Assembly: GCA_964538435.1 (NCBI GenBank)
Contig: CAZIDX010000001.1
Span: forward strand, 139,304-203,303
DNA: 64,000 nucleotides
Origin: an uncultured Gammaproteobacteria bacterium
GTDB taxonomy: Bacteria; Patescibacteriota; Patescibacteriia; UBA9934; GWF2-40-263
Direction of reading: 5' to 3'
Part shown: in pieces, positions 1-64,000 of the stretch
How positions within the stretch are numbered: position 1 is the stretch's first letter
How the letters are laid out: each line of letters opens with the position of its first letter
Translations under genes and position numbers: made by a program
The notes under the pieces: generated by a model
The model's input: the letters and a program-made list of their open reading frames with translations, nothing else
The model's database searches: none
Told to the model about the DNA's origin: nothing

Positions 1-695
1 AGAACCCCAGGTCTCTTACTAAGAAGTTGGAGCGCGTAAAGAATCAAGTCACCAAAATCAAGCGAGTCATTCTCAAGCAAGATTGATTGATACGTATGAT
101 ACGCCCGCGCTAATTCATCGAGTCGCTTTATCTCTGCTGTCATCTCCTCAGAGGCCTGTGCAGCATCCAAATCTGCTCTCTGCTCTTCCACAAAGGCCAG
201 ATAGGCTTCAGGGTCCATGCCCATGTCCTTCAAGCGCGAGAAGTGAGTAAGCATTGAACGAATATACTTCGTAGGGTTACCAAGCGGCCTGTAATGATCA
301 AGCTCAAATCGATCAAAATTCTGTCTTGCCAAAAGCCAGGCATCAAGTTCGTTTGCAAGCTGAAAATCTGTTGGCAGACCAATCTCCACTCCAAACTCTC
401 TAAGCAGCCGCTCACAAAAAGAATGAAAGGTCGAGATCTGCAAATCAACGTACCCATAAGGCAAAAGCATATCCACCCGCTCCTCCATTTCTGCTGCCGC
501 CTTGTCTGTGAACGTTAAAGCAAGAATCTGCTCAGGCTTCACAAGCCCCTGATCAATAAGCCATGCAATCCTGCGTGTAACAACCATTGTCTTCCCTGTT
601 CCTGCACCAGCAACAATCATCAGCGGCCCTTCCTTGTGGACCACTGCATCTTTTTGCTCTTCATTGAGCATTTCAAGCAAATCTTGTGTATTCAT
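1..695 (-). CDS. UvrD/PcrA/Rep-family DNA helicase, N-terminal part. The start codon is at 695 and the 3' end runs off the window.
   Basis: Manual minus-strand translation starts MNTQDLLEMLNEEQKDAVVHKEGPLMIVAGAGTGKTMVVTRRIAWLI..., containing a Walker A motif GAGTGKT and an LALTFTDKAA motif typical of superfamily-1 UvrD helicases. The six-frame track lists only complete ORFs, so this one is absent from it. Confidence 0.75.
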   Translation of the reverse strand, partial: MNTQDLLEMLNEEQKDAVVHKEGPLMIVAGAGTGKTMVVTRRIAWLIDQGLVKPEQILALTFTDKAAAEMEERVDMLLPYGYVDLQISTFHSFCERLLREFGVEIGLPTDFQLANELDAWLLARQNFDRFELDHYRPLGNPTKYIRSMLTHFSRLKDMGMDPEAYLAFVEEQRADLDAAQASEEMTAEIKRLDELARAYHTYQSILLENDSLDFGDLILYALQLLSKRPGV

Positions 696-820
696 ATCGC
701 AACTATCATATCATATTTAAAAAGTGCTGATTGTTGTCAAAAAACAAGACAAAACCCTTGACAAAAGCTTAAAAACAAGGTAATCCTTAATGGCCGATTT
801 TGGCTGAAAGGAAGGTATCG

Positions 821-2161
821 ATGTCACACCAACCCCCCGCACGACAGGACCAATTCCTGGATGTGCAGATCGTCCTGGGTCAACACACGATCGACCAGGA
901 CACACGACGCGTTTCGATCCTGCTCAAGGTCGAGCCTGCGAACACACCTCGCAACACAGACCGCGCACTCGACTACCGAATGGTCATCGACCGATCCGGT
1001 TCCATGTCGAGCTCAATCGGCCATGCTCACATGTCCCGACTCGAGGCTGCCAAGACGGCTGTCTCCGCGCTCGTCCGCAACCTAGGCGCCATCGATCAGG
1101 CCATGCTCTGCAGCTTCGACGACAAGGGTCGAGTGGATGTCTCCCTGGACCGCATGACCTCTGCGCGAATCAACACGATGTTGCGCAGGCTCGCTTCCAT
1201 GGAGACGGGTAACAGTACAGAGATCTCCAGCGGCGTACGCCTGGCTCTTGCACCGCAGACGCACGACAAGGTCCCCACGCGCCTGATCCTCCTCACCGAC
1301 GGTCAGAGCCACCCGAACGTCCGCAGAGATCACCAGCGACTCCTCGAGCTCGCTGATCGTTCCCGTAAGCTCGGCATCCCCTGGCTCATCTACGGAACCG
1401 GTGTGGACTACGACTTCGAGCTGCTCCAGCAGCTCCAGGCTCGCATCGGCCACGGTTCGTTCTGCAAGCACGTTCTGGACATGACTGGCTTCGAAGCTCA
1501 CCTTCAAGGTGAGCTCGCATTCCATCGCGGAATCGCCATCGAGGGCCTCAAGATCAGCGGTCAGGCCAAGTTCGGCCAGATCACCAAGGTGCTTCACTTC
1601 TGCCCCAGTCAGCAGGAGCTGCCCAACCGCGACGAAACCGACCAGAACAAGCCCTTGCCGCGTGACTACTTCACCCGCGGTGAGTTCCACGATGCTATTG
1701 GCTGCCTCGATCACTTCCGTGGTCAGCAGCTTCTCATCGAGATGGAAGTTCCACGCGTTGGCTGTGGCGTCCTCGACCTCATCGAGTTCAAGCTCGAGGG
1801 TCGTCAGCTCTCACGTGGTCTCCTGCACTTCAGCGAGCGCGTCAGTGCACAGGTCACCGTCGCTGATGATTCCAGCCAGGTCTCCAGCTACAACCCTGAA
1901 GTCCTCCGGGTCTACCAGGAAATGTCAGCTGCCCGCGCTGCCAAGCGTGAGGAGTACGAACGTGCTGCCCAGCTCTACCAGGCAACCGGCAACATGAGAG
2001 CTGCCACCGACATGCAGACCTTGCACCAGATGTCAGTGGCTGGTCACGATCGCACTGGCCTCCACCGCGAGGCGCACACCATGACCGGCGGCTACACCTC
2101 CATGTGCTTCACCGAGGAGATCGGTGTTCTGCACAACCGCGACTCGGACAGCCAACCATGA
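821..2161 (+). CDS. von Willebrand factor type A (vWA) domain protein (G+C-rich cassette)
   Basis: MIDAS-like motif DRSGSMSS, then ...T..., then LLTDGQS. A GAAGG RBS sits 6 nt upstream of the ATG at 821; the ORF-track start at 800 is a TTG. Its stop overlaps the next start in the sequence ATGA at 2158-2161. Confidence 0.7.
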   Translation: MSHQPPARQDQFLDVQIVLGQHTIDQDTRRVSILLKVEPANTPRNTDRALDYRMVIDRSGSMSSSIGHAHMSRLEAAKTAVSALVRNLGAIDQAMLCSFDDKGRVDVSLDRMTSARINTMLRRLASMETGNSTEISSGVRLALAPQTHDKVPTRLILLTDGQSHPNVRRDHQRLLELADRSRKLGIPWLIYGTGVDYDFELLQQLQARIGHGSFCKHVLDMTGFEAHLQGELAFHRGIAIEGLKISGQAKFGQITKVLHFCPSQQELPNRDETDQNKPLPRDYFTRGEFHDAIGCLDHFRGQQLLIEMEVPRVGCGVLDLIEFKLEGRQLSRGLLHFSERVSAQVTVADDSSQVSSYNPEVLRVYQEMSAARAAKREEYERAAQLYQATGNMRAATDMQTLHQMSVAGHDRTGLHREAHTMTGGYTSMCFTEEIGVLHNRDSDSQP

Positions 2162-2760
2162 GTGCGCTCACCTGCCCGGAGTGTGGGACCACTTATCCCA
2201 AAGGCACCCCCATGTGTCTGGATGACGGCCACATCTTCGTCAAGACAGATGCAGGTCAACAGAGCGCTGAGCTTGCAGAGGAGCCTATCCAGCTGCCGGC
2301 CCCGCGCAACGGCAAGCTGGCAAGACTCGAGCCTGGACCGGGTCCCCAGTTCTACATCGATGTGACACATGTCGATGGAACGGACTTCCCGCCAGGAACA
2401 CATCTCCAGCACTTTCCCCTCGAGCATCTCACTCGGGGCGAGCTGCGCGTAGGACGACGCACCAGAGGAAAACGGACACCCTACCAGCCTGAGGTCGATT
2501 TCCTAGACCTCATTCGAGATCACGCACTGGGAGGTCATGTGATCATCTCTCGCCTGCAGGCCACCCTGCTCATGGACGAGAGTGTTCCAGCGATTCGGCA
2601 TCAGCCCGATCAGATCACGACCTGGATACGGCGCTCAGGATCACCTGACAACAGAGCCCTGCGACCAAACCAGGTCGCCAAGCTGCGCCAACGCGACGTC
2701 ATCACATTCGGAAAGCCAGCACTGCGCTACGTGCGCGTCCGTGTTTGGTGGGACGAATAG
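2158..2760 (+). CDS. Zinc-ribbon plus FHA (forkhead-associated) domain protein, translationally coupled to the vWA gene
   Basis: N-terminal CPECG...C ribbon. FHA-like region: GELRVGRR...EVDFLDL...VIISRLQATLLMDES...SGSPDNRALRPNQVAKLRQRDVITFGKPALRYV. The ATG overlaps the upstream stop. Confidence 0.6.
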   Translation: MSALTCPECGTTYPKGTPMCLDDGHIFVKTDAGQQSAELAEEPIQLPAPRNGKLARLEPGPGPQFYIDVTHVDGTDFPPGTHLQHFPLEHLTRGELRVGRRTRGKRTPYQPEVDFLDLIRDHALGGHVIISRLQATLLMDESVPAIRHQPDQITTWIRRSGSPDNRALRPNQVAKLRQRDVITFGKPALRYVRVRVWWDE

Positions 2761-2774
2761 ACGCACAACCCCGC

Positions 2775-2842
2775 ACTCGTTAGAGTCCGGGGTTTTCTAT
2801 TACGCAAATTGAAAACCGAGTCCTTTCAGACCCGGTCGTTTC
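2775..2842. terminator. Back-to-back hairpin terminators separating the convergent genes 2158..2760 and 2843..3577
   Basis: Hairpin aaccccg...cggggtt followed by TTTTCTATTACG (+ strand). Hairpin gaccgggtc...gactcggt followed by TTTTCAATTTG (read on the - strand). Confidence 0.55.
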
Positions 2843-3577
2843 TCAGTAGCCCAGACCGAGAGCATTCTCGATCAGAACATTATGTGAAGCCACGAATCGG
2901 CTTCCGATGTTGTCGCGCTCATCCTGAAGCGCGCGCATGAGACCTTCTTCCCGCAAGCAAGCAGGATTGGATTCGGCCAACGCACTCGCATGCATAAGCG
3001 CTCGCGCCCACTCCTCGAACTTCTCGTCCGTGGGGGCTACAGCCACGCTCAAGTAGCACTTGTACTGCCCAGGCCATTGCACACCCGCCAGTGGGAACTC
3101 ACCGCCAGCATCTGCATCCACACACGCCACGATCTCGTCCACGATGATCGGATCACGGATCTCCTCGTAGAGTTCACGGGTACCAGCGAGAGGACCACCT
3201 TCCGCAGCTTGACGCGTTCCACCGAACAGAGAGAATCGACCGCGACATTCCGGGTTGGGGTGCTTGTGATCCTTCTTCTGCAGCAGAACCGAGTCGAGTG
3301 ATGCGTTCGCGATCACGGTCACAGCTCCGAACAGCCCCATGCGCTCGAACCTCACGAGCATCCAGGACCGAATCGCAGCAGCGCGGTGTTCATTGATCGA
3401 GACACGATCCAGACGACCATTCACCTTGACAGACGCCAGCTGTCCGTTCAAGGACAGCAGAACCGCGTCATCAGCCTCAGGGATACCGAGAAGTCGGCGC
3501 ACCCAGGCGTCCTCACCCTCCTTGGCATGATCCGGGTGTCGCCCCGGAGTCAGCTCGATCGGACAACTCACCAGCAT
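2843..3577 (-). CDS. Hypothetical protein (G+C-rich, 244 aa), convergent with the vWA/FHA pair
   Basis: Complete ORF with an AGGAGG RBS 4 nt upstream. No motif I can assign. Confidence 0.5.
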   Translation of the reverse strand: MLVSCPIELTPGRHPDHAKEGEDAWVRRLLGIPEADDAVLLSLNGQLASVKVNGRLDRVSINEHRAAAIRSWMLVRFERMGLFGAVTVIANASLDSVLLQKKDHKHPNPECRGRFSLFGGTRQAAEGGPLAGTRELYEEIRDPIIVDEIVACVDADAGGEFPLAGVQWPGQYKCYLSVAVAPTDEKFEEWARALMHASALAESNPACLREEGLMRALQDERDNIGSRFVASHNVLIENALGLGY

Positions 3578-3660
3578 GGGACCTCCTTTGCTAGCGGAGC
3601 TAAAACTTAATAAACATTAGACATGATGTCAACCTTTAGGCTATACTTGTGTCTCCTCGC

Positions 3661-4263
3661 ATGGAAAAACATATGGAAAACAAAAAACTCGACTCAGTAG
3701 TCGATTTTCTATTCGAAACCGGAATGCTCGCTCACACCCCACGAAGCGGATTCTTTTTCCTGGGAAGCGGAGAGCAAAGCGTAGCAGAACACATCAACCG
3801 CGCATCGTTTGTAGGATACTGCCTCGCCCAACTCGCAGGAGACGTTGATGTAGGAAAGGTAGTACAACTCTGCCTGTTCCATGACGTATCAGAATCACGC
3901 ATCTCTGACCTCAACTACGTTCACCAGATGTACACAGAACGTCTAGAGGACAAGGCACATGAGGACCTTACTTCTTCCCTACCCTTTGGCGATCATATGA
4001 AGGGCCTAATTGACGAGTATGAAGATCGAGAAACAAAGGAATCAATTCTTGCCAAAGATGCAGACAACATTGAACTGATTCTTTCGCTCAAGGAGCAACT
4101 CGACATTGGCAACGAACGCGCCAAGACCTGGATTCCAAGCGCACTTGAACGACTCAAAAGCGAAGAAGCTAAAATGCTTGGAAAGCGAATCGTGGAGACC
4201 GACTCTGACCGCTGGTGGTTTGCAGACAAGACAGACGACTGGTGGGTCAACCGAAAGAAATAA
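3661..4263 (+). CDS. HD-superfamily phosphohydrolase, YfbR-like 5'-deoxynucleotidase family
   Basis: HD-family motifs: ...AEHINRAS..., then LFHDVSESRISD, then KDADNIELIL. The start is uncertain (GTG at 3649, or ATG at 3661 or 3673). It is followed by the bidirectional terminator aaaaaaccggccttgcggctggtttttt at 4265-4295. Confidence 0.65.
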   Translation: MEKHMENKKLDSVVDFLFETGMLAHTPRSGFFFLGSGEQSVAEHINRASFVGYCLAQLAGDVDVGKVVQLCLFHDVSESRISDLNYVHQMYTERLEDKAHEDLTSSLPFGDHMKGLIDEYEDRETKESILAKDADNIELILSLKEQLDIGNERAKTWIPSALERLKSEEAKMLGKRIVETDSDRWWFADKTDDWWVNRKK

Positions 4264-4292
4264 ACAAAAAAACCGGCCTTGCGGCTGGTTTT

Positions 4293-5189
4293 TTAATTAA
4301 GCTCCTTGTCAATTGCCTGCATGCTCTCAATGCGTTTTTCAATTTTTGTCTTGAATCCACTGAGTAAAATTGATGTTGCCTTAACAAGATTATCCTCACT
4401 TCCACCATCGGCTTCAATCTGATCTCTTTTTCCATAAAAAATTTCAGCTTGCCTATCTTTCAACCCAATGAAATCCAGTATCTGCTCACCACTCATCTCC
4501 TCTGAGTCCTCACCTACATCTTCTTTGCCTGCCAAGTGCTTCCAAATTTTCTCTTCAACGCTTGGGTCCAATAAAAATTCTGCTACCTCCTTTGTGTTCC
4601 TAAAAACTCGCGATTCATGCCTGAGGTTGCGATCGTATTGTTTCCTGAGCTCCTGCAATGTCAATACTTTGAATCCAAATGCTGTATCCTTGCGTCTTTG
4701 AAACGCTTGAGGATCCACCATGATTGATTTGTAAAAAAACTCAAATGGGTAATCAACCTTCACCGGCCCATCCGCCCCCTGCACCTCAACCTGCAAAACC
4801 CCACCAAGCCTTCTTACCTCTTCACCCTTGTACCGCTTATAACGCCCCTTGTTCGCAAATTTGACTCCAGGAATATTTCTCAAACGTCTCCTGATTTCAT
4901 TAAGAGAATCAAGGCTCTCAACAGCAACGTCTAGATCACCAGGAAAAACCTCTTTCAATGAATCAATATCCCTTTTCATGCCCTGCAAAAATCTAGCTGT
5001 GCTAGCAAACACAACATAATCAGGAATATCCTGAAGCGCATCACGAATCTGAGTGAGTGCTGTCTCCATTGCTTGTTGCTTAATCTCAATCGGAACATCA
5101 TCACTCTCAATATCAAGAGCCTCAGGCTGCGGCTCCTGCACCTCAGCTAATTTTGCTTGATCTAATTCAAAAGCACACATACTTCCCAA
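4293..5189 (-). CDS. Nucleotidyltransferase-fold (pol-beta superfamily-like) protein, function unknown
   Basis: VVFASTARFLQGMKRDIDS...GDLDVAV resembles the minimal NTase signature (G/S-x9-13-DxD). The rest is unrecognised. Confidence 0.35.
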   Translation of the reverse strand: MGSMCAFELDQAKLAEVQEPQPEALDIESDDVPIEIKQQAMETALTQIRDALQDIPDYVVFASTARFLQGMKRDIDSLKEVFPGDLDVAVESLDSLNEIRRRLRNIPGVKFANKGRYKRYKGEEVRRLGGVLQVEVQGADGPVKVDYPFEFFYKSIMVDPQAFQRRKDTAFGFKVLTLQELRKQYDRNLRHESRVFRNTKEVAEFLLDPSVEEKIWKHLAGKEDVGEDSEEMSGEQILDFIGLKDRQAEIFYGKRDQIEADGGSEDNLVKATSILLSGFKTKIEKRIESMQAIDKELN

Positions 5190-5275
5190 ATTGTATCACA
5201 AAACCGGCCTCTCGACCGGTTTCTTATAATCTCTATCCACCCCACAAGCAAGCTATCATCTCAAACCAGTTAGGA

Positions 5276-5357
5276 GGTAATGTGAGAATTTCACGAGGTG
5301 GTGGTCATCTATACTTCGAGATGGCCCGGCTCCGCCGAGTGAGATACTCGCATTACC
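5276..5357 (+). repeat. Hairpin-embedded conserved element, copy 1 (core 5296..5336)
   Basis: Core aggtggtggtcATctatacttcgagaTggcccggctccgcc sits inside the locus-specific inverted repeat ggtaatg...cattacc. The stem gtcAtct/agaTggc carries a compensatory change relative to copies 2-4. Confidence 0.7.
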
Positions 5358-5380
5358 TGCTAACTGGCGTCAATCTCAGC

Positions 5381-6022
5381 CTAGGCTTTTGCTTGCTCTG
5401 CCTCCTCAATCATATCTTTCACCTTCATAAGCGTGATAATGGTTCCACGCTCCTGCTCTGCAAGTTTGTTCTGAATGAACTTGATGGTTTCCTTCATCCG
5501 AGGGATGTACACATACTCTAGCGCATTCACACGCCGCCGAGTCTTCTCAATCTCCTCTGCAAGAAGCTTTGCGCTGTGCTCAACCTCTGCGAGCCTCACC
5601 ATGCTCTCAAGTGACTCTGAGAAATTCTGCAACGCAACATCAAGCTCTGAACTTGTAAAGCTGAATCCATACGAAAGAAAGTCACCTTCCTGTTTGTACT
5701 CAAACTGAGGCACCTCTACACTCATCACGTTCTTCACCTCTGCACTGAGGTATGTCTTCATGCTCGGCAAGAGGAACGCGCTCTTTAGCACAGATGGAGG
5801 TGTCTTAGCAGATGCAAACAAGAATGCACGAAACCCCACAGCAAGCTGATCTTCAACGGTTTCCCTGAGGGTCTTTGCTTCACGAATAATCTCCATGAAC
5901 TGTTTCATGAGACCATCACGCTTGTCCTTAAGTAGCTTATAACCTCGCTGAGAGGTCTTCAGCTTGCGCTTAAGAAGCAGCAATTCTTGTCGTGTTGGAT
6001 TGACTCCTAAGGCATTTGCCAT
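5381..6022 (-). CDS. atpD: A/V-type ATP synthase subunit D
   Basis: 213-aa coiled-coil protein at the end of the A-ATPase operon, with the typical size, position and heptad pattern. Confidence 0.75.
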   Translation of the reverse strand: MANALGVNPTRQELLLLKRKLKTSQRGYKLLKDKRDGLMKQFMEIIREAKTLRETVEDQLAVGFRAFLFASAKTPPSVLKSAFLLPSMKTYLSAEVKNVMSVEVPQFEYKQEGDFLSYGFSFTSSELDVALQNFSESLESMVRLAEVEHSAKLLAEEIEKTRRRVNALEYVYIPRMKETIKFIQNKLAEQERGTIITLMKVKDMIEEAEQAKA

Positions 6023-6027
6023 AAGGA

Positions 6028-7434
6028 TTATTCGTTATCTGACTTGTCTTCTTTCTTAGGAAGATACTTCTCAATATGATGCTCTTTGAGCCTCTTGAGC
6101 TCACGTTTTGGCAAGATAGTGAAAAGCTTCCAAGCGATTTCAAGAGTCTCTTCAATTGACCGATCATCATCCTTTCCTTGAGTGATAAACTCCTTTTCAA
6201 ACGCTTCAGCAAACTTGATGTATGCACGTTCAGCATCACTAAGAGCTGACTCACCAAGAATCACCGCAAGCTCACGAGCCTCTTTACCTGTCGCATATCC
6301 AGCAAAGAGCTGGTTAGCAACACCTGAGTGGTCATCACGTGTCTTTCCTTCTCCAATACCCTTTGACGCAAGTCGTGAAAGAGATGGAAGTGGATCAATA
6401 CATGGATAAATACCCTTTCGGTAAAGCTCTCGAGAAACAACCACCTGCCCCTCTGTAATGTAACCCGTAAGGTCAGGGATTGGGTGAGTCTTATCGTCTT
6501 CTGGCATGGTCAAGATCGGAATCTGTGTTACTGATCCTTTTCGTCCGCGAATCTTTCCTGCTCGTTCGTAGATAGTTGAAAGGTCCGTGTAGAGATATCC
6601 AGGATAACCACGTCGTCCAGGAATCTCCTTACGAGCCGCACCAACTTCTCGAAGTGCCTCACAGTAGTTGGTAAGGTCTGTCAAAATCACGAGTACATGC
6701 TTGCCTTTTTCAAACGCAAGGTACTCTGCTGTTGTGAGCGCCATTCGTGGAAGTGTGATTCGTTCAACCACTGGATCATCAGCTAGGTTGATAAAAAGCA
6801 CTGATCGCTCAATCGCCCCTGTTTTCTTGAACTCATTGATAAAAAACTCAGACTCCTCAAACGTCACACCCATCGCACCAAAAATCACACAGAAATCCTC
6901 ATCATCACCACCAGCATCAGAAACAACCTTTGCCTGACGCGCAATCTGCGCGGCAATCTCATTATGTGGAAGTCCAGCACCTGAGAAGAGTGGAAGTTTC
7001 TGTCCACGCACAAGTGTGTTAAGCCCATCAATGGTTGAAATACCAGTCTGGTAAAAGTCCTCTGGAAGCTCACGTGAGTACGGGTTGATTGGAGCACCGT
7101 TGATATCCAAATACTTCTCTGGAATCACAGCAGGCATACCATCCTTTGGATCAGCCACTCCTGAGAACACTCGTCCAAGCATGTCTGTTGACACACCGAT
7201 CTGAAGTGTCTTCCCAAGGAATGTTGCTGTTGCATTGTCCACGTCAATCCCTGATGTTCCCTCAAACATCTGCACAACCGCGTGCTTGTCTGTGATCTCA
7301 AGAACACGACCTCGTCGCTTTTCTCCATCACCAAGCTCCACCTCTACAATTTCTTCGTACATGACATCTGTAATGCCATCCACGATCACAAGTGGTCCCT
7401 GGACCTCCTTGATTGTCTTGTATCGTTTTTCCAT
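6028..7434 (-). CDS. atpB: A/V-type ATP synthase subunit B (non-catalytic)
   Basis: 468 aa with characteristic B-subunit sequence (...[38 protein letters not shown]...) and no canonical P-loop. Confidence 0.9.
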
Positions 7435-7435
7435 A

Positions 7436-9187
7436 TTATTGCGCAGAGATTAAATTCTTAATCTGATCTGCTGCTGTCTTTGCAAGTCCTTTAAGCTTGT
7501 CCTCGTCTGTCTCTAGTTTTGCTTTTGCAATCTCATCCTTAAACGGAAGCTCCGAAAGGTCTTTTACTTTTACATCCTTCTCTACAGCCTGAGTAGCATT
7601 CTCATGGAAGGTCATAATAGCCTTTAGCATGAGGTACATCCGTGCAGGAGGTGTGTATCCATCAACATCATCAAACGCAAACTGCTGCAAGTAGTCCTCA
7701 CGAATTGACTTGGCAGTATCAAGCACAACCTGCTCCTTTGCAGAGAGCGCATCAAGACCAACAAGCTTTACAATCTCCTGCAAACTGGACTCTTCCTGAA
7801 GAATTCCCATTGCTTCCATTCGCATTTCAGGCCAATCATTTCCAAAGTTCGCTCTCGCGTACTCTTCAATGTTATCCGTGTAAAGAGAGTAACTGTTGAG
7901 CCAATGAATCGCTGGGAAGTGACGTCGGTTAGCAAGCCCAGAGTCAAGCCCCCAGAACACCTTTGTCACACGAAGCGTGTTCTGTGTAACAGGCTCTGAA
8001 AGGTCTCCACCAGGAGGACTCACCGCACCAATAACAGAAAGTGACCCCTTGCGATCATCTTCTCCAAGACAGTTCACAGCACCAGCACGCTCGTAGAACG
8101 CAGCTGTTCGTGAACCCAAGTACGCTGGGTATCCCTCCTCACCAGGCATCTCCTCTAGTCGTCCAGAGATCTCACGAAGCGCCTCAGCCCATCGTGAAGT
8201 TGAGTCAGCCATAAGAGCCACATTGTAGCCCATGTCTCGGTAATACTCTGCCAAAGTAATTCCTGTGTACACAGACGCCTCACGCGCTGCCACAGGCATG
8301 TTTGATGTGTTTGCGATCATGGATGTTCGTTCCATGAGTGGCTTTCCTGACTTCGGGTCAATAAGCTCCGGGAACTCAACCAACACGTCTGTCATCTCGT
8401 TTCCACGCTCACCACAACCAATGTAGATGATGATGTCAGCATCACAATGCTTAGCAAGCGACTGCTGCGTCACGGTCTTTCCTGCTCCAAACGGTCCAGG
8501 AATACATGCTGCTCCACCTTTAACCAGTGGGAAGAATGTGTCCAAAATGCGCTGCCCAGTCACAAGCGGAGTCTTAGGCAAAACCTTTTCCTTGTACGGT
8601 CGTGGCTTTCGAATCGGCCATTTCTGCATCATTTGAATCTCAACATCTCCAACCTTCCCGATCACTTCTTCCACAGTGTATGAACCACTCTTTACTCCGG
8701 TGATCGTTCCCTCCACTCCAGGCGGCACCATGATTTTGTGCTCAATAAGATCGGTTTCTTGAACGGTTCCGATAACATCACCAGGATGCACTGGCTCACC
8801 ATCGCTCATAAGGGCCTTAAAGTCCCATTTCTTTTCACGGTCAAGTCCAGGCGCCTCAATTCCTTTTGTAATGTAAGGAGACTGAGCGATGCGTTCGATC
8901 GACTCAAGAGGGCGCTGAACACCGTCATAAATTGATTTCAAGATTCCGGGCCCAAGCTCTACAGAGAGAGGCATTCCTGTCATAAGTACTGGGTCACCTG
9001 GTTTGAGACCAGCTGTATCCTCGTACACCTGAATGGATGCCGTGTCACCCTGGAGTTTGATGATTTCACCCACAAGCTTGTGCTCACCGATTTTAACCAC
9101 GTCGAACATTCGCGCGTTGGTCATTTCAGCGGCAACCACAAGTGGTCCAGAAACCTTGATGATAACTCCGTTGTGTTCTTTCGCCAT
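7436..9187 (-). CDS. atpA: A/V-type ATP synthase catalytic subunit A
   Basis: 583 aa with Walker A motif GPFGAGKT and A-subunit-specific non-homologous region. Confidence 0.9.
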
Positions 9188-9190
9188 AAA

Positions 9191-9523
9191 TTAATTGTTG
9201 AATAGAATATCGCTTCCAATCGCCTGCTCAACAATCTTTTTCAAGTTTGCCAAACCGTCCTTTGTTGCCCCTTGCGGAGACGGAACAGTCACAAGCGCTG
9301 GAAGTGCTTCGTTTTTAAATGCTTCATCAAGGCTTGAGCGCACACGCGTGGCCCACTCCTCGGTAATGAATACTGCTGCAAATTGGTCTGATTTGAGTGT
9401 CTTGATGATCTCATCAATTTCACTCTCTTCCTTGATTGGCAAGCAAGCCACACCAAGAGGAATAAACCCCATGATGGCTTCCTCACTTCCAATGACACCA
9501 ATTTTGTAGTTTTGCTCTGCCAT
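9191..9523 (-). CDS. atpF: A/V-type ATP synthase subunit F
   Basis: 110 aa, positioned between subunits C and A as in A-ATPase operons. Confidence 0.7.
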   Translation of the reverse strand: MAEQNYKIGVIGSEEAIMGFIPLGVACLPIKEESEIDEIIKTLKSDQFAAVFITEEWATRVRSSLDEAFKNEALPALVTVPSPQGATKDGLANLKKIVEQAIGSDILFNN

Positions 9524-9524
9524 A

Positions 9525-10523
9525 TTAGTACGTATCTACAAGATGCTTTCGAATCTCTGAAGGCTCAATCTCACCAAACTTCAATGCCATGATTGTGCTC
9601 AGATTCTTGATCGCAAATTTCTTTCCAAAGTAATACGCAACCACCACTTCAGGCCCATACCCAATAAGCTTAGCCTTCTTGAGATGATCAATGATCACAT
9701 TATTGATTCCCCGAGACAGTCTCCAGATCTCCCTATCCTTCATGTAGTCCTCAATGTGCTCATCAAGCATCGGCGGAAAGTAATTTCTAAGCTGACCTAC
9801 AAATTCTGCTTCATCCGCAGAATCAACATGAGCCATAAAAACATGTAATGAGATATTCCCATAACTGTTTAAACGTTCCTTGACCCACGCAGAACTCTTT
9901 CCAAGTCTCTTTCCGCGAAGCAATAGCTTGATATTGTTTTTGTCAGCAAAGTACTTGTACAAATCAATAATAAATTGATTGCCAATCTTCTTTGCGATTG
10001 AGTGCTCAATGTGATTGAGCTTCTGGTCAACAAGATTTTCAATTCGCTCTGCATCAACCTCTTCTCCAATCTCTTGCTTAAGCTCGTCAATGTCTCTCTT
10101 TACTTTTTCATCAATCTCAGCACCAAGATCCTCAACAATATATCGTCGAAGCTGATCAATCGGGATAAGACCAGGCGCTGTCTCAAGGTGGTCCTCATAA
10201 TTCTCACCAGAAACTTTTTCTTTAAACAGTATCTTGATGTTGTAAAAATCTCGTTCAAGGAACAAAAGTCGCATGAGCTTTGGTTCAGGAATCGTCTGCT
10301 CAAACACTTTCTTGAGTCGGCTCATCTTTCGGCTCATGGCAACGCGGTAATCCTTTGCTTCCAAATCAAGAAGCTCACCCGCATAGTCAAGACTATTAAA
10401 AGCCTTAAACGCAATATCAGGCGTTTTTGCATCGATCACACGTGTCATGTCCGCATCGCTCAAAAGATGTTTCTCTAGGGAGCGAATCTTGGAACTGACG
10501 TAGATGTAATTATCGCGTGACAT
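9525..10523 (-). CDS. atpC: A/V-type ATP synthase subunit C (V-type d)
   Basis: 332-aa helical protein in the expected position. Confidence 0.7.
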   Translation of the reverse strand: MSRDNYIYVSSKIRSLEKHLLSDADMTRVIDAKTPDIAFKAFNSLDYAGELLDLEAKDYRVAMSRKMSRLKKVFEQTIPEPKLMRLLFLERDFYNIKILFKEKVSGENYEDHLETAPGLIPIDQLRRYIVEDLGAEIDEKVKRDIDELKQEIGEEVDAERIENLVDQKLNHIEHSIAKKIGNQFIIDLYKYFADKNNIKLLLRGKRLGKSSAWVKERLNSYGNISLHVFMAHVDSADEAEFVGQLRNYFPPMLDEHIEDYMKDREIWRLSRGINNVIIDHLKKAKLIGYGPEVVVAYYFGKKFAIKNLSTIMALKFGEIEPSEIRKHLVDTY

Positions 10524-10526
10524 GGA

Positions 10527-11093
10527 TTATGCGTTAAACATGGATTGATAAACCTCAATGAGCGATTGCTCACGAACCCGTTCCATAATGGTTTCAAAAC
10601 GGAAGTCGCGATCAATCGACTTACTCTGAAAGACAAACCCACCCACTGTCTCAATCGCGTCAGTAGAAATACTTGCTTTACAACCTGCCTTTTTCGCAGC
10701 TGCCGCAAGTTCAGCATGACGCTCTTTTGATGTAAGGAGCTCCCCTTCCTCGTCCTTGATTGACGAGAGCAACGTCTCAAGCAAGGCTTCATACTCACCC
10801 TTAGGAAGCTTTGCAACTTCCTCAAGAGCATCTGCATACACACTGTCAAGCTGAGCCTGTTTTGTACCAAGAAGCTTCGCGTTTACTTTTTCACGAATCT
10901 TAAACTTAGCCTGAGCAAGCTTTGAGTCAGTGTACCGTTCAATATCTTTAAGAAGACGCTCCTTTTCTTCACCTAAACGAACTTTCCACTCTTTTTCAAG
11001 AGCGGCTAGTTCATCTGAAGAACGCTTCTCAATGACTTTGATTTCATCGGCAGCCTTGTCCTTGATGTACTGTTGAATATCGTCAAAAGCCAT
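10527..11093 (-). CDS. atpE: A/V-type ATP synthase subunit E
   Basis: 188 aa, charged coiled-coil N-terminus, operon position. Confidence 0.7.
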   Translation of the reverse strand: MAFDDIQQYIKDKAADEIKVIEKRSSDELAALEKEWKVRLGEEKERLLKDIERYTDSKLAQAKFKIREKVNAKLLGTKQAQLDSVYADALEEVAKLPKGEYEALLETLLSSIKDEEGELLTSKERHAELAAAAKKAGCKASISTDAIETVGGFVFQSKSIDRDFRFETIMERVREQSLIEVYQSMFNA

Positions 11094-11098
11094 AGCTT

Positions 11099-11572
11099 TT
11101 AGACTGCAATACTAGTAACAAGCAAGATGGTGATAAGAAGTCCAAGCACAGCATAGGTCTCAACCATCGCTGAAAGAATGATTGCCTTACCAGACTCACC
11201 TGGCTTCTTAGCTACAACCCCCATACCCGCAGCTGATACACGCCCCTGAAGAAGTCCAGAAACAAGACCAGTAATTGCGATTGGAAGTGCTGCAAAGAAA
11301 ATCTGCCAACCAACTGAAGTTGAGATGGTTGCGATTTCTCCTCCGAGAAGACCGATCTTCTGAAGGATCATGATGGCAGCCAAGAATCCATAAATTCCCT
11401 GCGTACCAGGAAGCGCTTCAAGAAGAAGAGCTTTACCGAACTTGTCTGGATCTTCAGACACAACACCGCTTGCAGCTTGACCAGCAGCCCCCATTCCGAG
11501 TGCTGAACCAGCTCCTGCAAGACCAACGGCGAGAGCGGCACCAAATACCGCGAGTGCAATTCCCATTTCCAT
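11099..11572 (-). CDS. atpK: A/V-type ATP synthase proteolipid subunit K (c-ring)
   Basis: 157 aa, very hydrophobic and Gly/Ala-rich, with paired TM hairpins and a conserved acidic residue in a TM helix. Confidence 0.8.
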   Translation of the reverse strand: MEMGIALAVFGAALAVGLAGAGSALGMGAAGQAASGVVSEDPDKFGKALLLEALPGTQGIYGFLAAIMILQKIGLLGGEIATISTSVGWQIFFAALPIAITGLVSGLLQGRVSAAGMGVVAKKPGESGKAIILSAMVETYAVLGLLITILLVTSIAV

Positions 11573-11607
11573 AGTTTTGAATAACGATTAACGTTTATGA
11601 TTAGTGA

Positions 11608-13575
11608 TTAGATTTGTTCAGGTGACGAAATGTACTTCGTCGTTTTGACTAAAGGTTTAAACTTACGCCCTCCACCCACAAGGAATTTCGGAAAGTACTC
11701 AACATACTGAAGACGTCCTGAGTGGATAAAGGCTCCAAGAACGTTGATGGCCAGGTTGAACAGATGCCCTCCAACAATGATCAGAATCCAGACGAGCCAT
11801 CCAACATACGGCACCATTCCTGCAAAGAGATCTGCAACCAGATTAACAACCATAGCAATAATTCCAGTAGACAGACCTAGCGCCAGAAGACGTGAATACG
11901 AGAGAATATCTGAGAGGTATCCCACAAGCCCATAAAGGCTCGCTACTCCACCAAACAACTTTCCAATCAAGCTCTTCTTTTCATAGCCCTGCGTCAGAAT
12001 CATGGCTCCAATTCCTGCAAACAAGAGATACTTTGCAGGCTCACCCATACTCTCTGGAAGCACACCGGCTGCGGTCGCAATCCAGAGTCCAATGATGAGT
12101 AGGAATAATGTCCACATTCCACCGGTCATAAGCCCCTCCTTTGCAGCGCCATGCTTAATCTTCCAAACCATGTTCACCACATTTCCTGCAAGCATCTGGA
12201 TGTAACCCAGAATAAATGACAGGACCAGCACGTTCATTGGGTTCTCAACCGGATCGATCAGTCGTACAGACATGACGAAATCCTTAATCTGTCCTTCTGG
12301 CAAGTCTGCAATCACGACACCGAACCATCCACCGAACAATGCCCCGATAATGAAGGTTGCAATACCTCCAAGAAGCATTAAGTTGATAAGCTTCTTTGCT
12401 CCACCCCTTGGCTTCATGATCTTCAGCGCAGCATACGAGAGAATCGCTAGAAGCAATCCGTATCCAGCATCTGTCAAACAAAGCCCAAAGTAGAGAATAA
12501 AGAACGGTGCGAGGTAAATCGTTGGGTCTGGCTCATCTGATTGCGGGGCTCCGTAAATTTCTGTTACTGACTCAAATGGAGTCACAATGGCTTTGTTTTT
12601 CAAAACCACAGGAACATTTTCCTCTTCATCAACCTCTACTTGATCAATAACGTATTGACTGGTAATGCCCTTAATCTCTTTCTCAATATCTTCAAGCTGA
12701 TGATCAGGAACCCATCCCAATAGACTCACGGTTTGTTTTGTGGCCAAAGCCTTCTTTGCAGCCTCGTCCTGCTCTTTCTTCCAAGTCAAATAGTCGTACA
12801 AGACTTCGAAATTCTTAATCTCAGATCCAAACTTTTGAATATCCTTCTTTGCCGTCGCAAGTTTCTTTGTATCTACTTCAATTGCTTTCTCAAGCTGCTT
12901 GATTCGTTTTTCAATACTCACCCCCTCTTCTAGCTCAAACTCTACGGTTTTAAAATCAAACTCCTCAAACACCGTACTTACTTTCTCGTCTAGATCCTTT
13001 GCGTAGCTAAGAACCACTTTCACCTCCTTGTTGCTCTCGTCTACGCGTACAAGCTCCGTAAGCTTTAGCTTATCCCACTCCTCAACGAACTCCTGATAAC
13101 GAGTTACAGGCACAGTCCCCACAAGGAACATGACATACTTTCGATCAAGACCTTCGATTTGTGGCAAAGCCTTCCACTCCTGCAAGAACTTCTTTTCCTT
13201 CTTATCCTGACTGATCGTATTCTTTACAGCATTGTAATCCTTATCAAGATCCTCAAGTGTTTTGATGATCTTTTTATACTCAAAAGTCTTGAGCAGCTTC
13301 TCAATCCCCTTCTCATCAATTTCAGTGCGACCACTCTGAAGCTTTTGTATAAACGACTGCTTCTCTGGCACAACCATCTCATTGAGCAGATCAAGAGCAA
13401 ATTTCGTATTTGTCTGCCAATACTCAGCATTTGAGTCTGGCTTGTAGAGCACAACATCTTCACTTCCAATAGTCTCCACCTCAACAGCACCGCTCGTATG
13501 CAAAACATTAATTACGTCATCAAACGTATCTTTTACAACAGTAAGCTGAATCTTCGCCATCTTACTGACTGACAT
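11608..13575 (-). CDS. atpI: A/V-type ATP synthase subunit I (a-subunit)
   Basis: 655 aa with a soluble N-terminal half and a C-terminal multi-TM domain. It overlaps atpH by 14 nt. Confidence 0.8.
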   Translation of the reverse strand: MSVSKMAKIQLTVVKDTFDDVINVLHTSGAVEVETIGSEDVVLYKPDSNAEYWQTNTKFALDLLNEMVVPEKQSFIQKLQSGRTEIDEKGIEKLLKTFEYKKIIKTLEDLDKDYNAVKNTISQDKKEKKFLQEWKALPQIEGLDRKYVMFLVGTVPVTRYQEFVEEWDKLKLTELVRVDESNKEVKVVLSYAKDLDEKVSTVFEEFDFKTVEFELEEGVSIEKRIKQLEKAIEVDTKKLATAKKDIQKFGSEIKNFEVLYDYLTWKKEQDEAAKKALATKQTVSLLGWVPDHQLEDIEKEIKGITSQYVIDQVEVDEEENVPVVLKNKAIVTPFESVTEIYGAPQSDEPDPTIYLAPFFILYFGLCLTDAGYGLLLAILSYAALKIMKPRGGAKKLINLMLLGGIATFIIGALFGGWFGVVIADLPEGQIKDFVMSVRLIDPVENPMNVLVLSFILGYIQMLAGNVVNMVWKIKHGAAKEGLMTGGMWTLFLLIIGLWIATAAGVLPESMGEPAKYLLFAGIGAMILTQGYEKKSLIGKLFGGVASLYGLVGYLSDILSYSRLLALGLSTGIIAMVVNLVADLFAGMVPYVGWLVWILIIVGGHLFNLAINVLGAFIHSGRLQYVEYFPKFLVGGGRKFKPLVKTTKYISSPEQI

Positions 13576-13885
13576 AGGCTTTGAACTGTTTGATTACAAG
13601 ATCCTTAGCTTTCTTCACCTTGTCATCAGCTCCCTTAGCAATCTGATCCACATCTGACTTAAGCTGCTTCACCATGACATCTTTTTGCGCAGCAACTTCT
13701 GTCTGCACCTTCTCAGAAGCTTTTTTCCGATCACCACCAAGAGTTTCGGACAATTTATCAAACTCTTCCTGGTACTTATGATCAAGATCAGCCTTTGCTT
13801 TCTTTGCTTTTTCCAAAGCCTTAGCAATCGCTTTCTCAGCTGCCTCTTCTTCTTTCTGAATGTTCGCAATAGTTTGAGTGCTCAT
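13562..13885 (-). CDS. atpH: A/V-type ATP synthase subunit H (peripheral stalk)
   Basis: 107-aa Lys/Ala/Glu-rich helical protein and the first gene of the operon. Confidence 0.6.
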   Translation of the reverse strand: MSTQTIANIQKEEEAAEKAIAKALEKAKKAKADLDHKYQEEFDKLSETLGGDRKKASEKVQTEVAAQKDVMVKQLKSDVDQIAKGADDKVKKAKDLVIKQFKAYVSQ

Positions 13886-14198
13886 AGATAATTTTTACAA
13901 ACAAAAACAACCCTTATATATGTCTGAGGACAATGTAATGTCTTTGGGCCTTGTGGATAAAAGTGGCCCTAATCGTGTCGTCATCCATGTAGTTTGGGTC
14001 GTCTGGTCATTTCGTTAACCGATTGGTCATTTTCCATCGGTTTCCAGATCACCAGACAACCATAATTAGCTAAAAAAACGAATTTTCGCCCATAGTATAA
14101 CTTCACTTCACAATTCGGTCAACCCTGATTTTTCATTTTTAAAACACCCTCACCAAACCCCTAACCAACAAAAACCTCAACCACGACCACTTCCCAAA

Positions 14199-14239
14199 GA
14201 TACCACTTAAGGTCCGATCGGCACTTAAATGGTATCAAT
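14199..14239. repeat. Palindromic site, left: GATACCACTTAAG-gtCCGATCGGcac-CTTAAATGGTATCAAT
   Basis: Two 13-nt arms (gataccacttaag / cttaaatggtatc; the arms differ at one position, c vs a) around a central CCGATCGG palindrome. The stop codon of gene 14235..14768 lies inside the right arm. Confidence 0.7.
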
Positions 14240-14768
14240 GTCTTTTTGCTGTATACACACGGACCCAATCTTGATTTCCAACACCTTCAAAGAATTGTGA
14301 CAATGCATCTCCTGCATCAAACCTCGATACCCATACACTTCTCTGAATACAGAAAAAACCAGCCTCCTTAAGAAATTCACGTATATTTTTTCGTAAACCT
14401 CTTTTTGATTCTGGAATATCGAAAACCACCACACAATCTTCTTCTTCGGACAATTCTTCAGCAGCACAAATCTCGAGCTTGAGAGCCTCCAGTCTCCCTA
14501 GATCAGTTAAAGTTATTTCATACTTATCGGCAATTTTATTAATCTTAACCATCTTCTTTTTCTCAAGCCTTCTTAGCTCCCGTCTCTGCAGTTGTTTTTC
14601 TCTTGCATTTCGTATTTCAATCGCACCCTCCAAGCCGTACCTAAAAGCCAATCCTGGCTGATGAAGGTTTTCAAACAATAAATCTGTCGAATGATTGAGT
14701 TGCATCAAAATATCTGATGCTCTTGAAAGATATTGAATTCTTCTTTTTGTTTCTTTGTTAGAGGTCAT
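14235..14768 (-). CDS. Small regulator-like protein with a PaaX/Cas2-fold-like C-terminal half
   Basis: CVVVFDIPESKRGLRKNIREFLKEAGFFCIQRSVWVSRFD resembles the Cas2/PaaX-C beta-alpha-beta core. The N-terminal ~90 aa may be a wHTH. The gene is flanked exactly by the palindromic repeats. Confidence 0.35.
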   Translation of the reverse strand: MTSNKETKRRIQYLSRASDILMQLNHSTDLLFENLHQPGLAFRYGLEGAIEIRNAREKQLQRRELRRLEKKKMVKINKIADKYEITLTDLGRLEALKLEICAAEELSEEEDCVVVFDIPESKRGLRKNIREFLKEAGFFCIQRSVWVSRFDAGDALSQFFEGVGNQDWVRVYTAKRH

Positions 14769-14772
14769 ATGA

Positions 14773-14801
14773 GTGCCGATCGGACCTTAAGTGGTATCAA
14801 T
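14773..14801. repeat. Half-site direct repeat, right: gtgCCGATCGGac-CTTAAGTGGTATCAAT
   Basis: The central 13-mer is the reverse complement of the left copy's central 13-mer. The arm cttaagtggtatc is the exact reverse complement of the left site's left arm. It abuts the start codon at 14766-14768. Confidence 0.7.
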
Positions 14802-14975
14802 ATGGTAGCAATTTTAACTGCTTCAAAACTCGCTATCTGTCAAGGGTTCCGTCTAGACTCTTCTTGAAAACCTAAAATACCGCGTCAAAACACCAAAAAC
14901 GAAAGACGCCCTAGTGAGTTCCTGCTGGCTGCGTGCCAGAGAACCCACCGGGCGTCTCGTTGACCTGCTGGAGGT

Positions 14976-16013
14976 CTAGTTGTCTTCGTTTTCCGACTCC
15001 GAGTAGAATCCGGTCACGAAGTTGGCCTGGAACCAATCAGGGTCTGATCGGTCACGACCCAATTCGAGCTCCTCAACGCATCGATAGAGCATCTCGCCGA
15101 AGTCAATGTCCGGCTGGCCGCTACCCGATTTCCCGTCGCGGTAGAGGTTAGCATACACCTTCCACTGTTCGAGTCGGTCTGCACCTTGCTGAGCCAGCGC
15201 AGGACTGCGGTTACGCGACCAGCGAACTGCGACCAGCAGATCCTGATACAAACGCCTCCACCGAGGTGTACGAAGCACGGCTTTTGCGCGGTCCGTGATG
15301 GCGCGTTTGCGAACCGGCGGAGCCGTCCCAGCAACGTGATCATCACCGTCACCGTGCCTGCGCGAACCAGGCTTTCTTTCCGGCTCCGGCTTCGGCTTCG
15401 GCTCAGGTTCGGGCTCCGGCTCCGGTTTCGGTTTCGGTTTCGGCTCCGGCTCCGGTTTCGGCTCGGGCTCCGGCACAGGTTCGGGCTCCGGCTCAGGTTC
15501 GGGCTCGTCAGACACCACCTTTCTGTCTCTCACCGAACTCAGATCCAGACCTTCGAAAAGATCTACCCGCTTGACCGGCTCGGCATCGTGCATCATGTCC
15601 GCGTCAGTGCCACCAAACGGATCATCTACTTCCTCGTCTGAACCATCACCGTCTCCGGCCTCTGGCTCATCCTTACTCTCTTCGTCGGGTGGTTCTGTCG
15701 GCTCAGGTTCGGGCTCCGGCTCCGGTTTCGGCTCCGGTTCCTCCTCTTCTTCACCCTCCTGCTCAGCCGCACGCAACTTCCCCCACAAATCAATACGGGG
15801 GTCATCTGCATGAGCCTTGATGTACTCGGCCGGATTGTCGTGGAAATCCATGGACTCGTTCCATGCCTCCGCAACACCCAATGCCTCAGCCATGTCCTCA
15901 CCGTCGATCCCATCCTCGTCATCGAGATAGGTGTCGACATGCTCCTCAGTAGCAATGTCGGGATCATCCCCAAACAAAGCCTGAAGGGCATCTTCGAAGC
16001 TGTATTCGGCCAT
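14976..16013 (-). CDS. Highly acidic Pro/Glu/Lys-repeat protein (G+C-rich cassette)
   Basis: Long PEPEPEPEP / [19 protein letters not shown] tracts, an Asp/Glu-rich N-terminus and a basic Arg/Trp-containing C-terminus. GGAGGG RBS before the ATG at 16013; a hairpin terminator lies downstream at ~14895-14945. Confidence 0.6.
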
Positions 16014-16178
16014 TGGGCCCTCCGTTGTGTGTGGTTTGACAGCCAAAATCGTCATCAAGGACGACTTGGGCAACCGTGCAAGATAACACAAATTGACCCT
16101 TTTGTCAACAAAATGAGACAAGATTTGCTTGTTATCTTACTAAATGTTGTTAACTCTCAACATATATGCCAATCACGG

Positions 16179-16207
16179 TTGACAAAATCTCCATTTTCTG
16201 GTATTCT
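16179..16207 (+). promoter_or_regulatory. Near-consensus sigma70-type promoter for gene 16359..18098
   Basis: TTGACA (16179-16184), 17-nt spacer, TATTCT (16202-16207). Confidence 0.5.
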
Positions 16208-16358
16208 GCGCCTCTGGCACTAACATGCCCAAGTCGTCCTTTTTACCAAAAACAGTCTTGGCAAAAGTGTCTTTATAGACATTTCTGCCGAGACTGTTTC
16301 CCAACCCTCAATCAGCGTGTCTCTCGGAGCGCTGCACCCGACCCTAAGGAGGTCAAAC

Positions 16359-18098
16359 ATGGCAACTCAGAACCCACTCGTTCGCGACTCCAGCACCGGG
16401 CGTTTCATCGCCATCGTCGACGACATCGTCCTGCTCATGGCTCATCAGGAACCCGACTTCAATCGCAACCGCGGCAAGGCCATCAAGCGTGTTCGTGCGC
16501 GCATGATCATGGACCCCAAGAACGACAAGCTGCCGATCCGCGACGAGGTCGACTTCCGTCCGGTCCCGGGCGCGAACGCCTCCGGCTTCACCATCTCCTT
16601 CAACGAGAAGGGCATCCCCTTCGTAGACCCCTGCAAGACCATGGGTCTGCGCGCCGAGGCCATGCTGCCCGGCAAGGACGGCAACCTCGTGGAGACCTCG
16701 GTCCGCCCCGCCTTCGTGTGCGACGGCCTGTCCGGGTTCATCCCGTACGTGCAGCGCATCAAGGCCAAGGATGCCCAGGGTGAGCCCGGCACCGACGGCT
16801 ACAAGCCGGCCGTGCACACCTGGACCTCCACCGGCAAGATGCCCTGCATCTTCTTCCAGCCCCCGATCAAGAAGGGCAAGAAGGCCCCGCCGCCCGTGGC
16901 CGTTCCCCTGGGCCTGGCGCGTCCGTTCCTACTGGATGCCTGGAAGACCCTGGTCGAGCACCCGGATCGCCAGCACGCCACCCGCAAGCTCTTCGTGATC
17001 GAGCCGATCGCGAACAACCTGCGTGGCAACAAGCGCCACCTGGTCTTCACCCCGCGCGGCAACCCCTACACCCCGGTGTGGTACAACAAGAGCGCGGACA
17101 AGCTCCGCGATGCGCTCAAGCGCAAGCTCAACGGCGAAGCCAACGTGGTCATCCCCAGCCCGGATGGTCAGGTCCTGACCCACCTCTTCGGTAAGGTCGT
17201 GACCCCGATCACGCACAAGACCGAGACCCCGGTCGAGTACGACCTGCCCGGTGGCAAGACCGGCTGCGTCCCCTGCGTGTTCCGCATCCAGGAGCAGAGC
17301 GGTGTGGTCAAGGCCATCTACAAGGGTGAGAAGCGCCACATGGGCAACCTGGTCGCACAGGACCTGAGCTTGGACGACCTCGAGTTCAACGCGCTCACGG
17401 CCCTGGGCCTGACCATGGAGACGGCCATGACCGGCCGTGCTCTGCGCAAGCTCAAGAACAAGCTCCTGCGCGGCCCCCAGGACCAGACCAACCCCCTGTA
17501 CATGCAGGCGGTCGAGTCCTCGGGTCTCGAGCCCGGCCACCACAAGGCACAGGCCAGTGGCCCCATGCGCTTCATCGCTGACTCCGCGGTCGAGCAGGTC
17601 GAGACTCAGCTCAACGAGGAGATCAACCTGATCGCCGGCAAGCTGATCATGCCCGGTCACCGCGACAAGCCCGAACTGGTGACGCTCCTCGGCGAACTGG
17701 ACGGCACCAAGCTTCGCGAGGCCGCGTTCCAGCGCGAGGGTGCCTGCATCCTGGCCACCTGGGTCGCCAAGACCCAGAACTGGGACGAGTTCAGCTGGGG
17801 CTCCGAGCTGCACCGCCGCGTGCGCTACAAGGTCCTCATGAGCCTGGCCAAGGCCGCCGACCTCAAGATGGCCCCCAAGCCCAAGCCCAAGCCCGCCCCG
17901 GAGCCCACCAACGGTTCCGGCTCCGCGGATCAGGGCTCCGAGGGTGGCTCCAACACGCCCAAGGACGGTGGCAATCAGAAGGCCGCCAGCGACTCCGAGG
18001 CCCCGGCCGAGGAGACCCCTCGCGAGCGCAAGAACCGTCTCGCCCGCGAGCGCCGCGCCAAGGCCAAGGCCAAGAAGCTGGCCGAAGAGAGTGCTTAG
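16359..18098 (+). CDS. Hypothetical 580-aa protein with a Lys/Ala/Glu-rich disordered C-terminal tail (G+C-rich cassette)
   Basis: AGGAGG RBS 6 nt before the ATG at 16359. No recognisable catalytic motif. The C-terminus ...KPKPKPAPEP...RERKNRLARERRAKAKAKKLAEESA suggests nucleic-acid or polyanion binding. Confidence 0.55.
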   Translation: MATQNPLVRDSSTGRFIAIVDDIVLLMAHQEPDFNRNRGKAIKRVRARMIMDPKNDKLPIRDEVDFRPVPGANASGFTISFNEKGIPFVDPCKTMGLRAEAMLPGKDGNLVETSVRPAFVCDGLSGFIPYVQRIKAKDAQGEPGTDGYKPAVHTWTSTGKMPCIFFQPPIKKGKKAPPPVAVPLGLARPFLLDAWKTLVEHPDRQHATRKLFVIEPIANNLRGNKRHLVFTPRGNPYTPVWYNKSADKLRDALKRKLNGEANVVIPSPDGQVLTHLFGKVVTPITHKTETPVEYDLPGGKTGCVPCVFRIQEQSGVVKAIYKGEKRHMGNLVAQDLSLDDLEFNALTALGLTMETAMTGRALRKLKNKLLRGPQDQTNPLYMQAVESSGLEPGHHKAQASGPMRFIADSAVEQVETQLNEEINLIAGKLIMPGHRDKPELVTLLGELDGTKLREAAFQREGACILATWVAKTQNWDEFSWGSELHRRVRYKVLMSLAKAADLKMAPKPKPKPAPEPTNGSGSADQGSEGGSNTPKDGGNQKAASDSEAPAEETPRERKNRLARERRAKAKAKKLAEESA

Positions 18099-18356
18099 CC
18101 CAGCGCCTAGCGCGCTACACCACCGACACCAAATCGGTGACGAAAGGCCCGGTGAGGACCTGGAAGACGAACGTGTCTCCCAGGCCCTCCCGGCGCCTTT
18201 TCTATTTCCCAACCAAAACCACACACACAACCGCAACCACAAGCACAAACACAAGCACAACCCCCATGGAGATGGCGACCTAAGGGGCTCAACGCCCCGC
18301 CAGGTCGCAGCCCCCACTACCCCACCTATAGGCCCAGGACGCCAAACGGCCGTTCG

Positions 18357-18447
18357 AGGTGTTGTGAGAAAAATCACGAGGTGGTGGTCGTCTATCCTGC
18401 GAGACGGCCCGGCTCCGCCTCGTTATTTTTCTCACAACACCTCGTGG
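18357..18447 (+). repeat. Hairpin-embedded conserved element, copy 2 (core 18379..18419)
   Basis: The core is flanked by the perfect inverted repeat gtgttgtgagaaaaat / atttttctcacaacac and by cacgagg / cctcgtg. Confidence 0.75.
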
Positions 18448-18555
18448 CCACCCCAAGCCCCCATAGAAAGATCCGAGCAAGGTTCAAGCAAAGGCGCAAC
18501 CAATTAAAAGGAAAGGAAACAAAAAGAAAAAACCGGCACAGAGCCGGTCTTATTG

Positions 18556-19446
18556 TTAAACTGATAGCCGAAACAGATCCATAGTATTCTTTGCCGTCTG
18601 CTCCCAAACCTCCTCAAGTTCCTGCCGTTTCAACTTAGCAATCATCTCAGCAACCTCTCGAACATACACAGGCTCATTCCTTTTCCCCCGATATGGCACA
18701 GGCGTAATGTACGGAGAATCCGTCTCAATCAAGATTCGATCAAGCGGCACAGCTTTGACAATACGCTGAATAGGACTAAACCCCCTCTCATCAACCTCTT
18801 TCTTTTTCCCAGGAAACGTCACAATCCCAGTGAACCCAATCATGAAACCAAGATCCAAAAACCGCTGCACCTGCCCCTCAGTCCCGCCATAACAATGCAT
18901 CACCCCACGCCGACCAAGCTTCCCAGCATTTACATACTCCTCAATAAGCTCAGCCTGCTCATCATACGCATCACGACAATGAATGATTACAGGCAAATCC
19001 ATTTCAGTTGCTAAATCAAAATGCAATCTCACATTCTCCTCCTGCACACGCTTCATCTCATCAAGATCTACACCTTCTGGAACTCGATACCAATCTAGCC
19101 CAACCTCACCGATCGCAACACACTTAGGATGCTTTGCCAGCTCACGATACACATCAATATCAAATCGTTCTGAGCGAGTATGAATCTTTGGTGTCGCCTG
19201 CTCCTCTGGCGCAATCTCTTCCTCATCCCAAAACGACTGCTCAATCAAATGATTGGGATGAAGTCCAACCGTGGCCCACATTCCATAATGCCTTGAAGCC
19301 ACCTCAAGACCGTTTGCGCTTGTATCCTTTTGCGTCCCCACAGTAATCATAAAGACCCCTTTGTCCAGGGCCCTTTTGATCACCTCGTCCATGTCATCAC
19401 GGAACGCATTAAAATGCACGTGACAATGCGAATCGATCATCTTCAT
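18556..19446 (-). CDS. tatD: TatD-family metal-dependent DNase/hydrolase
   Basis: N-terminal IDSHCHV and conserved His/Asp/Glu positions of the TatD family. 296 aa. Confidence 0.8.
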   Translation of the reverse strand: MKMIDSHCHVHFNAFRDDMDEVIKRALDKGVFMITVGTQKDTSANGLEVASRHYGMWATVGLHPNHLIEQSFWDEEEIAPEEQATPKIHTRSERFDIDVYRELAKHPKCVAIGEVGLDWYRVPEGVDLDEMKRVQEENVRLHFDLATEMDLPVIIHCRDAYDEQAELIEEYVNAGKLGRRGVMHCYGGTEGQVQRFLDLGFMIGFTGIVTFPGKKKEVDERGFSPIQRIVKAVPLDRILIETDSPYITPVPYRGKRNEPVYVREVAEMIAKLKRQELEEVWEQTAKNTMDLFRLSV

Positions 19447-19448
19447 AA

Positions 19449-19961
19449 TTACACAAGCCAGATCATAACAATCCTCCAGCTCTCAGGCATCATAAACTGA
19501 AGCACACTCACAGCACCAATCAAATACTCAGCAACAGCAGAAGACTCAAGCCAAGTGAGCAATGTGTCCTCAGGCAAGATTTGCATAGCATAGTACGCCA
19601 CCACACCAACAACAATCACCCCTTCAATAAATCCAAACAAACCACCAAGTAAACGATTTGCAGACTTCGCAAACGGTATATGCTTCACAAACCCGAAGAT
19701 CTTTCCGAGCAGCCAAAACACAAGACCAACAAGCCTTGTGATGAGCAAAAACAAGAGGATAAACAAAATCACTTTCCCAATCCCGCTGTCCATTCCGATA
19801 AAAGCAAACAACTCTGAAACAGGATCAATGAGCCGAGTCGCAAAGATCGTTCCCACGAATGTTCCAACCAAAGATCCGATTGTGTGAATAAACCCAAACC
19901 AGAATCCAAAGAGCACAAACGCTCCAACAAAGACTCCAAGCACCATGTCTATAAAAGCCAT
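19449..19961 (-). CDS. cvpA: CvpA-family membrane protein
   Basis: 170-aa, 4-TM protein with the CvpA-like hydrophobic pattern. Confidence 0.5.
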   Translation of the reverse strand: MAFIDMVLGVFVGAFVLFGFWFGFIHTIGSLVGTFVGTIFATRLIDPVSELFAFIGMDSGIGKVILFILLFLLITRLVGLVFWLLGKIFGFVKHIPFAKSANRLLGGLFGFIEGVIVVGVVAYYAMQILPEDTLLTWLESSAVAEYLIGAVSVLQFMMPESWRIVMIWLV

Positions 19962-19965
19962 ATAA

Positions 19966-21396
19966 TTAGTCTCTACGAGGGAACAAAGCCTCCCCTTTCT
20001 CTACAACTTTACCATAGCGCTGCAAAATCTCTTCTGCTGCCTGTGGAATAATCGGAAGCAATGCATGCCCCACAAACCTAATCTGATCTGCCACCTCTGA
20101 CAGCACCTGCTTAGCGGCTTCCTCATCAGTTTTTACGAGCTTAAACGGCGCCTTCTTATCGATTGTCTCGTTTGCGTCTGAGACAACCTCAAACACCTTG
20201 TCGATGTATCTCTTAAAATCAAACTGCTTCATGAGTACATCAAGCTCCGCTTCTTTCTCACTCCAATCAACCTCAACTGCATTGAGCTCTCCCTCAAAAT
20301 ACTTATTCGACATTGCAGCAACGCGAGACACAAGATTTCCAAGCTGATTCGCAAGCTCAGCATACCGCAGCTCCATACGCTCACGAGAGTAGTCCCCATC
20401 CTCACACGGCGGAATCTCACGAAGCAGATAATATCTGAGCGCATCTGTTCCAAACTCTTCCACCTCCTCAAAAGGATCAACAACATTCCCAAGACTTTTA
20501 CTCATCTTCTGGCCATCTGCATTGATAAAGCCATGAATAAATATCTGCTTTGATGGCTCAATACCAGCCGACATAAGCATGGCCTGCCACATAGCAGATT
20601 GCTGCCTAAGATTATCTTTCCCCGCCACCTGAACACCAGGCCAAGCATCAGCAAACTGGCCGCTCTCATTTGGCCACCCAAGCGTTGAAATATAGTTGAT
20701 GAGCGCATCAAACCACACATACATCACATGGTCTTCGTCCCCAGGCACAGGAATACCCCAGGGCATCTTTTCCTTCAGACGAGAAATACTGAAGTCCTCA
20801 AGCCCTGACTCAACAAAGTTTGAAATCTCTTTTAAACGGTTTGCAGGCACAACAAAATCTGTTCGCTCCTTGTACAAATCAAGAAGCTTGTCCTGATAGT
20901 TTGACCATTTGAAAAAATAATTCTCCTCGTCCCGAAGTTCAAGCTCAAGATTTGGATGCACAGGACAAGCATTGTCCTCCAGCTCAGAATCCGTCTTAGC
21001 AAGCTCACACCCAACGCAGTACTTCACCTGATAGCGATCCTTGTAAATGTCACCGTTGTCGTGACAGCGCTTCCAAAATTCCTGCGCAGCTTTTTTATGC
21101 TCAGAATCACTCGTCCGAGCAAAATTTGTGTAACTCAAATTCAGCAAACTTTTAAGCTCATCAAACTTGGCCGCAAACTCATCCACATACGCTTGCGTAT
21201 CCTTACCCTCAAGCTTGGCCTTTTCAAAAATCTTCTGCCCATGCTCGTCTGTTCCAGTATTGAAGATCACCTCCTGCCCCTTTGATCTATAGTATCGAGC
21301 AACAGCATCCGCCTGAATAATCTCAAGCGCAAACCCAATATGAGGCTTTGCGTTTACGTATGGCAATGTTGTTGTGATGTAGAAGTTTTTGCTCAT
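19966..21396 (-). CDS. metG: Methionyl-tRNA synthetase (short form, no C-terminal dimerisation domain)
   Basis: PYVNAKPHIGFA (HIGH-type motif), KMSKSLGN (KMSKS), and a Cys-knuckle CVGCE...CPVH. Confidence 0.9.
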   Translation of the reverse strand: MSKNFYITTTLPYVNAKPHIGFALEIIQADAVARYYRSKGQEVIFNTGTDEHGQKIFEKAKLEGKDTQAYVDEFAAKFDELKSLLNLSYTNFARTSDSEHKKAAQEFWKRCHDNGDIYKDRYQVKYCVGCELAKTDSELEDNACPVHPNLELELRDEENYFFKWSNYQDKLLDLYKERTDFVVPANRLKEISNFVESGLEDFSISRLKEKMPWGIPVPGDEDHVMYVWFDALINYISTLGWPNESGQFADAWPGVQVAGKDNLRQQSAMWQAMLMSAGIEPSKQIFIHGFINADGQKMSKSLGNVVDPFEEVEEFGTDALRYYLLREIPPCEDGDYSRERMELRYAELANQLGNLVSRVAAMSNKYFEGELNAVEVDWSEKEAELDVLMKQFDFKRYIDKVFEVVSDANETIDKKAPFKLVKTDEEAAKQVLSEVADQIRFVGHALLPIIPQAAEEILQRYGKVVEKGEALFPRRD

Positions 21397-22067
21397 AGAG
21401 CTCTGATTACAATTACGAATTCGCCTTTAATACTAGTCGATTCGAGTTTTTCTGTCACCTCAGCGGCATTTCCTCGATAAATCGTTTCATACATCTTTGT
21501 CAGCTCCCGACCGACCATAACCGGCCTCTCAGGCATCCTCTGCCCAATCTCATCAAGCGCCTTCATGATCCGATGCGTACTCTCATAAAAAACAATCGTC
21601 TTCTTCTCCTCAACCAGCTTATCAAAGAACGTCATGCGACCTTTCTTGTGTGGAGGAAAACCGAGAAACACAAAATTGTCTGCAGGAAACCCTGACGCCG
21701 TCAGAGCAGCGATTGCAGCAGACGCGCCAGGAATCGGAACCACCACAAGCTCTGGGAACATCTTCAAAAGCTCCTCAACCAACTTCCCACCAGGATCTGA
21801 AATGCAAGGTGACCCAGCATCAGTAACCAAAGCCAAGTTTTTTCCAGCCTCAATCAGCCCAGCAATCTTTTTCACTTTTGCACCACCCGAGTGTTGATGA
21901 TAGGACATGGTCTTCGTGCCAATCTCATAGGCCTTAAGCAGCTTCCCCGTGACTCTTGTGTCCTCACAAAGAATGAGATCAGCAGAAGCGAGCGTGGTTT
22001 TTGCCCGCTCGCTCATGTCCTCCAAATTTCCAATGGGTGTTGCAACAACCTGCAACGTTCCTAACAT
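21393..22067 (-). CDS. rsmI: 16S rRNA (cytidine1402-2'-O)-methyltransferase RsmI (tetrapyrrole-methylase fold)
   Basis: LQVVATPIGNLEDMSERAKTTLASADLILCEDTR is the typical RsmI N-terminus. It overlaps the metG start by 4 nt. Confidence 0.8.
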   Translation of the reverse strand: MLGTLQVVATPIGNLEDMSERAKTTLASADLILCEDTRVTGKLLKAYEIGTKTMSYHQHSGGAKVKKIAGLIEAGKNLALVTDAGSPCISDPGGKLVEELLKMFPELVVVPIPGASAAIAALTASGFPADNFVFLGFPPHKKGRMTFFDKLVEEKKTIVFYESTHRIMKALDEIGQRMPERPVMVGRELTKMYETIYRGNAAEVTEKLESTSIKGEFVIVIRAL

Positions 22068-22069
22068 AA

Positions 22070-22816
22070 TTATTTGTTCGTCATCTTTTCAAACGCACGC
22101 AAGATCTCCAGCGGTACGGCAAACACAACCGTGTTTGATTGATCAGATGAAAGATCGTTTAGGGTGCTCAGTGTCCGAAGATGAAGCGCGCCTGGAGCAG
22201 CTGAAAGCATGTTCGCAGCATCAGAGAGATTCTTTGAAGCCTCAACCTCTCCCATGGCCTTAATCACAACCGCACGTCGCTCACGCTCTGCCTCAGCCTG
22301 CTTAGCCATTGTGCGCTTCATCTCCTCTGGAAGCGTAATGTCTTTAAGCTCAACGTTGTCAACTTGAATTCCCCACGGATCTGTGAGTGTGTCCACGATC
22401 TCCTTAATCTTATCCGATGCCTGCTGTCTCTGAGTTAAAAGTTGATCCAGATCCATCTCACCAACAACGTTACGCATGGTTGTCTGTGCCAGCTGACTCA
22501 CAGCATGTCGATAATGCTCAACCTCAATCACTGCCCGCGCAGCATCTTTTACCTTGTAATAAATCACTGCGTTAATCCGTGCAGAAATATTATCTTTCGT
22601 AATCGCCTCCTGATCAGGAACATCAACCGCCTTCACACGAATATCAACTTTTCGCATGCTCTGAAACGGCCAGAACACAAGCTTTAGCCCTGGATTGTAC
22701 GTACTCGTGTACTTACCAAGCAAAAACACAACACCGCGCTGATACTCATACACAACACGAATGGTCGTAATCAAGTAGATAATTATAACCGGGACCAAAA
22801 ATCCAAGTAATTCCAT
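22070..22816 (-). CDS. SPFH/band-7 (stomatin/HflK-like) membrane protein
   Basis: N-terminal TM helix followed by an SPFH domain. The start was moved to the ATG at 22816 because the upstream part of the ORF-track ORF is a translation of repeat copy 3. Confidence 0.7.
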   Translation of the reverse strand: MELLGFLVPVIIIYLITTIRVVYEYQRGVVFLLGKYTSTYNPGLKLVFWPFQSMRKVDIRVKAVDVPDQEAITKDNISARINAVIYYKVKDAARAVIEVEHYRHAVSQLAQTTMRNVVGEMDLDQLLTQRQQASDKIKEIVDTLTDPWGIQVDNVELKDITLPEEMKRTMAKQAEAERERRAVVIKAMGEVEASKNLSDAANMLSAAPGALHLRTLSTLNDLSSDQSNTVVFAVPLEILRAFEKMTNK

Positions 22817-22860
22817 ATTTCTATTTTTAAACGTTTGGACACCAGATCGTCCGAGCTGCT

Positions 22861-22934
22861 GTGCAAGCATTACACAAGGTGGTGGTCGTCTATCCTGCGA
22901 GACGGCCCGGCTCCGCCGTGTGGAATGATTGCAC
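22861..22934 (+). repeat. Hairpin-embedded conserved element, copy 3 (core 22877..22917)
   Basis: Core identical to copy 2. Flanked by the imperfect inverted repeat gtgcaagcatt...aatgattgcac. Confidence 0.7.
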
Positions 22935-22973
22935 AGTAGCTCGGACTCAACAAAGAACCCAAACAAGATACAA

Positions 22974-24107
22974 TTAATAAATTTCAGTTTCCGGATAGCT
23001 GGCTGCCCAACTGAACCAGAACGAACCTTTGAGTGTAACTGGCGCAAGCTTAATTCCTCGATAATCCCCACTCACAGCCTCTCCTTGAAAGTTCCAAAGC
23101 GAGCTCGTTGCAGAGTCTTTGAGAAAATCTTCGGTCTTTTCAAACTCCAACGTCTTTCCATCTACCACACGTGAAAAAGCACGCACGCTCTCAATCTCAT
23201 CATCCCATACAACAAGCAGATCTCCATCATGAATCACACCCGACTCTTGAATCATGCGCTCAGAATAAGCCTTGGCTCCATGTTCTCCATCATACCCGAA
23301 AACGAACTCCTTGGCATGCATACGTCCATCCTCGTTTGAAAGCGTGAACCACACATCGGCCGATTCATAATATCCATCAGAACCATACGGATCCTGCGTA
23401 TAATCCCGATCAAATCCAGTATCACGTGAAAGCACCTGCCCACCAGGATATGAACCCTTAAACGCATCCCAACTCATGATCAAAAACGGATGCACCGCTA
23501 GCTCTGCCCCTGTCTTCTCACCAACAACCGCTTCCCCCAAAGCCTGGCTCCAATACGATTCACTAGCGCGATCATACATAAGCAAGTTGCTATTCCAAAC
23601 CTTTCCTGACACACCAAACTCCAGCGCCTCCCCATCAACCTCTCGCTCATACACAATTCCGGTGTAACAGAGCGGACAAAACGTCACAAGCAAATCTTCT
23701 CCAACGAATGTGTCATTCACAATCTCATGCCACACCAAAATCTGGAACGGATAAAACCGAGCGAGTCCTCCCACCTCAACCACAATCCCCTCCCCATTAT
23801 CATCTAAATACAAATCAGCTGAGTACACACCTTCAAAACTCGGATCATCGATCGATGGAATCCCATCAACACGCGGATTCCCAACCTGAATCTCATCCAA
23901 GTTGATTGAATGTCGGACCCCGTCAGTCTCCCGCTCAGCGCGCGGATCAATCTCCACAACCTGACCATTCTCATCAAGCACAACCTCTTCAGGAACCGGC
24001 GATCGATAATACTGATGCTGGAAATACCAAATCCCACCCATGATCACCAAGGCCAGCAAGAGGACGCTATATGTGGCTGGTCTGCTCATATTCGCAACGA
24101 ATTTCAA
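22974..24107 (-). CDS. DUF3179-like membrane-anchored protein
   Basis: N-terminal TM helix. Conserved pattern ...FYPFQILVWHEIVND...LVTFCPLCYTG...SGKVWNSNLLMYDR... resembles DUF3179. Confidence 0.45.
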   Translation of the reverse strand: MKFVANMSRPATYSVLLLALVIMGGIWYFQHQYYRSPVPEEVVLDENGQVVEIDPRAERETDGVRHSINLDEIQVGNPRVDGIPSIDDPSFEGVYSADLYLDDNGEGIVVEVGGLARFYPFQILVWHEIVNDTFVGEDLLVTFCPLCYTGIVYEREVDGEALEFGVSGKVWNSNLLMYDRASESYWSQALGEAVVGEKTGAELAVHPFLIMSWDAFKGSYPGGQVLSRDTGFDRDYTQDPYGSDGYYESADVWFTLSNEDGRMHAKEFVFGYDGEHGAKAYSERMIQESGVIHDGDLLVVWDDEIESVRAFSRVVDGKTLEFEKTEDFLKDSATSSLWNFQGEAVSGDYRGIKLAPVTLKGSFWFSWAASYPETEIY

Positions 24108-24197
24108 GAAAAATCGATATACTTATACACTTGACTCTAGTTCTAACTGAACTATCATGCAAGCATTGATTTACTTATTATCACTAATAGAAAAACT

Positions 24198-24758
24198 ATG
24201 GAAGCATGCTGCCAAAACATGTGCGAAATGCAACACCCTGCACGCGTAGGAAAACCAGCCCCAAACTTTGATGTAGAAACAGCCGTTGCTGGAGGAGAAT
24301 TCAGCCGAGCAAAGCTCGATGACTACAAAGGAAAGTGGCTCGTTCTCTTCTTTTACCCACTTGACTTCACATTCGTCTGCCCAACTGAGATCACAGGATT
24401 CTCAAAGCGCTACGACGAGTTCCAGGCACTAAACGCAGAAGTACTCGGCGGATCAACAGACTCCGTGCACTCACACAAAGCCTGGCTCAAAGACCTCGGT
24501 GATCTCAAGTTCCCTCTCTTTGCAGACATGAACCATGACATGAGCTGGGACTACAACGTACTCATCGAAAACGAAGGAATCTCAACACGAGGAACATTCA
24601 TCATCGATCCAGAAGGAGTCCTCCGCTACGCCCTCTACCACGACCTAGGCGTAGGCCGAAGCGTAGACGAAACCCTCCGCGTTCTTAAAGCCCTACAAAC
24701 CGGCGAGCTCTGCCCAGTCGGATGGACCGAAGGAGACGACACACTCGGAAAGGCGTAA
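24198..24758 (+). CDS. 2-Cys peroxiredoxin (AhpC/TSA family)
   Basis: FTFVCPTEI peroxidatic-Cys motif and a C-terminal GELCPVGW resolving Cys. The start may be the ATG at 24228. Confidence 0.85.
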   Translation: MEACCQNMCEMQHPARVGKPAPNFDVETAVAGGEFSRAKLDDYKGKWLVLFFYPLDFTFVCPTEITGFSKRYDEFQALNAEVLGGSTDSVHSHKAWLKDLGDLKFPLFADMNHDMSWDYNVLIENEGISTRGTFIIDPEGVLRYALYHDLGVGRSVDETLRVLKALQTGELCPVGWTEGDDTLGKA

Positions 24759-24869
24759 ACAACTCAATGCCCATAAAAACCGCCCAACGGCGGTTTTTTG
24801 CTTGCTTTCAATAATCGTGTAAGCTACATCTTGTATGGACGATGGTGTTCAGAAAAGAAAGACCTCGCA

Positions 24870-25040
24870 ATGACCACCTCAGAAATCACAAGGACTGAGA
24901 CAAGACTTTGCCTCACATCACTAGTACTGGCCGCAACCGCCGGTCTGTCAATCACAAACGAGACAACAGCCTGGATCTGTCCAATCGCACTCTTCTTCAT
25001 GGTGCTGATTGTCTTCTGCATCGCGCTGATGCCCTCATGA
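24870..25040 (+). CDS. Possible small hydrophobic peptide (57 aa)
   Basis: MTTSEITRTETRLCLTSLVLAATAGLSITNETTAWICPIALFFMVLIVFCIALMPS. No SD, and followed by the hairpin gacgaccttcccctgggaggtcgtTTTCGATTTC. Weak call. Confidence 0.25.
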   Translation: MTTSEITRTETRLCLTSLVLAATAGLSITNETTAWICPIALFFMVLIVFCIALMPS

Positions 25041-25147
25041 GCTTACGCACAGCTCAGCACGAGACGACCTTCCCCTGGGAGGTCGTTTTCGATTTCTAGA
25101 CCATTTCATATACACGTCGATCGTCACATATATGAAAAGACTTGCTC

Positions 25148-25176
25148 TTGACACAACTGCTTTTCCAACATATTCT
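25148..25176 (+). promoter_or_regulatory. Near-consensus promoter for the MNRK micro-ORF pair
   Basis: TTGACA (25148-25153), 17-nt spacer, TATTCT (25171-25176). Confidence 0.5.
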
Positions 25177-25214
25177 CCCTTTCCTGACTCATGACGAGTC
25201 AAAGGAGGAAGCGA

Positions 25215-25325
25215 ATGAATCGCAAGGGTATGACCCAGGTCCAAGCACTGGCCCTGGTGGGTGGACTGTTCGGAATCGCCATGATGATCGCCTGCGCAAG
25301 CTGGATGATCTCCACAGCGATCTAG
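25215..25325 (+). CDS. Micro-ORF 1: 36-aa hydrophobic peptide MNRKGMTQVQALALVGGLFGIAMMIACASWMISTAI
   Basis: AGGAGG RBS 6 nt upstream. Single TM-like segment with small-xxx-small motifs. Confidence 0.45.
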   Translation: MNRKGMTQVQALALVGGLFGIAMMIACASWMISTAI

Positions 25326-25339
25326 ACCAAGGAGTAACC

Positions 25340-25375
25340 ATGAATCGCAAAGCCTTCACCCACCTGGACGACTAG
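25340..25375 (+). CDS. Micro-ORF 2: 11-aa peptide MNRKAFTHLDD
   Basis: AAGGAG RBS 5 nt upstream. Shares the MNRK N-terminus with micro-ORF 1. The terminator gacgacctctcggggtcgtTTTCTAATTATTTTT follows at ~25385-25420. Confidence 0.35.
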   Translation: MNRKAFTHLDD

Positions 25376-25442
25376 ACAACACGAAAGACGACCTCTCGGG
25401 GTCGTTTTCTAATTATTTTTCAAGTGTTATCGTCAAGAACCC

Positions 25443-25471
25443 TTGACAATAACACCAAAAAAATGTATATT
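25443..25471 (+). promoter_or_regulatory. Near-consensus promoter for the pilin-like gene
   Basis: TTGACA (25443-25448), 17-nt spacer, TATATT (25466-25471). Confidence 0.5.
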
Positions 25472-25505
25472 CGTTCTCTTAGCTATCCTGCTAAGGGAAA
25501 GGAAA

Positions 25506-25934
25506 ATGAGGATGTTAGGAGAGCTGAGGTCACACCTCAGAAAGGTCAAGAGCGAGAGAAGGGGCTTCACCTTGATCGAACTCATGATCGTACTCGCAAT
25601 CGTCGGGATCATCCTGGCCATCGTCGTCGGACTCATCATCTTCTTCGTCATCGGTAAGAAGGCGCTGCCCGCGGCCAAGAGCCAAATGGTTACCGACATC
25701 AACGCGATCGAGTGGGTCGAGGACGAACTCGACTACACCAACGTGCGGCTCATCGAGAGCTACCGCACCAACCCCCAGGGCGACCTGGGATGCGAGCAGG
25801 TCGACGACGCCGGTTTCAAGCTGATCGGCACAGACACGGACAACATCGAACACACCATCGAAATCTGCTGCCTGGGTTCGCCAGGAAGCAAGCCTCGATG
25901 CAACCTGGTCAACAGATCCGCAGAAGGGACCTAG
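25506..25934 (+). CDS. Type IV pilin / pseudopilin-like protein (class III signal peptide)
   Basis: ...RRGFTLIELMIVLAIVGIILAIVV..., i.e. the prepilin-peptidase GFTLIE cleavage/methylation motif followed by a hydrophobic helix. Confidence 0.7.
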   Translation: MRMLGELRSHLRKVKSERRGFTLIELMIVLAIVGIILAIVVGLIIFFVIGKKALPAAKSQMVTDINAIEWVEDELDYTNVRLIESYRTNPQGDLGCEQVDDAGFKLIGTDTDNIEHTIEICCLGSPGSKPRCNLVNRSAEGT

Positions 25935-25937
25935 ACT

Positions 25938-26399
25938 ATGTTCGGACTCATCCTCGCTGTCATCGGATTCATGTTCCTGGCTATCACCGGACACCCGCCC
26001 GAGGCCATGATCACCACGAGCACCCTGCTCTTCTGGTGGTACGTGGTGTGGCAGTGCGTCGGCGCCGTCTTCCTGGTGATCGGGATCATCACGATCCTCA
26101 CCACGGGATCTGTCGGAGGTTTCGCAACCGGAGCAACACTCGGACGACTCGGCGGAGCCATTCTCGGTGGCTTGATCGGCTCACTGGGAGGATTCGGACT
26201 CGCCGCGCTGTGCGTCTTCAGCTTCGCACTGAAGACCGTCCTACTGTGCGGCGGCTCCTGGCTCGTCATGCACAGCGGCTCCCCATCCATGGAGAGCCTG
26301 AGCGAGTTCAACTCGCTGTACCTGTACGGAGGAATCGCAATGGTCGCCATCGGCGCCATTTTCTTCTCCGGACGCTCGAGCTCCTCGAGCGACGACTAG
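25938..26399 (+). CDS. Glycine-zipper-rich integral membrane protein (153 aa)
   Basis: Repeated GxxxG motifs (GGFATGATLGRLGGAILGGLIGSLGGFGLAAL) and a Ser-rich C-terminus. The ATG lies 4 nt after the pilin stop. Confidence 0.5.
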   Translation: MFGLILAVIGFMFLAITGHPPEAMITTSTLLFWWYVVWQCVGAVFLVIGIITILTTGSVGGFATGATLGRLGGAILGGLIGSLGGFGLAALCVFSFALKTVLLCGGSWLVMHSGSPSMESLSEFNSLYLYGGIAMVAIGAIFFSGRSSSSSDD

Positions 26400-26569
26400 C
26401 GCCCGGAGGCGCGTGGCTGAACGTTGTATTTATTGAAAAACGGATTCCTCTGGAGTGTGTTTCTAAATAGGCAACCGAGTCACAATGACGGAATCGAAAG
26501 ACGACCCCCTTGGGTCGTCTCTTTCAATTTTGGTGAATTTATTTCGTAGGTACGAACAAAATTCACCAA

Positions 26570-26806
26570 CTACAATTCAAGTAATTCCTCAAGCTTTGCC
26601 TTATCAAACCCCACCACAAGCTCTTCACCAACCTCAATCACCGGCACCCCCATCTGACCAGACTTGTGAATCATCTCCTGGGCTTTTTCTTGATCTGTGC
26701 TCACATCAACATCCGCAAACTCAACATTCTTTTCATTTAGAAACTCCTTCACCTGAATGCAAAACGGGCAGGTTGGAGTTGAATAGACAGTAACAGTCAT
26801 AAGCAT
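26570..26806 (-). CDS. Glutaredoxin/NrdH-like small redoxin
   Basis: CPFC active site in a 78-aa thioredoxin-fold protein. Confidence 0.75.
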   Translation of the reverse strand: MLMTVTVYSTPTCPFCIQVKEFLNEKNVEFADVDVSTDQEKAQEMIHKSGQMGVPVIEVGEELVVGFDKAKLEELLEL

Positions 26807-26808
26807 GG

Positions 26809-28314
26809 TTAAACGTTTTTAAGAAGTTCAATGAGCATGCGAACTCCGTGTCCGGTTGCTCCTTTCTTAGTATACGAGTTATAAGCACGATCTGCGAACC
26901 CTGGCCCAGCAATATCAATATGAGCCCACGGCGTCTTCTCAACAAAATTACTCAAGAAGAGCCCTGCCGTTATCGCACCTCCCCAACCATTTCCAAGATT
27001 CTTTACATCTGCGATCTCAGACTTAATCAGCGCTGCATAATTCTTCTCAAGCGGAAGAGGCCACATTTTTTCACCGGATGTCTTTGCGCTTCCCAAGATT
27101 TTCTCTGACAACTTCTCATCATCGCTCATAACCGCAGAAATTTCCTCACCAAGAGCCACAACACAAGCACCCGTAAGCGTAGCAAGGTCAACAATGAAAT
27201 CCGGCTTCAGCTTCTCAGCGTACACAAGCATATCTGCGAGCGTAAGGCGCCCCTCAGCATCAGTATTTAACACCTCAACCGTTTTCTTATTCATCATGCG
27301 CAAGACATCATCTGGACGAATCGCGCTCCCTGAAGGCATATTTTCAACTGGGGCAAAAATACCATGCACTTCACACTTTGGTGCAACCTGATCAATCACA
27401 CGAAACAATCCAAGCACAGCAGCACTCCCAGCCATATCAGCCTTCATGCTTGTCATTGACTTTGATGGCTTGAGTGACAACCCACCAGAGTCAAACGTAA
27501 CAGCCTTCCCAACCAAACAAACCTTTTTCTTTGTTACAACCTTTGGTTTGTAAATCATGTGAACAAGATAAACCGGCTTCTCAGAACCCTGCCCCACACC
27601 AAGAATCCCTCCGGCTCCCATGCGCTCAAGACGTTCCTTATCAAAGACCTTGATCTTAATCTCTCCCTTTCCCTTTGCAATCTTCCGTGCCTCTTCCACA
27701 AGCTTATCAGGACACATATCTCGCCCAGGCGTGTTCACAAGGTCACGAGCAAGCATGGTCCCAACCGCCCCAATACGCCCGTCTTCGATTCCTCGATCGA
27801 TCGCGCGCACCAAGCGTCCATCTTCTGTCACAAGTGTCACGCTCGCAGGTGCCTTGCCTTTCGCTTTCTTGTACTCAACAAATTCATAATTCGCTAGCAT
27901 GAACCCCTCACAAATCGCTTGCGCACAATCATGCGCAGCAATCTCTTGATCAAGGCCGATGAGATCCATTGCAACCGTTTTCACTTTCAAGCTCTTAATC
28001 GCATTCAGCACGCTCCCAGCTGCTGCCCGGACCGTCTCTGCGCTCAATTCCTTTCTCTTTCCAAGCCCAACAACAAGAACGCGCGTTGCAGGAATCTGTG
28101 CAAACGCTCGTGACAAATAAATCGCTCCAAGCTTTGCCTTGAACTGATCCTGTTTCATATGCTTTGCAAGCCAGCCATCTACGCCAAGATTCACTTGCTC
28201 AAAAACACCCTTAGGCTCTTTCTCTCCCTCAAACGCACCAACCACAAGCACATCACATTTTTGTTCAAGAACGGCACCCTTTTGTACATTGATTTCCATA
28301 GTTTCAAAAAACAC
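26809..28314 (-). CDS. pepA: Leucyl aminopeptidase, M17 family
   Basis: NTDAEGRL signature, VGKAVTFDSGG and other M17 catalytic-domain motifs. 501 aa. Confidence 0.9.
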   Translation of the reverse strand: MFFETMEINVQKGAVLEQKCDVLVVGAFEGEKEPKGVFEQVNLGVDGWLAKHMKQDQFKAKLGAIYLSRAFAQIPATRVLVVGLGKRKELSAETVRAAAGSVLNAIKSLKVKTVAMDLIGLDQEIAAHDCAQAICEGFMLANYEFVEYKKAKGKAPASVTLVTEDGRLVRAIDRGIEDGRIGAVGTMLARDLVNTPGRDMCPDKLVEEARKIAKGKGEIKIKVFDKERLERMGAGGILGVGQGSEKPVYLVHMIYKPKVVTKKKVCLVGKAVTFDSGGLSLKPSKSMTSMKADMAGSAAVLGLFRVIDQVAPKCEVHGIFAPVENMPSGSAIRPDDVLRMMNKKTVEVLNTDAEGRLTLADMLVYAEKLKPDFIVDLATLTGACVVALGEEISAVMSDDEKLSEKILGSAKTSGEKMWPLPLEKNYAALIKSEIADVKNLGNGWGGAITAGLFLSNFVEKTPWAHIDIAGPGFADRAYNSYTKKGATGHGVRMLIELLKNV

Positions 28315-28354
28315 GACTTAACGCCGTGTACTGTATCGAGAATCTTCTTCAAGA

Positions 28355-28720
28355 TCAACCAACCCTAAACTCATAAATGATTGGCAGTGTCATAAACAAG
28401 AAAATAATGATTGACATCACAAAAAACCAAAACACACGCAATCGCCAATGAGAGCAATCCCGCCCTCGCCAAAAGAGCCAAGCCACAAGAAAGATCCCAA
28501 AAAATGACAAAAACGTCTTAGTATACATCCCAGAAATCGGCCCAATCTCCTCTGAGAGTAAAAACCACTCCCAAGCCATCTCACTGCGATGCACAACCAA
28601 ATTCACAATCCAAGCAATATGCATGGTTACACTAGCCGCAAACACAGCTGCAATGGCAACTGATTCATGTACCCGAGATTTAAATAATCCAAACATATTA
28701 AACAAGGCTTTCAAAAGCAA
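28355..28720 (-). CDS. Small integral membrane protein
   Basis: 121 aa with three or four hydrophobic helices. Overlaps the next ORF. Confidence 0.4.
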   Translation of the reverse strand: MLLKALFNMFGLFKSRVHESVAIAAVFAASVTMHIAWIVNLVVHRSEMAWEWFLLSEEIGPISGMYTKTFLSFFGIFLVAWLFWRGRDCSHWRLRVFWFFVMSIIIFLFMTLPIIYEFRVG

Positions 28721-29165
28721 TCATGAGCATGCATGCAAAACTCACAGCAATCGACACACTCACAACAGATCGATAACTACGCGCATGCTTCTCAACAATG
28801 TGATCTCGATACACAACAAGAACAATCAAAGACATGATCGTAAGCAGCACTGGCAGCTGGAACAAGAGCCAACGATGTGTAGCAAGAAGCTCTGAAAGTT
28901 CTGCAAATTCACCAAAGGTATAAGCTGGTCCAGCAGCGCCTGTAAACTCAATCGCCAGAATCCCAATCATCACAAACAAGATAAGCAAAAGCACAGCTTC
29001 AAGCCCACGCACAACATGTGTGCGTTTGCTCATGAGTGTACTGAGCGTAAAAGCTGATCCAAATAGAATCAGCGCAGCCCCAAACAGAATTGAGTTTGCA
29101 TCAATGATTTGCAAAAGTTCCATGCTCTCCATACGCACATATTGTAACCGAAATCGAGCCTGCAT
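28698..29165 (-). CDS. Integral membrane protein
   Basis: 155 aa, multi-TM. Confidence 0.4.
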   Translation of the reverse strand: MQARFRLQYVRMESMELLQIIDANSILFGAALILFGSAFTLSTLMSKRTHVVRGLEAVLLLILFVMIGILAIEFTGAAGPAYTFGEFAELSELLATHRWLLFQLPVLLTIMSLIVLVVYRDHIVEKHARSYRSVVSVSIAVSFACMLMIAFESLV

Positions 29166-29182
29166 GCTATACTAAGCATCGT

Positions 29183-30034
29183 ATGACAGCCAAAAAACTT
29201 CTCATCACAAAAGGAAACGGGCAGGTTGTTCCATTTGAAAAAAACAAACTTGCCGCAACCCTTCAACGTGCTGGAACCGACAAAAAAACCATCCAGGAAG
29301 TGCTTCGCGTAATTCAACCGAAAATCAAGCACAAGATGAAAACCTCGCAAATTGCTCAGATGGTTCATTTCGAGCTTGAGCAGCGCAAACCCTGGGCAGC
29401 AGCCAGACTCAATCTTCGTGACGCCATCCGCAACCTTGGTCCAGCTGGATACAACTTTGAAAAATACGTCGCCTCAATCCTCAATGCATACGGTTACAAA
29501 GCCGAGACTCCGCACGAACTCCAGGGCGCCTGCGTAAAACACGAGGTAGACGTTACAGCAGAAAAAGACGGACGCACAGCCTTTATCGAAGCAAAGTTCC
29601 GCCACGATTTCCGCGGAACAGTCGCTGTCAAAGACACACTTGCCACCTGGGCGCGCTTCCTTGATCTCGTAGACGGCTCAAACGTTGGTCTCTGCCAGCA
29701 CTTTGACGAAGCCTGGATCGTCACCAATGCACGCTTTACTGATCAATCTCTCAAATACGGACACTGCAAAAACATGATGCTTATCGGCTGGAACCACCCC
29801 CGAGAGCGCACCTTTGCCAGCATGGTTGATCAGCAAACCCTCTACCCTATTACCGTCATGAAAGACCTCACAAAGAAAGAGATAGAAGCACTAGCAAAAG
29901 CCGACCTCATGCTCTGTCGCGACCTAGAAAGCTTTGATCTTGACCAACTCCGCAGCAAAACCGGTCTTTCTGCCAAACGAATGGATCAAATCGCCCACAC
30001 CTGCTCAGACATTATTCACGGCGACAGAGGTTGA
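29183..30034 (+). CDS. ATP-cone domain fused to a PD-(D/E)xK (Mrr-like restriction-endonuclease fold) domain
   Basis: N-terminus LLITKGNGQVVPFEKNKLAATLQRAG is ATP-cone-like. The core HEVDVTAEKDGRTAFIEAKF matches a D...E-x-K nuclease motif. Confidence 0.5.
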   Translation: MTAKKLLITKGNGQVVPFEKNKLAATLQRAGTDKKTIQEVLRVIQPKIKHKMKTSQIAQMVHFELEQRKPWAAARLNLRDAIRNLGPAGYNFEKYVASILNAYGYKAETPHELQGACVKHEVDVTAEKDGRTAFIEAKFRHDFRGTVAVKDTLATWARFLDLVDGSNVGLCQHFDEAWIVTNARFTDQSLKYGHCKNMMLIGWNHPRERTFASMVDQQTLYPITVMKDLTKKEIEALAKADLMLCRDLESFDLDQLRSKTGLSAKRMDQIAHTCSDIIHGDRG

Positions 30035-30231
30035 CAAAATGCCAGTTTTTCTCTATTCTTCCCTTGCTGAACAATCAACAAACCTCATTATGCCAGGAAA
30101 AAGAAAGCAAATCCGTGACAAATGGAAAGCTGATCGAAAGACACAGCTCGCAAACAACCGCCGAAAAAAGGCGATTCGTATCACTAAAGGAACTGATAAA
30201 ACCGCGAGCTAATCGCGGTTTTCGGATATCT

Positions 30232-31179
30232 ATGAAATCTACAAAACTTGCACTTATCCTAGGAGGACTAGCGCTCGTCGTATCCGGTTGTGGATTCAAC
30301 CAATCACCGACACCTGCTGAAACCGATTCTTCAATATTTTCACCTGTTGAATCACTTGTTGCAGAGCCGTCTGACACACTCCCCGGGCAAACAGCTCATC
30401 AGAAATCTCTTATGACAGCGATTTCATATGACGGACTCAACTTCGTACCAAACGATGGCTGGGTTGCTGATCAAGCACATGCACCTGACGCAATCATCAA
30501 AGACGGAAAGATCTATCTCTACTACTCAGGCTGGCTCGTTGGAAGAGAACTCAACAAAACAGCTCTAGCCATCTCAGAAGACAATGGAAAGACCTGGACA
30601 CATCACCACCTCACATTCATTGACAAGTACGTAACTGACGCACTTAATCCAGACGTTGTTCTCCTCGATGACGGCACCATCCGCATGTTCTTCAATGCTC
30701 TCAACGGATCAGAAACTGCCGTCTTCTACGCCGACAGCACAGACGGAATCACATTCACCTACAAAGCAGCTGTTGGAGGAGATGACGAACAGCTTTTTGC
30801 AGACGCAACAACAACCGTCTTTAACGGAGCGTGGAAACAATACATTCAAGGTGCAGACGCAACAGAAATCATCTTGTTCGAAGGCGAGCAAAGCGACCGC
30901 CTGCAATACACAGGAATGACCGCCTTCCCACCAAACGGCACACCTCACTACCCACTCAATGGCTATTGGGTGGAAGACAAGTACCACATGCTCCTAATCG
31001 ATCCTGACACAATGGAAATGCGCTCCATGCGCACTGAAAACGGATCAGACTGGTACTCAGTTGACGGTCTCCGAATAGAACCTTCCGAAAACGGAACAGC
31101 AGTAACAGATGCAACCGTAGTGCAACTCGATGATGGTACATACCTGATGATATACGCGCTCTACCACTCAGAAGTTTAA
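30232..31179 (+). CDS. Secreted lipoprotein with beta-propeller-like repeats (GH43/BNR-sialidase-like fold)
   Basis: Signal peptide plus lipobox LVVSGC. Recurrent blade-like motifs DGKIYLYYSG, DGTIRMFFN, DGTYLMIYA. Confidence 0.45.
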   Translation: MKSTKLALILGGLALVVSGCGFNQSPTPAETDSSIFSPVESLVAEPSDTLPGQTAHQKSLMTAISYDGLNFVPNDGWVADQAHAPDAIIKDGKIYLYYSGWLVGRELNKTALAISEDNGKTWTHHHLTFIDKYVTDALNPDVVLLDDGTIRMFFNALNGSETAVFYADSTDGITFTYKAAVGGDDEQLFADATTTVFNGAWKQYIQGADATEIILFEGEQSDRLQYTGMTAFPPNGTPHYPLNGYWVEDKYHMLLIDPDTMEMRSMRTENGSDWYSVDGLRIEPSENGTAVTDATVVQLDDGTYLMIYALYHSEV

Positions 31180-31218
31180 TCAAACAAAAAACTCTCCGGA
31201 CTTCCGGAGAGTTTTTGA

Positions 31219-31824
31219 TTATTTAAGAGTTCCTTCAAGGATATGCTCATCAGGCGCCGGATCACCATCATCTGGCTCAAGAGTCAGTACGTAGAAATCA
31301 TGATCTGAATAATCTGTAGGTGACATGAACACATTCACATAGACATCATTTACCAACTCAGCCTTTCCTGTGCTGATTGCACTAAACGCATCTCCGCGCC
31401 TAACCACCCATCCTTCGTAAAAATACCCTTCACCTGGCACAGGTAGATTTCCCATCTCAACAACAAGTGAGTATTTTCCATCTGCAAATATTGCATGCGC
31501 CAATCCATAACTTCCACCACCTGTCACATCAGCAAGTGCTGCAGAGCTCCAGTTGCTAAAATCCTGCTCAAGAGCAGCAGCAAGATCACCCACAGGCTCA
31601 CTCACACTGTCAATAATGGCTTCCTTCATGAATTCTGACTCATCGTCCCCCATGATTAGCCCATTTTCCTTTGCATCAAGCAAAATCGCATCACGATCAA
31701 TCACAACCTCACCTGAAGCATCTGTTGTAACAACATCAGCGCCACGCGAGCATCCAAATCCCACAACCAAGAGCAAGGCTGCAAGACCGACGATTCCACT
31801 AATTGTAAAAGCTTTCTTTGTCAT
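31219..31824 (-). CDS. Secreted/lipoprotein of unknown function
   Basis: Signal peptide with lipobox GFGCS. No recognisable motifs. Confidence 0.4.
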   Translation of the reverse strand: MTKKAFTISGIVGLAALLLVVGFGCSRGADVVTTDASGEVVIDRDAILLDAKENGLIMGDDESEFMKEAIIDSVSEPVGDLAAALEQDFSNWSSAALADVTGGGSYGLAHAIFADGKYSLVVEMGNLPVPGEGYFYEGWVVRRGDAFSAISTGKAELVNDVYVNVFMSPTDYSDHDFYVLTLEPDDGDPAPDEHILEGTLK

Positions 31825-31880
31825 AATGTCTTCATTCAGTGCCCAATTATAAACGCAAATACACAAAAATGACAATACGG

Positions 31881-33143
31881 TTACGAATCTTCGCTAAGAT
31901 ATCGGCGTTTTTTTAGCCTCTTTGGCAAATACTCTTGATGAGCATCTTCGGGAGCAAACCTTGGTGTGTATTTATACCCCTTTCCATAACCCAAATTCTT
32001 CATAAGTTTTGTGGGTGCATTACGTAGATGAAGAGGAACAGGATCATTCTGAGTTTCCTGCACATCCTGCTGCACACGCATATACCCACTGTAGAGCGCA
32101 TTGCTCTTCTTTGCCTGCGCCAAATACGCAACAGCCTGCGCCAAAATCACATTGCACTCAGGCATCCCAATAAAGTGACAAGCCTGATACGCAGCAACAG
32201 CTTGCTCAAGCGCACGCGGATCAGCAAGCCCAATGTCTTCTGAGGCAAAACGCACAAGCCGTCGCGCAACATAAAGTGGATCTTCTCCACCCTCCAGCAT
32301 CCGCCCAAGCCAATAAAGTGATGCATCAGCATTGTTTCCACGCATTGATTTGTGCAGCGCTGAAATAATATTGTAGTGCTCCTCCCCTCCTCTATCGTAC
32401 AAAAGATGTGTCCGTTGCAAAGCTTCCTCCACAGACTCTTTATCCACCACAACCTTCCCGTCACCATCAAACGCCTTAACAGCCATCTCAAGGGCATTTA
32501 GAGCCGTCCTGGCGTCTCCATTAGCCATAATAGACAAGTATCTCACTGTCTCATCATCAACCGTGATCTCCAACCGTCCAAGCCCCATATCCCGATCCTC
32601 AGCGGCTCTGCGAATAAGCCTCTCGATATCCTCAGGCTCAAGCGCATTCAAAACAAACACTCGACATCGAGACAAAAGCGCGGCATTCACTTCAAACGAT
32701 GGGTTCTCAGTTGTTGCTCCAATGAGCGTAATCGTTCCATCCTCCACATGAGGCAAAAACGCATCCTGCTGCAACTTGTTAAACCGATGAATCTCATCAA
32801 TAAACAAAATCGTTGGTTGCTGTCGATACTTATCCCGATCAATCGCCTCAGCCACAATCCGCCGAACATCCTTCACGCTTCCCTCAACTGCACTAAACTT
32901 CACAAAATGAGCCCCGGTCGCATCTGCTATGATCTGCGCCAAAGTCGTCTTCCCAGTCCCGGGCGGACCCCAAAACATCATGGACGGAATCTGATCACTG
33001 TCGATCAGCCTGCGCAAAACCTTCCCAGGAGCAATCAAATGCTGCTGCCCTGCATACTCATCAAAAGTACGAGGTCGCATCCGATCCGCAAGCGGAGCCG
33101 CACGCTCCCGACGTTGTTGCCTTTTGTGTTCAAAGAGATCCAT
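31881..33143 (-). CDS. rarA: Replication-associated recombination protein A (RarA/MgsA, AAA+ ATPase)
   Basis: MMFWGPPGTGKTTLAQ Walker A, a DEIHRFNK Walker B/sensor region, and a C-terminal MgsA helical domain. Confidence 0.85.
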   Translation of the reverse strand: MDLFEHKRQQRRERAAPLADRMRPRTFDEYAGQQHLIAPGKVLRRLIDSDQIPSMMFWGPPGTGKTTLAQIIADATGAHFVKFSAVEGSVKDVRRIVAEAIDRDKYRQQPTILFIDEIHRFNKLQQDAFLPHVEDGTITLIGATTENPSFEVNAALLSRCRVFVLNALEPEDIERLIRRAAEDRDMGLGRLEITVDDETVRYLSIMANGDARTALNALEMAVKAFDGDGKVVVDKESVEEALQRTHLLYDRGGEEHYNIISALHKSMRGNNADASLYWLGRMLEGGEDPLYVARRLVRFASEDIGLADPRALEQAVAAYQACHFIGMPECNVILAQAVAYLAQAKKSNALYSGYMRVQQDVQETQNDPVPLHLRNAPTKLMKNLGYGKGYKYTPRFAPEDAHQEYLPKRLKKRRYLSEDS

Positions 33144-33200
33144 ACACGCCGAGTATAACAAAATCCCGGACTTACCCGGGATCTGCATTTTTGTCAAGTG

Positions 33201-33851
33201 TCACTTAATGACTTTCAATGTTAAATCAGACCAATGAGGTTTTAAGATATGCGCCCAAATCACGACACTGAGCAGCGCACAGAAAAAACACCACACTGAG
33301 GTAAATGTGAGAGTATAAAACGTCCAAGACACCCACGCAGCTATACCAGTAAGCACACCAAATAACTTCAAGAATGGATGAGTAGCTATGAGAAACGATC
33401 CAACCGTTCCAGCAATATAGATCGCAATCCCAATCGTCTCAAATGGGATATCGATTCTGTATTGAATGCTGCCACCAACCTCAACTACTTCAAGAGGATT
33501 GATAAAAAGCGAGATAAGTAAATACAATGAACCAACCAACCCAAAAAACACAAACACCTTGAGAATCTTTTTTCTCTTCTTATTTATCTCATGCATGTAA
33601 CACGCCAGTGGGATATAGAGCGGCCAAAACAAAAATGCAAAGAACAAAAACATATACGCCGCCACCAAACTGTGCCAGGTATACGCCGGTAGCACCCATA
33701 CCAACCCTTCAAAAAACTGTTGGAAGGCGAAAATGAACGGTATTGTCGCAAGGATCACGTCTTGTTTTGTTCTGGACCGACTCATGGTGTGAACACCAGC
33801 CGCCCCAAGCACGGCACTTGCTGTAAAACTCGCTGCTGCAGAAAAACACAT
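33201..33851 (-). CDS. Multi-pass membrane protein
   Basis: 216 aa with about six TM helices. Confidence 0.4.
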   Translation of the reverse strand: MCFSAAASFTASAVLGAAGVHTMSRSRTKQDVILATIPFIFAFQQFFEGLVWVLPAYTWHSLVAAYMFLFFAFLFWPLYIPLACYMHEINKKRKKILKVFVFFGLVGSLYLLISLFINPLEVVEVGGSIQYRIDIPFETIGIAIYIAGTVGSFLIATHPFLKLFGVLTGIAAWVSWTFYTLTFTSVWCFFCALLSVVIWAHILKPHWSDLTLKVIK

Positions 33852-33946
33852 AGTAAATTCATTATATCAACAACCAACCGTTGACAGAAACGAGCCGTAG
33901 TAGCAAGGTCTAAGCGGACAGCAAAAGCAAACCCTCTGGAGATACC

Positions 33947-35041
33947 ATGATGTCTGGAGAATTCAACCAACATGGTGGTCTCACACTCGTTGGACTGCGC
34001 GGGTACGAGGCTCTCATCAACACCGTCAAGGACCTCATCGAAACCAAGAGTGGCAACGATGGAGGGAAGACCCCACACACCCCCGTGGACATCGTCCGCC
34101 CCGAGATCAAGCGCTTCGCAAACGGCGAACCTGATGTCCGCCTGCGCAAGCAACATGTCGGTGGTCATGACATCGTCGTAGTGACCTCGGGTCCTGGCAC
34201 AAACGACATGATCATGGAAACACTCTGGGTACTCAACCACCTGGCAGCACATCGCGCATCGCGCATCATGCTGGTGACTGGGTATTTTCCACTCAGCCGA
34301 TCCGACAAGGACGAAGCTGAGGTGCGTCTGACCACTCCACCCATGGTGATCAACTGGTTCAAGATGGCTTCCATGCACCCCAATGGTAAGGACTGCCTAC
34401 TCTGTCGTGTGGTCTGTGCTGACCCGCACAGCGTCCAGCTCACTATGGCCGGAGACTCTGGGTTCATCACCCCGATCTTCTTGACCCGGCGCCTGCTTCG
34501 CCCCACCATTACGGACGCTCTCGAGCAGAACAAGCGCATTGCCCTGGCATTCCCAGACAACAGCGCTGTCGCTCGATTCGAGCCCGCCATTCTCAAGGTG
34601 CAGAAGTCCCTGGACATCGAAATTCCCATCGTGGTCGCAATCAAGCGGCGAGACATGCTCACAGGCAAGTCCACGCTCGTGGGAATGCAAGGAGACCTGG
34701 AGAATCTCGAGGGATCTCTGGTTATCATGTGCGACGACGAGATCGACACCGGTGGCAGCATCATGAACATGGCCACGCTTCTCAGGGACATGTACAAGGT
34801 CGACTCCGTGTGGGCCGCTGTCATTCATGCCGTGTTCAGCGACCCGGCTCCACAACGCTTCATGTTCGCGGACTCACCCGTGGATCGCGTTCTTGCTATG
34901 AACACGATCCCGCACAACAACCGTTCCGAGATCGCCCCTCTGATCGAGTGTGGACGACTGAACATGTATCCCTGGCTCGAAGATCTGGCCTGGTTGATTC
35001 TCATGCACCACTGGAAGGTGGGCATGCGAGAAGCCCGCTAG
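33947..35041 (+). CDS. Divergent ribose-phosphate pyrophosphokinase (PRPP synthetase, Prs) homologue in a G+C-rich cassette
   Basis: SGPGTNDMIMETLWVLNHLAAHRASRIMLVTGYFPLSRSDK aligns with E. coli Prs [42 protein letters not shown]. The C-terminal PRPP-binding loop LVIMCDDEIDTGGS is present. GGAG RBS. The terminator ends GGTTTTCTCATAATTTG. Confidence 0.6.
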   Translation: MMSGEFNQHGGLTLVGLRGYEALINTVKDLIETKSGNDGGKTPHTPVDIVRPEIKRFANGEPDVRLRKQHVGGHDIVVVTSGPGTNDMIMETLWVLNHLAAHRASRIMLVTGYFPLSRSDKDEAEVRLTTPPMVINWFKMASMHPNGKDCLLCRVVCADPHSVQLTMAGDSGFITPIFLTRRLLRPTITDALEQNKRIALAFPDNSAVARFEPAILKVQKSLDIEIPIVVAIKRRDMLTGKSTLVGMQGDLENLEGSLVIMCDDEIDTGGSIMNMATLLRDMYKVDSVWAAVIHAVFSDPAPQRFMFADSPVDRVLAMNTIPHNNRSEIAPLIECGRLNMYPWLEDLAWLILMHHWKVGMREAR

Positions 35042-35131
35042 AACAAAACGACCCGCTTCTCTCTGAGAACCGGGTTTTCTCATAATTTGACATTAGACAA
35101 ACTCACAAAAAAACGAGAGAATGTGATTATT

Positions 35132-36250
35132 ATGTCTCAAAACATCCAAAAAAACATCGACAAACTTCTCGATGGTACAGGAATCAAAATCAACGGCTCA
35201 AATCCCTGGGACATCCAGGTGACCAATGACCGTTTTTACAAACGCGTTCTCACCAAAGGATCTCTTGGCTTTGGAGAGAGCTACATGGACGGCTGGTGGG
35301 AGTGTGATCAAATCGACGAGCTTATCAATCGCATCATGAGCCACAACGTACGCAAGCGCCTCAAATCCAACTGGCCTACTGTTGCGCTCACACTCGCTTC
35401 CATCCTCATCAACAGGCAAAAAGGATCACGATCTTTTCACATTGGAAAAGCCCACTACGACGCAGGCAATAAACTTTACAATCTAATGCTCGACAAAAAC
35501 CTTGTCTACACCTGCGGATACTTCAAAGACACAGACTCACTAGACGTCGCGCAAGAACAAAAACTCGATCTCGTTTGCCGCAAGATTGGACTCAAGCCTG
35601 GAGATCGAGTGCTCGACATTGGTTGCGGCTGGGGAAGCTTTGCAAAATTTGCTGCAGAAAACTACGGCGCACATGTCACAGGAATCACAGTCTCAAAAGA
35701 ACAACTTGCTCTAGCAAAAGAACGTTGTAAGGGTCTACCAGTCGACCTGCGCCTTCAAGACTACCGTGAGGTTGATGAGACATTCGACCACATTGTCTCA
35801 CTAGGGATGGTAGAACACGTTGGATACAAAAACTATAAGACCTACATGAAAGTTGCAGCACGCTGCCTCAAAGACGACGGCCTCTTCCTTCTCCACACCA
35901 TTGGATCACGACACTCAGGCCGCACAACAGACCCATGGATTGAGAAGTACATCTTCCCAAACTCAATGCTCCCATCGCTTGCCCAGCTCACTCAAGCCGC
36001 AGAAGAACACTTCCTCATCGAGGACGTACACAACTTTGGCCCAGACTACGACAAAACACTCATGGCCTGGTTTACCAACTTTGACACACACTGGGACGAG
36101 CTAAAAGACGACTACGACGAGCGTTTCTACCGCATGTGGAAGTATTACCTCCTAGCCTGCGCTGGCTCATTCAGATCAAGAAGCAATCAACTCTGGCAAA
36201 TCGTCCTCTCAAAAAACGGCGTCCCAGGAGGCTACACATCAATTCGATAA
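35132..36250 (+). CDS. cfa: Cyclopropane-fatty-acyl-phospholipid synthase (SAM-dependent)
   Basis: VLDIGCGWG SAM motif I and the CFA-synthase-specific C-terminal motifs (YKYYLLACAGSFR). Confidence 0.85.
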   Translation: MSQNIQKNIDKLLDGTGIKINGSNPWDIQVTNDRFYKRVLTKGSLGFGESYMDGWWECDQIDELINRIMSHNVRKRLKSNWPTVALTLASILINRQKGSRSFHIGKAHYDAGNKLYNLMLDKNLVYTCGYFKDTDSLDVAQEQKLDLVCRKIGLKPGDRVLDIGCGWGSFAKFAAENYGAHVTGITVSKEQLALAKERCKGLPVDLRLQDYREVDETFDHIVSLGMVEHVGYKNYKTYMKVAARCLKDDGLFLLHTIGSRHSGRTTDPWIEKYIFPNSMLPSLAQLTQAAEEHFLIEDVHNFGPDYDKTLMAWFTNFDTHWDELKDDYDERFYRMWKYYLLACAGSFRSRSNQLWQIVLSKNGVPGGYTSIR

Positions 36251-36296
36251 ACAAAAAACACTCTCGCAACAACGAGGGTGTTTTTATTATGTCGAT

Positions 36297-36743
36297 CTAC
36301 TCAAAATCAATCGCGCTTACCAAACTTCCTTTTTCAACCTCATCAAAAACATGTTGGTAATAATCAATAAAATCATGCGGATAATCATCTACCGAACACC
36401 ACACAAGCTCACTACACTTCTCAGGCTCAGTATTTTGTGGCTCCCCCTCCCAATCTGAGCAATGAAAGAAGCAATCAATCCGCTCATGATCTCCACAATG
36501 CCGATGCAGCACATGCTTGCAATCAAGATGCTCAACTTTAACTTTTACACCAACCTCCTCCATAGCCTCGCGCTGCATCGCGCGAAAGACACTCTCCCCA
36601 CCATCAACATGCCCAGCTGGAAGTCCAAGCTCGTTATCTTTGTACCCTGTGTTCTGCCTCCGTAGAGCCAAAAACCGCCCCTGATCATCAATCATGATCA
36701 AGTAGACTGAAACGATCATTTTGTACTTATCTTTCCAGCTCAT
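36297..36743 (-). CDS. Nudix hydrolase
   Basis: Nudix box GHVDGGESVFRAMQREAMEEVGV. Confidence 0.8.
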   Translation of the reverse strand: MSWKDKYKMIVSVYLIMIDDQGRFLALRRQNTGYKDNELGLPAGHVDGGESVFRAMQREAMEEVGVKVKVEHLDCKHVLHRHCGDHERIDCFFHCSDWEGEPQNTEPEKCSELVWCSVDDYPHDFIDYYQHVFDEVEKGSLVSAIDFE

Positions 36744-37309
36744 AGTTCAATTTCGTCAGAGATGCTTTGCATCGCCCGAATCGTGACCTCGAAAAACTTA
36801 GATCGCTCCATACCGATCTTCTCAATGTCCGCGATAAACTCTCGTGACACATTTGCAGCAAAGTGATTTGTTTTAAACTTTTTGTTAAGTGAGCTCGGCT
36901 TCATACCCTCAAGATTCTGTGGTCGCATGAGTGCGTACGCGTAAATAAGCCCAGTGACACTCTCACCAGCAGCTAGAGCATAATCAAGCCGACTTTCACG
37001 CTTCACACCCGTGAAATTCTCATTATGAGACGAAATCGCATGCGCCATCTCCGCAGAAACCTCGAACCCCTCTTCTTTTAGAATCTCAAGCACCCGAAGT
37101 CCATGCTGCTCATGATTCTCCTGCGTCTGCTCCCAATCAAGGTCATGCAAGAGCCCAGCAATTCCCCACTCTTCCTCGTTCTCTCCAAGCTCCTTAGCAA
37201 GCTCACGCATCACAACTTCACTTTCACGAGAATGCATTCGATTGTTTTGATCCTGCAAATTCTTCTCTACAAGCTCCCAGGCTTTTTCTCTCATTGTTTG
37301 CATACGCAC
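36740..37309 (-). CDS. HD-domain phosphohydrolase
   Basis: H...HD motif (GIAGLLHDLD) plus downstream His/Asp positions. The stop overlaps the Nudix start. Confidence 0.6.
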   Translation of the reverse strand: MRMQTMREKAWELVEKNLQDQNNRMHSRESEVVMRELAKELGENEEEWGIAGLLHDLDWEQTQENHEQHGLRVLEILKEEGFEVSAEMAHAISSHNENFTGVKRESRLDYALAAGESVTGLIYAYALMRPQNLEGMKPSSLNKKFKTNHFAANVSREFIADIEKIGMERSKFFEVTIRAMQSISDEIEL

Positions 37310-37396
37310 TCCAGTATAGCACTTTGTATTTTTGAGTAGACAAATACTGATAAAAACGAAATAATACGTACATATAAACCATCATCTTTTCAATCT

Positions 37397-38329
37397 ATGT
37401 TTAAAGGCGACTCAGGCGTTCCTTTCCATGAAATCATGGACAAACAGGAGCCAAAACACCAATTAAACGAACAACAACTAGAGCGAATCGAACATTTGAG
37501 AGAGATAATAGAAACGCCTGCAAGGGGCGAACAGAATGATTGGAAAAAAAGATCAGCAAAACAAATCCTCGAAACAATGGAGTCTCCAGAATTTGCTGAG
37601 GAAGTAAAAAAATACGAAGAACTCATGCGCAAACTCGCTGCTATACAAAAGATCTACGGGAAGAACGATGTTTATTCTCATGTTTCGCTTGCATCGTATG
37701 ATTTGGCAAAACTCGTACAAGTCCGTACACGTGATGAGTATGACCAAGTGAGACCAGAAATTAAACAAGTAGATATTAAGTTGTTCAAAGAAATCTTCGG
37801 TGCTGACCCGCTTGACCGCCCATTTGGCACACCAAGACCAACGGATAACCCCATGTTTATACAAGGGACTCATGTAACAAGTGAGCGAGGTCCTTCTGTA
37901 CCAAATTTCCAACTTGACATAGATTCTTTTGAAAAAATGATCTCAGAAATGGATGAGGCAGAAGCTCAACAAATCGTAAATCGAGAGCTCGACATCGTAA
38001 GAAAACACCTCAACGGAGATGAGGTTGATGAAGACGTTGATTCACATTTGAGTGCTACAAGTGAAGCGTTTTTCTCTTATATTAAACAGGTTGATGATAT
38101 ACCGGGCGTATACTTCCGCACAGCTTCATTCGGATACAAAAACAGTCCTCCATGGTTTATTGTAGCAACAGAGTTTGGTGGTGAAAGAGGTGTTGAATGG
38201 AAATTAACTTTCAATCCAGACAAAAAAGTTTTTGTTCAAAACAAACCACCTACACAAAAAAACGAAGAACCTGTTGAGCTTGCACTTGAAATGATCCCCG
38301 AATTCTTCATGCATAAAGTAAACGAATAA
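37397..38329 (+). CDS. Hypothetical protein (310 aa)
   Basis: Complete low-GC ORF followed by the terminator aaaatgccccacaaggggcatttttt. No recognisable motif. Confidence 0.45.
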   Translation: MFKGDSGVPFHEIMDKQEPKHQLNEQQLERIEHLREIIETPARGEQNDWKKRSAKQILETMESPEFAEEVKKYEELMRKLAAIQKIYGKNDVYSHVSLASYDLAKLVQVRTRDEYDQVRPEIKQVDIKLFKEIFGADPLDRPFGTPRPTDNPMFIQGTHVTSERGPSVPNFQLDIDSFEKMISEMDEAEAQQIVNRELDIVRKHLNGDEVDEDVDSHLSATSEAFFSYIKQVDDIPGVYFRTASFGYKNSPPWFIVATEFGGERGVEWKLTFNPDKKVFVQNKPPTQKNEEPVELALEMIPEFFMHKVNE

Positions 38330-38369
38330 ATCCGATAGCAAAATGCCCCACAAGGGGCATTTTTTGTTT

Positions 38370-39806
38370 CTATTTTTGAGCGCGATCCATCATTTGATAT
38401 ACACCAGCGAGTTGATATGCAGCTGTCTCGATATCCTCTGGAAATGTATAACTCGCAGCATCTGACCAGTCAGCAGGCGGCTTGTTTGCTGTGTTCCTAG
38501 GCAAATCCTCTCGGTGAGAATAACCAGGGTAAGCCTCAACAACAAACGCCTTACTCGGATTTATAGTCACCCAGCTCACACCATTTGTCAGCCACCCCTC
38601 AAACGCCATTCGCAAGTGAGGTTTCTCCGGATTCGTCTGTACATGATCCACCTCTCCAGCCAAAACCATTGCTTCGAGTCCAGGAATATTTGCAATTGCA
38701 TCATCATACAAATACACAGACTCTCTCAAATCCCAATACGCCTCTGACTGCTCAACCGTAGCAATATCCTCTGGCCAACCATACTCACCAAAAATATCAT
38801 TCTCTTCCATAGCCCTTGTCACTGGCCGTGAGAAAAACCACAACTCACCATTCTCTCCACCTTGATACCCATCAAGCGGAAAATCCTCATCAAGCGAAGT
38901 CACTCCATCCACATTCGCGTCCGGTCCCTGCACACTTGTTCCATAATAGTTCCCTGTCGTGTACACCCCATCCCCATCTCCATCATGAAACACAGGGTGC
39001 CATTCTTGCTCAGGGTCGTAAGTCAGGTCGTCATAACTGACAGATAGCATAGTATCACCATATCCAGCATACCGCTCGTTGTAGTAATCATTCTTTGGAC
39101 CACCTTCCTTCACCCACACACGCCCAAAGTCCCGGTTTGCAATCTGACTCGATACAGGCGTCTCCCACTGAACAATGTAACGAAGATTCTCATCAAACTC
39201 GTCCCCATGCAGCGCTGCAGCAGCCACAGGCAAGTTCCCCCCATTTGAAACACCAATCGCTCCAATGTTGTCATGAAGCACAGGCACAGGAGACAAATCA
39301 TCAATCGTATTCCCATCCTCATCCTCGAGCTCACCCGCAGCGAACTTGATCACGTCTGCAAGCGCGCGAATGCAATCCTCTCCACGCCAGTCATACACCC
39401 CGTCTGAGCTAAACCCAGACCACTCATCTGTCACCCCTGGAAAAATGAACGTAAGCACCATCACATCATCAACAGTCGGTGGGAAGTCATGATTAATCCC
39501 TTTTTCCTCGTATCCCCCTGGCACCCACACAACAACCGGAGCACCCTCCTCGTAGCGAGGATTCTCAGGCACATACATCCGCACAGCAAGCGTTCCGCCA
39601 TCAGCACTCTCAGATGGCAATCGCAGATCAATCGCATTCTCAGCTTCTTCACGATCCTGAGAGTCATCAATCACAATATCTCGCGTTGTGTCATCGCTCA
39701 CCACACCCCCATCATCATCTGGAGCCTGTCTTGCAACAAAAAAAGCTATTCCAGCAACCACGATCACAATGATCAAAAGCGCAGATAGCCAAGATTTCTT
39801 CATCAT
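38370..39806 (-). CDS. Membrane-anchored secreted protein, possible alpha/beta-hydrolase fold
   Basis: N-terminal TM helix. GVSNGG (GxSxG-like nucleophile elbow) within ...IGAIGVSNGGNLPVAAAAL... Confidence 0.35.
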   Translation of the reverse strand: MMKKSWLSALLIIVIVVAGIAFFVARQAPDDDGGVVSDDTTRDIVIDDSQDREEAENAIDLRLPSESADGGTLAVRMYVPENPRYEEGAPVVVWVPGGYEEKGINHDFPPTVDDVMVLTFIFPGVTDEWSGFSSDGVYDWRGEDCIRALADVIKFAAGELEDEDGNTIDDLSPVPVLHDNIGAIGVSNGGNLPVAAAALHGDEFDENLRYIVQWETPVSSQIANRDFGRVWVKEGGPKNDYYNERYAGYGDTMLSVSYDDLTYDPEQEWHPVFHDGDGDGVYTTGNYYGTSVQGPDANVDGVTSLDEDFPLDGYQGGENGELWFFSRPVTRAMEENDIFGEYGWPEDIATVEQSEAYWDLRESVYLYDDAIANIPGLEAMVLAGEVDHVQTNPEKPHLRMAFEGWLTNGVSWVTINPSKAFVVEAYPGYSHREDLPRNTANKPPADWSDAASYTFPEDIETAAYQLAGVYQMMDRAQK

Positions 39807-40004
39807 AAAAGTTCACATTAATCTCAATGTTCCAATGGTATACCATTTGCCAAGCCAATTCTACTAGCCCTCATGTCTATCTGCCAAAAAGCTAAGAAAT
39901 AAACATTTCTTAAAAGAGAAGACACACCCCCGAAGAGGTGTGTCCGTCTGGCGTAGAGCCAGCTTGCCCGCCATAGCTCGTCAGAGCGACGGTGGGTCGC
40001 GTTG

Positions 40005-40919
40005 CTAGGCCGCGGTCGCCTGCTGACCAGCGCGTCGCTTGGCCTCGGCAGCAGTGCGTGCGAGCGCGTCATCGAGAGAACGCTCGGCCTTACGCTTACT
40101 TGCTCGGTCCTCCTCGAACTCCTCGGCCATGCTGTCGAGCTTGGCCTTGAGCTCATCCATCCGGCCTTCATCCACGCTGCTCGCGAAGATGCCGGCCAGG
40201 ATGTAGTCCAGGAACGCTGGCGTGCTACGAATCTGCGCGACCCGCTGCTCGTACTTGGCCTTCACAGCCTCGTACTCGGCACGGATCTTGACCGCGTATT
40301 CCGAATCGTCTCCTTCGTACCGCTTCACGATCTTACTCAGCTCGTGCACGGCCACTGCCAGCTTTGCTTCGTCCTCAATGTAGGACGGGAGGCAGGTGCC
40401 CACGAGCCACTCGATGCGGTCACTGATCGAACCAGCTACCATCCCGGCCTCGGGTGCGGCCTTGCGAATCTGCTCGATACCGCGACGCACAGCACCACGA
40501 ACCGAGAGCATACGCAGCCGGCGAAGCGGGGCGAACTTGAGCGAGAGCCATTTCCAGCCACGCTTGAGCAGTCCACCGGTTCCCTGCAGCGCAGCCTGAG
40601 CCGTGAAGCTCAGCACGATGACCACGAGGCCTTGTAGGAAGCTGATCAGGTCCATCCCCCACACACCGACCCCGAAGAGAATCGCAGTGATCGCGTAGAA
40701 CACGGTGGAGTAGATCCAGCCGTAGCCAGAGAACACACCGTCAGGCAGCTTGGTCTCTCCCTTGTTCTTGAGGAACAACTGAGTCGACTCGTGCACCTGC
40801 TTGATGTTGCGGAACATGAACACGGCGCCCATGAACGTTGTCAGGCCCATGAGCCCGAGGTAGAGCATGGTCTGCGTGAACGTAACCATATGCGAGAGGA
40901 AAGTGATGGTAATGTCCAT
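40005..40919 (-). CDS. 3-TM membrane protein with a long cytoplasmic coiled-coil tail (G+C-rich cassette), divergent from the PNP-like gene
   Basis: GGAGGG RBS before the ATG at 40919. Three N-terminal hydrophobic helices, then a charged Ala/Glu/Lys/Arg-rich helical C-terminus. Confidence 0.55.
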   Translation of the reverse strand: MDITITFLSHMVTFTQTMLYLGLMGLTTFMGAVFMFRNIKQVHESTQLFLKNKGETKLPDGVFSGYGWIYSTVFYAITAILFGVGVWGMDLISFLQGLVVIVLSFTAQAALQGTGGLLKRGWKWLSLKFAPLRRLRMLSVRGAVRRGIEQIRKAAPEAGMVAGSISDRIEWLVGTCLPSYIEDEAKLAVAVHELSKIVKRYEGDDSEYAVKIRAEYEAVKAKYEQRVAQIRSTPAFLDYILAGIFASSVDEGRMDELKAKLDSMAEEFEEDRASKRKAERSLDDALARTAAEAKRRAGQQATAA

Positions 40920-40967
40920 CTGATGCCCTCCACGGCTTGTTGTTTCAGGAAGCTTGGAAACAAGAAA

Positions 40968-40992
40968 AACTACCATAAAACGGTAGTTTTGT
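40968..40992. promoter_or_regulatory. Perfect 9-bp-arm palindrome aaaactacc-ataaaac-ggtagtttt inside the divergent promoter region
   Basis: Lies between the putative -35 (TTGACA) and -10 (TAGTTT) of the minus-strand gene 40005..40919, so it is operator-like. Confidence 0.4.
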
Positions 40993-41056
40993 CAAGCAAT
41001 AAGTATGATATTTTACCAATAATCCGCCAATTCTAAAGAAAACTGACATTTTGAAG

Positions 41057-41084
41057 TTGACACTCCATCAAAAACCGCTAGAAT
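41057..41084 (+). promoter_or_regulatory. Near-consensus promoter for the PNP-like gene
   Basis: TTGACA (41057-41062), 16-nt spacer, TAGAAT (41079-41084). Confidence 0.5.
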
Positions 41085-41121
41085 GCCCATCTGCCCAAAC
41101 CAAGACAGGAGGTCTTCGCGC

Positions 41122-42027
41122 ATGGGACGACTCAGAGAAGAAGGAATCAAAATCCTCAAGGCACACGGAACCGATCCCACTGGATCCAATGCCATGGGGC
41201 TCATCCTGGGCACAGGCTGGTCTGATCCTGACGTGCTCAACGGACTCGGTCTCAAGATCGAAGAAGTCATTCACTTCAGCGAGGTCGGCATCGATCCTGG
41301 CACTGGCGCCGGTCATCCGAACTGCTTCCTGCTCGGCACATGGCATGGGCGAGAGGTTGTGCTCAGCCACGGTCGCGTGCACATGTACCAGGACCGCGCT
41401 GCGCGCTGCGCAAGCGAGTCCATCCTCCGCAAGTGGTTCGCGGTCTTCCTAGCTCTGATGGGAGACGGTCGCAAGATCGTGCCCACCAGCTCAGTCGGTG
41501 GTGTCGGCCACAAGACCAAGGCTGGCATGGTCGTCAAGCCGGTCGGCCTCATCTCAGCTCACCTCCCTCAGACCTACCTGGACGGCAACGCTGGCGAGTT
41601 CGTCATGGGCGAGCACCTGATCTGGGACAACCACGCCGAATTCAACATCGACCGAACGCACCTCGCCCTGCTGTTCAGGCAGGCCGCGCGTGAAGCCGAT
41701 CTCAAGCCCGACCTCTACGGTCAGCACATCGTGGTTCCTGGCCCCGGCTTCGGAGGCGCTGCCGAGCGCAACCTCTGGGACCAGTGGGGCATCAAGTCTG
41801 TGGGCATGTCCCTCGATCCCGAGCTGCGACTCCTCGCCCTCGAGATGATGACCAACGACTCGGACGAGCCCGAGTACGAGGTCCTCCCAGCCTTCATCGT
41901 CACGGACGACCACGATCTCCCCATCCACGAACAGATCCAGGCCGCAGCCAAGGCCCGTGCCCCCCAGCTCGGCCGCTTCCTCTCCCATGTCGTACGCACC
42001 GACTGGGACGCAATCACCCTGCCCTAA
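41122..42027 (+). CDS. Purine nucleoside phosphorylase family-2 (PNP/MTAP-like) homologue in a G+C-rich cassette
   Basis: AMGLILGTGWSD...EVIHFSEVGIDPGTGAGHPNCFLLGTWHGREVVLSHGRVHMYQ aligns with human PNP GSGLGGL...[49 protein letters not shown] matches GMSTVPE. AGGAGG RBS. The terminator ends GGGTTTTCTATTTC. Confidence 0.65.
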   Translation: MGRLREEGIKILKAHGTDPTGSNAMGLILGTGWSDPDVLNGLGLKIEEVIHFSEVGIDPGTGAGHPNCFLLGTWHGREVVLSHGRVHMYQDRAARCASESILRKWFAVFLALMGDGRKIVPTSSVGGVGHKTKAGMVVKPVGLISAHLPQTYLDGNAGEFVMGEHLIWDNHAEFNIDRTHLALLFRQAAREADLKPDLYGQHIVVPGPGFGGAAERNLWDQWGIKSVGMSLDPELRLLALEMMTNDSDEPEYEVLPAFIVTDDHDLPIHEQIQAAAKARAPQLGRFLSHVVRTDWDAITLP

Positions 42028-42093
42028 TCGGTAGGGTTTTCTATTTCAAACAAACAGAAAACCGCCCAGACTTACGTCAAAGGCGGCGCGTAG

Positions 42094-42738
42094 CTACCAG
42101 GCCCTGTTGAACGTTCCCGTTGCAAACAGTGGCAGCTCTTCGATGTGTTCATCTAATGTGTTCAAAGGATCGTACACCCCGTCCAAAATCCACAGATCCA
42201 TGATCTGAGCCCGAACGTTTGTTGACCCAAAGTACTCCCAGTCCTCTCCTGCCTCTGCTCTGCGCACATCCCCGATCATAAGGATATCGCGAAACAGCGG
42301 CGGTGGCGATTGCATGGAACCCACGAAGGTTCCATTCTCGCACCAGAAGTGACCTCCGTTGAACGTGAAAAAGTGATCATCGGTCATGCTCGATTCGTAG
42401 GAGTCGAACACTCCTTCAGCATCGAGAAACAACTCGTCATCATCGACACGTAGGAGCAACATGCTCTCGATCTCGATCTCTGGCTCAACATCGAGCCAAC
42501 CGCTCACAGAACCATCAAAGAGTTCTGGATCGGTTGTGGTGATGAAGATCACGCGGTCAGAGTACTCAATGTCTTCACCCTGAAAGGCATCGAAAAAGCT
42601 CGTATGACACTCGGTCTGAAGCACGTCCTCAGCAAGCTCCTTGTCAACAGGCTGCACAACGCAACCCACCAACAGAAGCAGAAGACTACATCGCACGACT
42701 AAACTTCCCATGGGCATGACGTGACATCGTGGCCACAT
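42094..42738 (-). CDS. Lipoprotein, paralogue A (G+C-rich cassette)
   Basis: Signal peptide with lipobox LLLLVGC. Paralogous to 42686..43297 (shared ...EDWEYFGS.../...EEFWVAYDED... and ...WILDGVYD.../...WLLDGEYS... blocks). The start is uncertain (ATG at 42711-42738). Confidence 0.5.
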   Translation of the reverse strand: MWPRCHVMPMGSLVVRCSLLLLLVGCVVQPVDKELAEDVLQTECHTSFFDAFQGEDIEYSDRVIFITTTDPELFDGSVSGWLDVEPEIEIESMLLLRVDDDELFLDAEGVFDSYESSMTDDHFFTFNGGHFWCENGTFVGSMQSPPPLFRDILMIGDVRRAEAGEDWEYFGSTNVRAQIMDLWILDGVYDPLNTLDEHIEELPLFATGTFNRAW

Positions 42739-43297
42739 GTTCCTGCAGGCTCATACTCGAGCTGTACTCGCCGTCCAGGAGCCAGAAGTCACACATCTCC
42801 CACTCGCGATCCTCATCGTACGCCACCCAGAACTCTTCACGACCAACAGCCCCTCGACAGAACGCGATCAGCAGAAAGTCATGAGTCGCCAGGCTCACCT
42901 CCCCCACGAACGACCCATCCTCGCACCAGGTGTAGTTGTCGAACTCGTAGGCAGCACCAATGCCAGCGTCATAGTCGCCGAAGCTGAACCCCTCGATCGT
43001 GCCCATGGCGCTCAGATAGGTCTGATCACCATGGTAGATCCAGAGCCCGAACATCCCCTCCATGTCGAGCGTGTGATTGATGATCGCCATGTGGAAATCG
43101 TAGAAGAGCGAGGTGTCGTAACCCCGCGTCTTCCCATGAAAAACCGCTTCGTCGTAACGGGTGTAGTCCTCACCTGGAAGGTCGAAGAACTCAGCCGAAC
43201 AGGCCAGATCACTCCCCGTATCGTAGAGGAACTTATCCTCATCACGCGGCGTACAGTTGAAAAGGCAGCTTGCAGAGACAAGCAACAATGCTCGCAT
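42686..43297 (-). CDS. Lipoprotein, paralogue B (G+C-rich cassette)
   Basis: Signal peptide MRALLLVSASC. Tandem paralogue of the previous gene. Upstream promoter TTGACT-16-TATATT. Confidence 0.5.
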   Translation of the reverse strand: MRALLLVSASCLFNCTPRDEDKFLYDTGSDLACSAEFFDLPGEDYTRYDEAVFHGKTRGYDTSLFYDFHMAIINHTLDMEGMFGLWIYHGDQTYLSAMGTIEGFSFGDYDAGIGAAYEFDNYTWCEDGSFVGEVSLATHDFLLIAFCRGAVGREEFWVAYDEDREWEMCDFWLLDGEYSSSMSLQEHVATMSRHAHGKFSRAM

Positions 43298-43530
43298 GTG
43301 AACCTCATGTTCTTTTCACCACTCGTCATGAGCGGAGAAAAAATATACCAGAATCTGACGAAAAGTCAAGAAATAAAGCATGATCGCCTACGCCTGCTAT
43401 TTCATCGATGACATGAACAACGAGTGGTACTTCGACTTTTAAACCAACAAAACAAAGACAAGCACCCACCAACCCTATGCGACGGTGGGTGTTTCTTTTA
43501 TACTGTTCTTATAACAACCAATACCACTCT

Positions 43531-44667
43531 ATGTCACCACAAAGCCCAGAAGGATTGAGATCTCTCTGGAAATCAGGGAAAAAAGATGAGATTCCATTTT
43601 CAGAATCACCAAAAGAAGAAAAGATTGAATTATCTGCAATCTCCAGTCAAACCGAAGCGCAAGAACTCTTTGGTCCAGAAATTGGAGATTTGGAAAGAGC
43701 AAATTTAGTAAAATTTGATCTCATAGTTCACGGATCACAACCAGGATCAGAAACTCGTTATTCTGTTCACACAATCCTGGATGAGCTCAGTGGAAGAAAA
43801 GTTGATGGCGAAATACCTGTTGACAAGGAGATCGAACAAGGTTTCTTGTACCAACGAAATCTTCAACTTGCAGAAGAAGGAAAAGGCGTAGCAATGCAAC
43901 TTCGAGATGAACTGGAAAAACCTCCTAACGACGCTCGACGCTCTGAACTGCTACAGAAACTAAAACCCTACCTAGGTACTGAACTTAAAAAAGCCGCCTG
44001 GCTTCAAAAGGAAGTCTTCCCAAAACTGTTTGAAAGCGCGGTTGCTCAAGCAAGGGGTGATGTCATGCAATTTCTTATTGCACAAGCCAACCTTGACGAA
44101 CCTGCCCTTCAAGAAATCCGAACAGCTGCAGATAGACCTGTCCACCTGAAAGACACCCTTGTTTATGCGCTAGATAATCCAGAACACGGACAAACGGCTG
44201 GTCTTTACAAAGGATCTTCCATTGACATCCCCATCCCTTCCCACTTCTCAAAAGCCGATGAATGGAGTGTATACATAACAGCTGTGCACGAACTCTCTCA
44301 TTCAGTCTCAACCAATTCCCTCAAATTTACCGGAACCTCCCCGTTTTCAGTCACAAGCCCGGGTGGTATTGGACTAAATGAAGCCGTGACAGAACTCATG
44401 ACCTTCGCAATTGTCTCGGACCATGTCACTAAAGGGAAAAAAACTCTGGGCGGCCTTGATAAAGGAAAAACAAATATTCTCAGATCACCATATGCGGATT
44501 ACATCACTGAGGTAAGTGAGACGTTCGGAAAAATACCTCCACAGATGTATATTGACGCAGCGCTGACAACAGACGGTGTCAAGATCCTCTCTGACAAATT
44601 TGATGAAGAGTTTGGCGAAGGAGCGCTTGTTAATTTCGCAAACAAACTATCTGAACTAAGAAATTAG
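43531..44667 (+). CDS. Putative zinc metallopeptidase (HExxH)
   Basis: AVHELSHSV motif. Otherwise unassigned. Confidence 0.4.
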   Translation: MSPQSPEGLRSLWKSGKKDEIPFSESPKEEKIELSAISSQTEAQELFGPEIGDLERANLVKFDLIVHGSQPGSETRYSVHTILDELSGRKVDGEIPVDKEIEQGFLYQRNLQLAEEGKGVAMQLRDELEKPPNDARRSELLQKLKPYLGTELKKAAWLQKEVFPKLFESAVAQARGDVMQFLIAQANLDEPALQEIRTAADRPVHLKDTLVYALDNPEHGQTAGLYKGSSIDIPIPSHFSKADEWSVYITAVHELSHSVSTNSLKFTGTSPFSVTSPGGIGLNEAVTELMTFAIVSDHVTKGKKTLGGLDKGKTNILRSPYADYITEVSETFGKIPPQMYIDAALTTDGVKILSDKFDEEFGEGALVNFANKLSELRN

Positions 44668-44720
44668 TTTCAAGACACCCAAACCAAAAACACCCCAGCT
44701 TAGCCAGGGTGTTTTTATTT

Positions 44721-45113
44721 CTATTCATCAAATGAAATTGTCTCGTCTGCATCTCCCTCAGTCTCAACAGTGAATCCACCTTTGAGCAGAGACAAGATCT
44801 CATCAACCTTCTCCTCAATCCGCTTGAGATCCTTTTTCACATCAGGACCGGCTGCTGGTCGTCGATCGAATGAAGGCTTGTTGAAAGACCGACCGCCTGA
44901 CGATCGGCGATCTCCTCCTCCAAAACAATCTCGACAAAGTACCGGCTTGCTCCCGTTTGGTCGAAACGGAACTGTGCAATCATTTCCACAATCAGCACAA
45001 CGCGTCTTGTAATTAATCTTTTGATCAGAACCCTTGTTCCAATCTGACCCACCACGGCGTGAACCACCACGGCTCTGGCCACCTTGTTTGTGGCCTCGCT
45101 TGAAATATCCCAT
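44721..45113 (-). CDS. Zinc-ribbon, Gly/Arg-rich putative RNA-binding protein
   Basis: CADCGNDC...CRDC four-Cys ribbon flanked by RGG/SRGG-type basic repeats. Confidence 0.4.
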   Translation of the reverse strand: MGYFKRGHKQGGQSRGGSRRGGSDWNKGSDQKINYKTRCADCGNDCTVPFRPNGSKPVLCRDCFGGGDRRSSGGRSFNKPSFDRRPAAGPDVKKDLKRIEEKVDEILSLLKGGFTVETEGDADETISFDE

Positions 45114-45279
45114 AAGTGTTTTAAGCAGGAAGTACTTCGCTGATACAACCCATGGTCTCTTTTGAGATCAAGCGAATGTGCCGACTAGATAAGTCCTGTA
45201 AGAATAACCGCTGAAAACTATCTGATTTCCAACATTCTGTCAAGGAACCAAAAACACCCTCTTTGCGAGGATGCTTCTT

Positions 45280-45660
45280 TTATCGAACGAGTTTCTTCAA
45301 ATGCTTGTTGATCTGCTTTTCAATTTCTGGATACACAACCGTCTCATGATGCTCGAGCCACAAATCTCCAGTAAGCGATCGATCAGGTCCAACTGTAAGC
45401 GTATCATCGATGCTGAGGCAAATGACTTGTTTCTTCGAAAGATTCACCTTTTTCTCAACCTCGACCTGGATATCCGCATGCATACAAATGATCGTATCTG
45501 CATGCTTAATCCTTAGTCTTGTGCTTTGATTCTTCAAATGCATTCCCACAGCATAAGACTTAATACCCTTTGTTAACAGGTATTCTTTCAGATATCGGCC
45601 TAGATTCATTCCATGCGTTCCGACGATGGTAATTGTTGGAGTACTTCTTGGATAAGACAT
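45280..45660 (-). CDS. Hypothetical protein (126 aa)
   Basis: Complete ORF with no confident motif. Confidence 0.35.
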   Translation of the reverse strand: MSYPRSTPTITIVGTHGMNLGRYLKEYLLTKGIKSYAVGMHLKNQSTRLRIKHADTIICMHADIQVEVEKKVNLSKKQVICLSIDDTLTVGPDRSLTGDLWLEHHETVVYPEIEKQINKHLKKLVR

Positions 45661-45724
45661 GGTCTAAGCCTGCCAGATTGTCAAGATTTTGTCAAGAAAA
45701 CACCCCTTTTTTGCGCTCATTTAC

Positions 45725-47398
45725 CTATTCAAATCCGTCATTCACCCACTGTGCCGCATTCTCAAGAAGAAAGTTAGTTTCACTTAGAAACTCGGGATGT
45801 AGCGCAAACAAAACCGTCTTTCCTTCCCCATACTCACTGGTCACGATTGCACCTTCACCACTAGCGGAATATGAACCATCAAAATCCACCGTATACGTTG
45901 CAAGGACCTGCGCATCACCACTCACCTCAAATACTGGGCCACCACGATACGCCATGGTCATAAGATCTCCAGATACATAATCACCCAAGATCTCATGCTC
46001 CACAACAATCATTAGATCTGGGTTATAACTGCCTCCTATATAGCTTGTCCAGCCTGTGTCGTAAATTGCAGTCACACCAAGCCCAACCCCAAGCATGTTA
46101 AAACTTAGACTGTAGTAATCAAGAAGCGTCATGCTCTGAGCCCCAGCAATTGCACCACCGCACACCCCAATGAACCCACCACCATCGCTTACAAACGACT
46201 GCACAGCAGATTGAATAGCACTATTACCCATTACTTCTGTAACTGCATCTTCTCCACCTGGATAAACAAGCAAATCGTAATCATCAACGGAAATTCCTGC
46301 CTCAACTTGTGAACGAGAAAGTCGAGTCACAGAGTATCCTTCATTATTCAAAATACTCTCGATCGGTGCCACACCACTGCTAGATGTTTCTACAAGCGCA
46401 ACTGAATACAAACTTGCATCATACTCTGGCTCAGGTTCTGGCTCAGGTTCTGGGACAACAACAAGCGCCCCAAGCGCAAGCCATGAAACAGTCTCTGCTG
46501 CATGCACATTGTCCCAACCAGCATGCGTGAGCTCTTCAAGCTGTGCTGTGAACCCACTCGTAGTTACATCTTTGATATCTACACGGACAGTATCAGACTC
46601 ATTCTCGCTTTGAAGACTCACCAACACATTTGGCACCTCCTCATACACCTCACCACAATCCTCAGCAAAGCAAACTGTTGCCCAAACATGATCAAGACTC
46701 ACATCATTTGTCAGTATTCCATAAGCAGACAAATCAACGACTGGATCGATTGCAAGATATGCAACATCCTCATACGTATGCCAGGTATCCCAACCACTCA
46801 TATCAGGACCAGGATCTTCTTCAAGTCGAAGCGTTGCCCCACCCTCGCTCAAAGCAAGCAAATCAGCACGGACTGTATGTCCCCCGTTCTCGGTCTGAAC
46901 CTCGAAGAACATTCGCGGATCCGAGCTAAAACTCTCCACAAAACTCAAACTGCTTGAATCAGACCAAGAGGCTTGTCTAAAATTTGTTATTCCAACCTCA
47001 ACACCAACACCCCCAGGAACCTGACTAGGATCTACAGCAAACCAGCTCACATCTTCATAATAATGCCACCCATCAAGCCAATTCTTTTGTTTGCCTTTAT
47101 CCTCCTCAAGACGAATCTCAAAACTTGTTGTGCTCACATTTCGAATATCCACCTGGACATCCTGACCCCCGTTCTCAGTCTGTATTTCTGCAAACACTAC
47201 TGGAATTGCATCAAAAACATCATCAAACTCAACATTTACCCAACCATGCCTCACGTTCACCACTCCCGTCTGAGAAAAAACAGTTTCAGGATCGACATCA
47301 TTAATCTCGGCTGATGCAATGCCAGTTGTTTGTGCAAAAACAAACACAAACAAAAACGCCATATTCACATACCGCGATATTTTACTTTTTGCCCTCAT
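45725..47398 (-). CDS. Secreted multidomain protein: three tandem H-type-lectin-like repeats, a PEPEPEPE linker and a class-I glutamine-amidotransferase-like/BPL_N-like domain
   Basis: Signal peptide. Three ~95-aa repeats sharing the pattern ...VQTENGG.TVR.D...(S/T)..GF...LEED.G...W...H.YEDV.(W/Y)LA.D.... Linker [16 protein letters not shown]-terminal LLVYPGGEDA...GGGFIGVCGGA. Confidence 0.45.
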   Translation of the reverse strand: MRAKSKISRYVNMAFLFVFVFAQTTGIASAEINDVDPETVFSQTGVVNVRHGWVNVEFDDVFDAIPVVFAEIQTENGGQDVQVDIRNVSTTSFEIRLEEDKGKQKNWLDGWHYYEDVSWFAVDPSQVPGGVGVEVGITNFRQASWSDSSSLSFVESFSSDPRMFFEVQTENGGHTVRADLLALSEGGATLRLEEDPGPDMSGWDTWHTYEDVAYLAIDPVVDLSAYGILTNDVSLDHVWATVCFAEDCGEVYEEVPNVLVSLQSENESDTVRVDIKDVTTSGFTAQLEELTHAGWDNVHAAETVSWLALGALVVVPEPEPEPEPEYDASLYSVALVETSSSGVAPIESILNNEGYSVTRLSRSQVEAGISVDDYDLLVYPGGEDAVTEVMGNSAIQSAVQSFVSDGGGFIGVCGGAIAGAQSMTLLDYYSLSFNMLGVGLGVTAIYDTGWTSYIGGSYNPDLMIVVEHEILGDYVSGDLMTMAYRGGPVFEVSGDAQVLATYTVDFDGSYSASGEGAIVTSEYGEGKTVLFALHPEFLSETNFLLENAAQWVNDGFE

Positions 47399-47552
47399 AT
47401 CATTTGTTGAAAATACTTAGTTTCCTTTATCTTACCCAATTCAAGCACCAAAACTTATCCACAAATAGAATATAACCAAAAAACTCACAATCACACTTTT
47501 GCAATCAAACTCAACCTGATAACATGCGCAGAGCTTATCAAAGACAAAAACT

Positions 47553-49682
47553 ATGACAGAAAAAACAAAGAAGCACCCAAAACTGCTGCTGATCCTATCA
47601 ATACTCGCATTGTTTACGCCACTTTCAATGTTCCCCATGCTCTGGATGGGTAACCAGTCAGCAACATTCCTTATCTTTTGTCTCATTGTTGAACTCTCCT
47701 TCCCACTATACGCATACCACCTCCTCAAAAACCCAAAGGACTGCCCTAACCTAAAAAGTCCTGTCCTCCTACTCTTCCTGGGGTTCCTGCTCATGTATGT
47801 TGTTTCAAGTCTCTTTGGGATGGATTTCCATAACAGTTTTTGGAGTAACGGAATGAGGTTCACTGGTCATTTCTTGCACATACACATTATCGCATACGTA
47901 CTTTATCTCGTTCTTCTTCTCAAGTGGTACGGGAAAAAGGGCTACAAAACCATTCTTACAACCATCTCTCTCGTTGGAGGTATGGCAGCGCTCTATGGCA
48001 CACTGGAATACTTTGGAATCATACCAACCTATGCACCCGCGTTCCTACCGCGTGCATCAAGCGTATTTGGAAACCCAACATTGTTTGGCTCATTCTTAAC
48101 CATCCCATTCTTCTTTGCAGTACTCGCCTCTCTTCACGGGAGTACAAAGAAAACCATTTGGCTCAATCAAATCCTGGCAATCATTATCCTGGGGGGCGTG
48201 TTCGCCTCAGGTGCACGCGGAGCCCTTGTTGGTATTGCTGTGGGACTAATCGTTGGACTCATTGCACGCACAATCAAAGAAAAGAAAAAAGGGTTGAGAA
48301 AAAAACTTGTCTCTGCAAGTATCCTTATCGCACTTATTGCCGGATTTGCTTTTGCAATCACCTACCACAACTCAACAGAAGGCTCACTTGCCTACCGACT
48401 CACACACTTTGCTACAGAAACCTCATCAGAACGCCTTGTGCTTTGGGGAGTAGCCTGGGAAGGATTTAAGGAAGAGCCGTGGCTTGGACGTGGTTATGAA
48501 AACTACTATCAAATCGCGGAATCAAACTTCAATCCAGAACAATATCAATACTCAAACATTTGGCCTGACAAGCCTCACAACCAACTCCTAGAAATCCTAT
48601 CTACTGGTGGAATTTTCGTATTCATTCTTTACCTGCTTCTCCTAGGATTCATGGCAAAATCATTTTGCTCATCCTCAAAACAAAACAAATTTTCACACAC
48701 AGATTCGAGCGTGCTCCTTGCGGCTCTTGCGGGATACATAGCACAATCTGTCTTCTTGTTTGATACGGTCGCAAGCTGGATTACTTTTTCAGTTCTTTTG
48801 GCTCTTGCTCTTTACACAGAACGCGCTGCGAAACGCGAACACAAAAACGGCAAACTTCCAGCATGGACAAAAAAGGTGCTACCTGCACTCCTCCTTGTTG
48901 GATCACTCACTCTCATCTTCTGTATTCTCCGACCTATTCTTTTAGATCTCTACAAGATTGATAAAGCAGCCGACCTGCAGATGACAGACATGAATCGCTC
49001 AATTCAACTGACTCAAGAATTTGGCTCGCATGGATTTGAGTTCGATTCAAATATTGCAGCCTCAACCACCAAATCAATCCTCACGACAGCATTCATATTC
49101 TCTGAGTTTAGTGCTGAACAACAAACAGCACTTCTTGAAACAATGATCGAACAATACGATCGAACCATCGAGCTCCACCCTGAACGCGCAGCATTTCTGT
49201 ACGAATATATTGCTTCAGAAATTCCCGCTTATCGATACATGAAATTAGAGCCACAGATCGAAGAGTGGATTGAGAAACTTGATAAGCTAAAAGCCTTAGT
49301 TCCAAACCGAAAAGAAATTCCGGGGGTGTGGGCTCAGATCGGCCTCGCATACTTCAGTATCGATATGCGAGATGAGGGCTTAGCCTATCTCAGAGAAAAA
49401 GCCGAACAAAACCCAGAAACAACATCGTACAAGGACCTAGTTTTTGCAATGACGGGATATTACACGAGCAATAAACTCTATGAGACCACAGCCTTCTTGT
49501 TTGAAATTTTAATCGAGGAATATCCAGAAGACCCTCAATTCTACGCCAGCCTCGCTTCCACATATCATGTTATGGGCGACATAGAAAAAGCAATTGAAAC
49601 CGCAGAGCGACTGCTTGAACTTGGAGATCAGCATCAAGAAAGCGTCGATTGGTTCATGGAACAAATCCTAGCAGAAGAATAA
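47553..49682 (+). CDS. O-antigen ligase/polymerase-like (Wzy_C) membrane protein with C-terminal TPR repeats
   Basis: About 10 TM helices, a conserved periplasmic loop ...RLVLWGVAWEGFKEEPWLGRGYENYYQ..., and TPR-like helical repeats at the C-terminus. The terminator aaaaaaccggctcaggccggtttttt follows. Confidence 0.65.
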   Translation: MTEKTKKHPKLLLILSILALFTPLSMFPMLWMGNQSATFLIFCLIVELSFPLYAYHLLKNPKDCPNLKSPVLLLFLGFLLMYVVSSLFGMDFHNSFWSNGMRFTGHFLHIHIIAYVLYLVLLLKWYGKKGYKTILTTISLVGGMAALYGTLEYFGIIPTYAPAFLPRASSVFGNPTLFGSFLTIPFFFAVLASLHGSTKKTIWLNQILAIIILGGVFASGARGALVGIAVGLIVGLIARTIKEKKKGLRKKLVSASILIALIAGFAFAITYHNSTEGSLAYRLTHFATETSSERLVLWGVAWEGFKEEPWLGRGYENYYQIAESNFNPEQYQYSNIWPDKPHNQLLEILSTGGIFVFILYLLLLGFMAKSFCSSSKQNKFSHTDSSVLLAALAGYIAQSVFLFDTVASWITFSVLLALALYTERAAKREHKNGKLPAWTKKVLPALLLVGSLTLIFCILRPILLDLYKIDKAADLQMTDMNRSIQLTQEFGSHGFEFDSNIAASTTKSILTTAFIFSEFSAEQQTALLETMIEQYDRTIELHPERAAFLYEYIASEIPAYRYMKLEPQIEEWIEKLDKLKALVPNRKEIPGVWAQIGLAYFSIDMRDEGLAYLREKAEQNPETTSYKDLVFAMTGYYTSNKLYETTAFLFEILIEEYPEDPQFYASLASTYHVMGDIEKAIETAERLLELGDQHQESVDWFMEQILAEE

Positions 49683-49708
49683 TCAAAAAACCGGCTCAGG
49701 CCGGTTTT

Positions 49709-50149
49709 TTATTTGCCAAGTTGTTTCATGATCAGATCAACACCCTGCTGGATATGCCGAAACCGATCAGAACCCAGATGGACCCCACCATACCAACGCG
49801 TCACCACTACACAAACATTCACAAGATTTGCTTTTCGCAGCGCACGCAAAATAATCATACTCGCACCTGTTTCACCATCATCCCCCTTCCTTTCAACAAC
49901 TGAACCATCTTGAACATAACGCGCCGCAAACATATTATGCGTTGCTTTTGCGTACTTCTTATTTGTTTTCATAAGAGCGAGAAAATCTTTTAACCCCCTG
50001 TCGCTTTCCACTCTTCCTCCAGATACAGCGTACTTTGATCCACGATCAATCGTATAGTGATGTACCTGAACCCAAGTATGCCTAACATCATTTTCATTTG
50101 AAAACAACATTCCAAGTTGATCAGTATTCATACCATTCAATTTTACCAC
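49709..50149 (-). CDS. IMPACT/YigZ (UPF0029) family protein
   Basis: VVVTRWYGGVHLGSDRF matches the family signature. Confidence 0.6.
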   Translation of the reverse strand: MVKLNGMNTDQLGMLFSNENDVRHTWVQVHHYTIDRGSKYAVSGGRVESDRGLKDFLALMKTNKKYAKATHNMFAARYVQDGSVVERKGDDGETGASMIILRALRKANLVNVCVVVTRWYGGVHLGSDRFRHIQQGVDLIMKQLGK

Positions 50150-50195
50150 TTCAACAATAACAAATAGAAAACCCCCGCCAAAGCAGGGGCTCGTT

Positions 50196-51269
50196 TCAAC
50201 CCCAGTGAATCTGTCTCTGATGTCGTATCAGAGCTCGCTTCACTGCTCGAAGCTGGTCTCGTATCTCACTCTCCTCGGTGGGAAGAGGCTCGAGAAGAAA
50301 TGGACATTCACTGAGCACAGCCCTCACATCTATGTTGCTCGGCCCCTGATCCACTCGGGCTGGATCAAGTCCCAGCATGGTAGGCGCGAAAAGCTCGTTC
50401 ATGGTGAGCAACGTATACTCACGCGTCTCAACGAAACTCTGACCCACGTCTCCGACCACACATCCCTCCTTGCCCTGCCAGACCTCCTCAGCCACCTGAG
50501 CGTAACGCTCAGAAGCGATTGTCTGCTCATGAAGCAAGCAAAGATCTGTGAACGTCTTTCCTGAAGAAGGCCCCTTCTCCTCAGTCACGTGGAAGATGGC
50601 CTGTGATAGAACCACCATCAAGTCCATACCGTGCTTCTTGCAGGACTCCCAGGTCCGAGCAACGCCCTGCCACGACCCAGCAGCCACAAAGAGAATGATT
50701 CGCGCAGGCATGCGCCCACCTTCCTCCTGCGCCTTCTGAGCAATGAATTCGACCATTGCCTCACCAGTCGACCCGGACGCCATTGCCCCTTCGGCAATGA
50801 TGATATTCTCGGCAAAGAAGTAGCCCTTGTGAGAATCCCTCACCACCGCCTTCCACACACCGGGCGACACTTCCCTGCGCCCCGCCTCCATAAAGGACGT
50901 TTGCAAGGGAAGGATGTTGTGCTCATCAAAGAGATCAGCCATCCCCTTCCACGCGCGAAAGTACAGACCCCCGTTGAGCGGAACCCATTGCGCGAAGTTG
51001 CCGCTGAGATCACGGAGTTCATCACCCACCGCCCAAATCATGCTGCGTATCAGGTGCTTTGCAGCACGAATTCGATCACGTCCCATGACCATACGATGGA
51101 AGAACACCTCTCCAGGCGCCGATTCCACAACGTACATACGAGGTGGGAACGCGTCTGGTCTCAAGCGAAAATTCATTCGCAGACGAACCGTGTCCAAATC
51201 CCATTTGGTAATGGAAGGTTGACCAGGAACACGTACCTCCTGAGGCACACCAACATCTTCAAGAAGCAT
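50196..51269 (-). CDS. Hypothetical G+C-rich protein with a possible type-I PRTase (UPRTase-like) region
   Basis: AAAGGAGG RBS before the ATG at 51269. IIIAEGAMASGSTGEAMVEFIAQ...ARIILFVAAGSWQGVA loosely resembles Upp DPMLATGGSVIATIDLL...IKVLVLVAAPEGIAAL. The terminator ends GGGGGTTTTCTATTTG. Confidence 0.4.
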   Translation of the reverse strand: MLLEDVGVPQEVRVPGQPSITKWDLDTVRLRMNFRLRPDAFPPRMYVVESAPGEVFFHRMVMGRDRIRAAKHLIRSMIWAVGDELRDLSGNFAQWVPLNGGLYFRAWKGMADLFDEHNILPLQTSFMEAGRREVSPGVWKAVVRDSHKGYFFAENIIIAEGAMASGSTGEAMVEFIAQKAQEEGGRMPARIILFVAAGSWQGVARTWESCKKHGMDLMVVLSQAIFHVTEEKGPSSGKTFTDLCLLHEQTIASERYAQVAEEVWQGKEGCVVGDVGQSFVETREYTLLTMNELFAPTMLGLDPARVDQGPSNIDVRAVLSECPFLLEPLPTEESEIRDQLRAVKRALIRHQRQIHWG

Positions 51270-51378
51270 GTCGCCTCCTTTCATTGCGCCCAAACCCTAG
51301 CAATACTCTGTTTTTTTGTAAATAGTTCTACAAAAAGCTTGTTGTTCGTGATACCATCACAGTTGAATACTTCACACT

Positions 51379-52227
51379 ATGCCCAAACGAATAGCACCCA
51401 TTAAAAAACTGAAAAAAACACGCTCACTAACAGAGGTGATCAAAAAAATCTATTCAAACATTGCATTTGAAAAAAAGAATTTTGAAAATCTCTATCCTCA
51501 AGAATTCAAACAAAAGTTCTTTTTTTACTATCGTGCATTTGATTCTTTTTCTGCACTCAGGCTCCGCTTCTACAAAAAAAGGCTACAACAAGCCCTGGAT
51601 CTAGCAAAAGGAAAACGCGTATTGATTGTTGGTAGCGGATTAGGAACCGAAGCATTTCTTTTCCGAGCACAAGGCGCAGTTGAGGTCACAGGAATTGATA
51701 TCGATCCAATATTCATATCTCTTGCAAATCAGAGGTCAAAGGAATGGAGAGCAAAGAACGTCGAATTCATTGAAGAGAGCGTCTTTACGTACCAACCAAC
51801 CAAAGCCTTTGACCTTGTGTTTATAATGGAAACGTTTCACCACATCATTGAGGAACAAAGAGGAAGTTTCTTTCCAACTGTTTCAAAATTTCTCACCCCC
51901 AACGGCATTGTCGTCGTTAGTGAACCAAATGGCTCCAACCCTCTCATATTAGCAAAACTAAAAAGCCATGACTGCATGACAGGAGTCAAAAAAACGCTTG
52001 GCAGGTACCAAATGACAGACGAAATGGTTGTACCTCTTTCAACAATTAAAAAACTCATGGACCAATCAAATTTCAAGATCGTCGAATCGTCTCGTTATCG
52101 AGTTATCCCAGGCACACCCTGGCCAACTCTTGATCGAATTCTGGCCTTTTTCGAACCCGTACTTGAAATGCTGTTGCCACTTAGCATCATAGGAATCGGC
52201 TATACGATTGTTGGGAAAAAGAACTAA
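51379..52227 (+). CDS. Class I SAM-dependent methyltransferase
   Basis: Motif I VLIVGSGLGTE, an acidic residue at the end of beta-2 (GIDID), and motif IV-like FIMETFHH. Confidence 0.7.
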   Translation: MPKRIAPIKKLKKTRSLTEVIKKIYSNIAFEKKNFENLYPQEFKQKFFFYYRAFDSFSALRLRFYKKRLQQALDLAKGKRVLIVGSGLGTEAFLFRAQGAVEVTGIDIDPIFISLANQRSKEWRAKNVEFIEESVFTYQPTKAFDLVFIMETFHHIIEEQRGSFFPTVSKFLTPNGIVVVSEPNGSNPLILAKLKSHDCMTGVKKTLGRYQMTDEMVVPLSTIKKLMDQSNFKIVESSRYRVIPGTPWPTLDRILAFFEPVLEMLLPLSIIGIGYTIVGKKN

Positions 52228-52270
52228 AATAGGTTTCCTGCTTTGCAGACGAACGGTATACTTCTACCAT

Positions 52271-52831
52271 ATGAAACATTTTCTACTTTTTCTGATGTTA
52301 ATCTCATCAACCCTGATTCTTTCTGGCTGCTCAAACCCTGAACCAACCATCACAGAAACTACCGAGACCCAACTCGAAGAACTGACCGCGCAAGCAGAAC
52401 AGATGAGTCAGGAGTTAGAAGCTACACAACGAGAGCTCGATGAACTTCTCCAAGAAGTTCAAGATAATACTAAAGTCGACACAAACGAGCAGGACTTACT
52501 CAATGATCTCGCAAACTCTGAGACTGTTTCAACAAACACCGGAGCATCTCAAGGAAGCTGCGACAGTATTACAGAAACATCTATCTGCACAGAATATCTT
52601 GGAGAATGGGATGAAACTGAAATGAAACTTCACTGTGTATCAGAGGAACGTTTCTCAACAGCATCCTGTCCATCTGACGCGCTTGGAGGATGTAGTATAA
52701 TCATGGGAGAAAACAGTAGCCTCACCTCTTGGTACTACAACTACGGCAGTGATCCAGTAAGCAGTGACTCAATAGTACTCTCAGAACTCCTGTGCACCAC
52801 AACCCCAGGCTCAACCTGGATGACAAAGTAA
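52271..52831 (+). CDS. Lipoprotein with a coiled-coil region and a Cys-rich C-terminal domain
   Basis: Signal peptide plus lipobox LILSGC. A Glu/Gln-rich heptad segment, then six Cys residues. Confidence 0.45.
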   Translation: MKHFLLFLMLISSTLILSGCSNPEPTITETTETQLEELTAQAEQMSQELEATQRELDELLQEVQDNTKVDTNEQDLLNDLANSETVSTNTGASQGSCDSITETSICTEYLGEWDETEMKLHCVSEERFSTASCPSDALGGCSIIMGENSSLTSWYYNYGSDPVSSDSIVLSELLCTTTPGSTWMTK

Positions 52832-52909
52832 ACAAAAAAAGCAGGCCTCGCGCCTGTTTTTGTTTGACACATTTTGTCTTACCCCATATTCTCAAAATAT
52901 GGAGGTCTA

Positions 52910-53191
52910 ATGGATGAAAAACTTGTTGAACGCCTAGAACAGGCTGTACGCGACGCCTCACTCCTTGTTTCTCGCATGGAGCGCATTACTGAATCATTCT
53001 CCGGCACAATCAGAGAGTTCTCTGCTTCTGCCACCAAAATGTACGAAGCAGCAAGAGCCAACGACGCCGCATCTGTACGAAACCTTGAAGCTGCACAAAT
53101 CAACGACGCTGCCTCTATGCGTTTCCAAGAAGCTGCGCGCACCATGTCAGCAGCCGCATCACGCATCCAGGCCGCATCCTCTCGCCGCTAG
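52910..53191 (+). CDS. Small Ala-rich protein built from ~14-aa repeats (xxxEAARxNDAAS)
   Basis: GGAGG RBS. KMYEAARANDAAS / VRNLEAAQINDAAS / MRFQEAARTMSAAAS / RIQAASSRR. Confidence 0.45.
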   Translation: MDEKLVERLEQAVRDASLLVSRMERITESFSGTIREFSASATKMYEAARANDAASVRNLEAAQINDAASMRFQEAARTMSAAASRIQAASSRR

Positions 53192-53217
53192 CAACGGATC
53201 TCCGTTGCTTTTCTTTT

Positions 53218-53279
53218 CCCTCACAAAAAACAAGGTGGTGGTCGTCTATTCTGCGAGACGGCCCGGCTCCGCCGAGGGA
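53218..53279 (+). repeat. Hairpin-embedded conserved element, copy 4 (core 53233..53273)
   Basis: The core differs from copies 2 and 3 at one position (tattctg vs tatcctg). Flanked by ccctc...gaggg. Confidence 0.7.
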
Positions 53280-53368
53280 ACTTATTTCAGTACTACAGTG
53301 AGCGTATTGACAAAACCCTCATTTTGTGGCACTATTCCTCACCACTGTTTCCCGAAAGGAGCAGAAAC

Positions 53369-53812
53369 ATGAATCAGTTCTTCGCTCGACTCCTGAGCAT
53401 CCGTATCTTCCGAGGTCAAAGCACGACCACCAAGCAGAAGAACGCACGCGCGTTCACGATCGAGATGACTCCTCTCACCGACGAGTCTGCCCAATGGGCC
53501 TCCAAGTACTGGAACACGGACGAGGGCGGCATCTTCTACATCCGCGCCTGCTACGCCCCCAGCTCCGCAATACCCAACGACGGCATGGCACTGCGGTACA
53601 TGGAGCGACACCTCACCGAGTTCCGCTCAGGCCGTCTGCGCTTCGAGCTCAAGATCGCCCGCCCCGAACAGACCCCCACGCTCGTGGATGACATGGTGCA
53701 GGAGTTCCCACCCAGCATCCTCATCACCCGCCGCAACATCGTCCGCATCTCACAGGACGACGGCACGAACGACGGCATCGACCTGCTCAACGAACTGGGC
53801 ATGAGTGCCTAG
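53369..53812 (+). CDS. Hypothetical 147-aa protein (G+C-rich cassette)
   Basis: AAGGAG RBS. The terminator acccgcagc...gctgcgggt plus T-run follows at ~53835-53875. Upstream TTGACA at ~53307. Confidence 0.5.
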   Translation: MNQFFARLLSIRIFRGQSTTTKQKNARAFTIEMTPLTDESAQWASKYWNTDEGGIFYIRACYAPSSAIPNDGMALRYMERHLTEFRSGRLRFELKIARPEQTPTLVDDMVQEFPPSILITRRNIVRISQDDGTNDGIDLLNELGMSA

Positions 53813-53919
53813 ACATCGGCAATCACGCGCCGAAAACAACGGACCCGCAGCCTTACCAGCTGCGGGTCATGTTTTTATCCACTTGCATATTGCATACAAA
53901 AAAGTAAAATCAATGACAT

Positions 53920-54915
53920 ATGACAAAAGAAACAAGAAACATAACACCTCAGGAAGCCCCACCAATGAACCAACCACAACCTGAAGAGCAGCAGGCTCAG
54001 CCCCCTGAAGCTAAGACAGAACTTGAAATCATGGACGAGTTTTATGCTCTTTATGAATCCCTCGAAACAACAATGCAAAATCACCACGTCGTCCTCAGAC
54101 TGAAAAAAAAAGCTGACGATGATGTTATTACGTTCGCCTCTGCACTTGAGCAATTGAAAAAAATTATTGAAAAAAGAAAAGAAATTCAAGAACAAATCGA
54201 GATTACCTGGAAGCATCCAGAATATAATCTTCGTCAAGAAACAATTAATCAATTAGGTCGTGAGATTAGAGCGGCTGTCAGCATTCCAGCCGGACTGCTT
54301 GGTAATGGAAAAGATGGTCTGGTGTATTCGTTTCGAAGCGAAAACCGCAACCTATGTATTAAGCAGATGAGCACTGATGCAAGACAAAACAACGAAAGAC
54401 TATTCAAAAACAGAACAATTGATTCTGTAATAGCGAACAGAACATCAGCTCTCATAAAGAAAGAATTAAAATTCATGAATACTCTTCGAAACTTGGAAGT
54501 CGATGGTGTTCGCACACCAAAACCTTTGTTTGCATTTAAATCCGATGTCATGCGTGGAATTGTCATGGAAGAACTGCATGCCATGACCATGCAAAGAATT
54601 GTTGAAGGTCAAACAACCCTTGGAATTAGAGATGAACTGCCAGAAAATTTTGACATAGACGACTTCTTCAGCCGACTCAGAAGTTACATCATTGCAATGC
54701 ACAAAAAAGGAATCATTCACGGCGACATTGCACTCAGAAACATCATGATTGATCGAGAAACCGGAGCGCCATATCTTATTGATTTCGGTGATTCAAATTT
54801 TACGCGTGATAAGGATTTGGGTTCAAGAAAAGCCCTGGAAAACGACGATCTAAAAAAACTACGAGACGAAAAACAGCGTCTAAAGGAATGGATGGATCGA
54901 CGTGCATCCAAATAA
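53920..54915 (+). CDS. Atypical protein kinase-like (RIO/Kdo/LPS-kinase-like) protein
   Basis: Catalytic loop IIHGDIALRNIMID and metal-binding YLIDFGDS. Gly-rich loop candidate GNGKDGLVY. Confidence 0.55.
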   Translation: MTKETRNITPQEAPPMNQPQPEEQQAQPPEAKTELEIMDEFYALYESLETTMQNHHVVLRLKKKADDDVITFASALEQLKKIIEKRKEIQEQIEITWKHPEYNLRQETINQLGREIRAAVSIPAGLLGNGKDGLVYSFRSENRNLCIKQMSTDARQNNERLFKNRTIDSVIANRTSALIKKELKFMNTLRNLEVDGVRTPKPLFAFKSDVMRGIVMEELHAMTMQRIVEGQTTLGIRDELPENFDIDDFFSRLRSYIIAMHKKGIIHGDIALRNIMIDRETGAPYLIDFGDSNFTRDKDLGSRKALENDDLKKLRDEKQRLKEWMDRRASK

Positions 54916-54936
54916 TATTGACAAAATTTCAACCCT

Positions 54937-55200
54937 ATGGTAAACAATACAGCTCCATCAACCCAAACAGAAGCGGAGGACGGCATGTTCCAACCTGCTG
55001 AGGGTGTCTTGGATGACGCCCGCACGATCGCTGAAAAGATGATCAAGGCGGGCGAAACGCACGCCGCCTACCCTGAAGACGGAAGGCCGATGTTCCATGT
55101 GACGTCGGATGAATCACTTCTCGCCTCAGTGCTGGGCGACTTCGAGATCGACGACACAACCATCTACTTCGGCTTCCTCAGGAATGCCGATGAAAAGTAG
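54937..55200 (+). CDS. Small acidic protein (G+C-rich cassette)
   Basis: Complete ORF followed by the hairpin ccaccgtttcccggtgagg plus CGTTTTCTAATTC. The start may be the internal ATG at ~54985. Confidence 0.35.
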   Translation: MVNNTAPSTQTEAEDGMFQPAEGVLDDARTIAEKMIKAGETHAAYPEDGRPMFHVTSDESLLASVLGDFEIDDTTIYFGFLRNADEK

Positions 55201-55280
55201 CCGCACTCTCGAACCACAACGCCCCACCGTTTCCCGGTGAGGCGTTTTCTAATTCAAAAATGCTATTCGCTCAAGCTTGA

Positions 55281-55769
55281 TCAATCAACCAACTCCACCC
55301 CTGCTTCCTCTGCCATCCCTTCAAGATTATGTTTCAACCGCTCTTCTCCCTGCTCAGTATACGTTGATCTTTGCACAATTATCCCCCTCTCCTTCGCAAA
55401 CCGCATCGTCTCCTCAACAAGCCTCTTCGAATATCCCTTTTCTTGAAACTTTGGATCAATCGACATAAACGAAATCCAATATGTGTTCTCACGATACGGA
55501 CTCTCTTCAAGCTCAGCCAGCCCCACAACAACTTCCCCCTCTCTAACCAAAGGATAGAACAGCTTTTCCCTACGTCTTAACACCTTTCCAATATCAAAAT
55601 ACCTAAACACACCATTGTCCCGTCCGCTACCAAACCTTTCATCCTGAGGCATTGGCTCACCTTGATAAACCATATCAATAATCTCAGATCCAGATACTGT
55701 CTCAGCACTAACCACTAATTTATCCTTTGATTCCACTGACAGTCGACTCCTTTCACCTTCGCCAGCCAT
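55281..55769 (-). CDS. GNAT-family N-acetyltransferase
   Basis: Motif A FQEKGYSKRLVEETMRFAKERG. Confidence 0.5.
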   Translation of the reverse strand: MAGEGERSRLSVESKDKLVVSAETVSGSEIIDMVYQGEPMPQDERFGSGRDNGVFRYFDIGKVLRRREKLFYPLVREGEVVVGLAELEESPYRENTYWISFMSIDPKFQEKGYSKRLVEETMRFAKERGIIVQRSTYTEQGEERLKHNLEGMAEEAGVELVD

Positions 55770-55773
55770 AGTT

Positions 55774-56178
55774 CTATGCTCTCAATTCTGCCACAGCTTC
55801 ATGTACGAGCGTTTTTAATCTGGCAAGAATCTCAACAATCTCTCCTGGACCATCAATATGTGGATTTGTTTCTGAAACAACATCACTTGACATGCGATCA
55901 AGATGGGGTAGATGTCCTTCTAATTTGTTGACCCAATCCTCTCTCTCACTCTCATCAGCTTCAAACGCAGAGTTGATTTGCTGAAAAATTGCATCTGCCG
56001 TTTCATCTGCCCATCCCTCATCCTTATCTTTGTTTAAAAGCTCAATCACCTCAGCTAGCCGTTCTCGTAAGGTAGTAGGAACATTCTCATTTTTTCCAAA
56101 ATAACTATCAAGTGGCCATGGTTCTCGCACCCACTCATCAGCAGGGGGCTGATATCCCTCCGTTCCTAATTCAGACAT
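55774..56178 (-). CDS. Hypothetical acidic protein
   Basis: Complete ORF, 134 aa. Confidence 0.35.
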   Translation of the reverse strand: MSELGTEGYQPPADEWVREPWPLDSYFGKNENVPTTLRERLAEVIELLNKDKDEGWADETADAIFQQINSAFEADESEREDWVNKLEGHLPHLDRMSSDVVSETNPHIDGPGEIVEILARLKTLVHEAVAELRA

Positions 56179-56235
56179 ATTTGTATGTATTACAAGATTT
56201 AGATGTAAGTATTCTACTCCTCCAAAGTCAATCTC

Positions 56236-57297
56236 TCAACCCTCCTTTTTTACCACCCGGACACCTCCACGGATCCTAAGCTCAAGACTCAGAGGAGGCT
56301 CTATCCCTGTTTTCGCAAGAACATCTTTCATGCGCTCATCAAAAAGACGCGTCAACTCCTTCTCTCGCTCTTCCTGTTCCTGATACGCTTCATTGGAATC
56401 TGCGACAAAATCCCTACTACGATAATGCAGTTGCGGCCAATCATCCCATCGCTGAGCCACATCCGGTCCAACACCGCGCCCAAGCATATCCGTCACCTGA
56501 TCTGGAGACTCAAACACGATTGCAAAGTACAAAGCCAAAATCTCTTGACCGTTCTGATAATCAAAAAGGTTTGTTACGTATTTTTTCATGAACGACTCAC
56601 CCCTTTCAGCTCTTGCTCTTACATTATTTACATCATTCATTACTATCTGAGATCGCCCTTCAATACCATTCTTTATCAACTCTTTCTGACTTTTCCCACC
56701 AGCTATAAAATGAGGAATTTCTCCAAACGAACCATACACAAACTCTTCCGCATGAATAAGCGTGTCCATAACACCATAACTGGAAACCTCGCCAGTTTGA
56801 TCAGGGCTCAAAAATTCATCAAAATCATTTTTGTCTGCGCGTACTGGAGTTAACCCTCGAACAAACTTTTGAAACAACTTAAGCTTCTTTCGTTTTCTCA
56901 AAAACTCCCCTGGCCTCAAAAGAGTGACTCCATCAAAATACAGTTGTCTCATTTCATCTACTTGCAAAGCAGACTTTTCACGTAGCACCTCATGATTTCC
57001 ATTTTCAAAAATCTCTTCCACCAACCTTGCAAGCTCGTTGTCTTCTTTTATCAAATCAAGCTCCCTTTCTAATGCGGGCACATCCCCATCATCAGAAAGT
57101 CGATCCTTGATATCTGCCATCTTCCTCTCAGACTCAGCTTTATCAATTGCAAAAGCCTCAGACACAAGCACGCGCTTATCTGGTCGTTTCGCAGCAGAAC
57201 GCTCTATCTCACGCTCTTGCACCACGTCTCGACCATTCTCGACATGGGGAGTTTTTCGAAAAATATCAAACATATAGCTTACAAGACAGTATACCAA
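56236..57297 (-). CDS. Hypothetical protein (353 aa)
   Basis: Complete ORF with no confident motifs. Confidence 0.4.
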   Translation of the reverse strand: MVYCLVSYMFDIFRKTPHVENGRDVVQEREIERSAAKRPDKRVLVSEAFAIDKAESERKMADIKDRLSDDGDVPALERELDLIKEDNELARLVEEIFENGNHEVLREKSALQVDEMRQLYFDGVTLLRPGEFLRKRKKLKLFQKFVRGLTPVRADKNDFDEFLSPDQTGEVSSYGVMDTLIHAEEFVYGSFGEIPHFIAGGKSQKELIKNGIEGRSQIVMNDVNNVRARAERGESFMKKYVTNLFDYQNGQEILALYFAIVFESPDQVTDMLGRGVGPDVAQRWDDWPQLHYRSRDFVADSNEAYQEQEEREKELTRLFDERMKDVLAKTGIEPPLSLELRIRGGVRVVKKEG

Positions 57298-57334
57298 TTT
57301 TCATGCTATTTTAAGATCAATAACCAAAGCACCT

Positions 57335-57988
57335 ATGAAACACTCGAGTAAAAAGCTTCTCATTGCCCTGCTTGGCATAAACACCCTCTTCATTGCCGCA
57401 CATCTGCTCATTCACTCTCTAGAGCTTTTTACTGAAAAGGACGTCACAACACTCGTCGCGCTCTTAAGCATGGATCTCGAATACACCCTCCCAACGTTCT
57501 TTGCAACCCTGCTCCTTGCAAGCATCTCAGGAGCATTCCTGACAATCGCTCTCAAAAAACAAACTCACAAGCTGGCCTGGTTTTCACTTTCTGCAATCTT
57601 TGCCTACCTAAGCCTAGATGAGCTCCTCGCCATCCACGAACGCCTCATCGAACCCATGCAAGCAATGCTGAGCATCTCAAGCGGGCCATTCTTTTTCGCC
57701 TGGATCATCCCGGTCTCCATTCTGATCATTCTCTTCACAGCTATCTACTGGAGATTCTTTTTCTCCCTACCAAAATCAACACGCAATCTTCTATTCCTCG
57801 CAGCCACCCTATTTGTTCTGGGTGCAATCGGAGTCGAGATGATCTCCGGTGCATACTGGCAAGCCAATAACTTTGATAACAATATTACCTATCGCATTCT
57901 AAATGCTCTTGAGGAAGGCTTGGAAAACACAGGATCAATTATTGCTCTTATCACACTTCTCAAATTTAGAACGAAAAACTCGCAGTAA
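57335..57988 (+). CDS. Integral membrane protein (about 6 TM helices)
   Basis: Hydrophobicity pattern. Confidence 0.45.
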   Translation: MKHSSKKLLIALLGINTLFIAAHLLIHSLELFTEKDVTTLVALLSMDLEYTLPTFFATLLLASISGAFLTIALKKQTHKLAWFSLSAIFAYLSLDELLAIHERLIEPMQAMLSISSGPFFFAWIIPVSILIILFTAIYWRFFFSLPKSTRNLLFLAATLFVLGAIGVEMISGAYWQANNFDNNITYRILNALEEGLENTGSIIALITLLKFRTKNSQ

Positions 57989-58019
57989 GCACTACGAGTT
58001 TTTCAAAAATACCATTCAA

Positions 58020-58328
58020 TTATTTACTCGGCCTACACATCATTTTAAAAACCACAATAAGCAAAAGAACTCCGCCTACTGTAATTCCTGTAATCGCACC
58101 TGCGCTCAAATCATAACTATTCGGTAAATAAAACATCACAAACGGAACAAACAGTAAAATAAGCACCACAAGCACCCAAGAAGCCTTTGTTATCCTCTTT
58201 TTGCAGGGAAAACACAGAATTTTTTCTTCGTACACAGCCTCTGAACCATACATTTGCGCTCTTCTAATAATCGCTTGGTCTGCAGGAACCTCTTCTTTGC
58301 AATTAGAGCATGTAACTTTTGCAGACAT
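58020..58328 (-). CDS. Zinc-ribbon protein with two C-terminal TM helices
   Basis: CSNC...CFPC ribbon followed by hydrophobic segments. Confidence 0.4.
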   Translation of the reverse strand: MSAKVTCSNCKEEVPADQAIIRRAQMYGSEAVYEEKILCFPCKKRITKASWVLVVLILLFVPFVMFYLPNSYDLSAGAITGITVGGVLLLIVVFKMMCRPSK

Positions 58329-58329
58329 A

Positions 58330-59100
58330 TTATTTCATTTTTAATTTCTTAGCACGAAGCACGAAAATCCCTGCTGCTATCACAAGCAAGACGAGAATGA
58401 TTATTAGAATCATTTTCATATTGTTCTCGAAAACAAAACCCGCTGAAGTTACCCCACTATGAAACGAGTACGTAAACATCTCAACGACATCATTGCAACT
58501 AGTCTCTTCGTCCCCAACGCCCATTTGCACATTCATGACATTATCCTCAACCTCACCTGAGTCAATATCCGCAATCTGTTCGCGTGGAACTGAAAGAACA
58601 AAAACGTTTCCTTCCACAGCATAATCATCAGACTCAAAACCATACAAAGCCTCTGGTGGCCAACTTTCATCGCTTGCCAAGTAAAGAATGCTCTCATTCA
58701 CGATTATCTCACAATCGTTTTGAGTGAACACCGCTCTATAATCGACCACCTCGTCCTGATCAACATCAATCCCAGCCCAAAATGAAACATCGTGGCACTC
58801 ACCGACCGATTCCTTATTTTCAAAAATCCAATCAAAATACATGTTCCCTTCATCATGAGTAACCGCTACCCCCTGCAAATCATACAAAAAGCCCTCATTC
58901 TCAATGTCACACCGTACCCCTGCAACATCGCTTGAACTAGATACATCTCCAGATTGATCAAGGACACTTTTCACACCCAAAGGATCAGCTGCATATGCCA
59001 CCGCAGCAAATGCAAACACAACCAAAATGCAAATCAAGACACCTAAACGTTCAAAAGTTTGGCTATTCATATACAAAAAGTATATCACAAGAACAAACAA
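58330..59100 (-). CDS. Secreted/membrane-anchored protein of unknown function
   Basis: N-terminal signal peptide and a C-terminal TM anchor. Confidence 0.4.
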   Translation of the reverse strand: MFVLVIYFLYMNSQTFERLGVLICILVVFAFAAVAYAADPLGVKSVLDQSGDVSSSSDVAGVRCDIENEGFLYDLQGVAVTHDEGNMYFDWIFENKESVGECHDVSFWAGIDVDQDEVVDYRAVFTQNDCEIIVNESILYLASDESWPPEALYGFESDDYAVEGNVFVLSVPREQIADIDSGEVEDNVMNVQMGVGDEETSCNDVVEMFTYSFHSGVTSAGFVFENNMKMILIIILVLLVIAAGIFVLRAKKLKMK

Positions 59101-59154
59101 ATTTCTCTAAAATATTTGCTATAATGTGCCCATAAACCATATTTATAACAGTCT

Positions 59155-59565
59155 ATGAAAAAACACATACAAAAACTCGTTTTTCAAGACAAAGACGGAA
59201 ACAAAACCAAAGACATGGAAGGATCTGAAACGTTAAACATTGGAGATACTTTCTCAGCAACATTAACAGAGCTTGATAATCAAGTTATCCATTACGAGGT
59301 TGTCGATAAACAAGAAAAAGAAAAAAACGAGGTCATTACAACAACATACTACCTCAAGCCAATCAAGGACGACGAATCAACGGATATCAAAAACCACCCG
59401 GTAAAAATGTGGCTCCTAATTGCTGTTGTTCTCTTTGCTGTTGCTGGAAGCATTTTAAGTTTTGAAAGCTGGCAAAAAATCGGCGGTATTTTTGTCTATC
59501 TTGCTCTATTTGCTGTGATTATGGCAATCGTTTCATTTTTCAAAAAGAAAGGTAAGGACAAATAA
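59155..59565 (+). CDS. Small membrane protein
   Basis: C-terminal pair of TM helices. Confidence 0.4.
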   Translation: MKKHIQKLVFQDKDGNKTKDMEGSETLNIGDTFSATLTELDNQVIHYEVVDKQEKEKNEVITTTYYLKPIKDDESTDIKNHPVKMWLLIAVVLFAVAGSILSFESWQKIGGIFVYLALFAVIMAIVSFFKKKGKDK

Positions 59566-59569
59566 CTCT

Positions 59570-59953
59570 ATGCGATATTTCTCACTTCTCCTGCTGCTTT
59601 TCTGTCTTGGAGGTGGATTACTGCTATCAACCAAGACCACTCATGCAGTTCCCCGAATGACAGAATTCGGAATCAACGAGACCAATCTCACTTGTGCGGA
59701 ATTTTTCATGGGCGATGAATACAGCACCTGCCACCTGCCAGATGGATGGACCGTAACTGTTGATCGTGAGTGCCCTGAAGGTTATGTGCTCATCGAAGCT
59801 GATTCGGTTTGTGATGAAACACCTGTGGTAAATCTGGAAGAAGACTTACAATCAAATACAGATGAAATCAATATCAGCTCAATCCTAAAAATCTCAATAA
59901 TCGGAATCCTGTTAATAATCGGTGCGGTGTTTCTAGTTAAAAGAAAGCAATGA
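59570..59953 (+). CDS. Secreted protein with a C-terminal TM anchor
   Basis: Signal peptide, six Cys residues, and a C-terminal hydrophobic helix followed by KRKQ. Confidence 0.4.
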   Translation: MRYFSLLLLLFCLGGGLLLSTKTTHAVPRMTEFGINETNLTCAEFFMGDEYSTCHLPDGWTVTVDRECPEGYVLIEADSVCDETPVVNLEEDLQSNTDEINISSILKISIIGILLIIGAVFLVKRKQ

Positions 59954-61014
59954 AGCGAATAAAGGACTACTTCCAATTCCGCAAAACAAAACGGTTTTAC
60001 CAAAAACATGAGCGAATGTTTGTGCCGCTCATGCTTTTGCTTGGAACAATCGCTGATTTTGTCACCTTTAGATCAATCGAGGTCTCAACAGCCTTCACTA
60101 TACTTGGTTGCTACACTATTGTGGCCAGCCTGCTTCTTCTTTACATGCATCACTATGATGCATCAAAACCTCTCATTGCAACTGCAAACTTCCGATCCCG
60201 CCTGCGCCTTATCGCGCCACTCATCGTGCAATTCATCTTTGGAGCACTGCTCTCTGCAAGCCTAGTCTTCTACTGGTTCTCAGGAAGCTTCACACACTCA
60301 TGGCTGCTCATCATTATTCTGCTCGCACTCATGGTTTCAAACGAAGTGCTGCGAGAACACTACCTCAAACCCATCGTTCAGCTCAGCGTTTTCTATTTCA
60401 CACTTATCGCCACGCTAGCTGTCGCCCTACCTTTTGTTTTTAACTCAATATCCTCACTAATCTTTGTTCTCGCAGGTGCCTCAAGCCTAATCATCATCTT
60501 TGTTTTCCTGAAAGTTTTATATCGACTCCGACCTGATCTCAAACAACTCAAACCAAACATCTTCATTCCAATCATTTCAATCTTCATTCTTTTCAATGGC
60601 GCGTACTTTCTCAACCTAATTCCCCCGACCCCACTCTCTCTGACCGAAATCGGAGTTTACAACTCAGTTGAGCGCGTTGGAAACGATTATATTCTCACTC
60701 GCGAAGATGAAACATTCACCAGCTGGCTTCTTCCAGGCACAACCATCGCAGCAAACCCAGGCGGGCGTGTGTATGTGTTCGCATCTATCTACGCACCAGT
60801 TGATCTCAACACCTCAATCACCCACGAGTGGCAATACCTCTCAAACTCTGGTTGGAAAACCATCAACGAACTGAACTACTCAATCGTGGGAGGCCGCAAA
60901 GACGGCTACCGTGGCTACTCCTACATCACAACCTTCCAGCCTGGCAAATGGCGCGTCTACGTCAAAACCCCTCGAGGCCAAGTCATAGGAAAAACCAGCT
61001 TCAAAATCAAATAG
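59950..61014 (+). CDS. Multi-pass membrane protein with a C-terminal soluble beta-rich domain
   Basis: About 7 TM helices, then an ~110-aa hydrophilic domain. Confidence 0.45.
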   Translation: MKRIKDYFQFRKTKRFYQKHERMFVPLMLLLGTIADFVTFRSIEVSTAFTILGCYTIVASLLLLYMHHYDASKPLIATANFRSRLRLIAPLIVQFIFGALLSASLVFYWFSGSFTHSWLLIIILLALMVSNEVLREHYLKPIVQLSVFYFTLIATLAVALPFVFNSISSLIFVLAGASSLIIIFVFLKVLYRLRPDLKQLKPNIFIPIISIFILFNGAYFLNLIPPTPLSLTEIGVYNSVERVGNDYILTREDETFTSWLLPGTTIAANPGGRVYVFASIYAPVDLNTSITHEWQYLSNSGWKTINELNYSIVGGRKDGYRGYSYITTFQPGKWRVYVKTPRGQVIGKTSFKIK

Positions 61015-61070
61015 CAAAAAACACCGATTCGATTCGGTGTTTTGTAATCCATCTTCTACCCTCAAATAAG

Positions 61071-61170
61071 GCACGCAGGATGTGCAAAATAAAAAACCAA
61101 GGTGGTGGTCGCCTTGTTAGCGCTAGACCCGGTTCCGCCTTGGTTTTTTATTTTGCACATCCTGCGTGCC
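61071..61170 (+). repeat. Hairpin-embedded conserved element, copy 5 (divergent core 61100..61139)
   Basis: The core aggtggtggtcgccttgttagcgctagacccggttccgcc lies in the loop of a perfect 32-bp inverted repeat (gcacgcaggatgtgcaaaataaaaaaccaagg / ccttggttttttattttgcacatcctgcgtgc). That inverted repeat also serves as the bidirectional terminator between two convergent genes. Confidence 0.7.
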
Positions 61171-61176
61171 GAATCA

Positions 61177-62058
61177 TCAAAAATATTTTTCATCCAGCAT
61201 CCTCACCACCACCTCTGAATAATCCTTATTCAGCATCGGTGATTTATTTGCTTCAAAGAACTTGATTCCGTCTTCCGTACGCACAAAGTCGACTCCGGAA
61301 AGATCTACCCCACAAGCCGCGCACGCCTTCCTACAGAGCTCTGCTTCTTCATCCGTAACCTCAGAAAACTCCCAATCAGCACCCTTGCAATAGTTGTTGT
61401 AGAAACCATCTTTTGAAGAACGCTTAATCACCCCAAGCACCTCCCCCTCAAACATAGACACACGGAAGTCATGAGTGTTTGGGATGTATTCCTGTAACAA
61501 GTATGTTTCAATTTCTTTTGATTCAATAACCTCACGCTTCTTCTCTTCGGATAAAAGAAGTCTCTCATCAAGCTCTTCCAGATTATCGATCTTCCAAACT
61601 GCCCTTCCCCTATTTCCATCTGCTTTCAGCACAAGCGGAAAGGAAATGTTTTTCAAAATGTATTCCTTGTTTGATTCGTATGCAAAACTATTAACAAGCA
61701 ACGTCTCAGGAATTGGCAGGTCATTCATATGCATCATAAACATCTGCATCATCTTCCCCACGCTCTTCGTGTGTTCCTTGTTAACAGGATCATTAAAGTA
61801 GATGTTGTTATTCTCGCAATACTTCACCATCATGCTAGGCAATAACGCTTCGTAACCTCGCATCTGAAAAAAATTCAGCGCACCCCGCAGATCAAACAAC
61901 TCATTTTCTGAAACAAACCTCGCGTCCTCACCGTCTTTAAGGTGAAGAATCATGAATCGCGTTCGTGCCCTGCTGAGCTCAATCCCCCTTTTCGGACACT
62001 CTTTTTCAAATCCCCACCGGAATTTCTTTGTCGCATTAAACAAATTGATTCTTTTCAT
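61177..62058 (-). CDS. ATP-grasp enzyme (RimK/GshB-like ligase)
   Basis: ATP-grasp motifs PLVLKADGNRGRAVWKI, LLQEYIP, and a C-terminal Mg-binding FFEANKSPM. Confidence 0.65.
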   Translation of the reverse strand: MKRINLFNATKKFRWGFEKECPKRGIELSRARTRFMILHLKDGEDARFVSENELFDLRGALNFFQMRGYEALLPSMMVKYCENNNIYFNDPVNKEHTKSVGKMMQMFMMHMNDLPIPETLLVNSFAYESNKEYILKNISFPLVLKADGNRGRAVWKIDNLEELDERLLLSEEKKREVIESKEIETYLLQEYIPNTHDFRVSMFEGEVLGVIKRSSKDGFYNNYCKGADWEFSEVTDEEAELCRKACAACGVDLSGVDFVRTEDGIKFFEANKSPMLNKDYSEVVVRMLDEKYF

Positions 62059-62190
62059 ACCCGTTTCTTAATAATCAAACCTCAATACGCGCCCAGTCTT
62101 AACACAAAACAACGAGTTTTTCTACCGATCACGCATGTAATCAATAAAAAATAGCCGAAAAACAGCTTTATCTTGAACATTGACGTGTCA

Positions 62191-62940
62191 CTAAACCAGT
62201 ATAGCAGACTCACTCAGCATGTAATCACCAACACTCACTCGCTTAAGCGAATAAAGCGCACAGCCGCAACCAAATTCTCCTCCCATCTCATGAGCAAGCG
62301 CTCTGATATACGTCCCAGACGTAACAGTTAGAGTACAGCCAATGAGTTGCACAGAGTCGTTATCAAAATCAAAATCCTCCCAGAGCTCGATGATCTCGTC
62401 TTGTCTAAAGCCTCCCCGCACTCGAGACGCTCGATCAAGAACATTCTTTTTGATCTCCTCGACATCCTCATTGTAAATCCTAACCCCCTCCACACCAAGC
62501 ACCCTCATTTCTTTTACAGGAACCTTAACCTCATCAAGTCTACCCTCCTTCACCCAGCAGTGAAGAGGCTTTCCTTTTACTCGATATGAAGAATACGGTG
62601 GGAACGGAAGATTATGAATTCCGAGCAAGAACGAACTAATCCTATCCTTAGTAATCTCGGACGAGGCTGATCCTCTCTTAATCAAACCAAGACAGTCATA
62701 CGTATCGGATTCAACACCAAGCAAAAACGTTGCTTCGTAAACCTTACTCATCTTTTGAAACGATTCCTTTTCATACCGCTCTTCACCTGAAAGCAAAATC
62801 AAAACCCCCTCTGCCATAGGATCTAGCCGGCCAGCATATGTAATGGGGTCATCTGCCAGTTCAGGTTGCATTTCCTTGAATTTATTAATCACATCAAGCG
62901 GAGACCACCCGATTGGTTTGTAAAAATTGTGTATTGGCAT
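62191..62940 (-). CDS. truB: tRNA pseudouridine(55) synthase TruB
   Basis: GRLDPMAEGVLILL catalytic-Asp motif and GTYIRALAHEMG. Confidence 0.8.
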   Translation of the reverse strand: MPIHNFYKPIGWSPLDVINKFKEMQPELADDPITYAGRLDPMAEGVLILLSGEERYEKESFQKMSKVYEATFLLGVESDTYDCLGLIKRGSASSEITKDRISSFLLGIHNLPFPPYSSYRVKGKPLHCWVKEGRLDEVKVPVKEMRVLGVEGVRIYNEDVEEIKKNVLDRASRVRGGFRQDEIIELWEDFDFDNDSVQLIGCTLTVTSGTYIRALAHEMGGEFGCGCALYSLKRVSVGDYMLSESAILV

Positions 62941-63023
62941 GACTGAAGAATAATACAGATAAGAAAAAAATGAAATTAGAAAACCAGCCCCACAAGTGAG
63001 ACTGGCGCGTTGTCGTCTAGGCC

Positions 63024-63710
63024 TTAGCCGTCCACGACTGCGATCTCGAACGGAATCTTGGCCACACCCTTGTCACCATCCGGGACCGGGCAGTAGCCTT
63101 CGTCCGAACTGGGATCTGCGTAGTAGACGGTCATGTGCTGACCATCGTTGTGTACCTCGCAGGTGACACCCGGGAACTCGGTTCCGCTCTTGAGCTTCGC
63201 GGCGTAGGTGCCGTCCTCGAAGTCGTAGCCCGGCAGCAGAGGCAGGACCAGCGACCCGTCATGGCCGGGCGCAGTGTAGATGACCGTGCTCTCGTTCCCA
63301 TGCCACGTGCCAGCACGAGGCCAGCAGGCCATGTCCGAGGCATCGAGCAGATCCAGCCCGACCTCGAGCACGTGCTGCTTACCCTTGTGGTCCGTGGCCG
63401 AGCAGGTCGCCACAGCAGGAACATCCTCGAGCGGGAACATCTCCCGCGGCAGGTCGATCAAGATCGTGAGGTCGCCCATCTCGTTGACCGCACAGGTCAT
63501 CGGGGACCAGGAGCTCTCGAGCACCTTGGTGTTGTCAGGCCGATCCAGCACAGGGATGACCTCTTCCCAGGTCTCGAAGACCAGACTGGTTTCCCCACCA
63601 TCGAAGACGAGGTCCGGGCACAGCTCGAGCGTGACACCGTCATGCGTGACGGTCGCACCCGCCTGCGCGAAGGAAGACAGAAGAACAGCGAAAGACAGAA
63701 GGAACTTCAT
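63024..63710 (-). CDS. Secreted protein (G+C-rich cassette)
   Basis: Signal peptide MKFLLSFAVLLSSFAQA. Six Cys residues. The terminator (read on - strand) ccagtctcacttgtggggctggTTTTCTAATTTC lies downstream at ~62975-63020. Confidence 0.5.
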   Translation of the reverse strand: MKFLLSFAVLLSSFAQAGATVTHDGVTLELCPDLVFDGGETSLVFETWEEVIPVLDRPDNTKVLESSWSPMTCAVNEMGDLTILIDLPREMFPLEDVPAVATCSATDHKGKQHVLEVGLDLLDASDMACWPRAGTWHGNESTVIYTAPGHDGSLVLPLLPGYDFEDGTYAAKLKSGTEFPGVTCEVHNDGQHMTVYYADPSSDEGYCPVPDGDKGVAKIPFEIAVVDG

Positions 63711-63734
63711 GAGGTTCTCAGGGGTTCGGGGTTG

Positions 63735-63980
63735 CTACTCGTAGGAGTAGTCATCGCCTTCGGCGGTTTCTGTGACGTAGGTCCAGGACCTGCACTCGCA
63801 CGAATGCGCGACAACGCACCCGTTCCAAGAGCTGCACTGAGAGAAGTAGTTCGGTAAGCCGATCTCCTCGCAGTGGGTCTTGCATTCCTCATGCTTCTCA
63901 GCACAGGTCTCGCAGTCGTCACACGACCCGGCATACACCGGAATCGTGAGAATCAACATCAGTGTCAGAAGGAGCTTCAC
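63735..63980 (-). CDS. Small Cys-rich secreted protein (81 aa, 10 Cys)
   Basis: Signal peptide MKLLLTLMLILTIPVYAGS, then CDDCETCAEKHEECKTHCEE...CSSWNGCVVAHSCEC. Confidence 0.5.
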   Translation of the reverse strand: MKLLLTLMLILTIPVYAGSCDDCETCAEKHEECKTHCEEIGLPNYFSQCSSWNGCVVAHSCECRSWTYVTETAEGDDYSYE

Positions 63981-64000
63981 TGCTTCTCCGATGTTAAATG

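Follow-up and report, generated by a model that had tools for sequence, protein, structure and literature searches.

Two gene classes with distinct composition and expression signals side by side in a 64-kb stretch of Patescibacteria DNA

The bacteria of the candidate phyla radiation (CPR) are tiny-celled. About half of the Parcubacteria reportedly lack a 16S anti-Shine-Dalgarno (anti-SD) sequence (PMC9297842). Judging from its sequence, the whole stretch of DNA that we analysed (64 kb, hereafter the window) comes from the chromosome of a Patescibacteria (CPR) bacterium; for the MgsA protein of its backbone, the best matches are found in Patescibacteria MAGs, with identities of 58-63%. A first-pass annotation had seen in it two gene populations, each with its own promoter, RBS and terminator conventions, and the GC3 mixture and the SD, promoter and terminator counts given below bear this out.

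A GC scan placed the G+C-rich blocks at 880-3580, 14960-18440, 25280-26440, 34000-35000, 39940-43220, 50260-51120, 53080-53820 and 63060-63880, together with the small ORF 54985-55200, GC being 0.56-0.65 inside the blocks and 0.40-0.48 around them. With gene starts curated before counting, the 71 genes divide into 19 G+C-rich genes (class 2; mean GC3 0.72, range 0.48-0.91) and 52 backbone genes (class 1; mean 0.43, range 0.30-0.55), a difference with a Mann-Whitney p of 4e-10. Within the window, GC3 is clearly better described by a mixture of two components (means of 0.43 and 0.74 with weights of 0.75 and 0.25; BIC -81.7) than by a single one (BIC -59.7). Class 1, about three quarters of the genes, comprises tight operons that hold housekeeping genes among others; class 2 forms about 15 stand-alone units that occupy some 21% of the window. 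The G+C content of class 2 is raised at all three codon positions and in the UTRs (pooled GC 0.52 in 5'UTRs and 0.57 in 3' spacers), that is, the rise spans the whole transcribed unit, untranslated parts too. With strand accounted for, G and C are equally enriched, the boundaries are sharp and match promoter and terminator positions, and the promoters between class-2 genes are A+T-rich. A five-copy repeat is also present, and Logan contig ends fall there.

In the backbone, first genes of operons carry a -10 box (TATACT or TATAAT) only 8-9 nt before the ATG, so that their mRNA is probably leaderless; such starts occur on both strands at 29160-33880, with ATGs at 29168(+), 33157(-) and 33866(-). 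Internal genes begin 1-5 nt past the preceding stop codon, a spacing that suggests translational coupling. Scored as 4 or more nt matching TAAGGAGGTGA in the interval -20..-4, an SD precedes only 5 of the 52 backbone genes vs 16 of the 19 G+C-rich genes (Fisher p = 5e-9). The low-GC genes had been described as lacking SDs, which the counts support, but their own convention is more specific than that, with its -10 box near the ATG and its tight spacing. The A-run/hairpin/T-run pattern attributed to their terminators was recognized in about 17 of 20, which are symmetric and two-way (e.g. 31185-31215). The former "atp operon" is indeed a backbone ATPase operon, but of V/A type; with a downstream gene it covers 4293-13885 on the minus strand (GC3 0.35-0.54, no SD), its genes mostly 1-5 nt apart with one 35-nt gap and one overlap. 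The metG of the low-GC set, the methionyl-tRNA synthetase gene, has the coordinates 19966-21396.

Class-2 leaders usually put about 10-60 nt between the -10 box and the ATG (a single leader reaches 150 nt) and carry the AGGAGG-type SD ascribed to them earlier. The -35 box is strong: TTGACA, often TTGACAAAA. Within the window, TTGACA-N16-18-TAnnnT was seen 10 times vs 1.4 expected, and its proposed association with G+C-rich units holds for the eight copies directly upstream of G+C-rich genes but fails at 30031, where a TTGACA-N17-TATTCT match adjoins a backbone gene. A hairpin with a TTTTCT/TTTTCA-type tail and no upstream A-run ends 11 of 14 G+C-rich units; these terminators are one-way, their tail is TTTTCTAATT or similar (as RNA, UUUUCU(A/G)(A/U)UU), and such tails were recovered at all the positions named in the first-pass annotation.

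Unit 1 (758-2803, plus strand) has the promoter TTGACA(758-763)-N17-TAATCC, the SD AGGAAGG, a VWA-domain gene (821-2161, GC3 0.75), an overlapping 200-aa gene (2158-2760) and a hairpin at about 2769-2803 with the tail TTTTCTATT. On the minus strand, unit 2 (2806-3632) combines TTGACA-N17-TAAGTT (3604-3632) and the SD AAGGAGGT with a 244-aa gene showing a weak NUDIX-like match (2843-3577; terminator 2806-2837, tail GGTTTTCAATTT), and unit 3 (14893-16108, promoter 16080-16108, SD GGAGG) encodes an acidic protein with PEPK repeats (14976-16013) before a long hairpin with a T-rich tail (14893-14960). Unit 4 (16179-18207, plus) starts at TTGACA-N17-TATTCT (16179-16207), has the 150-nt leader with the SD TAAGGAGG and ends at about 18176-18207 with the tail TTTTCTATTT; its 579-aa product (16359-18098, GC3 0.91) belongs to a family of 32 members, the best at 48% identity. 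Two plus-strand units follow: unit 5 (25148-25414; TTGACA-N17-TATTCT, SD AAGGAGG) for a 36-aa membrane peptide (25215-25325; terminator 25385-25414, tail CGTTTTCTAATT), and unit 6 (25443-26532; TTGACA-N17-TATATT) for a type IV pilin-like protein with an N_methyl motif (25512-25934) and a 153-aa membrane protein (25938-26399; terminator 26497-26532, tail TCTTTCAATTTT).

Unit 7 (33881-35086, plus; TTGACA at 33881-33886, SD GGAGA) carries a divergent PRPP-synthetase-like gene (33950-35041, GC3 0.72) and a terminator at 35050-35086 (tail TTTTCTCATAATT). Unit 8 (39912-40995, minus; promoter 40967-40995, SD GGAGG) encodes a 304-aa membrane protein (40005-40919, GC3 0.78), followed by a G+C-rich 3' spacer and a terminator at 39912-39950. 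Unit 9 (41057-42046, plus; TTGACA-N16-TAGAAT, SD AGGAGGT) holds a divergent purine-nucleoside-phosphorylase-like (PNP-like) gene (41122-42027, GC3 0.77; tail GGTTTTCTATTT at 42035-42046), and unit 10 (42050-43371, minus; TTGACT-N17-TATATT at about 43342-43371) two paralogous lipoprotein genes (42094-42696 and 42686-43297; terminator 42050-42090, tail GGTTTTCTGTTTG). Unit 11 (50155-51300, minus, SD AAGGAGG) has a 357-aa gene (50196-51269, GC3 0.59) and a terminator at 50155-50192 (tail GGTTTTCTATTT). The last units on the plus strand are short: unit 12 (52864-53218; TTGACA-N17-TATTCT, SD GGAGGT, hairpin and TTTTCTTTTCC tail), whose 93-aa gene (52910-53191) has an intermediate GC3 of only 0.48 despite its class-2 signals; unit 13 (53307-53875; -35 box TTGACAAAA, SD AAGGAG) with a 147-aa gene (53369-53812, GC3 0.84) and a terminator at 53841-53875; and unit 14 (54918-55254; promoter TTGACAAAA-N-TAAACA, SD GGAGGA) with a 71-aa gene (54985-55200) and the tail CGTTTTCTAATT at 55243-55254. 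Unit 15 (62974-64000, minus), incomplete in that it extends past the window end, encodes secreted proteins (63024-63710 and 63735-63980; terminator 62974-63010, tail GGTTTTCTAATT). An NheI site (GCTAGC) adjoins one class-2 SD. The cargo bias noted earlier was found again: besides the VWA gene, classifiable cargo falls into nucleotide salvage (the PRPP-synthetase-like, PNP-like and weakly NUDIX-like genes) and proteins of the envelope or for secretion (a pilin, the lipoproteins and small proteins that are membrane-bound or secreted).

Membership of class 2 is inherited, as judged on 5 of the 19 class-2 genes: in related genomes, their orthologues still show an elevated GC3 together with SD, promoter and terminator tail. 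The PRPP-like gene has orthologues of 74%, 55% and 44% identity, with GC3 values of 0.68, 0.77 and 0.68 vs flanks of 0.33-0.48; a GGAG-type SD precedes all three, a TTGACA promoter lies upstream in the 74% and 55% relatives, and a hairpin with a TTTTCTGATT tail follows in the two closer relatives. Their neighbours are partly those of the window (a NUDIX gene, 66% identity; orthologues of gene 38370-39806, 77%, and of gene 31219-31875, 56%), with identity levels that match. A genome with about 80% amino-acid identity to ours (L090, FLOH01000056.1) has GC3 values of 0.74 for the PNP-like gene, whose promoter and leader are kept, 0.69 and 0.60 for the lipoprotein genes and 0.59 for the orthologue of gene 50196-51269 (unit 11). 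The latter occupies the same place in L090, the PNP-lipoprotein-lipoprotein block lies at another location, and the PRPP slot is filled by a different gene (GC3 0.87): individual units have been gained, lost or moved between relatives. Between the window genome and its closest relative, class-2 genes have diverged about as far as backbone genes (4-fold-site identity 0.31-0.56 for cassette genes vs 0.34-0.57 for the backbone). Class-2 genes also bear the resident strand skew, minus-strand cassette genes showing plus-strand C>G of +0.14 (p = 0.049; backbone +0.44) and A>T of +0.43 (p = 2e-4; backbone +0.18). The class-2 genes are no recent imports.

How the two classes came to coexist can be weighed against these data. 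That the mosaic is artefactual, i.e. a chimeric low-GC and high-GC assembly or an engineered or synthetic construct, is hardly credible. Two compositions that alternate at kilobase scale, promoters, RBSs and terminators of textbook type and the NheI site beside one SD would fit it, but a 37,384-bp Logan contig assembled from the SRR8146440 raw reads carries window positions 31950-37041 at 100% identity (L083), the fetched part to which the sequence match applies, with both junctions of the PRPP unit inside. From its coordinates alone (about 23716-61099) this contig would cover six units, the PRPP unit and five further ones. Logan contig ends lie at the five-copy repeat and not at unit borders. 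The low-GC/high-GC/low-GC arrangement recurs in independent assemblies of NCBI, ENA and JGI samples, and the strand skew of the units is that of their surroundings. The junctions are real, with no assembly error. Another origin raised in the first-pass annotation is a series of separate acquisitions, which would be fairly recent, out of a single high-GC donor lineage such as an actinobacterial host. The codon style resembles that of Gram-positive bacteria with high GC (codons ending in C or G, a preference for AAG and GAG), the SD is strong, and no relative close enough to show empty sites directly is among those compared; this origin is nonetheless quite improbable and largely refuted, as four other Patescibacteria genomes have orthologues that are G+C-rich and SD-led already, with partly the same gene order, synonymous sites are as diverged as in the backbone and the resident skew is present. 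Close non-CPR homologues were lacking: the nearest relatives of the PRPP-like and PNP-like proteins, the two class-2 enzymes searched, are Patescibacteria (homologues named Uhrbacteria, Magasanikbacteria, Yanofskybacteria and Patescibacteria), the 579-aa family is small and distant, and phage matches were looked for and none found. A dedicated capture mechanism, in which the hairpin and tail at unit ends would be an integron- or transposon-like recombination site, alone or besides a terminator, did not survive any better and is very improbable. Almost all units do end in a hairpin whose tail (GGTTTTCTAATT) is conserved, in relatives too, the slot upstream of cfa holds different G+C-rich genes in two genomes, and a Y1 transposase gene adjoins the PNP gene in L171. 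Against this, the 64-kb window contains no integrase, transposase or other recombinase gene, beside the cassettes (as already remarked) or elsewhere, and the window units show no conserved recombination core at their ends; unlike integron cassettes, they have their own promoters, their 5' ends are without a matching element, hairpin stems are unconserved, and the tail is a plausible U-tract placed as a terminator requires.

Ancient import deserves more attention. It is possible, if on the unlikely side, that the units came long ago from G+C-richer, SD-using bacteria and were then inherited within a Patescibacteria clade, their composition being a slowly decaying or occasionally refreshed donor remnant and their SD, promoters and terminators co-imported. 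For some of the units an old foreign source is plausible, because PRPP-family members (38-44% identity) also occur in uniformly 62-68% GC contigs (L091, L092, L094), with an SD in L094 at least; one PRPP-like homologue is named Myxococcales. The wide GC3 spread of class 2 would fit units of differing age, unit presence and position vary between relatives, and the contrast is weaker in L171, a more distant lineage (PNP gene GC3 0.56), and gone in L093, a 39%-GC contig (PRPP homologue 0.31). However, the 44-74% identical PRPP orthologues keep their GC3 of 0.68-0.77 at saturated synonymous sites, which argues against a simple drift to resident composition, expected to erase the difference; substitution rates are those of the backbone, both tested enzymes have Patescibacteria as nearest homologues, and the A+T-rich promoters between class-2 genes are unlike the intergenic DNA of high-GC donors. 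GC-biased gene conversion seems improbable: in a naturally competent population, strains would often exchange accessory and surface genes, whose G+C would be pushed up by a bias in mismatch repair. Abundant surface and secreted proteins and pilin in the cargo, units that differ among relatives, G+C raised at all codon positions and UTRs and G as enriched as C would all agree with it, but conversion tracts depend on homology in the flanks and would be expected to spread G+C into adjoining backbone genes, which the sharp promoter and terminator boundaries contradict, and the backbone-like divergence from L090 gives no sign of recent exchange. An effect of +0.3 GC3 is also far above any report for bacterial gene conversion that we know of.

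We favour, and give an even chance, a scheme in which two expression conventions exist side by side and class 2 is old, lineage-inherited, movable and high in G+C by selection. Class 1 would consist of leaderless first genes and coupled internal genes with no SD convention and two-way terminators; class-2 units would be self-contained modules (strong -35 box, SD leader, G+C-rich body, one-way terminator), presumably free to change position since promoter and terminator travel with every unit. The high G+C of class 2 would be no donor remnant but an equilibrium kept by selection linked to leadered, SD-dependent expression, the target being mRNA structure, stability or output. We know of no mechanism that selects high G+C across entire transcription units. 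High expression alone is insufficient to define class 2, since the usual examples of highly expressed genes either do not occur in the window or, like those for peroxiredoxin and the V-ATPase, are class-1 genes. The class-2 cargo would fit a gene set for host interaction and scavenging.

Sliding-window composition over the whole window gives a G+C background of 0.40-0.48 interrupted by blocks of 0.56-0.65 at 880-3580, 14960-18440, 25280-26440, 34000-35000, 39940-43220, 50260-51120, 53080-53820 and 63060-63880, and these blocks match the G+C-rich segments listed by the first-pass annotation. With gene starts curated from the sequence, 19 genes fall into the G+C-rich set (class 2), making up about 15 transcription units and 21% of the window bases, and 52 fall into the backbone. 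GC3 is 0.72 +/- 0.10 in the former and 0.43 +/- 0.06 in the latter (Mann-Whitney p = 4e-10), and its distribution is bimodal, a two-component Gaussian mixture (means 0.43 and 0.74) being ahead of a single component by 22 BIC units. GC1 and GC2 are likewise raised in class-2 genes, whose proteins use more A, G, P and R and less K, I, N and Y; as in genomic islands, composition and codon use are unlike those of the resident genome. The untranslated regions are also enriched (pooled 5'UTR GC 0.52, 3' spacers 0.57): G+C is raised over the whole transcribed unit, with sharp borders at the promoter and the terminator.

The two classes also differ in their expression signals. A Shine-Dalgarno (SD) sequence, scored as at least 4 nt matching the SD consensus at -20 to -4 of a curated start, precedes 16 of 19 class-2 genes vs 5 of 52 backbone genes (Fisher p = 5e-9), and many class-2 SDs read AAGGAGG(T). 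When SD calling was automated and tried more than one start for each ORF, the background rose spuriously (18/59), and curated starts were used instead. The promoter pattern TTGACA-N16-18-TAnnnT occurs ten times where 1.4 occurrences are expected, eight of them directly upstream of G+C-rich genes, and several further class-2 units have TTGACA with a weaker -10 box. Class-2 terminators consist, in 11 of 14 cases, of a hairpin followed by TTTTCT(A/C/G)(A/T)TT or TTTTCAATTT, without an upstream A-run, whereas about 17 of 20 backbone terminators are symmetric, with an A-run, a hairpin and a T-run; every terminator tail reported at first pass was present at its position. A generic scan for promoters and terminators failed to separate the two classes. 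The original claim of two gene populations with separate promoter, SD and terminator conventions is thus borne out on all three counts.

The -35 box is often extended to TTGACAAAA, as is usual for the promoters at 758, 16080(-), 16179, 30031, 40967(-), 45700(-), 53307 and 54918 and also in three relatives, L084, L086 (as TTGACAAAT) and L090. This extension is conserved in the relatives' orthologous promoters, where the -10 box is weak or variable (e.g. CAAGGT in the PRPP promoter of two genomes), which hints at a promoter class dependent on the -35 box, on an activator or on a particular sigma factor. Around the pilin locus, three terminators within 1.5 kb (25059-25096, 25385-25414 and 26497-26532) share one hairpin family, GACGACC...GGTCGT, with differing loops, and one of them sits after a small ORF of intermediate composition (~24870-25040); this looks like local duplication of terminator modules. 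In one unit only, an NheI site (GCTAGC, 3578-3600) directly precedes the perfect SD, AAAGGAGGT, that serves gene 2843-3577. The arrangement has a 'designed' look, and the proximity of the site to AAAGGAGGT is most likely due to chance.

The backbone follows a grammar of its own, and the position of its -10 box is a feature that the first reading had missed. The first genes of backbone operons have TATACT or TATAAT 8-9 nt before the ATG, at 29168, 33157(-), 33866(-), 37318(-), 52257 and 59084(-); at 3642 and 57293(-) the distance is 13-14 nt. Operon-internal genes start 1-5 nt past the previous stop, or overlap it (TAAT..ATG), and have no SD. In the description of group C genomes in the GeneMarkS-2 study (PMC6028130), a -10 box about 6-10 nt from the start codon is the spacing for leaderless mRNAs. 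Judged by this spacing, the window suggests that leaderless mRNAs may be widespread in this Patescibacterium; we found no published report of leaderless mRNAs in Patescibacteria. Since the backbone has start and stop signals of its own, the contrast is one of two complete ways of starting and ending expression and goes beyond the presence of an SD. Several starts in the window looked wrong as assigned in public assemblies or by taking the longest ORF. About half of the Parcubacteria are reported to lack the anti-SD motif (PMC9297842); the window contains no rRNA genes, and Rfam returned no family at gathering score over it. The SD has been kept in orthologues of 44-82% identity whose neutral sites are saturated, which argues indirectly that it is probably used.

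The mosaic is present in independent assemblies. The backbone is patescibacterial, the best MgsA matches being Patescibacteria MAGs with 58-63% identity, and the species-representative genome set held no close relative (best MgsA match 63%, no gene order common with the window). The same DNA occurs in Logan assemblies of run SRR8146440, as contigs matching 18420-22880, 15702-18254 and 31950-37041. The last match is 100% identical without gaps and belongs to a 37,384-bp contig that by coordinates spans ~23716-61099 and would cross six G+C-rich units, 5,092 bp of it having been compared directly. Three of the six Logan contig ends are at copies of a five-copy hairpin repeat (18379, 22877 and 61100), a fourth is inside the PEPK repeat (15702), and none coincides with the edge of a unit. 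Independent NCBI, ENA and JGI contigs, assembled from other samples, show the same layout of a G+C-rich gene between low-GC neighbours. The protein of gene 2843-3577, looked up for the leftmost junctions in Logan assemblies, gave no record. Given the perfect Logan match and the recurrence in independent contigs, chimerism and synthetic assembly were set aside, and with them the earlier suggestion of an assembled mosaic.

Inheritance was traced for 5 of the 19 class-2 genes. The PRPP-synthetase-like gene at 33950-35041(+) is divergent (TIGR01251, 109 bits, below the cutoff of 113), and its named homologues belong to Patescibacteria: Uhrbacteria (55% identity), Magasanikbacteria and Yanofskybacteria. 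In L084 (74% identity), L086 (the Uhrbacteria contig, 55%) and L088 (a complete 1.0-Mb genome, 44%), the gene has GC3 values of 0.68, 0.77 and 0.68, and its flanks have values of 0.33-0.45, 0.39-0.55 (with one other G+C-rich gene at 0.70) and 0.34-0.48, respectively. Each of the three orthologues has a GGAG-type SD, those of L084 and L086 have a TTGACA promoter, and in the two closer relatives the gene is followed by a hairpin and then TTTTCTGATT. The PRPP neighbourhoods overlap that of the window, with matching identity levels: L084 has a NUDIX gene (66%) and an orthologue of gene 38370-39806 (77%), L086 has orthologues of 31219-31875 (56%) and 30031-31179 (38%), and L088 has MgsA and DsbD/Msr genes nearby. 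For the PNP-like gene at 41122-42027(+), the best homologue (82% identical) is likewise patescibacterial and lies on FLOH01000056.1 (L090), a contig with about 80% amino-acid identity to the window and a gene order in common with its 35-52 kb portion. The L090 orthologues have a GC3 of 0.74 (PNP), 0.69 and 0.60 (the two lipoproteins) and 0.59 (gene 50196-51269), and the PNP promoter, leader and SD are conserved. The expectation that the closest homologues would lie in a high-GC donor taxon therefore failed for the PRPP-like and PNP-like genes, and the 579-aa protein described below belongs only to a small unnamed family.

Divergence and strand composition give the same picture for age. Compared with their L090 counterparts, cassette genes of the window have an identity of 0.31-0.56 at 4-fold sites and backbone genes one of 0.34-0.57, composition alone being expected to give 0.26-0.38. 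The plus-strand (C-G)/(C+G) at 4-fold sites is about +0.44 in backbone genes on either strand; in cassette genes it is +0.43 on the plus strand and +0.14 on the minus strand (p = 0.049), the sign being the same on both, and the A/T skew of minus-strand cassette genes is +0.43 (p = 2e-4). Orthologues, equal divergence and resident skew together indicate that the class-2 units have resided in the chromosome for long and diverged along with it. The plus strand is C- and A-rich at 4-fold sites, with (A-T)/(A+T) about +0.19 in the backbone on either strand, and 37 of the 52 backbone genes are on the minus strand; a single replichore seems to contain all 64 kb, the plus strand having lagging-strand-type composition. 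This skew accounts for the 'intermediate' GC3 (0.50-0.55) of some plus-strand backbone genes, which do not form a third gene class.

Residence in the chromosome goes along with changes of position. In L090 the block of PNP and two lipoprotein genes (42094-42696 and 42686-43297(-) in the window) lies between an orthologue of 45280-45660 and a Wzy gene, not beside the orthologue of 38370-39806; the slot upstream of cfa, where the window has its PRPP unit, is taken by another gene (GC3 0.87); the membrane-protein unit 40005-40919 is missing from the locus; and there are further G+C-rich genes without a counterpart in the window. The two loci differ in backbone-type genes as well; the region has thus been rearranged in general. 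Having their own promoter and terminator, class-2 units would be easy to move. Pfam scans of 40 window proteins revealed no recombinase, in keeping with the initial remark that no integrase or transposase lies next to the cassettes, and no tRNA gene was found in the window. In the loci examined, the only mobility gene beside any G+C-rich unit is an IS200/IS605-type Y1 transposase gene (Y1_Tnp) in another lineage, L171 (4992-5420), directly downstream of its PNP-like gene (58% identical).

The class-2 units encode a VWA-domain protein with an overlapping 200-aa partner (821-2161 and 2158-2760), a protein with a weak NUDIX-like match (2843-3577), an acidic PEPK-repeat protein (14976-16013), a type IV pilin with the N_methyl motif (25512-25934), the PRPP-synthetase-like and PNP-like enzymes, two paralogous lipoproteins and, in several genes, small membrane or secreted proteins. 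A gene for a 579-aa protein (16359-18098) has the highest GC3 of all (0.91). The family of this protein has 32 representatives (best 48% identity), and its AlphaFold model is confident (pLDDT 81), with no fold match in PDB or viral models; the protein has no Pfam, NCBIfam or PADLOC match and its family no PHROG match. The gene has an unusually long 5' leader of 150 nt (16208-16358) and, downstream, a non-coding stretch of about 250 nt (18099-18355; G+C-rich, 0.62) with a CA-rich low-complexity tract at ~18205-18265, inside which one Logan contig ends (18254); for these parts, a role as regulatory leader or as small RNA is conceivable. Anti-phage defence was considered and rejected, PADLOC giving no matches for ten cassette proteins. 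A phage origin was also rejected: tblastn against a phage collection gave distant matches to the PRPP synthetase only (24-33%) and none to the 579-aa protein, and close phage matches were absent at the DNA and the protein level.

The hairpin repeat of the window has five copies, at 5255-5375, 18340-18460, 22840-22950, 53195-53300 and 61060-61180, all on the plus strand regardless of the direction of neighbouring genes. Long outer stems are capped by a conserved core of about 42 nt (AGGTGGTGGTCGTCTATCCTGCGAGACGGCCCGGCTCCGCC); the stems vary in sequence yet remain complementary, with changes on both sides in 13 of 32 predicted pairs; the copy at 5296 has a compensatory change in the core itself (GTCGTCT/AGACGGC to GTCATCT/AGATGGC). 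Rfam gave generic hairpin matches only, and no copy was found in the fetched relatives or viral contigs. The repeat may be a small structured RNA, or else a REP- or MITE-like element that a Y1 transposase mobilises. Elsewhere, a 33-nt inverted repeat (14199-14231 and 14766-14798, 94% complementary) exactly brackets a 177-aa gene (14235-14768) with a PaaX_M/Cas2-like domain, its arms overlapping the start and stop regions; the segment 14199-14798 could be invertible or mobile, or the arms could be paired operator sites. The backbone gene 29183-30034 combines ATP-cone, Mrr-like restriction-endonuclease and AF1548-like C-terminal domains, an unusual fusion, and possibly encodes a nucleotide-sensing nuclease.

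How can two such classes coexist? The reading we prefer, with about an even chance of being right, is that of an old, lineage-conserved second gene class held by selection. Two signal sets are tied to composition, class membership is inherited in orthologues, the two classes have diverged equally and class-2 genes carry the resident skew. Because high G+C tracks the borders of transcription units, UTRs included, selection on leadered mRNA is favoured: in a cell whose default initiation is SD-independent, selection would act on the structure, stability or output of leadered mRNAs, an SD would be required, in turn, by mRNAs that are G+C-rich and structured, and the high G+C would be an equilibrium. 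It is tempting to go further and propose, more tentatively and with some doubt, that the genome of the clade is stably split into two heritable 'dialects', namely an SD-free, leaderless or coupled, A+T-richer core and leadered, SD-dependent, G+C-rich autonomous modules for scavenging and the cell surface, with selection on whole units rather than outside gene flow holding the two equilibria in one small genome. This proposal builds on the persistence of gene class through more than 50% protein divergence. In a more extreme version, the class-2 signals and codon style may be tuned to a G+C-rich, SD-using host cell.

Class 2 could instead have been imported long ago from G+C-rich, SD-using bacteria, its compositional drift being incomplete or refreshed, a possibility that deserves attention, unlikely as we judge it. 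A metagenome scan with the PRPP-family profile returned 80 loci with four true family members. Three of these (38-44% identity) lie in uniformly G+C-rich contigs (62-68% GC) and the fourth, in a 39%-GC contig, is not G+C-rich (GC3 0.31), as an import would allow. The weaker contrast in L171 points the same way: its PNP gene has a GC3 of 0.56, the two PNP neighbours reach 0.65-0.71 with SD, and several ordinary genes also have SD. The strength of the two-class split thus varies among lineages. Polarising synonymous substitutions with outgroups (drift vs equilibrium) gave small counts, biased by outgroup composition. GC-biased gene conversion, which could also raise G+C, is improbable in view of the sharp borders and the equal divergence. 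The strong compositional signature would fit recent multiple transfer from an actinobacterial donor, yet the independent recent imports envisaged at first pass are contradicted by G+C-rich orthologues in four relatives, synonymous divergence equal to that of the backbone and the resident skew, and we hold this very improbable. The cassette-capture mechanism proposed at the same time, integron-like or transposon-like, is scarcely credible: the short units end in hairpins, but none of the 40 scanned proteins is a recombinase, the units have their own TTGACA promoters and the conserved part is the T-rich tail, not GTTRRRY. The probability of an artefact is negligible, the arrangement having been met in several samples.

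No prior description of such a two-class pattern in Patescibacteria/CPR was found in the searchable literature, and we rate the pattern as compositional heterogeneity combined with dual initiation modes, each of a kind known already. Within-genome differences in composition are routinely taken as recent horizontal transfer, and the signature here is strong (+0.3 GC3). For the five traced genes this reading is contradicted: they have been passed down with the chromosome, match their neighbours in age and have kept the signature through saturating divergence. If the pattern is genome-wide, about one fifth of such CPR genomes would be mistakenly flagged or discarded by contamination filters and by methods that detect transfer from composition, and gene callers learning one start model would misplace starts in one class. 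In such genomes, SD-independent initiation (leaderless or coupled) would also stand naturally beside SD-dependent initiation, with the choice visible in the DNA. Coexisting modes allow one to ask what purpose each serves in ultra-small symbionts with reduced ribosomes, and the class-2 promoter, SD and terminator parts are candidate genetic tools for CPR bacteria.

Several known systems resemble this arrangement in part. Integron cassettes need intI, with attI and a Pc promoter beside the array, and attC; they are promoterless and carry R''/R' core sites. Class-2 units share with them their shortness, single genes and an imperfect terminal hairpin; however, they have no intI, attC, array or R''/R' cores, possess their own promoters, are scattered on both strands and have hairpin stems that differ from unit to unit. 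The morons of phages (Hendrix and colleagues) are autonomous promoter-gene-terminator units of deviant composition, gained and lost singly between prophage genes. Class-2 units are likewise autonomous, with deviant composition, but they sit among housekeeping genes of the chromosome (such as V-ATPase, tRNA synthetase, MgsA and cfa) and are inherited with it. In Bacteroidia, whose SD-poor translation corresponds to group B of the GeneMarkS-2 study (PMC6028130), most genes lack an SD and few have a strong one, on leadered mRNAs with an A-rich non-SD motif. The window, too, is mostly SD-less with a strong-SD minority, but it shows signs of leaderless starts and stop-start coupling, and its SD-led genes, which are G+C-rich, make up as much as 27% of the total.

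In the amelioration model of Lawrence and Ochman, horizontally acquired 'atypical' genes drift toward resident composition. Class-2 genes resemble such islets in their atypical composition and codon use, their patchy presence among relatives and their accessory-type cargo; they differ in that their composition persists across saturating divergence, their nearest homologues are in the same phylum, they carry the resident skew and their divergence is backbone-like. According to the remarks on atypical genes in the GeneMarkS-2 study (PMC6028130), these are usually A+T-richer than the core; class-2 genes are G+C-richer, and no tRNA or integrase gene is nearby.

Mixed leaderless and SD-led initiation is characteristic of group C genomes, e.g. 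Actinobacteria and Deinococcus (Lomsadze et al. 2018, PMC6028130). The window resembles group C, as outlined there, in the -10 box close to the start of operon-first genes and in a second gene set with an SD-type RBS. Patescibacteria, to which the host of the window belongs, are not named in that outline among the groups in which group C is frequent, and the outline mentions no compositional split. By the same account, internal genes and leadered first genes of group C have an RBS, whereas the internal backbone genes of the window have none, and the SD-led set of the window forms a separate composition class (+0.3 GC3) with its own terminator type, organised in stand-alone units.

Follow-up and report, generated by a model that had tools for sequence, protein, structure and literature searches.

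We propose that two overlapping genes in a 64,000-nucleotide stretch of Patescibacteria DNA (the window) are probably the distant bacterial equivalent, in Patescibacteria/CPR, of ArnB-ArnA, a regulatory pair of archaea. The first gene (821..2161, plus strand) encodes an ArnB-like vWA protein of 446 aa and the second (2158..2760, plus strand) an ArnA-like zinc-ribbon/FHA (ZnR-FHA) protein of 200 aa. Work on ArnA-ArnB has to date been confined to the Sulfolobales. There the pair governs motility, pili and DNA-damage genes, and phosphorylation drives the conversion of a loose complex into a tight one. No paper describing a bacterial vWA and zinc-ribbon-FHA pair of the ArnAB type was found in the literature searched, and in public records the members of the family appear as "hypothetical protein". 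If conserved in Patescibacteria, such a counterpart would add a bacterial branch to the ArnAB module, would be a compact phospho-switch made of two proteins in organisms that have very few regulators, and would offer a testable lead on the control of an AddA-like repair enzyme in these bacteria.

Organization and Conservation of the Gene Pair

The initial annotation described a block of three ORFs, and all three lie where it placed them, including a 244-aa ORF on the minus strand (2843..3577) that is convergent with the pair and separated from it by an 82-bp spacer. The vWA and ZnR-FHA genes do overlap in ATGA (ATG at 2158-2160, TGA at 2159-2161), and the tight coupling read from this overlap extends well beyond the window, as the two genes are together in 15 of 15 independent loci. 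In these distinct loci vWA is directly upstream of ZnR-FHA with a spacing of -8 to +15 nt, the most distant member (P0060) included, and those loci that are named are all from Patescibacteria. In every lineage examined the pair forms one transcription unit, and its translation is almost certainly coupled. Further loci were sought by a metagenome scan with the vWA alignment as the query, and the scaffold of "Candidatus Aquicultor primus" (L008/L014) was left out as chimeric because an N-run in its vWA gene joins unrelated sequence.

The vWA gene is preceded by a Shine-Dalgarno-like AAAGGAAGG (808-816, plus strand) and by a promoter-like site for the operon (758..786, plus strand), consisting of a -35 TTGACA (758-763), a 17-nt spacer and TAATCC, with GGTAAT at 779-784 as an alternative -10. 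The TTGACA and GTAAT are kept in four related genomes, and the site was missing from a consensus promoter scan because its -10 is weak. Between the divergent addA and vWA genes there is a conserved element, TTGTTGTC-A5/6-CAAGACAA (731..752), that is nearly invariant in the window and in L003, L002 and L009 despite the heavy divergence of the adjacent cassette coding DNA, and it is a possible operator. At the other end of the operon, the "own terminators" once ascribed to the block reduce to one weak hairpin (2814..2837) in the spacer between the convergent ZnR-FHA and 244-aa genes, a possible, weak shared terminator; terminator-like sites number nine within positions 1-5500 compared with 4.7 ± 2.4 in shuffles.

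The vWA Protein Resembles ArnB

The vWA assignment passes a profile search (Pfam VWA_2 2.3e-12, VWA 3e-10). The domain covers aa 51-236 (nt 971-1528) and carries the MIDAS residues D57-x-S59-x-S61, T133 and D160, all of which, and likewise T159, are invariant among 7-12 homologues; judged from these residues the MIDAS site is intact. The C-terminal extension, which was thought to be some 300 aa long and of unknown function, is in reality about 210 aa, and AF2 and Foldseek predict for it the topology of ArnB.

In ArnB and vWA2 the vWA domain is inserted in an eight-stranded beta-sandwich, two strands of which are N-terminal, and a four-helix bundle follows at the C-terminus. The AF2 model of the window protein is of low confidence (pLDDT 54, from a three-sequence alignment), and its secondary structure runs in the order of two strands (aa 13-39, nt 857-937), the vWA domain, six strands of a predicted beta-sandwich (aa 238-346, nt 1532-1858), a predicted four-helix bundle (aa 359-421, nt 1895-2083) and a disordered Thr/Ser tail (nt 2084-2158). 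With this model Foldseek returns ArnB (8s05_A, 2.1e-11) and ArnE/vWA2 (5a8j, 1.1e-9) as the top two matches over about 420 aligned columns, with a TM-score of only 0.3, while plain vWA domains reach only about 1e-3 to 1e-4 in the same search. The sequence profile finds the same structures in the PDB, with 8s05_A as the second-best match (2.5e-7) and 5a8j at 2.3e-4. The ArnB_C signature (InterPro IPR040929) gave no Pfam match at E<=1 in the window protein or in seven homologues, and the C-terminal region aligns to ArnB at the level of the fold only. The predicted layout is the tripartite one of ArnB at the level of topology only: a beta-sandwich holds the inserted vWA domain, a four-helix bundle comes next, and the protein ends in a conserved Thr/Ser tail. 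Within the conserved R416-x3-T420...S427...T431 of this protein, the motif R-x3-T-x6-S-x3-T is kept across 12 divergent homologues and is a candidate phospho-acceptor.

The ZnR-FHA Protein Resembles ArnA

At the N-terminus of the partner protein there is a zinc ribbon (C6-x2-C9...C20-x2-D23, nt 2167-2238) whose fourth ligand is an Asp and not a Cys. A low-complexity linker joins this to an FHA domain, which covers about aa 62-198 (nt 2341-2751) and whose phospho-binding positions are occupied by R100, S131-R132 and T155. The FHA assignment made previously finds no backing from the window protein alone, which is without a Pfam match even at E<=1, but it holds at the level of family, profile and fold. 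Among 35 relatives, 20 match the Pfam FHA family (PF00498) and 5-10 match zinc-ribbon families, and the profile built from the 35 members has ArnA at the top of its PDB matches (5a8i, 6.7e-5; 8s05_C, 1.8e-4) with both the zinc finger and the FHA domain aligned. Foldseek places the FHA domain of ArnA first and then nearly exclusively other FHA domains, using an AF2 model of low confidence (pLDDT 52, three-sequence alignment), and the TM-scores for the models of both window proteins are only 0.3-0.4. The ZnR-FHA family profile did not reach archaeal ArnA in a library of 1.84 billion proteins, and an NCBIfam search with the three cassette proteins gave no match.

Phospho-recognition by the FHA domain of ArnA involves R132, S146, R147 and T167. 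In the 35-sequence alignment of the bacterial family S131 and R132 are invariant, G99 and T155 are nearly so, and the consensus has Arg (R100) directly after G99, while the HMMER alignment places the family SR on S146-R147 of ArnA and the family TW on T167. By sequence, the phospho-binding Arg, Ser-Arg and Thr of ArnA have conserved equivalents in the ZnR-FHA family. The window protein has Gln at the usual position of the SRxH histidine.

A Proposed Phosphothreonine Switch

The system closest to the window pair is ArnA-ArnB, with the paralogue ArnE/vWA2, of Sulfolobus acidocaldarius and Saccharolobus islandicus (PDB 5A8I, 5A8J, 8S05). Both are encoded by two adjacent genes, and in both one protein, some 400 aa long, combines a vWA domain that bears a MIDAS site with a beta-sandwich, a four-helix bundle and Thr-rich C-terminal sites, and is accompanied by a small partner with an N-terminal zinc ribbon followed by a C-terminal FHA domain; ArnA and ArnB are the best PDB structural matches of the two window proteins. 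The differences are also clear. The window pair is bacterial rather than crenarchaeal and only about 13-17% identical to its archaeal counterpart, its vWA family is without the ArnB_C sequence signature, and in its clade Asp is the fourth zinc ligand. It also has a conserved AddA-like neighborhood, and the family evolves unusually fast with a high GC3. Since the bacteria that carry the pair lack an archaellum, the regulated target must differ from that of the archaeal Arn system.

The zinc finger of ArnA docks onto the beta-sandwich and helical domain of ArnB, and ArnA binds phosphorylated threonines in the C-terminal region of ArnB, for which the kinase and phosphatase partners are ArnC, ArnD and PP2A. 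By analogy, the FHA protein would be held in a loose complex by its zinc ribbon, docked on the beta-sandwich/helical part of its vWA partner, and an unlinked Ser/Thr kinase would phosphorylate conserved threonines (T400, T420, T431) of the helical bundle or tail. The FHA domain would then clamp onto the phosphothreonine to give a tight complex, which would change the binding partners available to the MIDAS face and the zinc ribbon, and a PP2C-type phosphatase would reset the switch.

As previously noted, the cassette itself is without a kinase or phosphatase gene, and no linked kinase gene emerged when the window and all loci were searched by regular expression for Hanks-kinase motifs. This search overlooked an atypical HGD kinase in the window that was found by Pfam (Pkinase 1.3e-10, 41.5 bits against a cut-off of 31.7; RIO1 32.8 bits), a small eukaryotic-type/RIO-like protein kinase of 331 aa (53920..54915, plus strand) with a GNGKDG G-loop followed by CIK, HGDIALRN and DFG motifs and with Ser/Thr kinases among its PDB matches. 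It is the sole kinase found in the window, and we infer that it is a candidate trans-acting kinase for the pair. One distant locus (L019) has two PP2C_2-like genes directly upstream of the pair. The conserved Thr/Ser residues of the tail, these PP2C_2 genes and the window kinase are circumstantially consistent with phosphorylation-dependent complex formation.

The AddA-Like Neighbor and a Possible Output of the Proposed Switch

The N-terminal part of an AddA-like helicase-nuclease gene (1..695, minus strand) lies outside the pair and is divergent from the vWA gene; its translation shares 74-93% identity with orthologues. The same divergent adjacency is found in 10 full-pair loci and in two partial ones, and the AddA orthologues in L001, L003 and L027 contain UvrD-helicase, UvrD_C and PDDEXK_1 domains, the nuclease being of the PD-(D/E)XK type. 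Because this placement is conserved, our leading guess for the output of the pair is a DNA-damage or recombination-related response.

A stronger version of this idea would have the pair assist or regulate the AddA-like enzyme encoded beside it and act as a DNA-damage/recombination module rather than a general signaling switch. Its adjacency persists across deep divergence, with identities to orthologues of 73-93% for the AddA N-terminus and 33-59% for vWA across the AddA-adjacent loci, and the conserved element lies in the shared addA/vWA intergenic region. In addition, ArnA/ArnB repress DNA-damage-response genes in Saccharolobus, and a MerR-vWA pair is beside or near AddB/AddA-type genes in three of the four Deinococcus plasmids that carry the nearest plasmid-borne vWA proteins. 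These Deinococcus proteins, however, align over the vWA domain only, the pair lies away from AddA in L017/L018, L019 and L029/L030, and the addA-DciA-mreBCD block around the pair is itself syntenic, so that adjacency may be no more than inherited gene order. We consider a dedicated AddA accessory to be unlikely. This proposal overlaps with the ArnAB-type switch that we prefer, for which it proposes an output.

Equally doubtful is the view that the pair is the first bacterial ArnAB-type module, an ancient and vertically inherited Patescibacteria phosphothreonine switch wired to an AddA-like double-strand-break helicase-nuclease. If this were true, the switch might gate recombination, DNA uptake or the damage response in reduced episymbionts, the module and the archaeal Arn system might be linked by common ancestry or by exchange, and the persistent high GC3 and the protein divergence, elevated tenfold, would represent lineage-specific retuning of the partner interface.

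Evolutionary Rate, Origin and the Defense Reading

The block is G+C-rich, as first described (821-3577, 0.598 versus 0.475 in the rest of the window), and its proteins diverge far more than their surroundings. Between the window and L003 the cassette proteins are 43-67% identical and the flanks 93-99%, and dN/dS is 0.30-0.36 for the vWA/ZnR-FHA pair, 0.145 for the 244-aa (Nudix) gene and 0.02-0.05 for the flanks. The proteins of the cassette evolve faster by a factor of about seven to ten. The high GC3 (0.60-0.79) is common to all of the cassette genes, Nudix included, and is seen again in the orthologues of 8 out of 10 lineages. Recent horizontal acquisition was considered as the cause of the G+C island and rejected on the basis of this recurrence and of the synonymous divergence of the vWA gene, which equals that of the flanks (dS 0.96, versus 0.98 for AddA). 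The cassette is not a recent import, given this dS, and the vWA/ZnR-FHA pair is inherited vertically in the ultra-small Patescibacteria. Scans of the window for tRNAs and against Rfam gave no match, and there is thus no integration-site signal.

Rapid evolution in a compositional island could also indicate a vWA-centered anti-phage or inter-bacterial conflict system, the more so as vWA and FHA proteins participate in MoxR-vWA threat-sensing systems. The "ternary systems" invoked in the initial annotation find no support, as those described by Kaur, Burroughs, Iyer and Aravind (2020) are composed of MoxR, vWA and VMAP. In the actinobacterial Esr threat-sensing pathway (2026 preprint) output proteins have an FHA domain that is sometimes fused to zinc fingers. 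The window pair shares with these a vWA protein that acts with phospho-signaling parts, but it is without a MoxR AAA+ ATPase (no MoxR gene was found in the 15 pair loci), a VMAP/iSTAND third component, a linked kinase, a beta-propeller sensor, variable effector domains, or a toxin or nuclease effector. Its architecture is invariant in the 15 loci, its syntenic position is fixed and non-mobile, and the dN/dS of the pair, while high, is well under 1. A PADLOC-DB 2.0 scan of five proteins gave nothing relevant, the vWA, ZnR-FHA and Nudix proteins being without a match at E<=1. Searches by tblastn found no match in phages with the ZnR-FHA and Nudix queries, and the vWA query against plasmids gave only generic Deinococcus vWA proteins; these were rejected as homologues of the module as hhalign shows that they share the vWA domain alone. 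A conflict system is thus highly improbable, and the notion of a self-contained cassette, taken as a mobile or conflict island, finds no support in the synteny, the dS of the vWA gene and the PADLOC result. The vWA/ZnR-FHA/Nudix block is not a defense island, which removes a false lead.

The Convergent Nudix Gene

The 244-aa protein was initially considered to have no recognisable domain and to be an unknown third component of the system. It is a divergent Nudix hydrolase. Alone it scores 17.9 bits against Pfam PF00293, under the cut-off of 21.1 bits, and yet all five members of its family match PF00293 (best 1.2e-8) and the Nudix box G120-x5-E126-x7-R134-E135-L-Y-E138-E139 (aa 120-142, nt 3152-3220) is invariant among them, which indicates a Nudix hydrolase whose catalytic box is intact. 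Relative to the superfamily box GX5EX7REUXEEXGU the catalytic residues are kept, whereas the terminal G-U is R-D in this family.

A three-gene sensor-effector module of vWA, ZnR-FHA and the 244-aa protein, with Nudix as the effector or third partner, would account for the presence of Nudix beside the pair in five related genomes (the window, L002, L003, L004 and L009), for the location of all known homologues of the Nudix family at this locus (only five among 5.8 billion proteins), and for the high GC3 and the dN/dS elevated over the flanks that it has in common with the pair. Yet it shows about half the dN/dS seen in the pair, it is convergent and outside the operon, and it is found beside the pair in no more distant lineage (L006, L007, L012, L013, L015, L017, L019, L027 and L029). 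We consider a three-gene module to be very unlikely, and the Nudix gene is probably a neighbor rather than a component of the proposed two-gene switch. An HD-domain protein of the HD_3/YfbR-like 5'-deoxynucleotidase family (3649..4263, plus strand; Pfam HD_3 3.3e-25) is divergently transcribed from it, and the two also adjoin in L003 and L004. Most likely, the Nudix gene is an independent nucleotide-housekeeping neighbor paired with this HD nucleotidase.

The about 85 N-terminal and 90 C-terminal residues of the Nudix protein are lineage-specific, with no detectable relatives. The neighbors of the pair in the window are AddA-like, Nudix, HD and V-ATPase genes, and hydrogenase-like, F-ATPase, DUF389, HrcA or unknown genes are found downstream of it in more distant lineages. 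Other G+C-rich islands are present in the window besides the vWA/ZnR-FHA/Nudix block.

Domain architecture of the paired vWA and ZnR-FHA proteins

We propose that the vWA gene (821-2161, +) and the gene immediately downstream for a zinc ribbon-FHA (ZnR-FHA) protein (2158-2760, +) probably represent a bacterial, unannotated module of the ArnA-ArnB type, in which ArnA (zinc finger and FHA) and ArnB (vWA) are the partners of an archaeal phospho-switch. The ORF list agrees with the initial annotation in giving a 446-aa vWA ORF and a 200-aa ZnR-FHA ORF, both starting with ATG, followed by a 244-aa ORF on the opposite strand (2843-3577, -). The junction of the first two reads ...CAACC-ATGA-GTGCG..., such that the start codon (2158-2160) and stop codon (2159-2161) overlap as had been described, and a Shine-Dalgarno-like AAAGGAAGG lies 5' of the vWA ATG at 821. 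The notion that the cassette has its own terminators is weak, as there is a single hairpin (2814-2837), between the convergent ZnR-FHA and 244-aa genes, and terminator-like sites in 1-5500 are in modest excess (9 observed vs 4.7 ± 2.4 in shuffled sequence).

The vWA assignment is secure, with matches to Pfam VWA_2 (2.3e-12) and VWA (3e-10) and with MIDAS residues (D57, S59, S61, T133, and D160) that do not vary among homologues. The ZnR-FHA protein on its own has no match in Pfam, NCBIfam or PADLOC, and its domains are not demonstrable from the window protein alone. A profile built from it and its two closest relatives, however, retrieved 45 of 1.84 billion representative proteins, some 35 of which share the layout and have a length of 150-215 aa, and the original call proves right because members of this family match FHA (20 of 35, best 4.5e-9) and zinc-ribbon families (5-10 of 35). 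S131, R132, and D180 are invariant in the family alignment and G99, P111, T155, G161, G185, and R195 nearly so. The SRxH motif of the window protein contains Gln, and the zinc ribbon of its clade has the form C6-x2-C9...C20-x2-D23, in which Asp replaces the fourth Cys, as is common to many other members.

Both families lead to archaeal Arn structures. The top two PDB matches of the ZnR-FHA profile are 5a8i (ArnA, 6.7e-5) and 8s05_C (1.8e-4), with the zinc finger and FHA core aligning as separate stretches, and among solved structures the vWA family profile matches 8s05_A (2.5e-7) and 5a8j (2.3e-4). These entries cover the FHA domain of ArnA, vWA2/ArnE (a paralogue of ArnB) and the co-crystal of ArnA with ArnB from Sulfolobus acidocaldarius. 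AlphaFold2 models of the vWA and ZnR-FHA proteins, made from three-sequence alignments, have low confidence (pLDDT 54 and 52, respectively). In the vWA model, residues 13-39 form two N-terminal strands and residues 51-236 the vWA domain, after which come further strands (238-346) and four helices (359-421), and the chain ends in a disordered tail. This predicted order corresponds to the published topology of ArnB/ArnE, in which the vWA domain is inserted in a beta-sandwich whose first two strands are N-terminal, with a four-helix bundle following. In Foldseek searches this model finds ArnB first (2.1e-11) and ArnE second (1.1e-9), over approximately 420 columns, ahead of Sec23/24, ITIH and pilus adhesins, in which vWA likewise occurs with a beta-sandwich, while plain vWA domains reach only ~1e-3 to 1e-4. 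The low-confidence ZnR-FHA model retrieves the ArnA FHA domain first, with FHA domains making up almost all of the following 35 matches. Based on the predicted layout and the Foldseek ranking, the C-terminal extension of the vWA protein, initially put at ~300 aa and of unknown function, is about 210 aa long and is predicted to have an ArnB-type architecture. However, no vWA family member examined matches the ArnB_C signature at the sequence level. A tail motif (R416-x3-T420...S427...T431) is retained in 12 divergent homologues.

Occurrence and genomic context of the pair

Full-length relatives are very rare, as a search of 5.8 billion proteins yielded two for the vWA protein and two for the ZnR-FHA protein, together with four relatives of the 244-aa protein. 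Contig look-ups and collection scans gave 15 distinct loci with the pair, and in all 15 the vWA gene lies directly upstream of the ZnR-FHA gene on the same strand. The two overlap by 4 nt in six loci, the spacing is 1 nt in three, and the remainder have gaps of 1-15 nt. In a partial additional locus (L020) the upstream ORF is truncated and overlaps the next gene by 8 nt. The named records that carry the pair belong to Patescibacteria, Candidatus Uhrbacteria among them. An AddA-like gene (UvrD helicase plus PD-(D/E)XK; 1-695, - in the window) divergently adjoins the pair in 10 loci and is not adjacent in L017/18, L019, and L029/30. The intergenic region between addA and vWA contains an element at 731-752, TTGTTGTC-A5/6-CAAGACAA, which is kept in the equivalent regions of three related loci (L002, L003, and L009), as is a perfect TTGACA; the neighbouring coding DNA is strongly diverged.

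Several records of the pair are themselves irregular. In L003 (11421-12788, -; GCA_900089805) the annotation has, in place of the vWA gene, two shadow ORFs (237 and 172 aa) in antisense, and in L002 (2095-2697) the start of the ZnR-FHA protein is placed at an internal ATG (P0015, 182 aa), with loss of the zinc ribbon; both represent errors of public gene calling where the DNA is G+C-rich. The vWA frame of a Patescibacteria MAG (L006, 9950-11263) is split into ORFs of 173 and 211 aa, owing to a frameshift/pseudogene or else to misassembly. We rejected L008/L014 (MELI01000021.1, 'Candidatus Aquicultor primus'), where a Patescibacteria addA/vWA fragment is joined across an N-run to unrelated genes, probably as a chimeric scaffold or mis-binned piece. 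Three of four Deinococcus plasmids (L023, NC_012529.1; L024, NZ_CP034187.1; L026, NZ_CP026518.1) have a MerR-family regulator and a 418-420-aa vWA protein near or beside AddB-like (PD-(D/E)XK) and AddA-like (UvrD) genes, an arrangement that looks like a parallel one, as alignment with the window family extends over the vWA domain only.

Proposed mechanism and significance

By analogy with ArnAB, the co-produced vWA and ZnR-FHA proteins would form a complex in which the zinc ribbon docks onto the beta-sandwich and helical region of its vWA partner. A Ser/Thr kinase encoded in trans might then phosphorylate conserved threonines of the bundle or tail, and binding of phosphothreonine by the FHA domain (R100, S131, R132, and T155) would tighten the complex and alter the partners available to the MIDAS face and zinc ribbon, with a PP2C-type phosphatase undoing the phosphorylation. 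No kinase is linked to the pair in any locus searched. The only one detected in the 64 kb is a small ePK/RIO-like protein of 331 aa (53920-54915, +) with intact G-loop, Lys, HGD..N and DFG, having HGD instead of HRD and lacking a long C-lobe. A linked phosphatase occurs solely in L019, where a distant pair is directly preceded, on the same strand, by genes for two large PP2C_2-like proteins (2265-6581; 540 and 864 aa), one passing the cut-off at 30.5 bits and the other falling short of it at 20.9 bits. As for output, we weakly favor a role related to DNA damage or recombination, since the addA neighbourhood recurs, an element is conserved in the shared intergenic region, and ArnA/ArnB have a role in the DNA-damage response of Saccharolobus. 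In the literature searched we found no paper describing such a bacterial pair. Its main value would be that it gives ArnA-ArnB, so far known from Sulfolobales alone, a bacterial branch, and that it offers a lead on how regulation works in Patescibacteria.

The cassette had also been seen as a possible non-canonical sensor/effector or defence module related to ternary signalling systems. What stands of that view are the domains and the coupling of the two genes. We reject the defence or conflict reading because the cassette proteins have no match in PADLOC and their only relatives in phage and plasmid collections are generic vWA domains. The ternary systems in question are the MoxR-vWA-VMAP systems, and the related Esr pathway of actinobacteria likewise requires MoxR, together with a kinase and a sensor; none of these components is present at the cassette. 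Elsewhere, the window encodes an ATP-cone plus Mrr_cat restriction-endonuclease-like protein (29183-30034, +) and a PaaX_M/Cas2-like protein of 177 aa (14235-14768, -).

The convergent Nudix gene

The 244-aa protein (2843-3577, -), for which no domain had been recognised, is a Nudix protein. It scores 17.9 bits against Pfam NUDIX, under the 21.1-bit cut-off, but each of the five proteins in its small family matches (best 1.2e-8), and the catalytic box G120-x5-E126-x7-R134-E135-L-Y-E138-E139 is invariant. Its profile has two Nudix enzymes, aligned on the box, as its best (non-significant) PDB matches. The proposal that it is a third component is not supported, as the gene adjoins the pair solely in the nearest relatives of the window (L002, L003, L004, and L009), and in other loci hydrogenase-like, F-ATPase, DUF389, HrcA or uncharacterised genes lie downstream. 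The Nudix gene is divergently transcribed from an HD nucleotidase gene (3649-4263, +) and most simply serves nucleotide housekeeping. The window has a second, canonical Nudix hydrolase of 148 aa (36297-36743, -).

Composition and rate of evolution

The cassette is G+C-rich as noted at the outset (0.598 in 821-3577 vs 0.475 in the rest of the window), with G+C rising from ~0.47 to 0.57-0.62 between ~750 and 3500 and GC3 of 0.64-0.75 vs 0.40-0.46 in the window. Identity to the closest relative (L003) is 93-99% for flanking proteins and 81% for the HD protein, vs 59% for vWA, 43% for ZnR-FHA, and 67% for Nudix. The dS of vWA (0.96; dN/dS 0.36) equals that of the flanks (AddA 0.98, V-ATPase genes 0.63-0.90; dN/dS within 0.02-0.05), and thus the cassette and its surroundings appear to be of the same age; ZnR-FHA and Nudix are near dS saturation (dN/dS 0.30 and 0.145). 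These ratios indicate that the cassette is under purifying selection, with protein-level evolution about 7-10 times faster. AddA and vWA give an identical order of divergence among loci, which fits vertical descent. Recent import as the cause of the G+C island is rejected on the vWA dS and on the high GC3 found again in orthologues from 8 of 10 lineages (L001-L019). Across local genes GC3 tracks dN/dS, and high G+C is rather a mark of a fast-evolving gene class. Between the HD and V-ATPase D genes is an A+T-rich 298-aa ORF (4293-5189, -) with no family match; L003 lacks an equivalent, its HD and V-ATPase D genes being directly adjacent.

The vWA/FHA block is one of several G+C-rich islands in a genome of mosaic composition. 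Other islands (15000-18500, 34000-35000, 40000-42500, 53000-54000, and 63000-64000) reach 0.55-0.66 vs ~0.45, and these contain two uncharacterised proteins (381 and 593 aa), a PRPP-synthetase-like gene, a 323-aa uncharacterised protein adjoining a PNP_UDP_1 phosphorylase, and a secreted uncharacterised protein of 228 aa.

Follow-up and report, generated by a model that had tools for sequence, protein, structure and literature searches.

The 64-kb window analysed here (the whole stretch of DNA, from a Candidatus Uhrbacteria (CPR) genome) contains five copies of a foldable element whose conserved cores lie at 5296-5336, 18379-18419, 22877-22917, 53233-53273 and 61100-61139, all on the + strand, and which behaves as a previously undescribed family of non-autonomous interspersed hairpin repeats. 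We tentatively favour, at somewhat less than an even chance, the explanation that the element is a trans-mobilised, REP/PATE-like repeat acting as single-stranded DNA. The number, positions and strand of the copies agree with the original prediction, and the full core pattern, for which no occurrence is expected by chance, gave 0 matches in 100 shuffles. All five copies are intergenic, again as proposed, and are spaced 4.5-30 kb apart (roughly every 13 kb) amid housekeeping genes. A metagenome scan recovered 17 further copies in metagenome and MAG contigs, beside unrelated genes. The multi-copy state, together with gain and loss between genomes, therefore identifies a miniature mobile or duplicative element, one of the possibilities raised at the outset.

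Anatomy and covariation of the hairpin

The defining feature of the element is a hairpin of ~105 nt in which a 25-33 bp stem carries a conserved ~40-nt tip, laid out as 5' GGTGG-T-GGTC[variable top]GRCC-CGGYT-CCGCC 3'. Two short helices, GGUGG/CCGCC and GGUC../..GRCC, form within the tip on either side of an asymmetric internal loop, and each helix has a conserved U.G wobble; the single U.G within GGTGG/CCGCC had been anticipated, as had the replacement of a G-C by an A-T pair in the inner stem of copy 1 (GGTCATCT/AGATGGCC). The arms had been described as inverted repeats unique to each locus, but they share one consensus across copies (GG..G.CAAGAT.CTGTG.GA.ATTTC.CGA) and, judged by their sequences, are diverged versions of one ancestral arm. 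Given this shared ancestry of the arms, the unit is the ~105-nt hairpin as a whole. Additional conserved flank of 50-180 nt is often present, and sub-families share even their outer flanks.

The proposal of a folded, strand-specific structure with real covariation is borne out by compensatory changes at 17 of 26 pairs. Paired cells amount to 94%, and changes on both sides occur in 99 cells, whereas shuffles gave 30 and slid controls 18-28; none of 500 shuffles reached the observed count. The top of the tip (P3) covaries as GTCT/AGAC, ATCT/AGAT, AGA/TCT, ATG/CAT and GTC/GAC, and the arms comprise 626 Watson-Crick pairs against 25 mismatches, their near-perfect complementarity persisting between paralogues that are just 70-89% identical in unpaired parts. 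The tip is conserved far better than the arms, whose outer ends differ between copies; the invariance of the core, seen in at least four or five genomes, is in part an artefact since the search pattern itself demanded a conserved core.

Copies, sub-families and turnover

Copy 1 is a full hairpin (5266-5367, + strand; covariance-model (CM) score 85.4 bits) located between the atpD stop (5381) and a terminator at about 5203-5228, with arms at 5266-5295 and 5337-5367 pairing at 25 of 29 positions around the core. Copy 2 is a ~260-nt composite of the A-type (18255-18515, + strand) in which a GC-rich hairpin 1 (about 18275-18308) and a C-rich tract (18311-18326) are followed by the long hairpin (18348-18449; arms 24/25 paired, plus an outer GGCC) and a tail, CCCCAAGCCCCC...CCAATTAAAAGG; it is 62-70% identical to eight FLOH01 copies (alignment A1). 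Copy 3, a full + strand hairpin at 22849-22946 with 25 of 28 arm pairs, lies within a 157-nt intergenic insert (22817-22973) between the Band7 ATG on one side and the DUF3179 stop on the other. Copy 4 (53233-53312, + strand) is a truncated B-type that retains an intact core, the right arm and tail (53274-53306) and a terminal -35-like TTGACA (53307-53312), while an upstream terminator (53190-53209) stands in place of the left arm, the loss of which leaves just 7 bp of arm pairing. Copy 5 (61070-61170, + strand) has 31/31 perfect arm pairs and a divergent P3 top (GGTC GCC..GCGCTA GACC), and is positioned between the RimK-like stop (61177) and a bidirectional terminator. The palindrome of copy 5 had itself been taken for that terminator, but the canonical terminator is a separate 13-bp hairpin at 61018-61043. 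A short-read contig from the same strain (locus L141) breaks at this palindrome. Inverted arms do bracket the cores of copies 1, 2 and 5, as first described, but their lengths had been misread as 7, 16 and 32 bp, respectively, and the 7-bp arm assigned to copy 1 is actually that of copy 4.

Three sub-families can be distinguished. A-type copies span ~260-290 nt, contain a second GC hairpin unrelated in sequence to the long hairpin as well as C-rich tracts, have a conserved TT bulge in their arms and sit between convergent terminators. Their hairpin 1 also covaries (GGGGC/GCCCC versus GGGCC/GGCCC; GACCT/AGGTC versus GACGT/ACGTC), and the mere 70-89% identity among A-type paralogues indicates that there was no recent burst. 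B-type copies end in an outward-facing TTGACA box, with the right end CAGTGAGCGTATTGACA common to copy 4, L116 and L121b in spite of unrelated neighbouring genes. In all three an ATG follows 50-61 nt past the box, the genes being on the same strand and including rpmF; the copy 4 promoter escaped a promoter scan because its -10 is weak. The C-type is recognized by GAGGACAGC...GCTGCCC, and an arm-less, core-like variant occurs at L116 3495-3530.

Comparison with related genomes shows that copies are gained and lost. The suggested search for empty sites found two syntenic relatives that lack copy 3 at the corresponding junction, its flanking genes being 4 nt apart (FLOH01000056.1, L149) or 12 nt apart (outgroup L151/L152), and copy 3 is therefore a derived insertion; no hairpin of any kind is present at either site. 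Likewise, the copy 1 site downstream of atpD is empty in a relative whose amino-acid identity is 94%, the 21 kb of FLOH01 that match window positions 13.5-34 kb in synteny are free of the element, and CM searches of roughly 180 kb of non-redundant sequence from about eight related genomes (two being represented by 3-4 kb contigs) returned no copy. At the FLOH01 locus syntenic to copy 2 the termini are kept and the inner 215 nt are swapped for another module. The family is patchily distributed and confined to a sub-lineage of Candidatus Uhrbacteria. The intervals next to copies 1 and 2 differ among relatives, and one relative has a tyrosine recombinase there. Copies 2 and 4 do adjoin G+C-rich DNA, as had been noted, namely a 62-70% GC island and a ~60% GC gene, respectively.

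Replication polarity and competing explanations

The orientation of the element is tied to GC skew. Copies are co-oriented on each contig (5/5 in the window, 8/8 over 150 kb of FLOH01000056.1 and 2/2 on each of two further contigs), and for 21 of 22 copies the C-rich strand is the one that carries GGTGG. This orientation holds beside genes of the - strand (copy 1) and beside genes of the + strand (copy 4) alike. The GGTGG strand is also the better-folding one in 21 of 22 copies, with DNA parameters also run, and arm mismatches are biased toward the G.T-type over the A.C-type (9 versus 2), opposite to the bias expected from skew-generating mutation. As the better-folding strand carries lagging-strand sequence, it would be the leading-strand template, provided that GC skew has its usual meaning in CPR genomes. 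The isolated core is not unusually stable as DNA (z = -0.35) and reaches -17.5 kcal/mol as RNA.

Searches for a responsible enzyme and for element ends were negative. A Pfam scan of ~45 window proteins revealed no transposase, integrase or HUH gene, and tblastn with a CPR Y1_Tnp gave no match in the 64 kb covered of the 285-kb source contig or in a further 130 kb or so of element-bearing loci; related CPR genomes do encode Y1/HUH transposases flanked by hairpin repeats of their own, and one such genome has a RAYT-like gene accompanied by its own hairpin repeats. No target-site duplication or conserved termini were seen, and comparison of copy 3 with its two empty sites likewise showed no duplication. 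In 5 of 14 independent copies a TCAA lies no more than 10 nt beyond the hairpin on its 3' side, an observation made post hoc. Consistent with the earlier impression that the core belongs to no known ncRNA family, Rfam yielded 0 matches at the gathering threshold over the whole window; around copy 2 only sub-threshold miRNA-precursor models appeared (32.8 bits versus a gathering threshold of 86), that is, generic long hairpins.

We infer that spread and turnover of the copies take place as DNA, by a step that involves a single strand and is coupled to replication; in it, a candidate trans-acting enzyme would read the conserved tip on the GGTGG strand much as HUH/Y1 enzymes read REP hairpins or the end hairpins of IS200/IS605. 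The arms may be held complementary by intrastrand (fold-back) templating, which would produce compensated arm changes with no need for pair-by-pair selection. For IS200/IS605, transposition of a single strand in step with replication is established (PMC6006769; PMC5027513). What counts against this single-stranded DNA reading is that the enzyme, the target-site duplication and conserved termini were not found where they were searched for. The polarity would also be opposite to that of IS200/IS605 if GC skew is usual here, and both the unremarkable stability of the core as DNA and its two conserved U.G pairs, a more RNA-typical feature, sit less comfortably with it. The lack of a recent burst among A-type paralogues and the partly artefactual invariance of the core weigh on it as well.

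The main rival, which we regard as unlikely while giving it appreciable weight, is a structured RNA module, made from the GGTGG strand or residing in mRNA untranslated regions, whose repetition would be secondary. It might serve stability or processing by binding a protein, be cleaved by RNase III, act in antisense against the 3' ends of convergent genes or, in B-type copies with their outward promoter, work as an insulator. The strong covariation, the wobble kept in both core helices, the far greater stability of the core under RNA than DNA parameters, the 9:2 excess of G.U-type arm mismatches, the exclusively intergenic locations, the persistence of the core across genomes and the three B-type boxes ahead of same-strand genes are all consistent with such a module. 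However, orientation tracks GC skew rather than adjacent genes, and with copies 1, 3 and 5 just 3' of - strand genes and ahead of their terminators, the transcript would be the complement, which folds less well and has C.A mismatches in both core helices. Little transcription is expected of A-type copies between convergent terminators, no conserved promoter was found upstream of the copies, Rfam offers no match, the neighbouring genes lack a common function, and the 30-bp perfect stems with nearly no wobble intermediates resemble DNA palindromes. It is improbable, in our view, that the family represents either a new hairpin-centred class of mobile DNA or variable-stem RNA hairpins processed into duplex RNAs. 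In the former case, an enzyme would recognize a structured 40-nt apical domain rather than the element ends, and each transposition or replication would rebuild the stem by fold-back synthesis, accounting for arms that differ between copies and yet are perfectly complementary; in the latter, a conserved apical handle would give rise to locus-specific small duplex RNAs in CPR bacteria.

The strict co-orientation over 150 kb, the conserved tip on a freely varying stem and the dispersal of copies roughly every 13 kb in the window could also indicate a replication-polar DNA site for a host protein, following KOPS, Ter or BIME/gyrase-IHF logic, or a cruciform element, amplified because it is chromosomally useful. 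We judge this quite improbable: a core function would be conserved, but the element is absent from close relatives of the same gene order; moreover, the folding asymmetry speaks for a single-stranded form rather than for recognition of a duplex, and the sub-families differ in their flanks and include truncated members such as copy 4. Very little probability attaches to an attC-like folded recombination site that captures cassettes, namely the GC-rich genes by copies 2 and 4, a role the original prediction had entertained. The strand-specific hairpin, with its better-folding strand as the leading-strand template as in sedentary chromosomal integrons, the variable intervals at copies 1 and 2 with a tyrosine recombinase in one relative, and the TT bulge of A-type arms are in keeping with it. 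Yet the island by copy 2 occurs in FLOH01 (67% amino-acid identity) and in the element-free outgroup and, on this sequence comparison, is ancestral; copies are scattered among housekeeping genes and form no arrays, the architecture is inverted (centre conserved, base variable), no integrase was found in the window, and genes upstream of A-type copies are not consistently co-oriented. Hardly credible, finally, is the initial proposal that a 41-nt core is inserted in the loop of terminator hairpins which already existed and are specific to each locus; the superior conservation of the core, the arm-less variant and the proximity of many copies to terminators could be cited in its favour. Against it, the arms show homology from copy to copy and from genome to genome, terminators here have stems no longer than 14 bp and stand intact and separate beside the elements, the four longest hairpins of the window are element copies with no long hairpin lacking the core in the 64 kb, and element-free orthologous sites show no hairpin.

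Comparison with known systems

MITEs keep terminal inverted repeats, which are conserved because a DDE transposase binds the ends, and target-site duplications, whereas in the present element conservation is lowest at the ends and no duplication was seen. Correia/NEMIS, RUP, BOX and ERIC are foldable, non-coding intergenic repeats of 100-300 nt that sometimes carry outward promoter boxes, and the element resembles such interspersed repeats in being intergenic and foldable, with a promoter box in B-type copies.

Under the favoured single-stranded DNA reading, REPs and REPINs are a natural comparison, being likewise short, intergenic, multi-copy hairpin repeats that are lineage-specific and divided into sub-families. 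They differ in that REPs are about 20-40 nt long with a conserved stem and a 5' GTAG-type tetranucleotide, and BIMEs/REPINs hold inverted pairs, whereas the element is ~105 nt with a variable stem, a conserved 40-nt tip and no conserved tetranucleotide at its foot, and no RAYT gene was found near any copy. To our knowledge, strict replication co-orientation is not a feature of REPs. The presumed agent of REP movement is a single-copy HUH enzyme acting in trans, which recognizes a hairpin on single-stranded DNA (PMC6006769). With IS200/IS605 PATEs the element shares strand-specific hairpin recognition, here putative, fork-coupled orientation and the lack of target-site duplication (PMC6006769; PMC5027513). 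[quoted passage not shown] An attC site, however, has conserved R''/L''...L'/R' boxes at its base and a variable centre, and resides in tandem cassette arrays by intI and attI, features that were not seen for the element. TIGR loci, which belong to CPR bacteria and phages, are tandem arrays beside a Nop-domain tas gene, and the loops of their units contain variable dual spacers and box C/D motifs (PMC12045711). Although the element differs from these in its solitary, dispersed copies and its fixed loop without spacers or RUGAUGA/CUGA boxes, both combine variable yet consistently palindromic stems with conserved loop motifs, and both occur in parasitic/CPR bacteria (PMC12045711).

A dispersed family of structured hairpins

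Direct inspection of the sequence bore out the five predicted copies of a conserved core, all on the + strand of the window, and as full elements these lie at 5266..5367 (copy 1), 18255..18515 (copy 2), 22849..22946 (copy 3), 53233..53312 (copy 4, truncated) and 61070..61170 (copy 5), a density of about one copy per 13 kb. The conserved halves of the core, GGTGGTGGTC and CCCGGYTCCGCC, each occur five times in the window, at these same copies, and the joint pattern of both halves gave no match in 100 shuffles. For the V-type ATPase subunit D and other window proteins, the best-matching relatives come from Candidatus Uhrbacteria/Patescibacteria MAGs. A loose-pattern scan of genome contigs returned 103 loci, nearly all of them high-GC coding noise, with a sole true copy (L010) in a Candidatus Uhrbacteria MAG, while a tighter metagenome scan added 16 further copies, 14 of which lie on six contigs of the element-rich assembly FLOH01. 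Viral contigs yielded no match to the strict pattern and only high-GC noise to a looser one, and blastn against plasmids and phages with a 316-nt A-type element found no match. The Rfam search proposed with the original prediction, now run, recovered no family at gathering thresholds, and E-value thresholds brought no meaningful hit; nothing relevant was found in the literature on Uhrbacteria or Patescibacteria repeats. A Logan SRR8146440 contig from the same strain (L141) breaks off at 4204, where the copy 5 palindrome lies, 36 nt past the stop codon of the RimK-like gene, and the palindromes of the element probably fragment short-read assemblies.

Each copy with its flanks forms a single long hairpin, in which a stem of 25-33 bp carries a tip folded as 5' GGUGG-U-GGUC[variable top and loop]GRCC-CGGYU-CCGCC 3'. 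Four copies have z-scores of -8 to -13, and copy 4 folds weakly (z = -1.9) because its outer stem is down to 7 bp. The GGUGG/CCGCC helix of the tip (P2) comprises five base pairs including one U.G pair, and part of the constancy seen in P2 and the internal loop reflects ascertainment, as the further copies were collected with a pattern demanding the conserved halves. The second tip helix (P3) starts with four base pairs, with U.G occurring 11 times and U-A 11 times, and its upper three to four pairs covary by lineage (GTCT/AGAC, ATCT/AGAT, AGA/TCT, ATG/CAT, GTC/GAC); the compensated G-C to A-T change noticed earlier in the inner stem of copy 1 is present. Across a 22-copy alignment, standard pairs fill 94% of cells and both-sided changes occur in 17 of the 26 pairs, and double changes fill 99 cells, compared with 30 for shuffles and 18-28 for slid partners; none of 500 shuffles attained the observed covariation. 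A relaxed search located an arm-less core-like hairpin, GGCGGCGGTCGTCTACCCAGACGACCCAGCCCCGCC (19.7 bits), at 3495-3530 on the - strand of a comparison contig (L116), 60 nt upstream of a full copy, in which the U.G pair of P2 has become C-G, leaving P2 wholly Watson-Crick. The repeat family is real, non-random and well structured, and the central observation behind the original prediction stands.

Arms, flanking modules and neighbouring terminators

The arms, formerly described as unique to each locus, share the consensus GG..G.CAAGAT.CTGTG.GA.ATTTC.CGA across copies, and side-by-side alignment shows flanks that are also common within sub-families, indicating that the unit is the entire hairpin, frequently extended by additional sequence. 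A-type elements (window copy 2 and eight FLOH01 copies) are composites of ~260-290 nt that also include another GC hairpin, itself covarying, as well as C-rich tracts and the tail TTAAAGGCGAAGG; the paralogues are mutually 70-89% identical and hence reflect no recent burst. C-type elements (L118 and L132) carry GAGGACAGC...GCTGCCC. An 85-nt insertion within another A-type copy (L120, ~6395-6480, - strand) contains CCCGGCGGAGCCGGG, 12 nt of the core in opposite orientation, perhaps left over from an inverted copy nested there.

B-type elements (copy 4, L116 and L121b) share the 3' end CAGCAAGCG(T)ATTGACA, which lies upstream of unrelated same-strand genes (encoding a 147-aa unknown protein, rpmF and a 222-aa protein) whose ATG falls 50-61 nt past the box. 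In the B-type right end, CAGCAAGCGTATTGACA, the TTGACA resembles a -35 box carried by the element, a lead drawn from conservation and spacing in three copies, since a consensus promoter scan left the box at copy 4 uncalled because of its weak -10.

The four longest hairpins of the whole window are copies 5, 1, 3 and 2. Ordinary window terminators have stems of at most 14 bp and loops of 2-6 nt and are intact beside elements, and no coreless long hairpin was found in the whole window; both observations refute the idea that a 41-nt core inserted into old terminator hairpins.

Gain and loss at syntenic loci

The segment at 285-306 kb of FLOH01000056.1 (L149) is syntenic with window 13.5-34 kb across ~20 genes of 65-93% amino-acid identity. 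At the copy 3 site, the DUF3179 stop and the Band7 ATG are separated by 4 nt in FLOH01 and 12 nt in the outgroup (L151/L152), compared with 157 nt, including the 98-nt hairpin, in the window, so that copy 3 is a derived insertion of ~150 nt that exceeds the hairpin. The copy 2 site in FLOH01 retains the termini of the A-type element together with 14 nt from the start of one arm, with the inner 215 nt swapped for a different 131-nt structured module, and the outgroup has no A-type element at this site; the common termini indicate that the A-type element here is older than the divergence of the window genome from FLOH01, and that its interior can be exchanged. A second family of hairpins, CCTCCCCTT(c)T(c)AAGGGGAGG, occurs at L149 15534-15664 and L106 10730-10770, and in L149 it is nested in a AAAGGCAACCCC...GGGGTTGCCTTT stem and replaces the core hairpin in the A-type scaffold at the copy 2 orthologous locus. 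In the element-free outgroup, two short hairpins downstream of tatD (L151 11450-11560) each centre on the palindrome TCACCATGGTGA, and their arms, AAATACTCAC/GTGAGTATTT, resemble A-type arm sequence but in an inside-out arrangement.

At the copy 1 site, a 94%-identity relative has only a terminator downstream of atpD, where alignment of the two sequences left the insertion borders undefined, the DNA being too diverged. Covariance-model searches found no copy in a ~180-kb non-redundant sample of about eight related genomes (two of them represented by 3-4 kb contigs only), nor in the 21-kb FLOH01 region syntenic to window 13.5-34 kb. The interval from atpD to the uvrD/addA-like gene (window 700-5380) varies in gene content in every relative examined (L106, L109, L146, L147), includes a tyrosine recombinase (PF00589) in L147, and appears to be a gene-turnover hot spot with copy 1 at its edge.

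The GC-rich island at copy 2 (window 14976-18200; 62-70% GC in a 45% genome) encodes a 593-aa protein without Pfam match, on the lagging strand, and an acidic protein with a PEPEPK repeat; a PaaX/Cas2-like protein (14235-14768) adjoins it. A tblastn search with the island proteins found nothing in the first set of loci, and the island was later found in L149. Both FLOH01 (67% amino-acid identity) and outgroup L151 retain it, so the island is old despite its composition. Where the window has this island, L109 has about seven tRNA genes (1080-1680) between tatD and the V-ATPase operon; ARAGORN called no tRNA or tmRNA in the 64-kb window. A further comparison contig from a CPR genome (L142, and likewise L143-L145) carries AGTTCGAACATCTTCCACTAAACGGAGCC seven times within L142 4577-14524, at intervals of 0.7-4 kb and always with a terminator-like hairpin behind it; the copies separate short ORFs, including a Gp49/HTH toxin-antitoxin pair and methyltransferases, in a layout resembling a cassette array.

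Strand polarity and the nature of the element

Copies are co-oriented within contigs (5/5 in the window, 8/8 over 150 kb of FLOH01000056.1 and 2/2 in each of two more), and 21 of the 22 copies have GGTGG on whichever strand is locally C-rich. GC skew of the window + strand is negative throughout (-0.09 to -0.32) and ~60% of coding sequence lies on the - strand, which together mark the + strand as lagging-strand sequence. Orientation is independent of the neighbours: the flanking genes are on the - strand at copy 1, on the + strand at copy 4 and convergent at copies 2 and 5; an enrichment of upstream genes on the element strand was dropped, several crude gene calls (e.g. at copy 3) being spurious. 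Of the 22 copies, 21 fold better on the GGTGG strand as full elements and 20 do so as cores, likewise with DNA parameters. Among 651 arm-pair positions, 626 are Watson-Crick, nine are G.T-type and only two are A.C-type mismatches, the reverse of what the skew-producing mutation bias predicts. Fold asymmetry, mismatch bias and the link with skew indicate that one strand is the folded, selected form and that placement follows replication, not transcription.

Our leading, still tentative, interpretation is a trans-mobilised interspersed hairpin element acting as single-stranded DNA, which fits the spread with gain and loss, neighbours without common function, the strand-specific fold and the replication-linked orientation; intrastrand templating of the palindrome would keep the arms complementary though paralogue arms differ. 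We place it just short of an even chance because no enzyme was found among the window proteins and element-bearing loci searched (a Y1 transposase from a CPR genome gave no tblastn match in the first set of loci), because the polarity is opposite to that of IS608, and because two conserved U.G pairs and a core far more stable as RNA than as DNA sustain the case for a role at the RNA level. Such a role, the main rival, is less likely. Copies 1, 3 and 5 are each flanked by the stop codon of a - strand gene and that gene's terminator and so would be transcribed as the weaker complement, and A-type copies lie between convergent terminators. Improbable is a polar protein-binding DNA site, which fits poorly with the element being missing from syntenic relatives. 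Less credible still is an attC-like cassette site, given an architecture inverted relative to attC, no arrays and no integrase found in the window; the island at copy 2 is ancestral and exists also without the element, a history that equally overturns the cassette-capture reading of the original prediction.

CPR/Patescibacteria genomes are ~1 Mb, streamlined and poorly understood, and to our knowledge their interspersed repeats and the enzymes of these have hardly been described. Bacterial interspersed hairpin repeats are already known as a kind; what is undescribed is a design that combines a conserved, structured tip with stems that change fast yet in concert, with modular flanks and, within a CPR lineage, with a strict polarity relative to replication. 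The element offers a natural system for the spread of single-strand-specific hairpin elements, for the concerted evolution of palindrome arms and, potentially, for promoter-box donation by repeats to genes such as rpmF, and in practice its copies mark replichore orientation in fragmentary MAGs.

Compared with the defining features of REP/RAYT, PATE, attC, DDE-type MITEs and TIGR stem-loop arrays, the element departs from each in at least one, and TIGR-Tas was rejected on the same kind of comparison (PMC12045711). A RAYT/REP-like system is present in a Patescibacteria relative, where a gene for a 282-aa Y1_Tnp protein (PF01797; L142 14732-15648, also L143-L145) is bracketed by the perfect 25-nt inverted repeat GGGGTCAGGTCGTGTTATGAGCATT, with solo copies of TAACA.GACCTGACCCC at L142 3356 and 16839; no homologue of this protein was found in the window or the FLOH01 loci. 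The nearest known logic to that of the element is found in REP/RAYT and IS200/IS605-derived elements (PMC6006769; PMC5027513).
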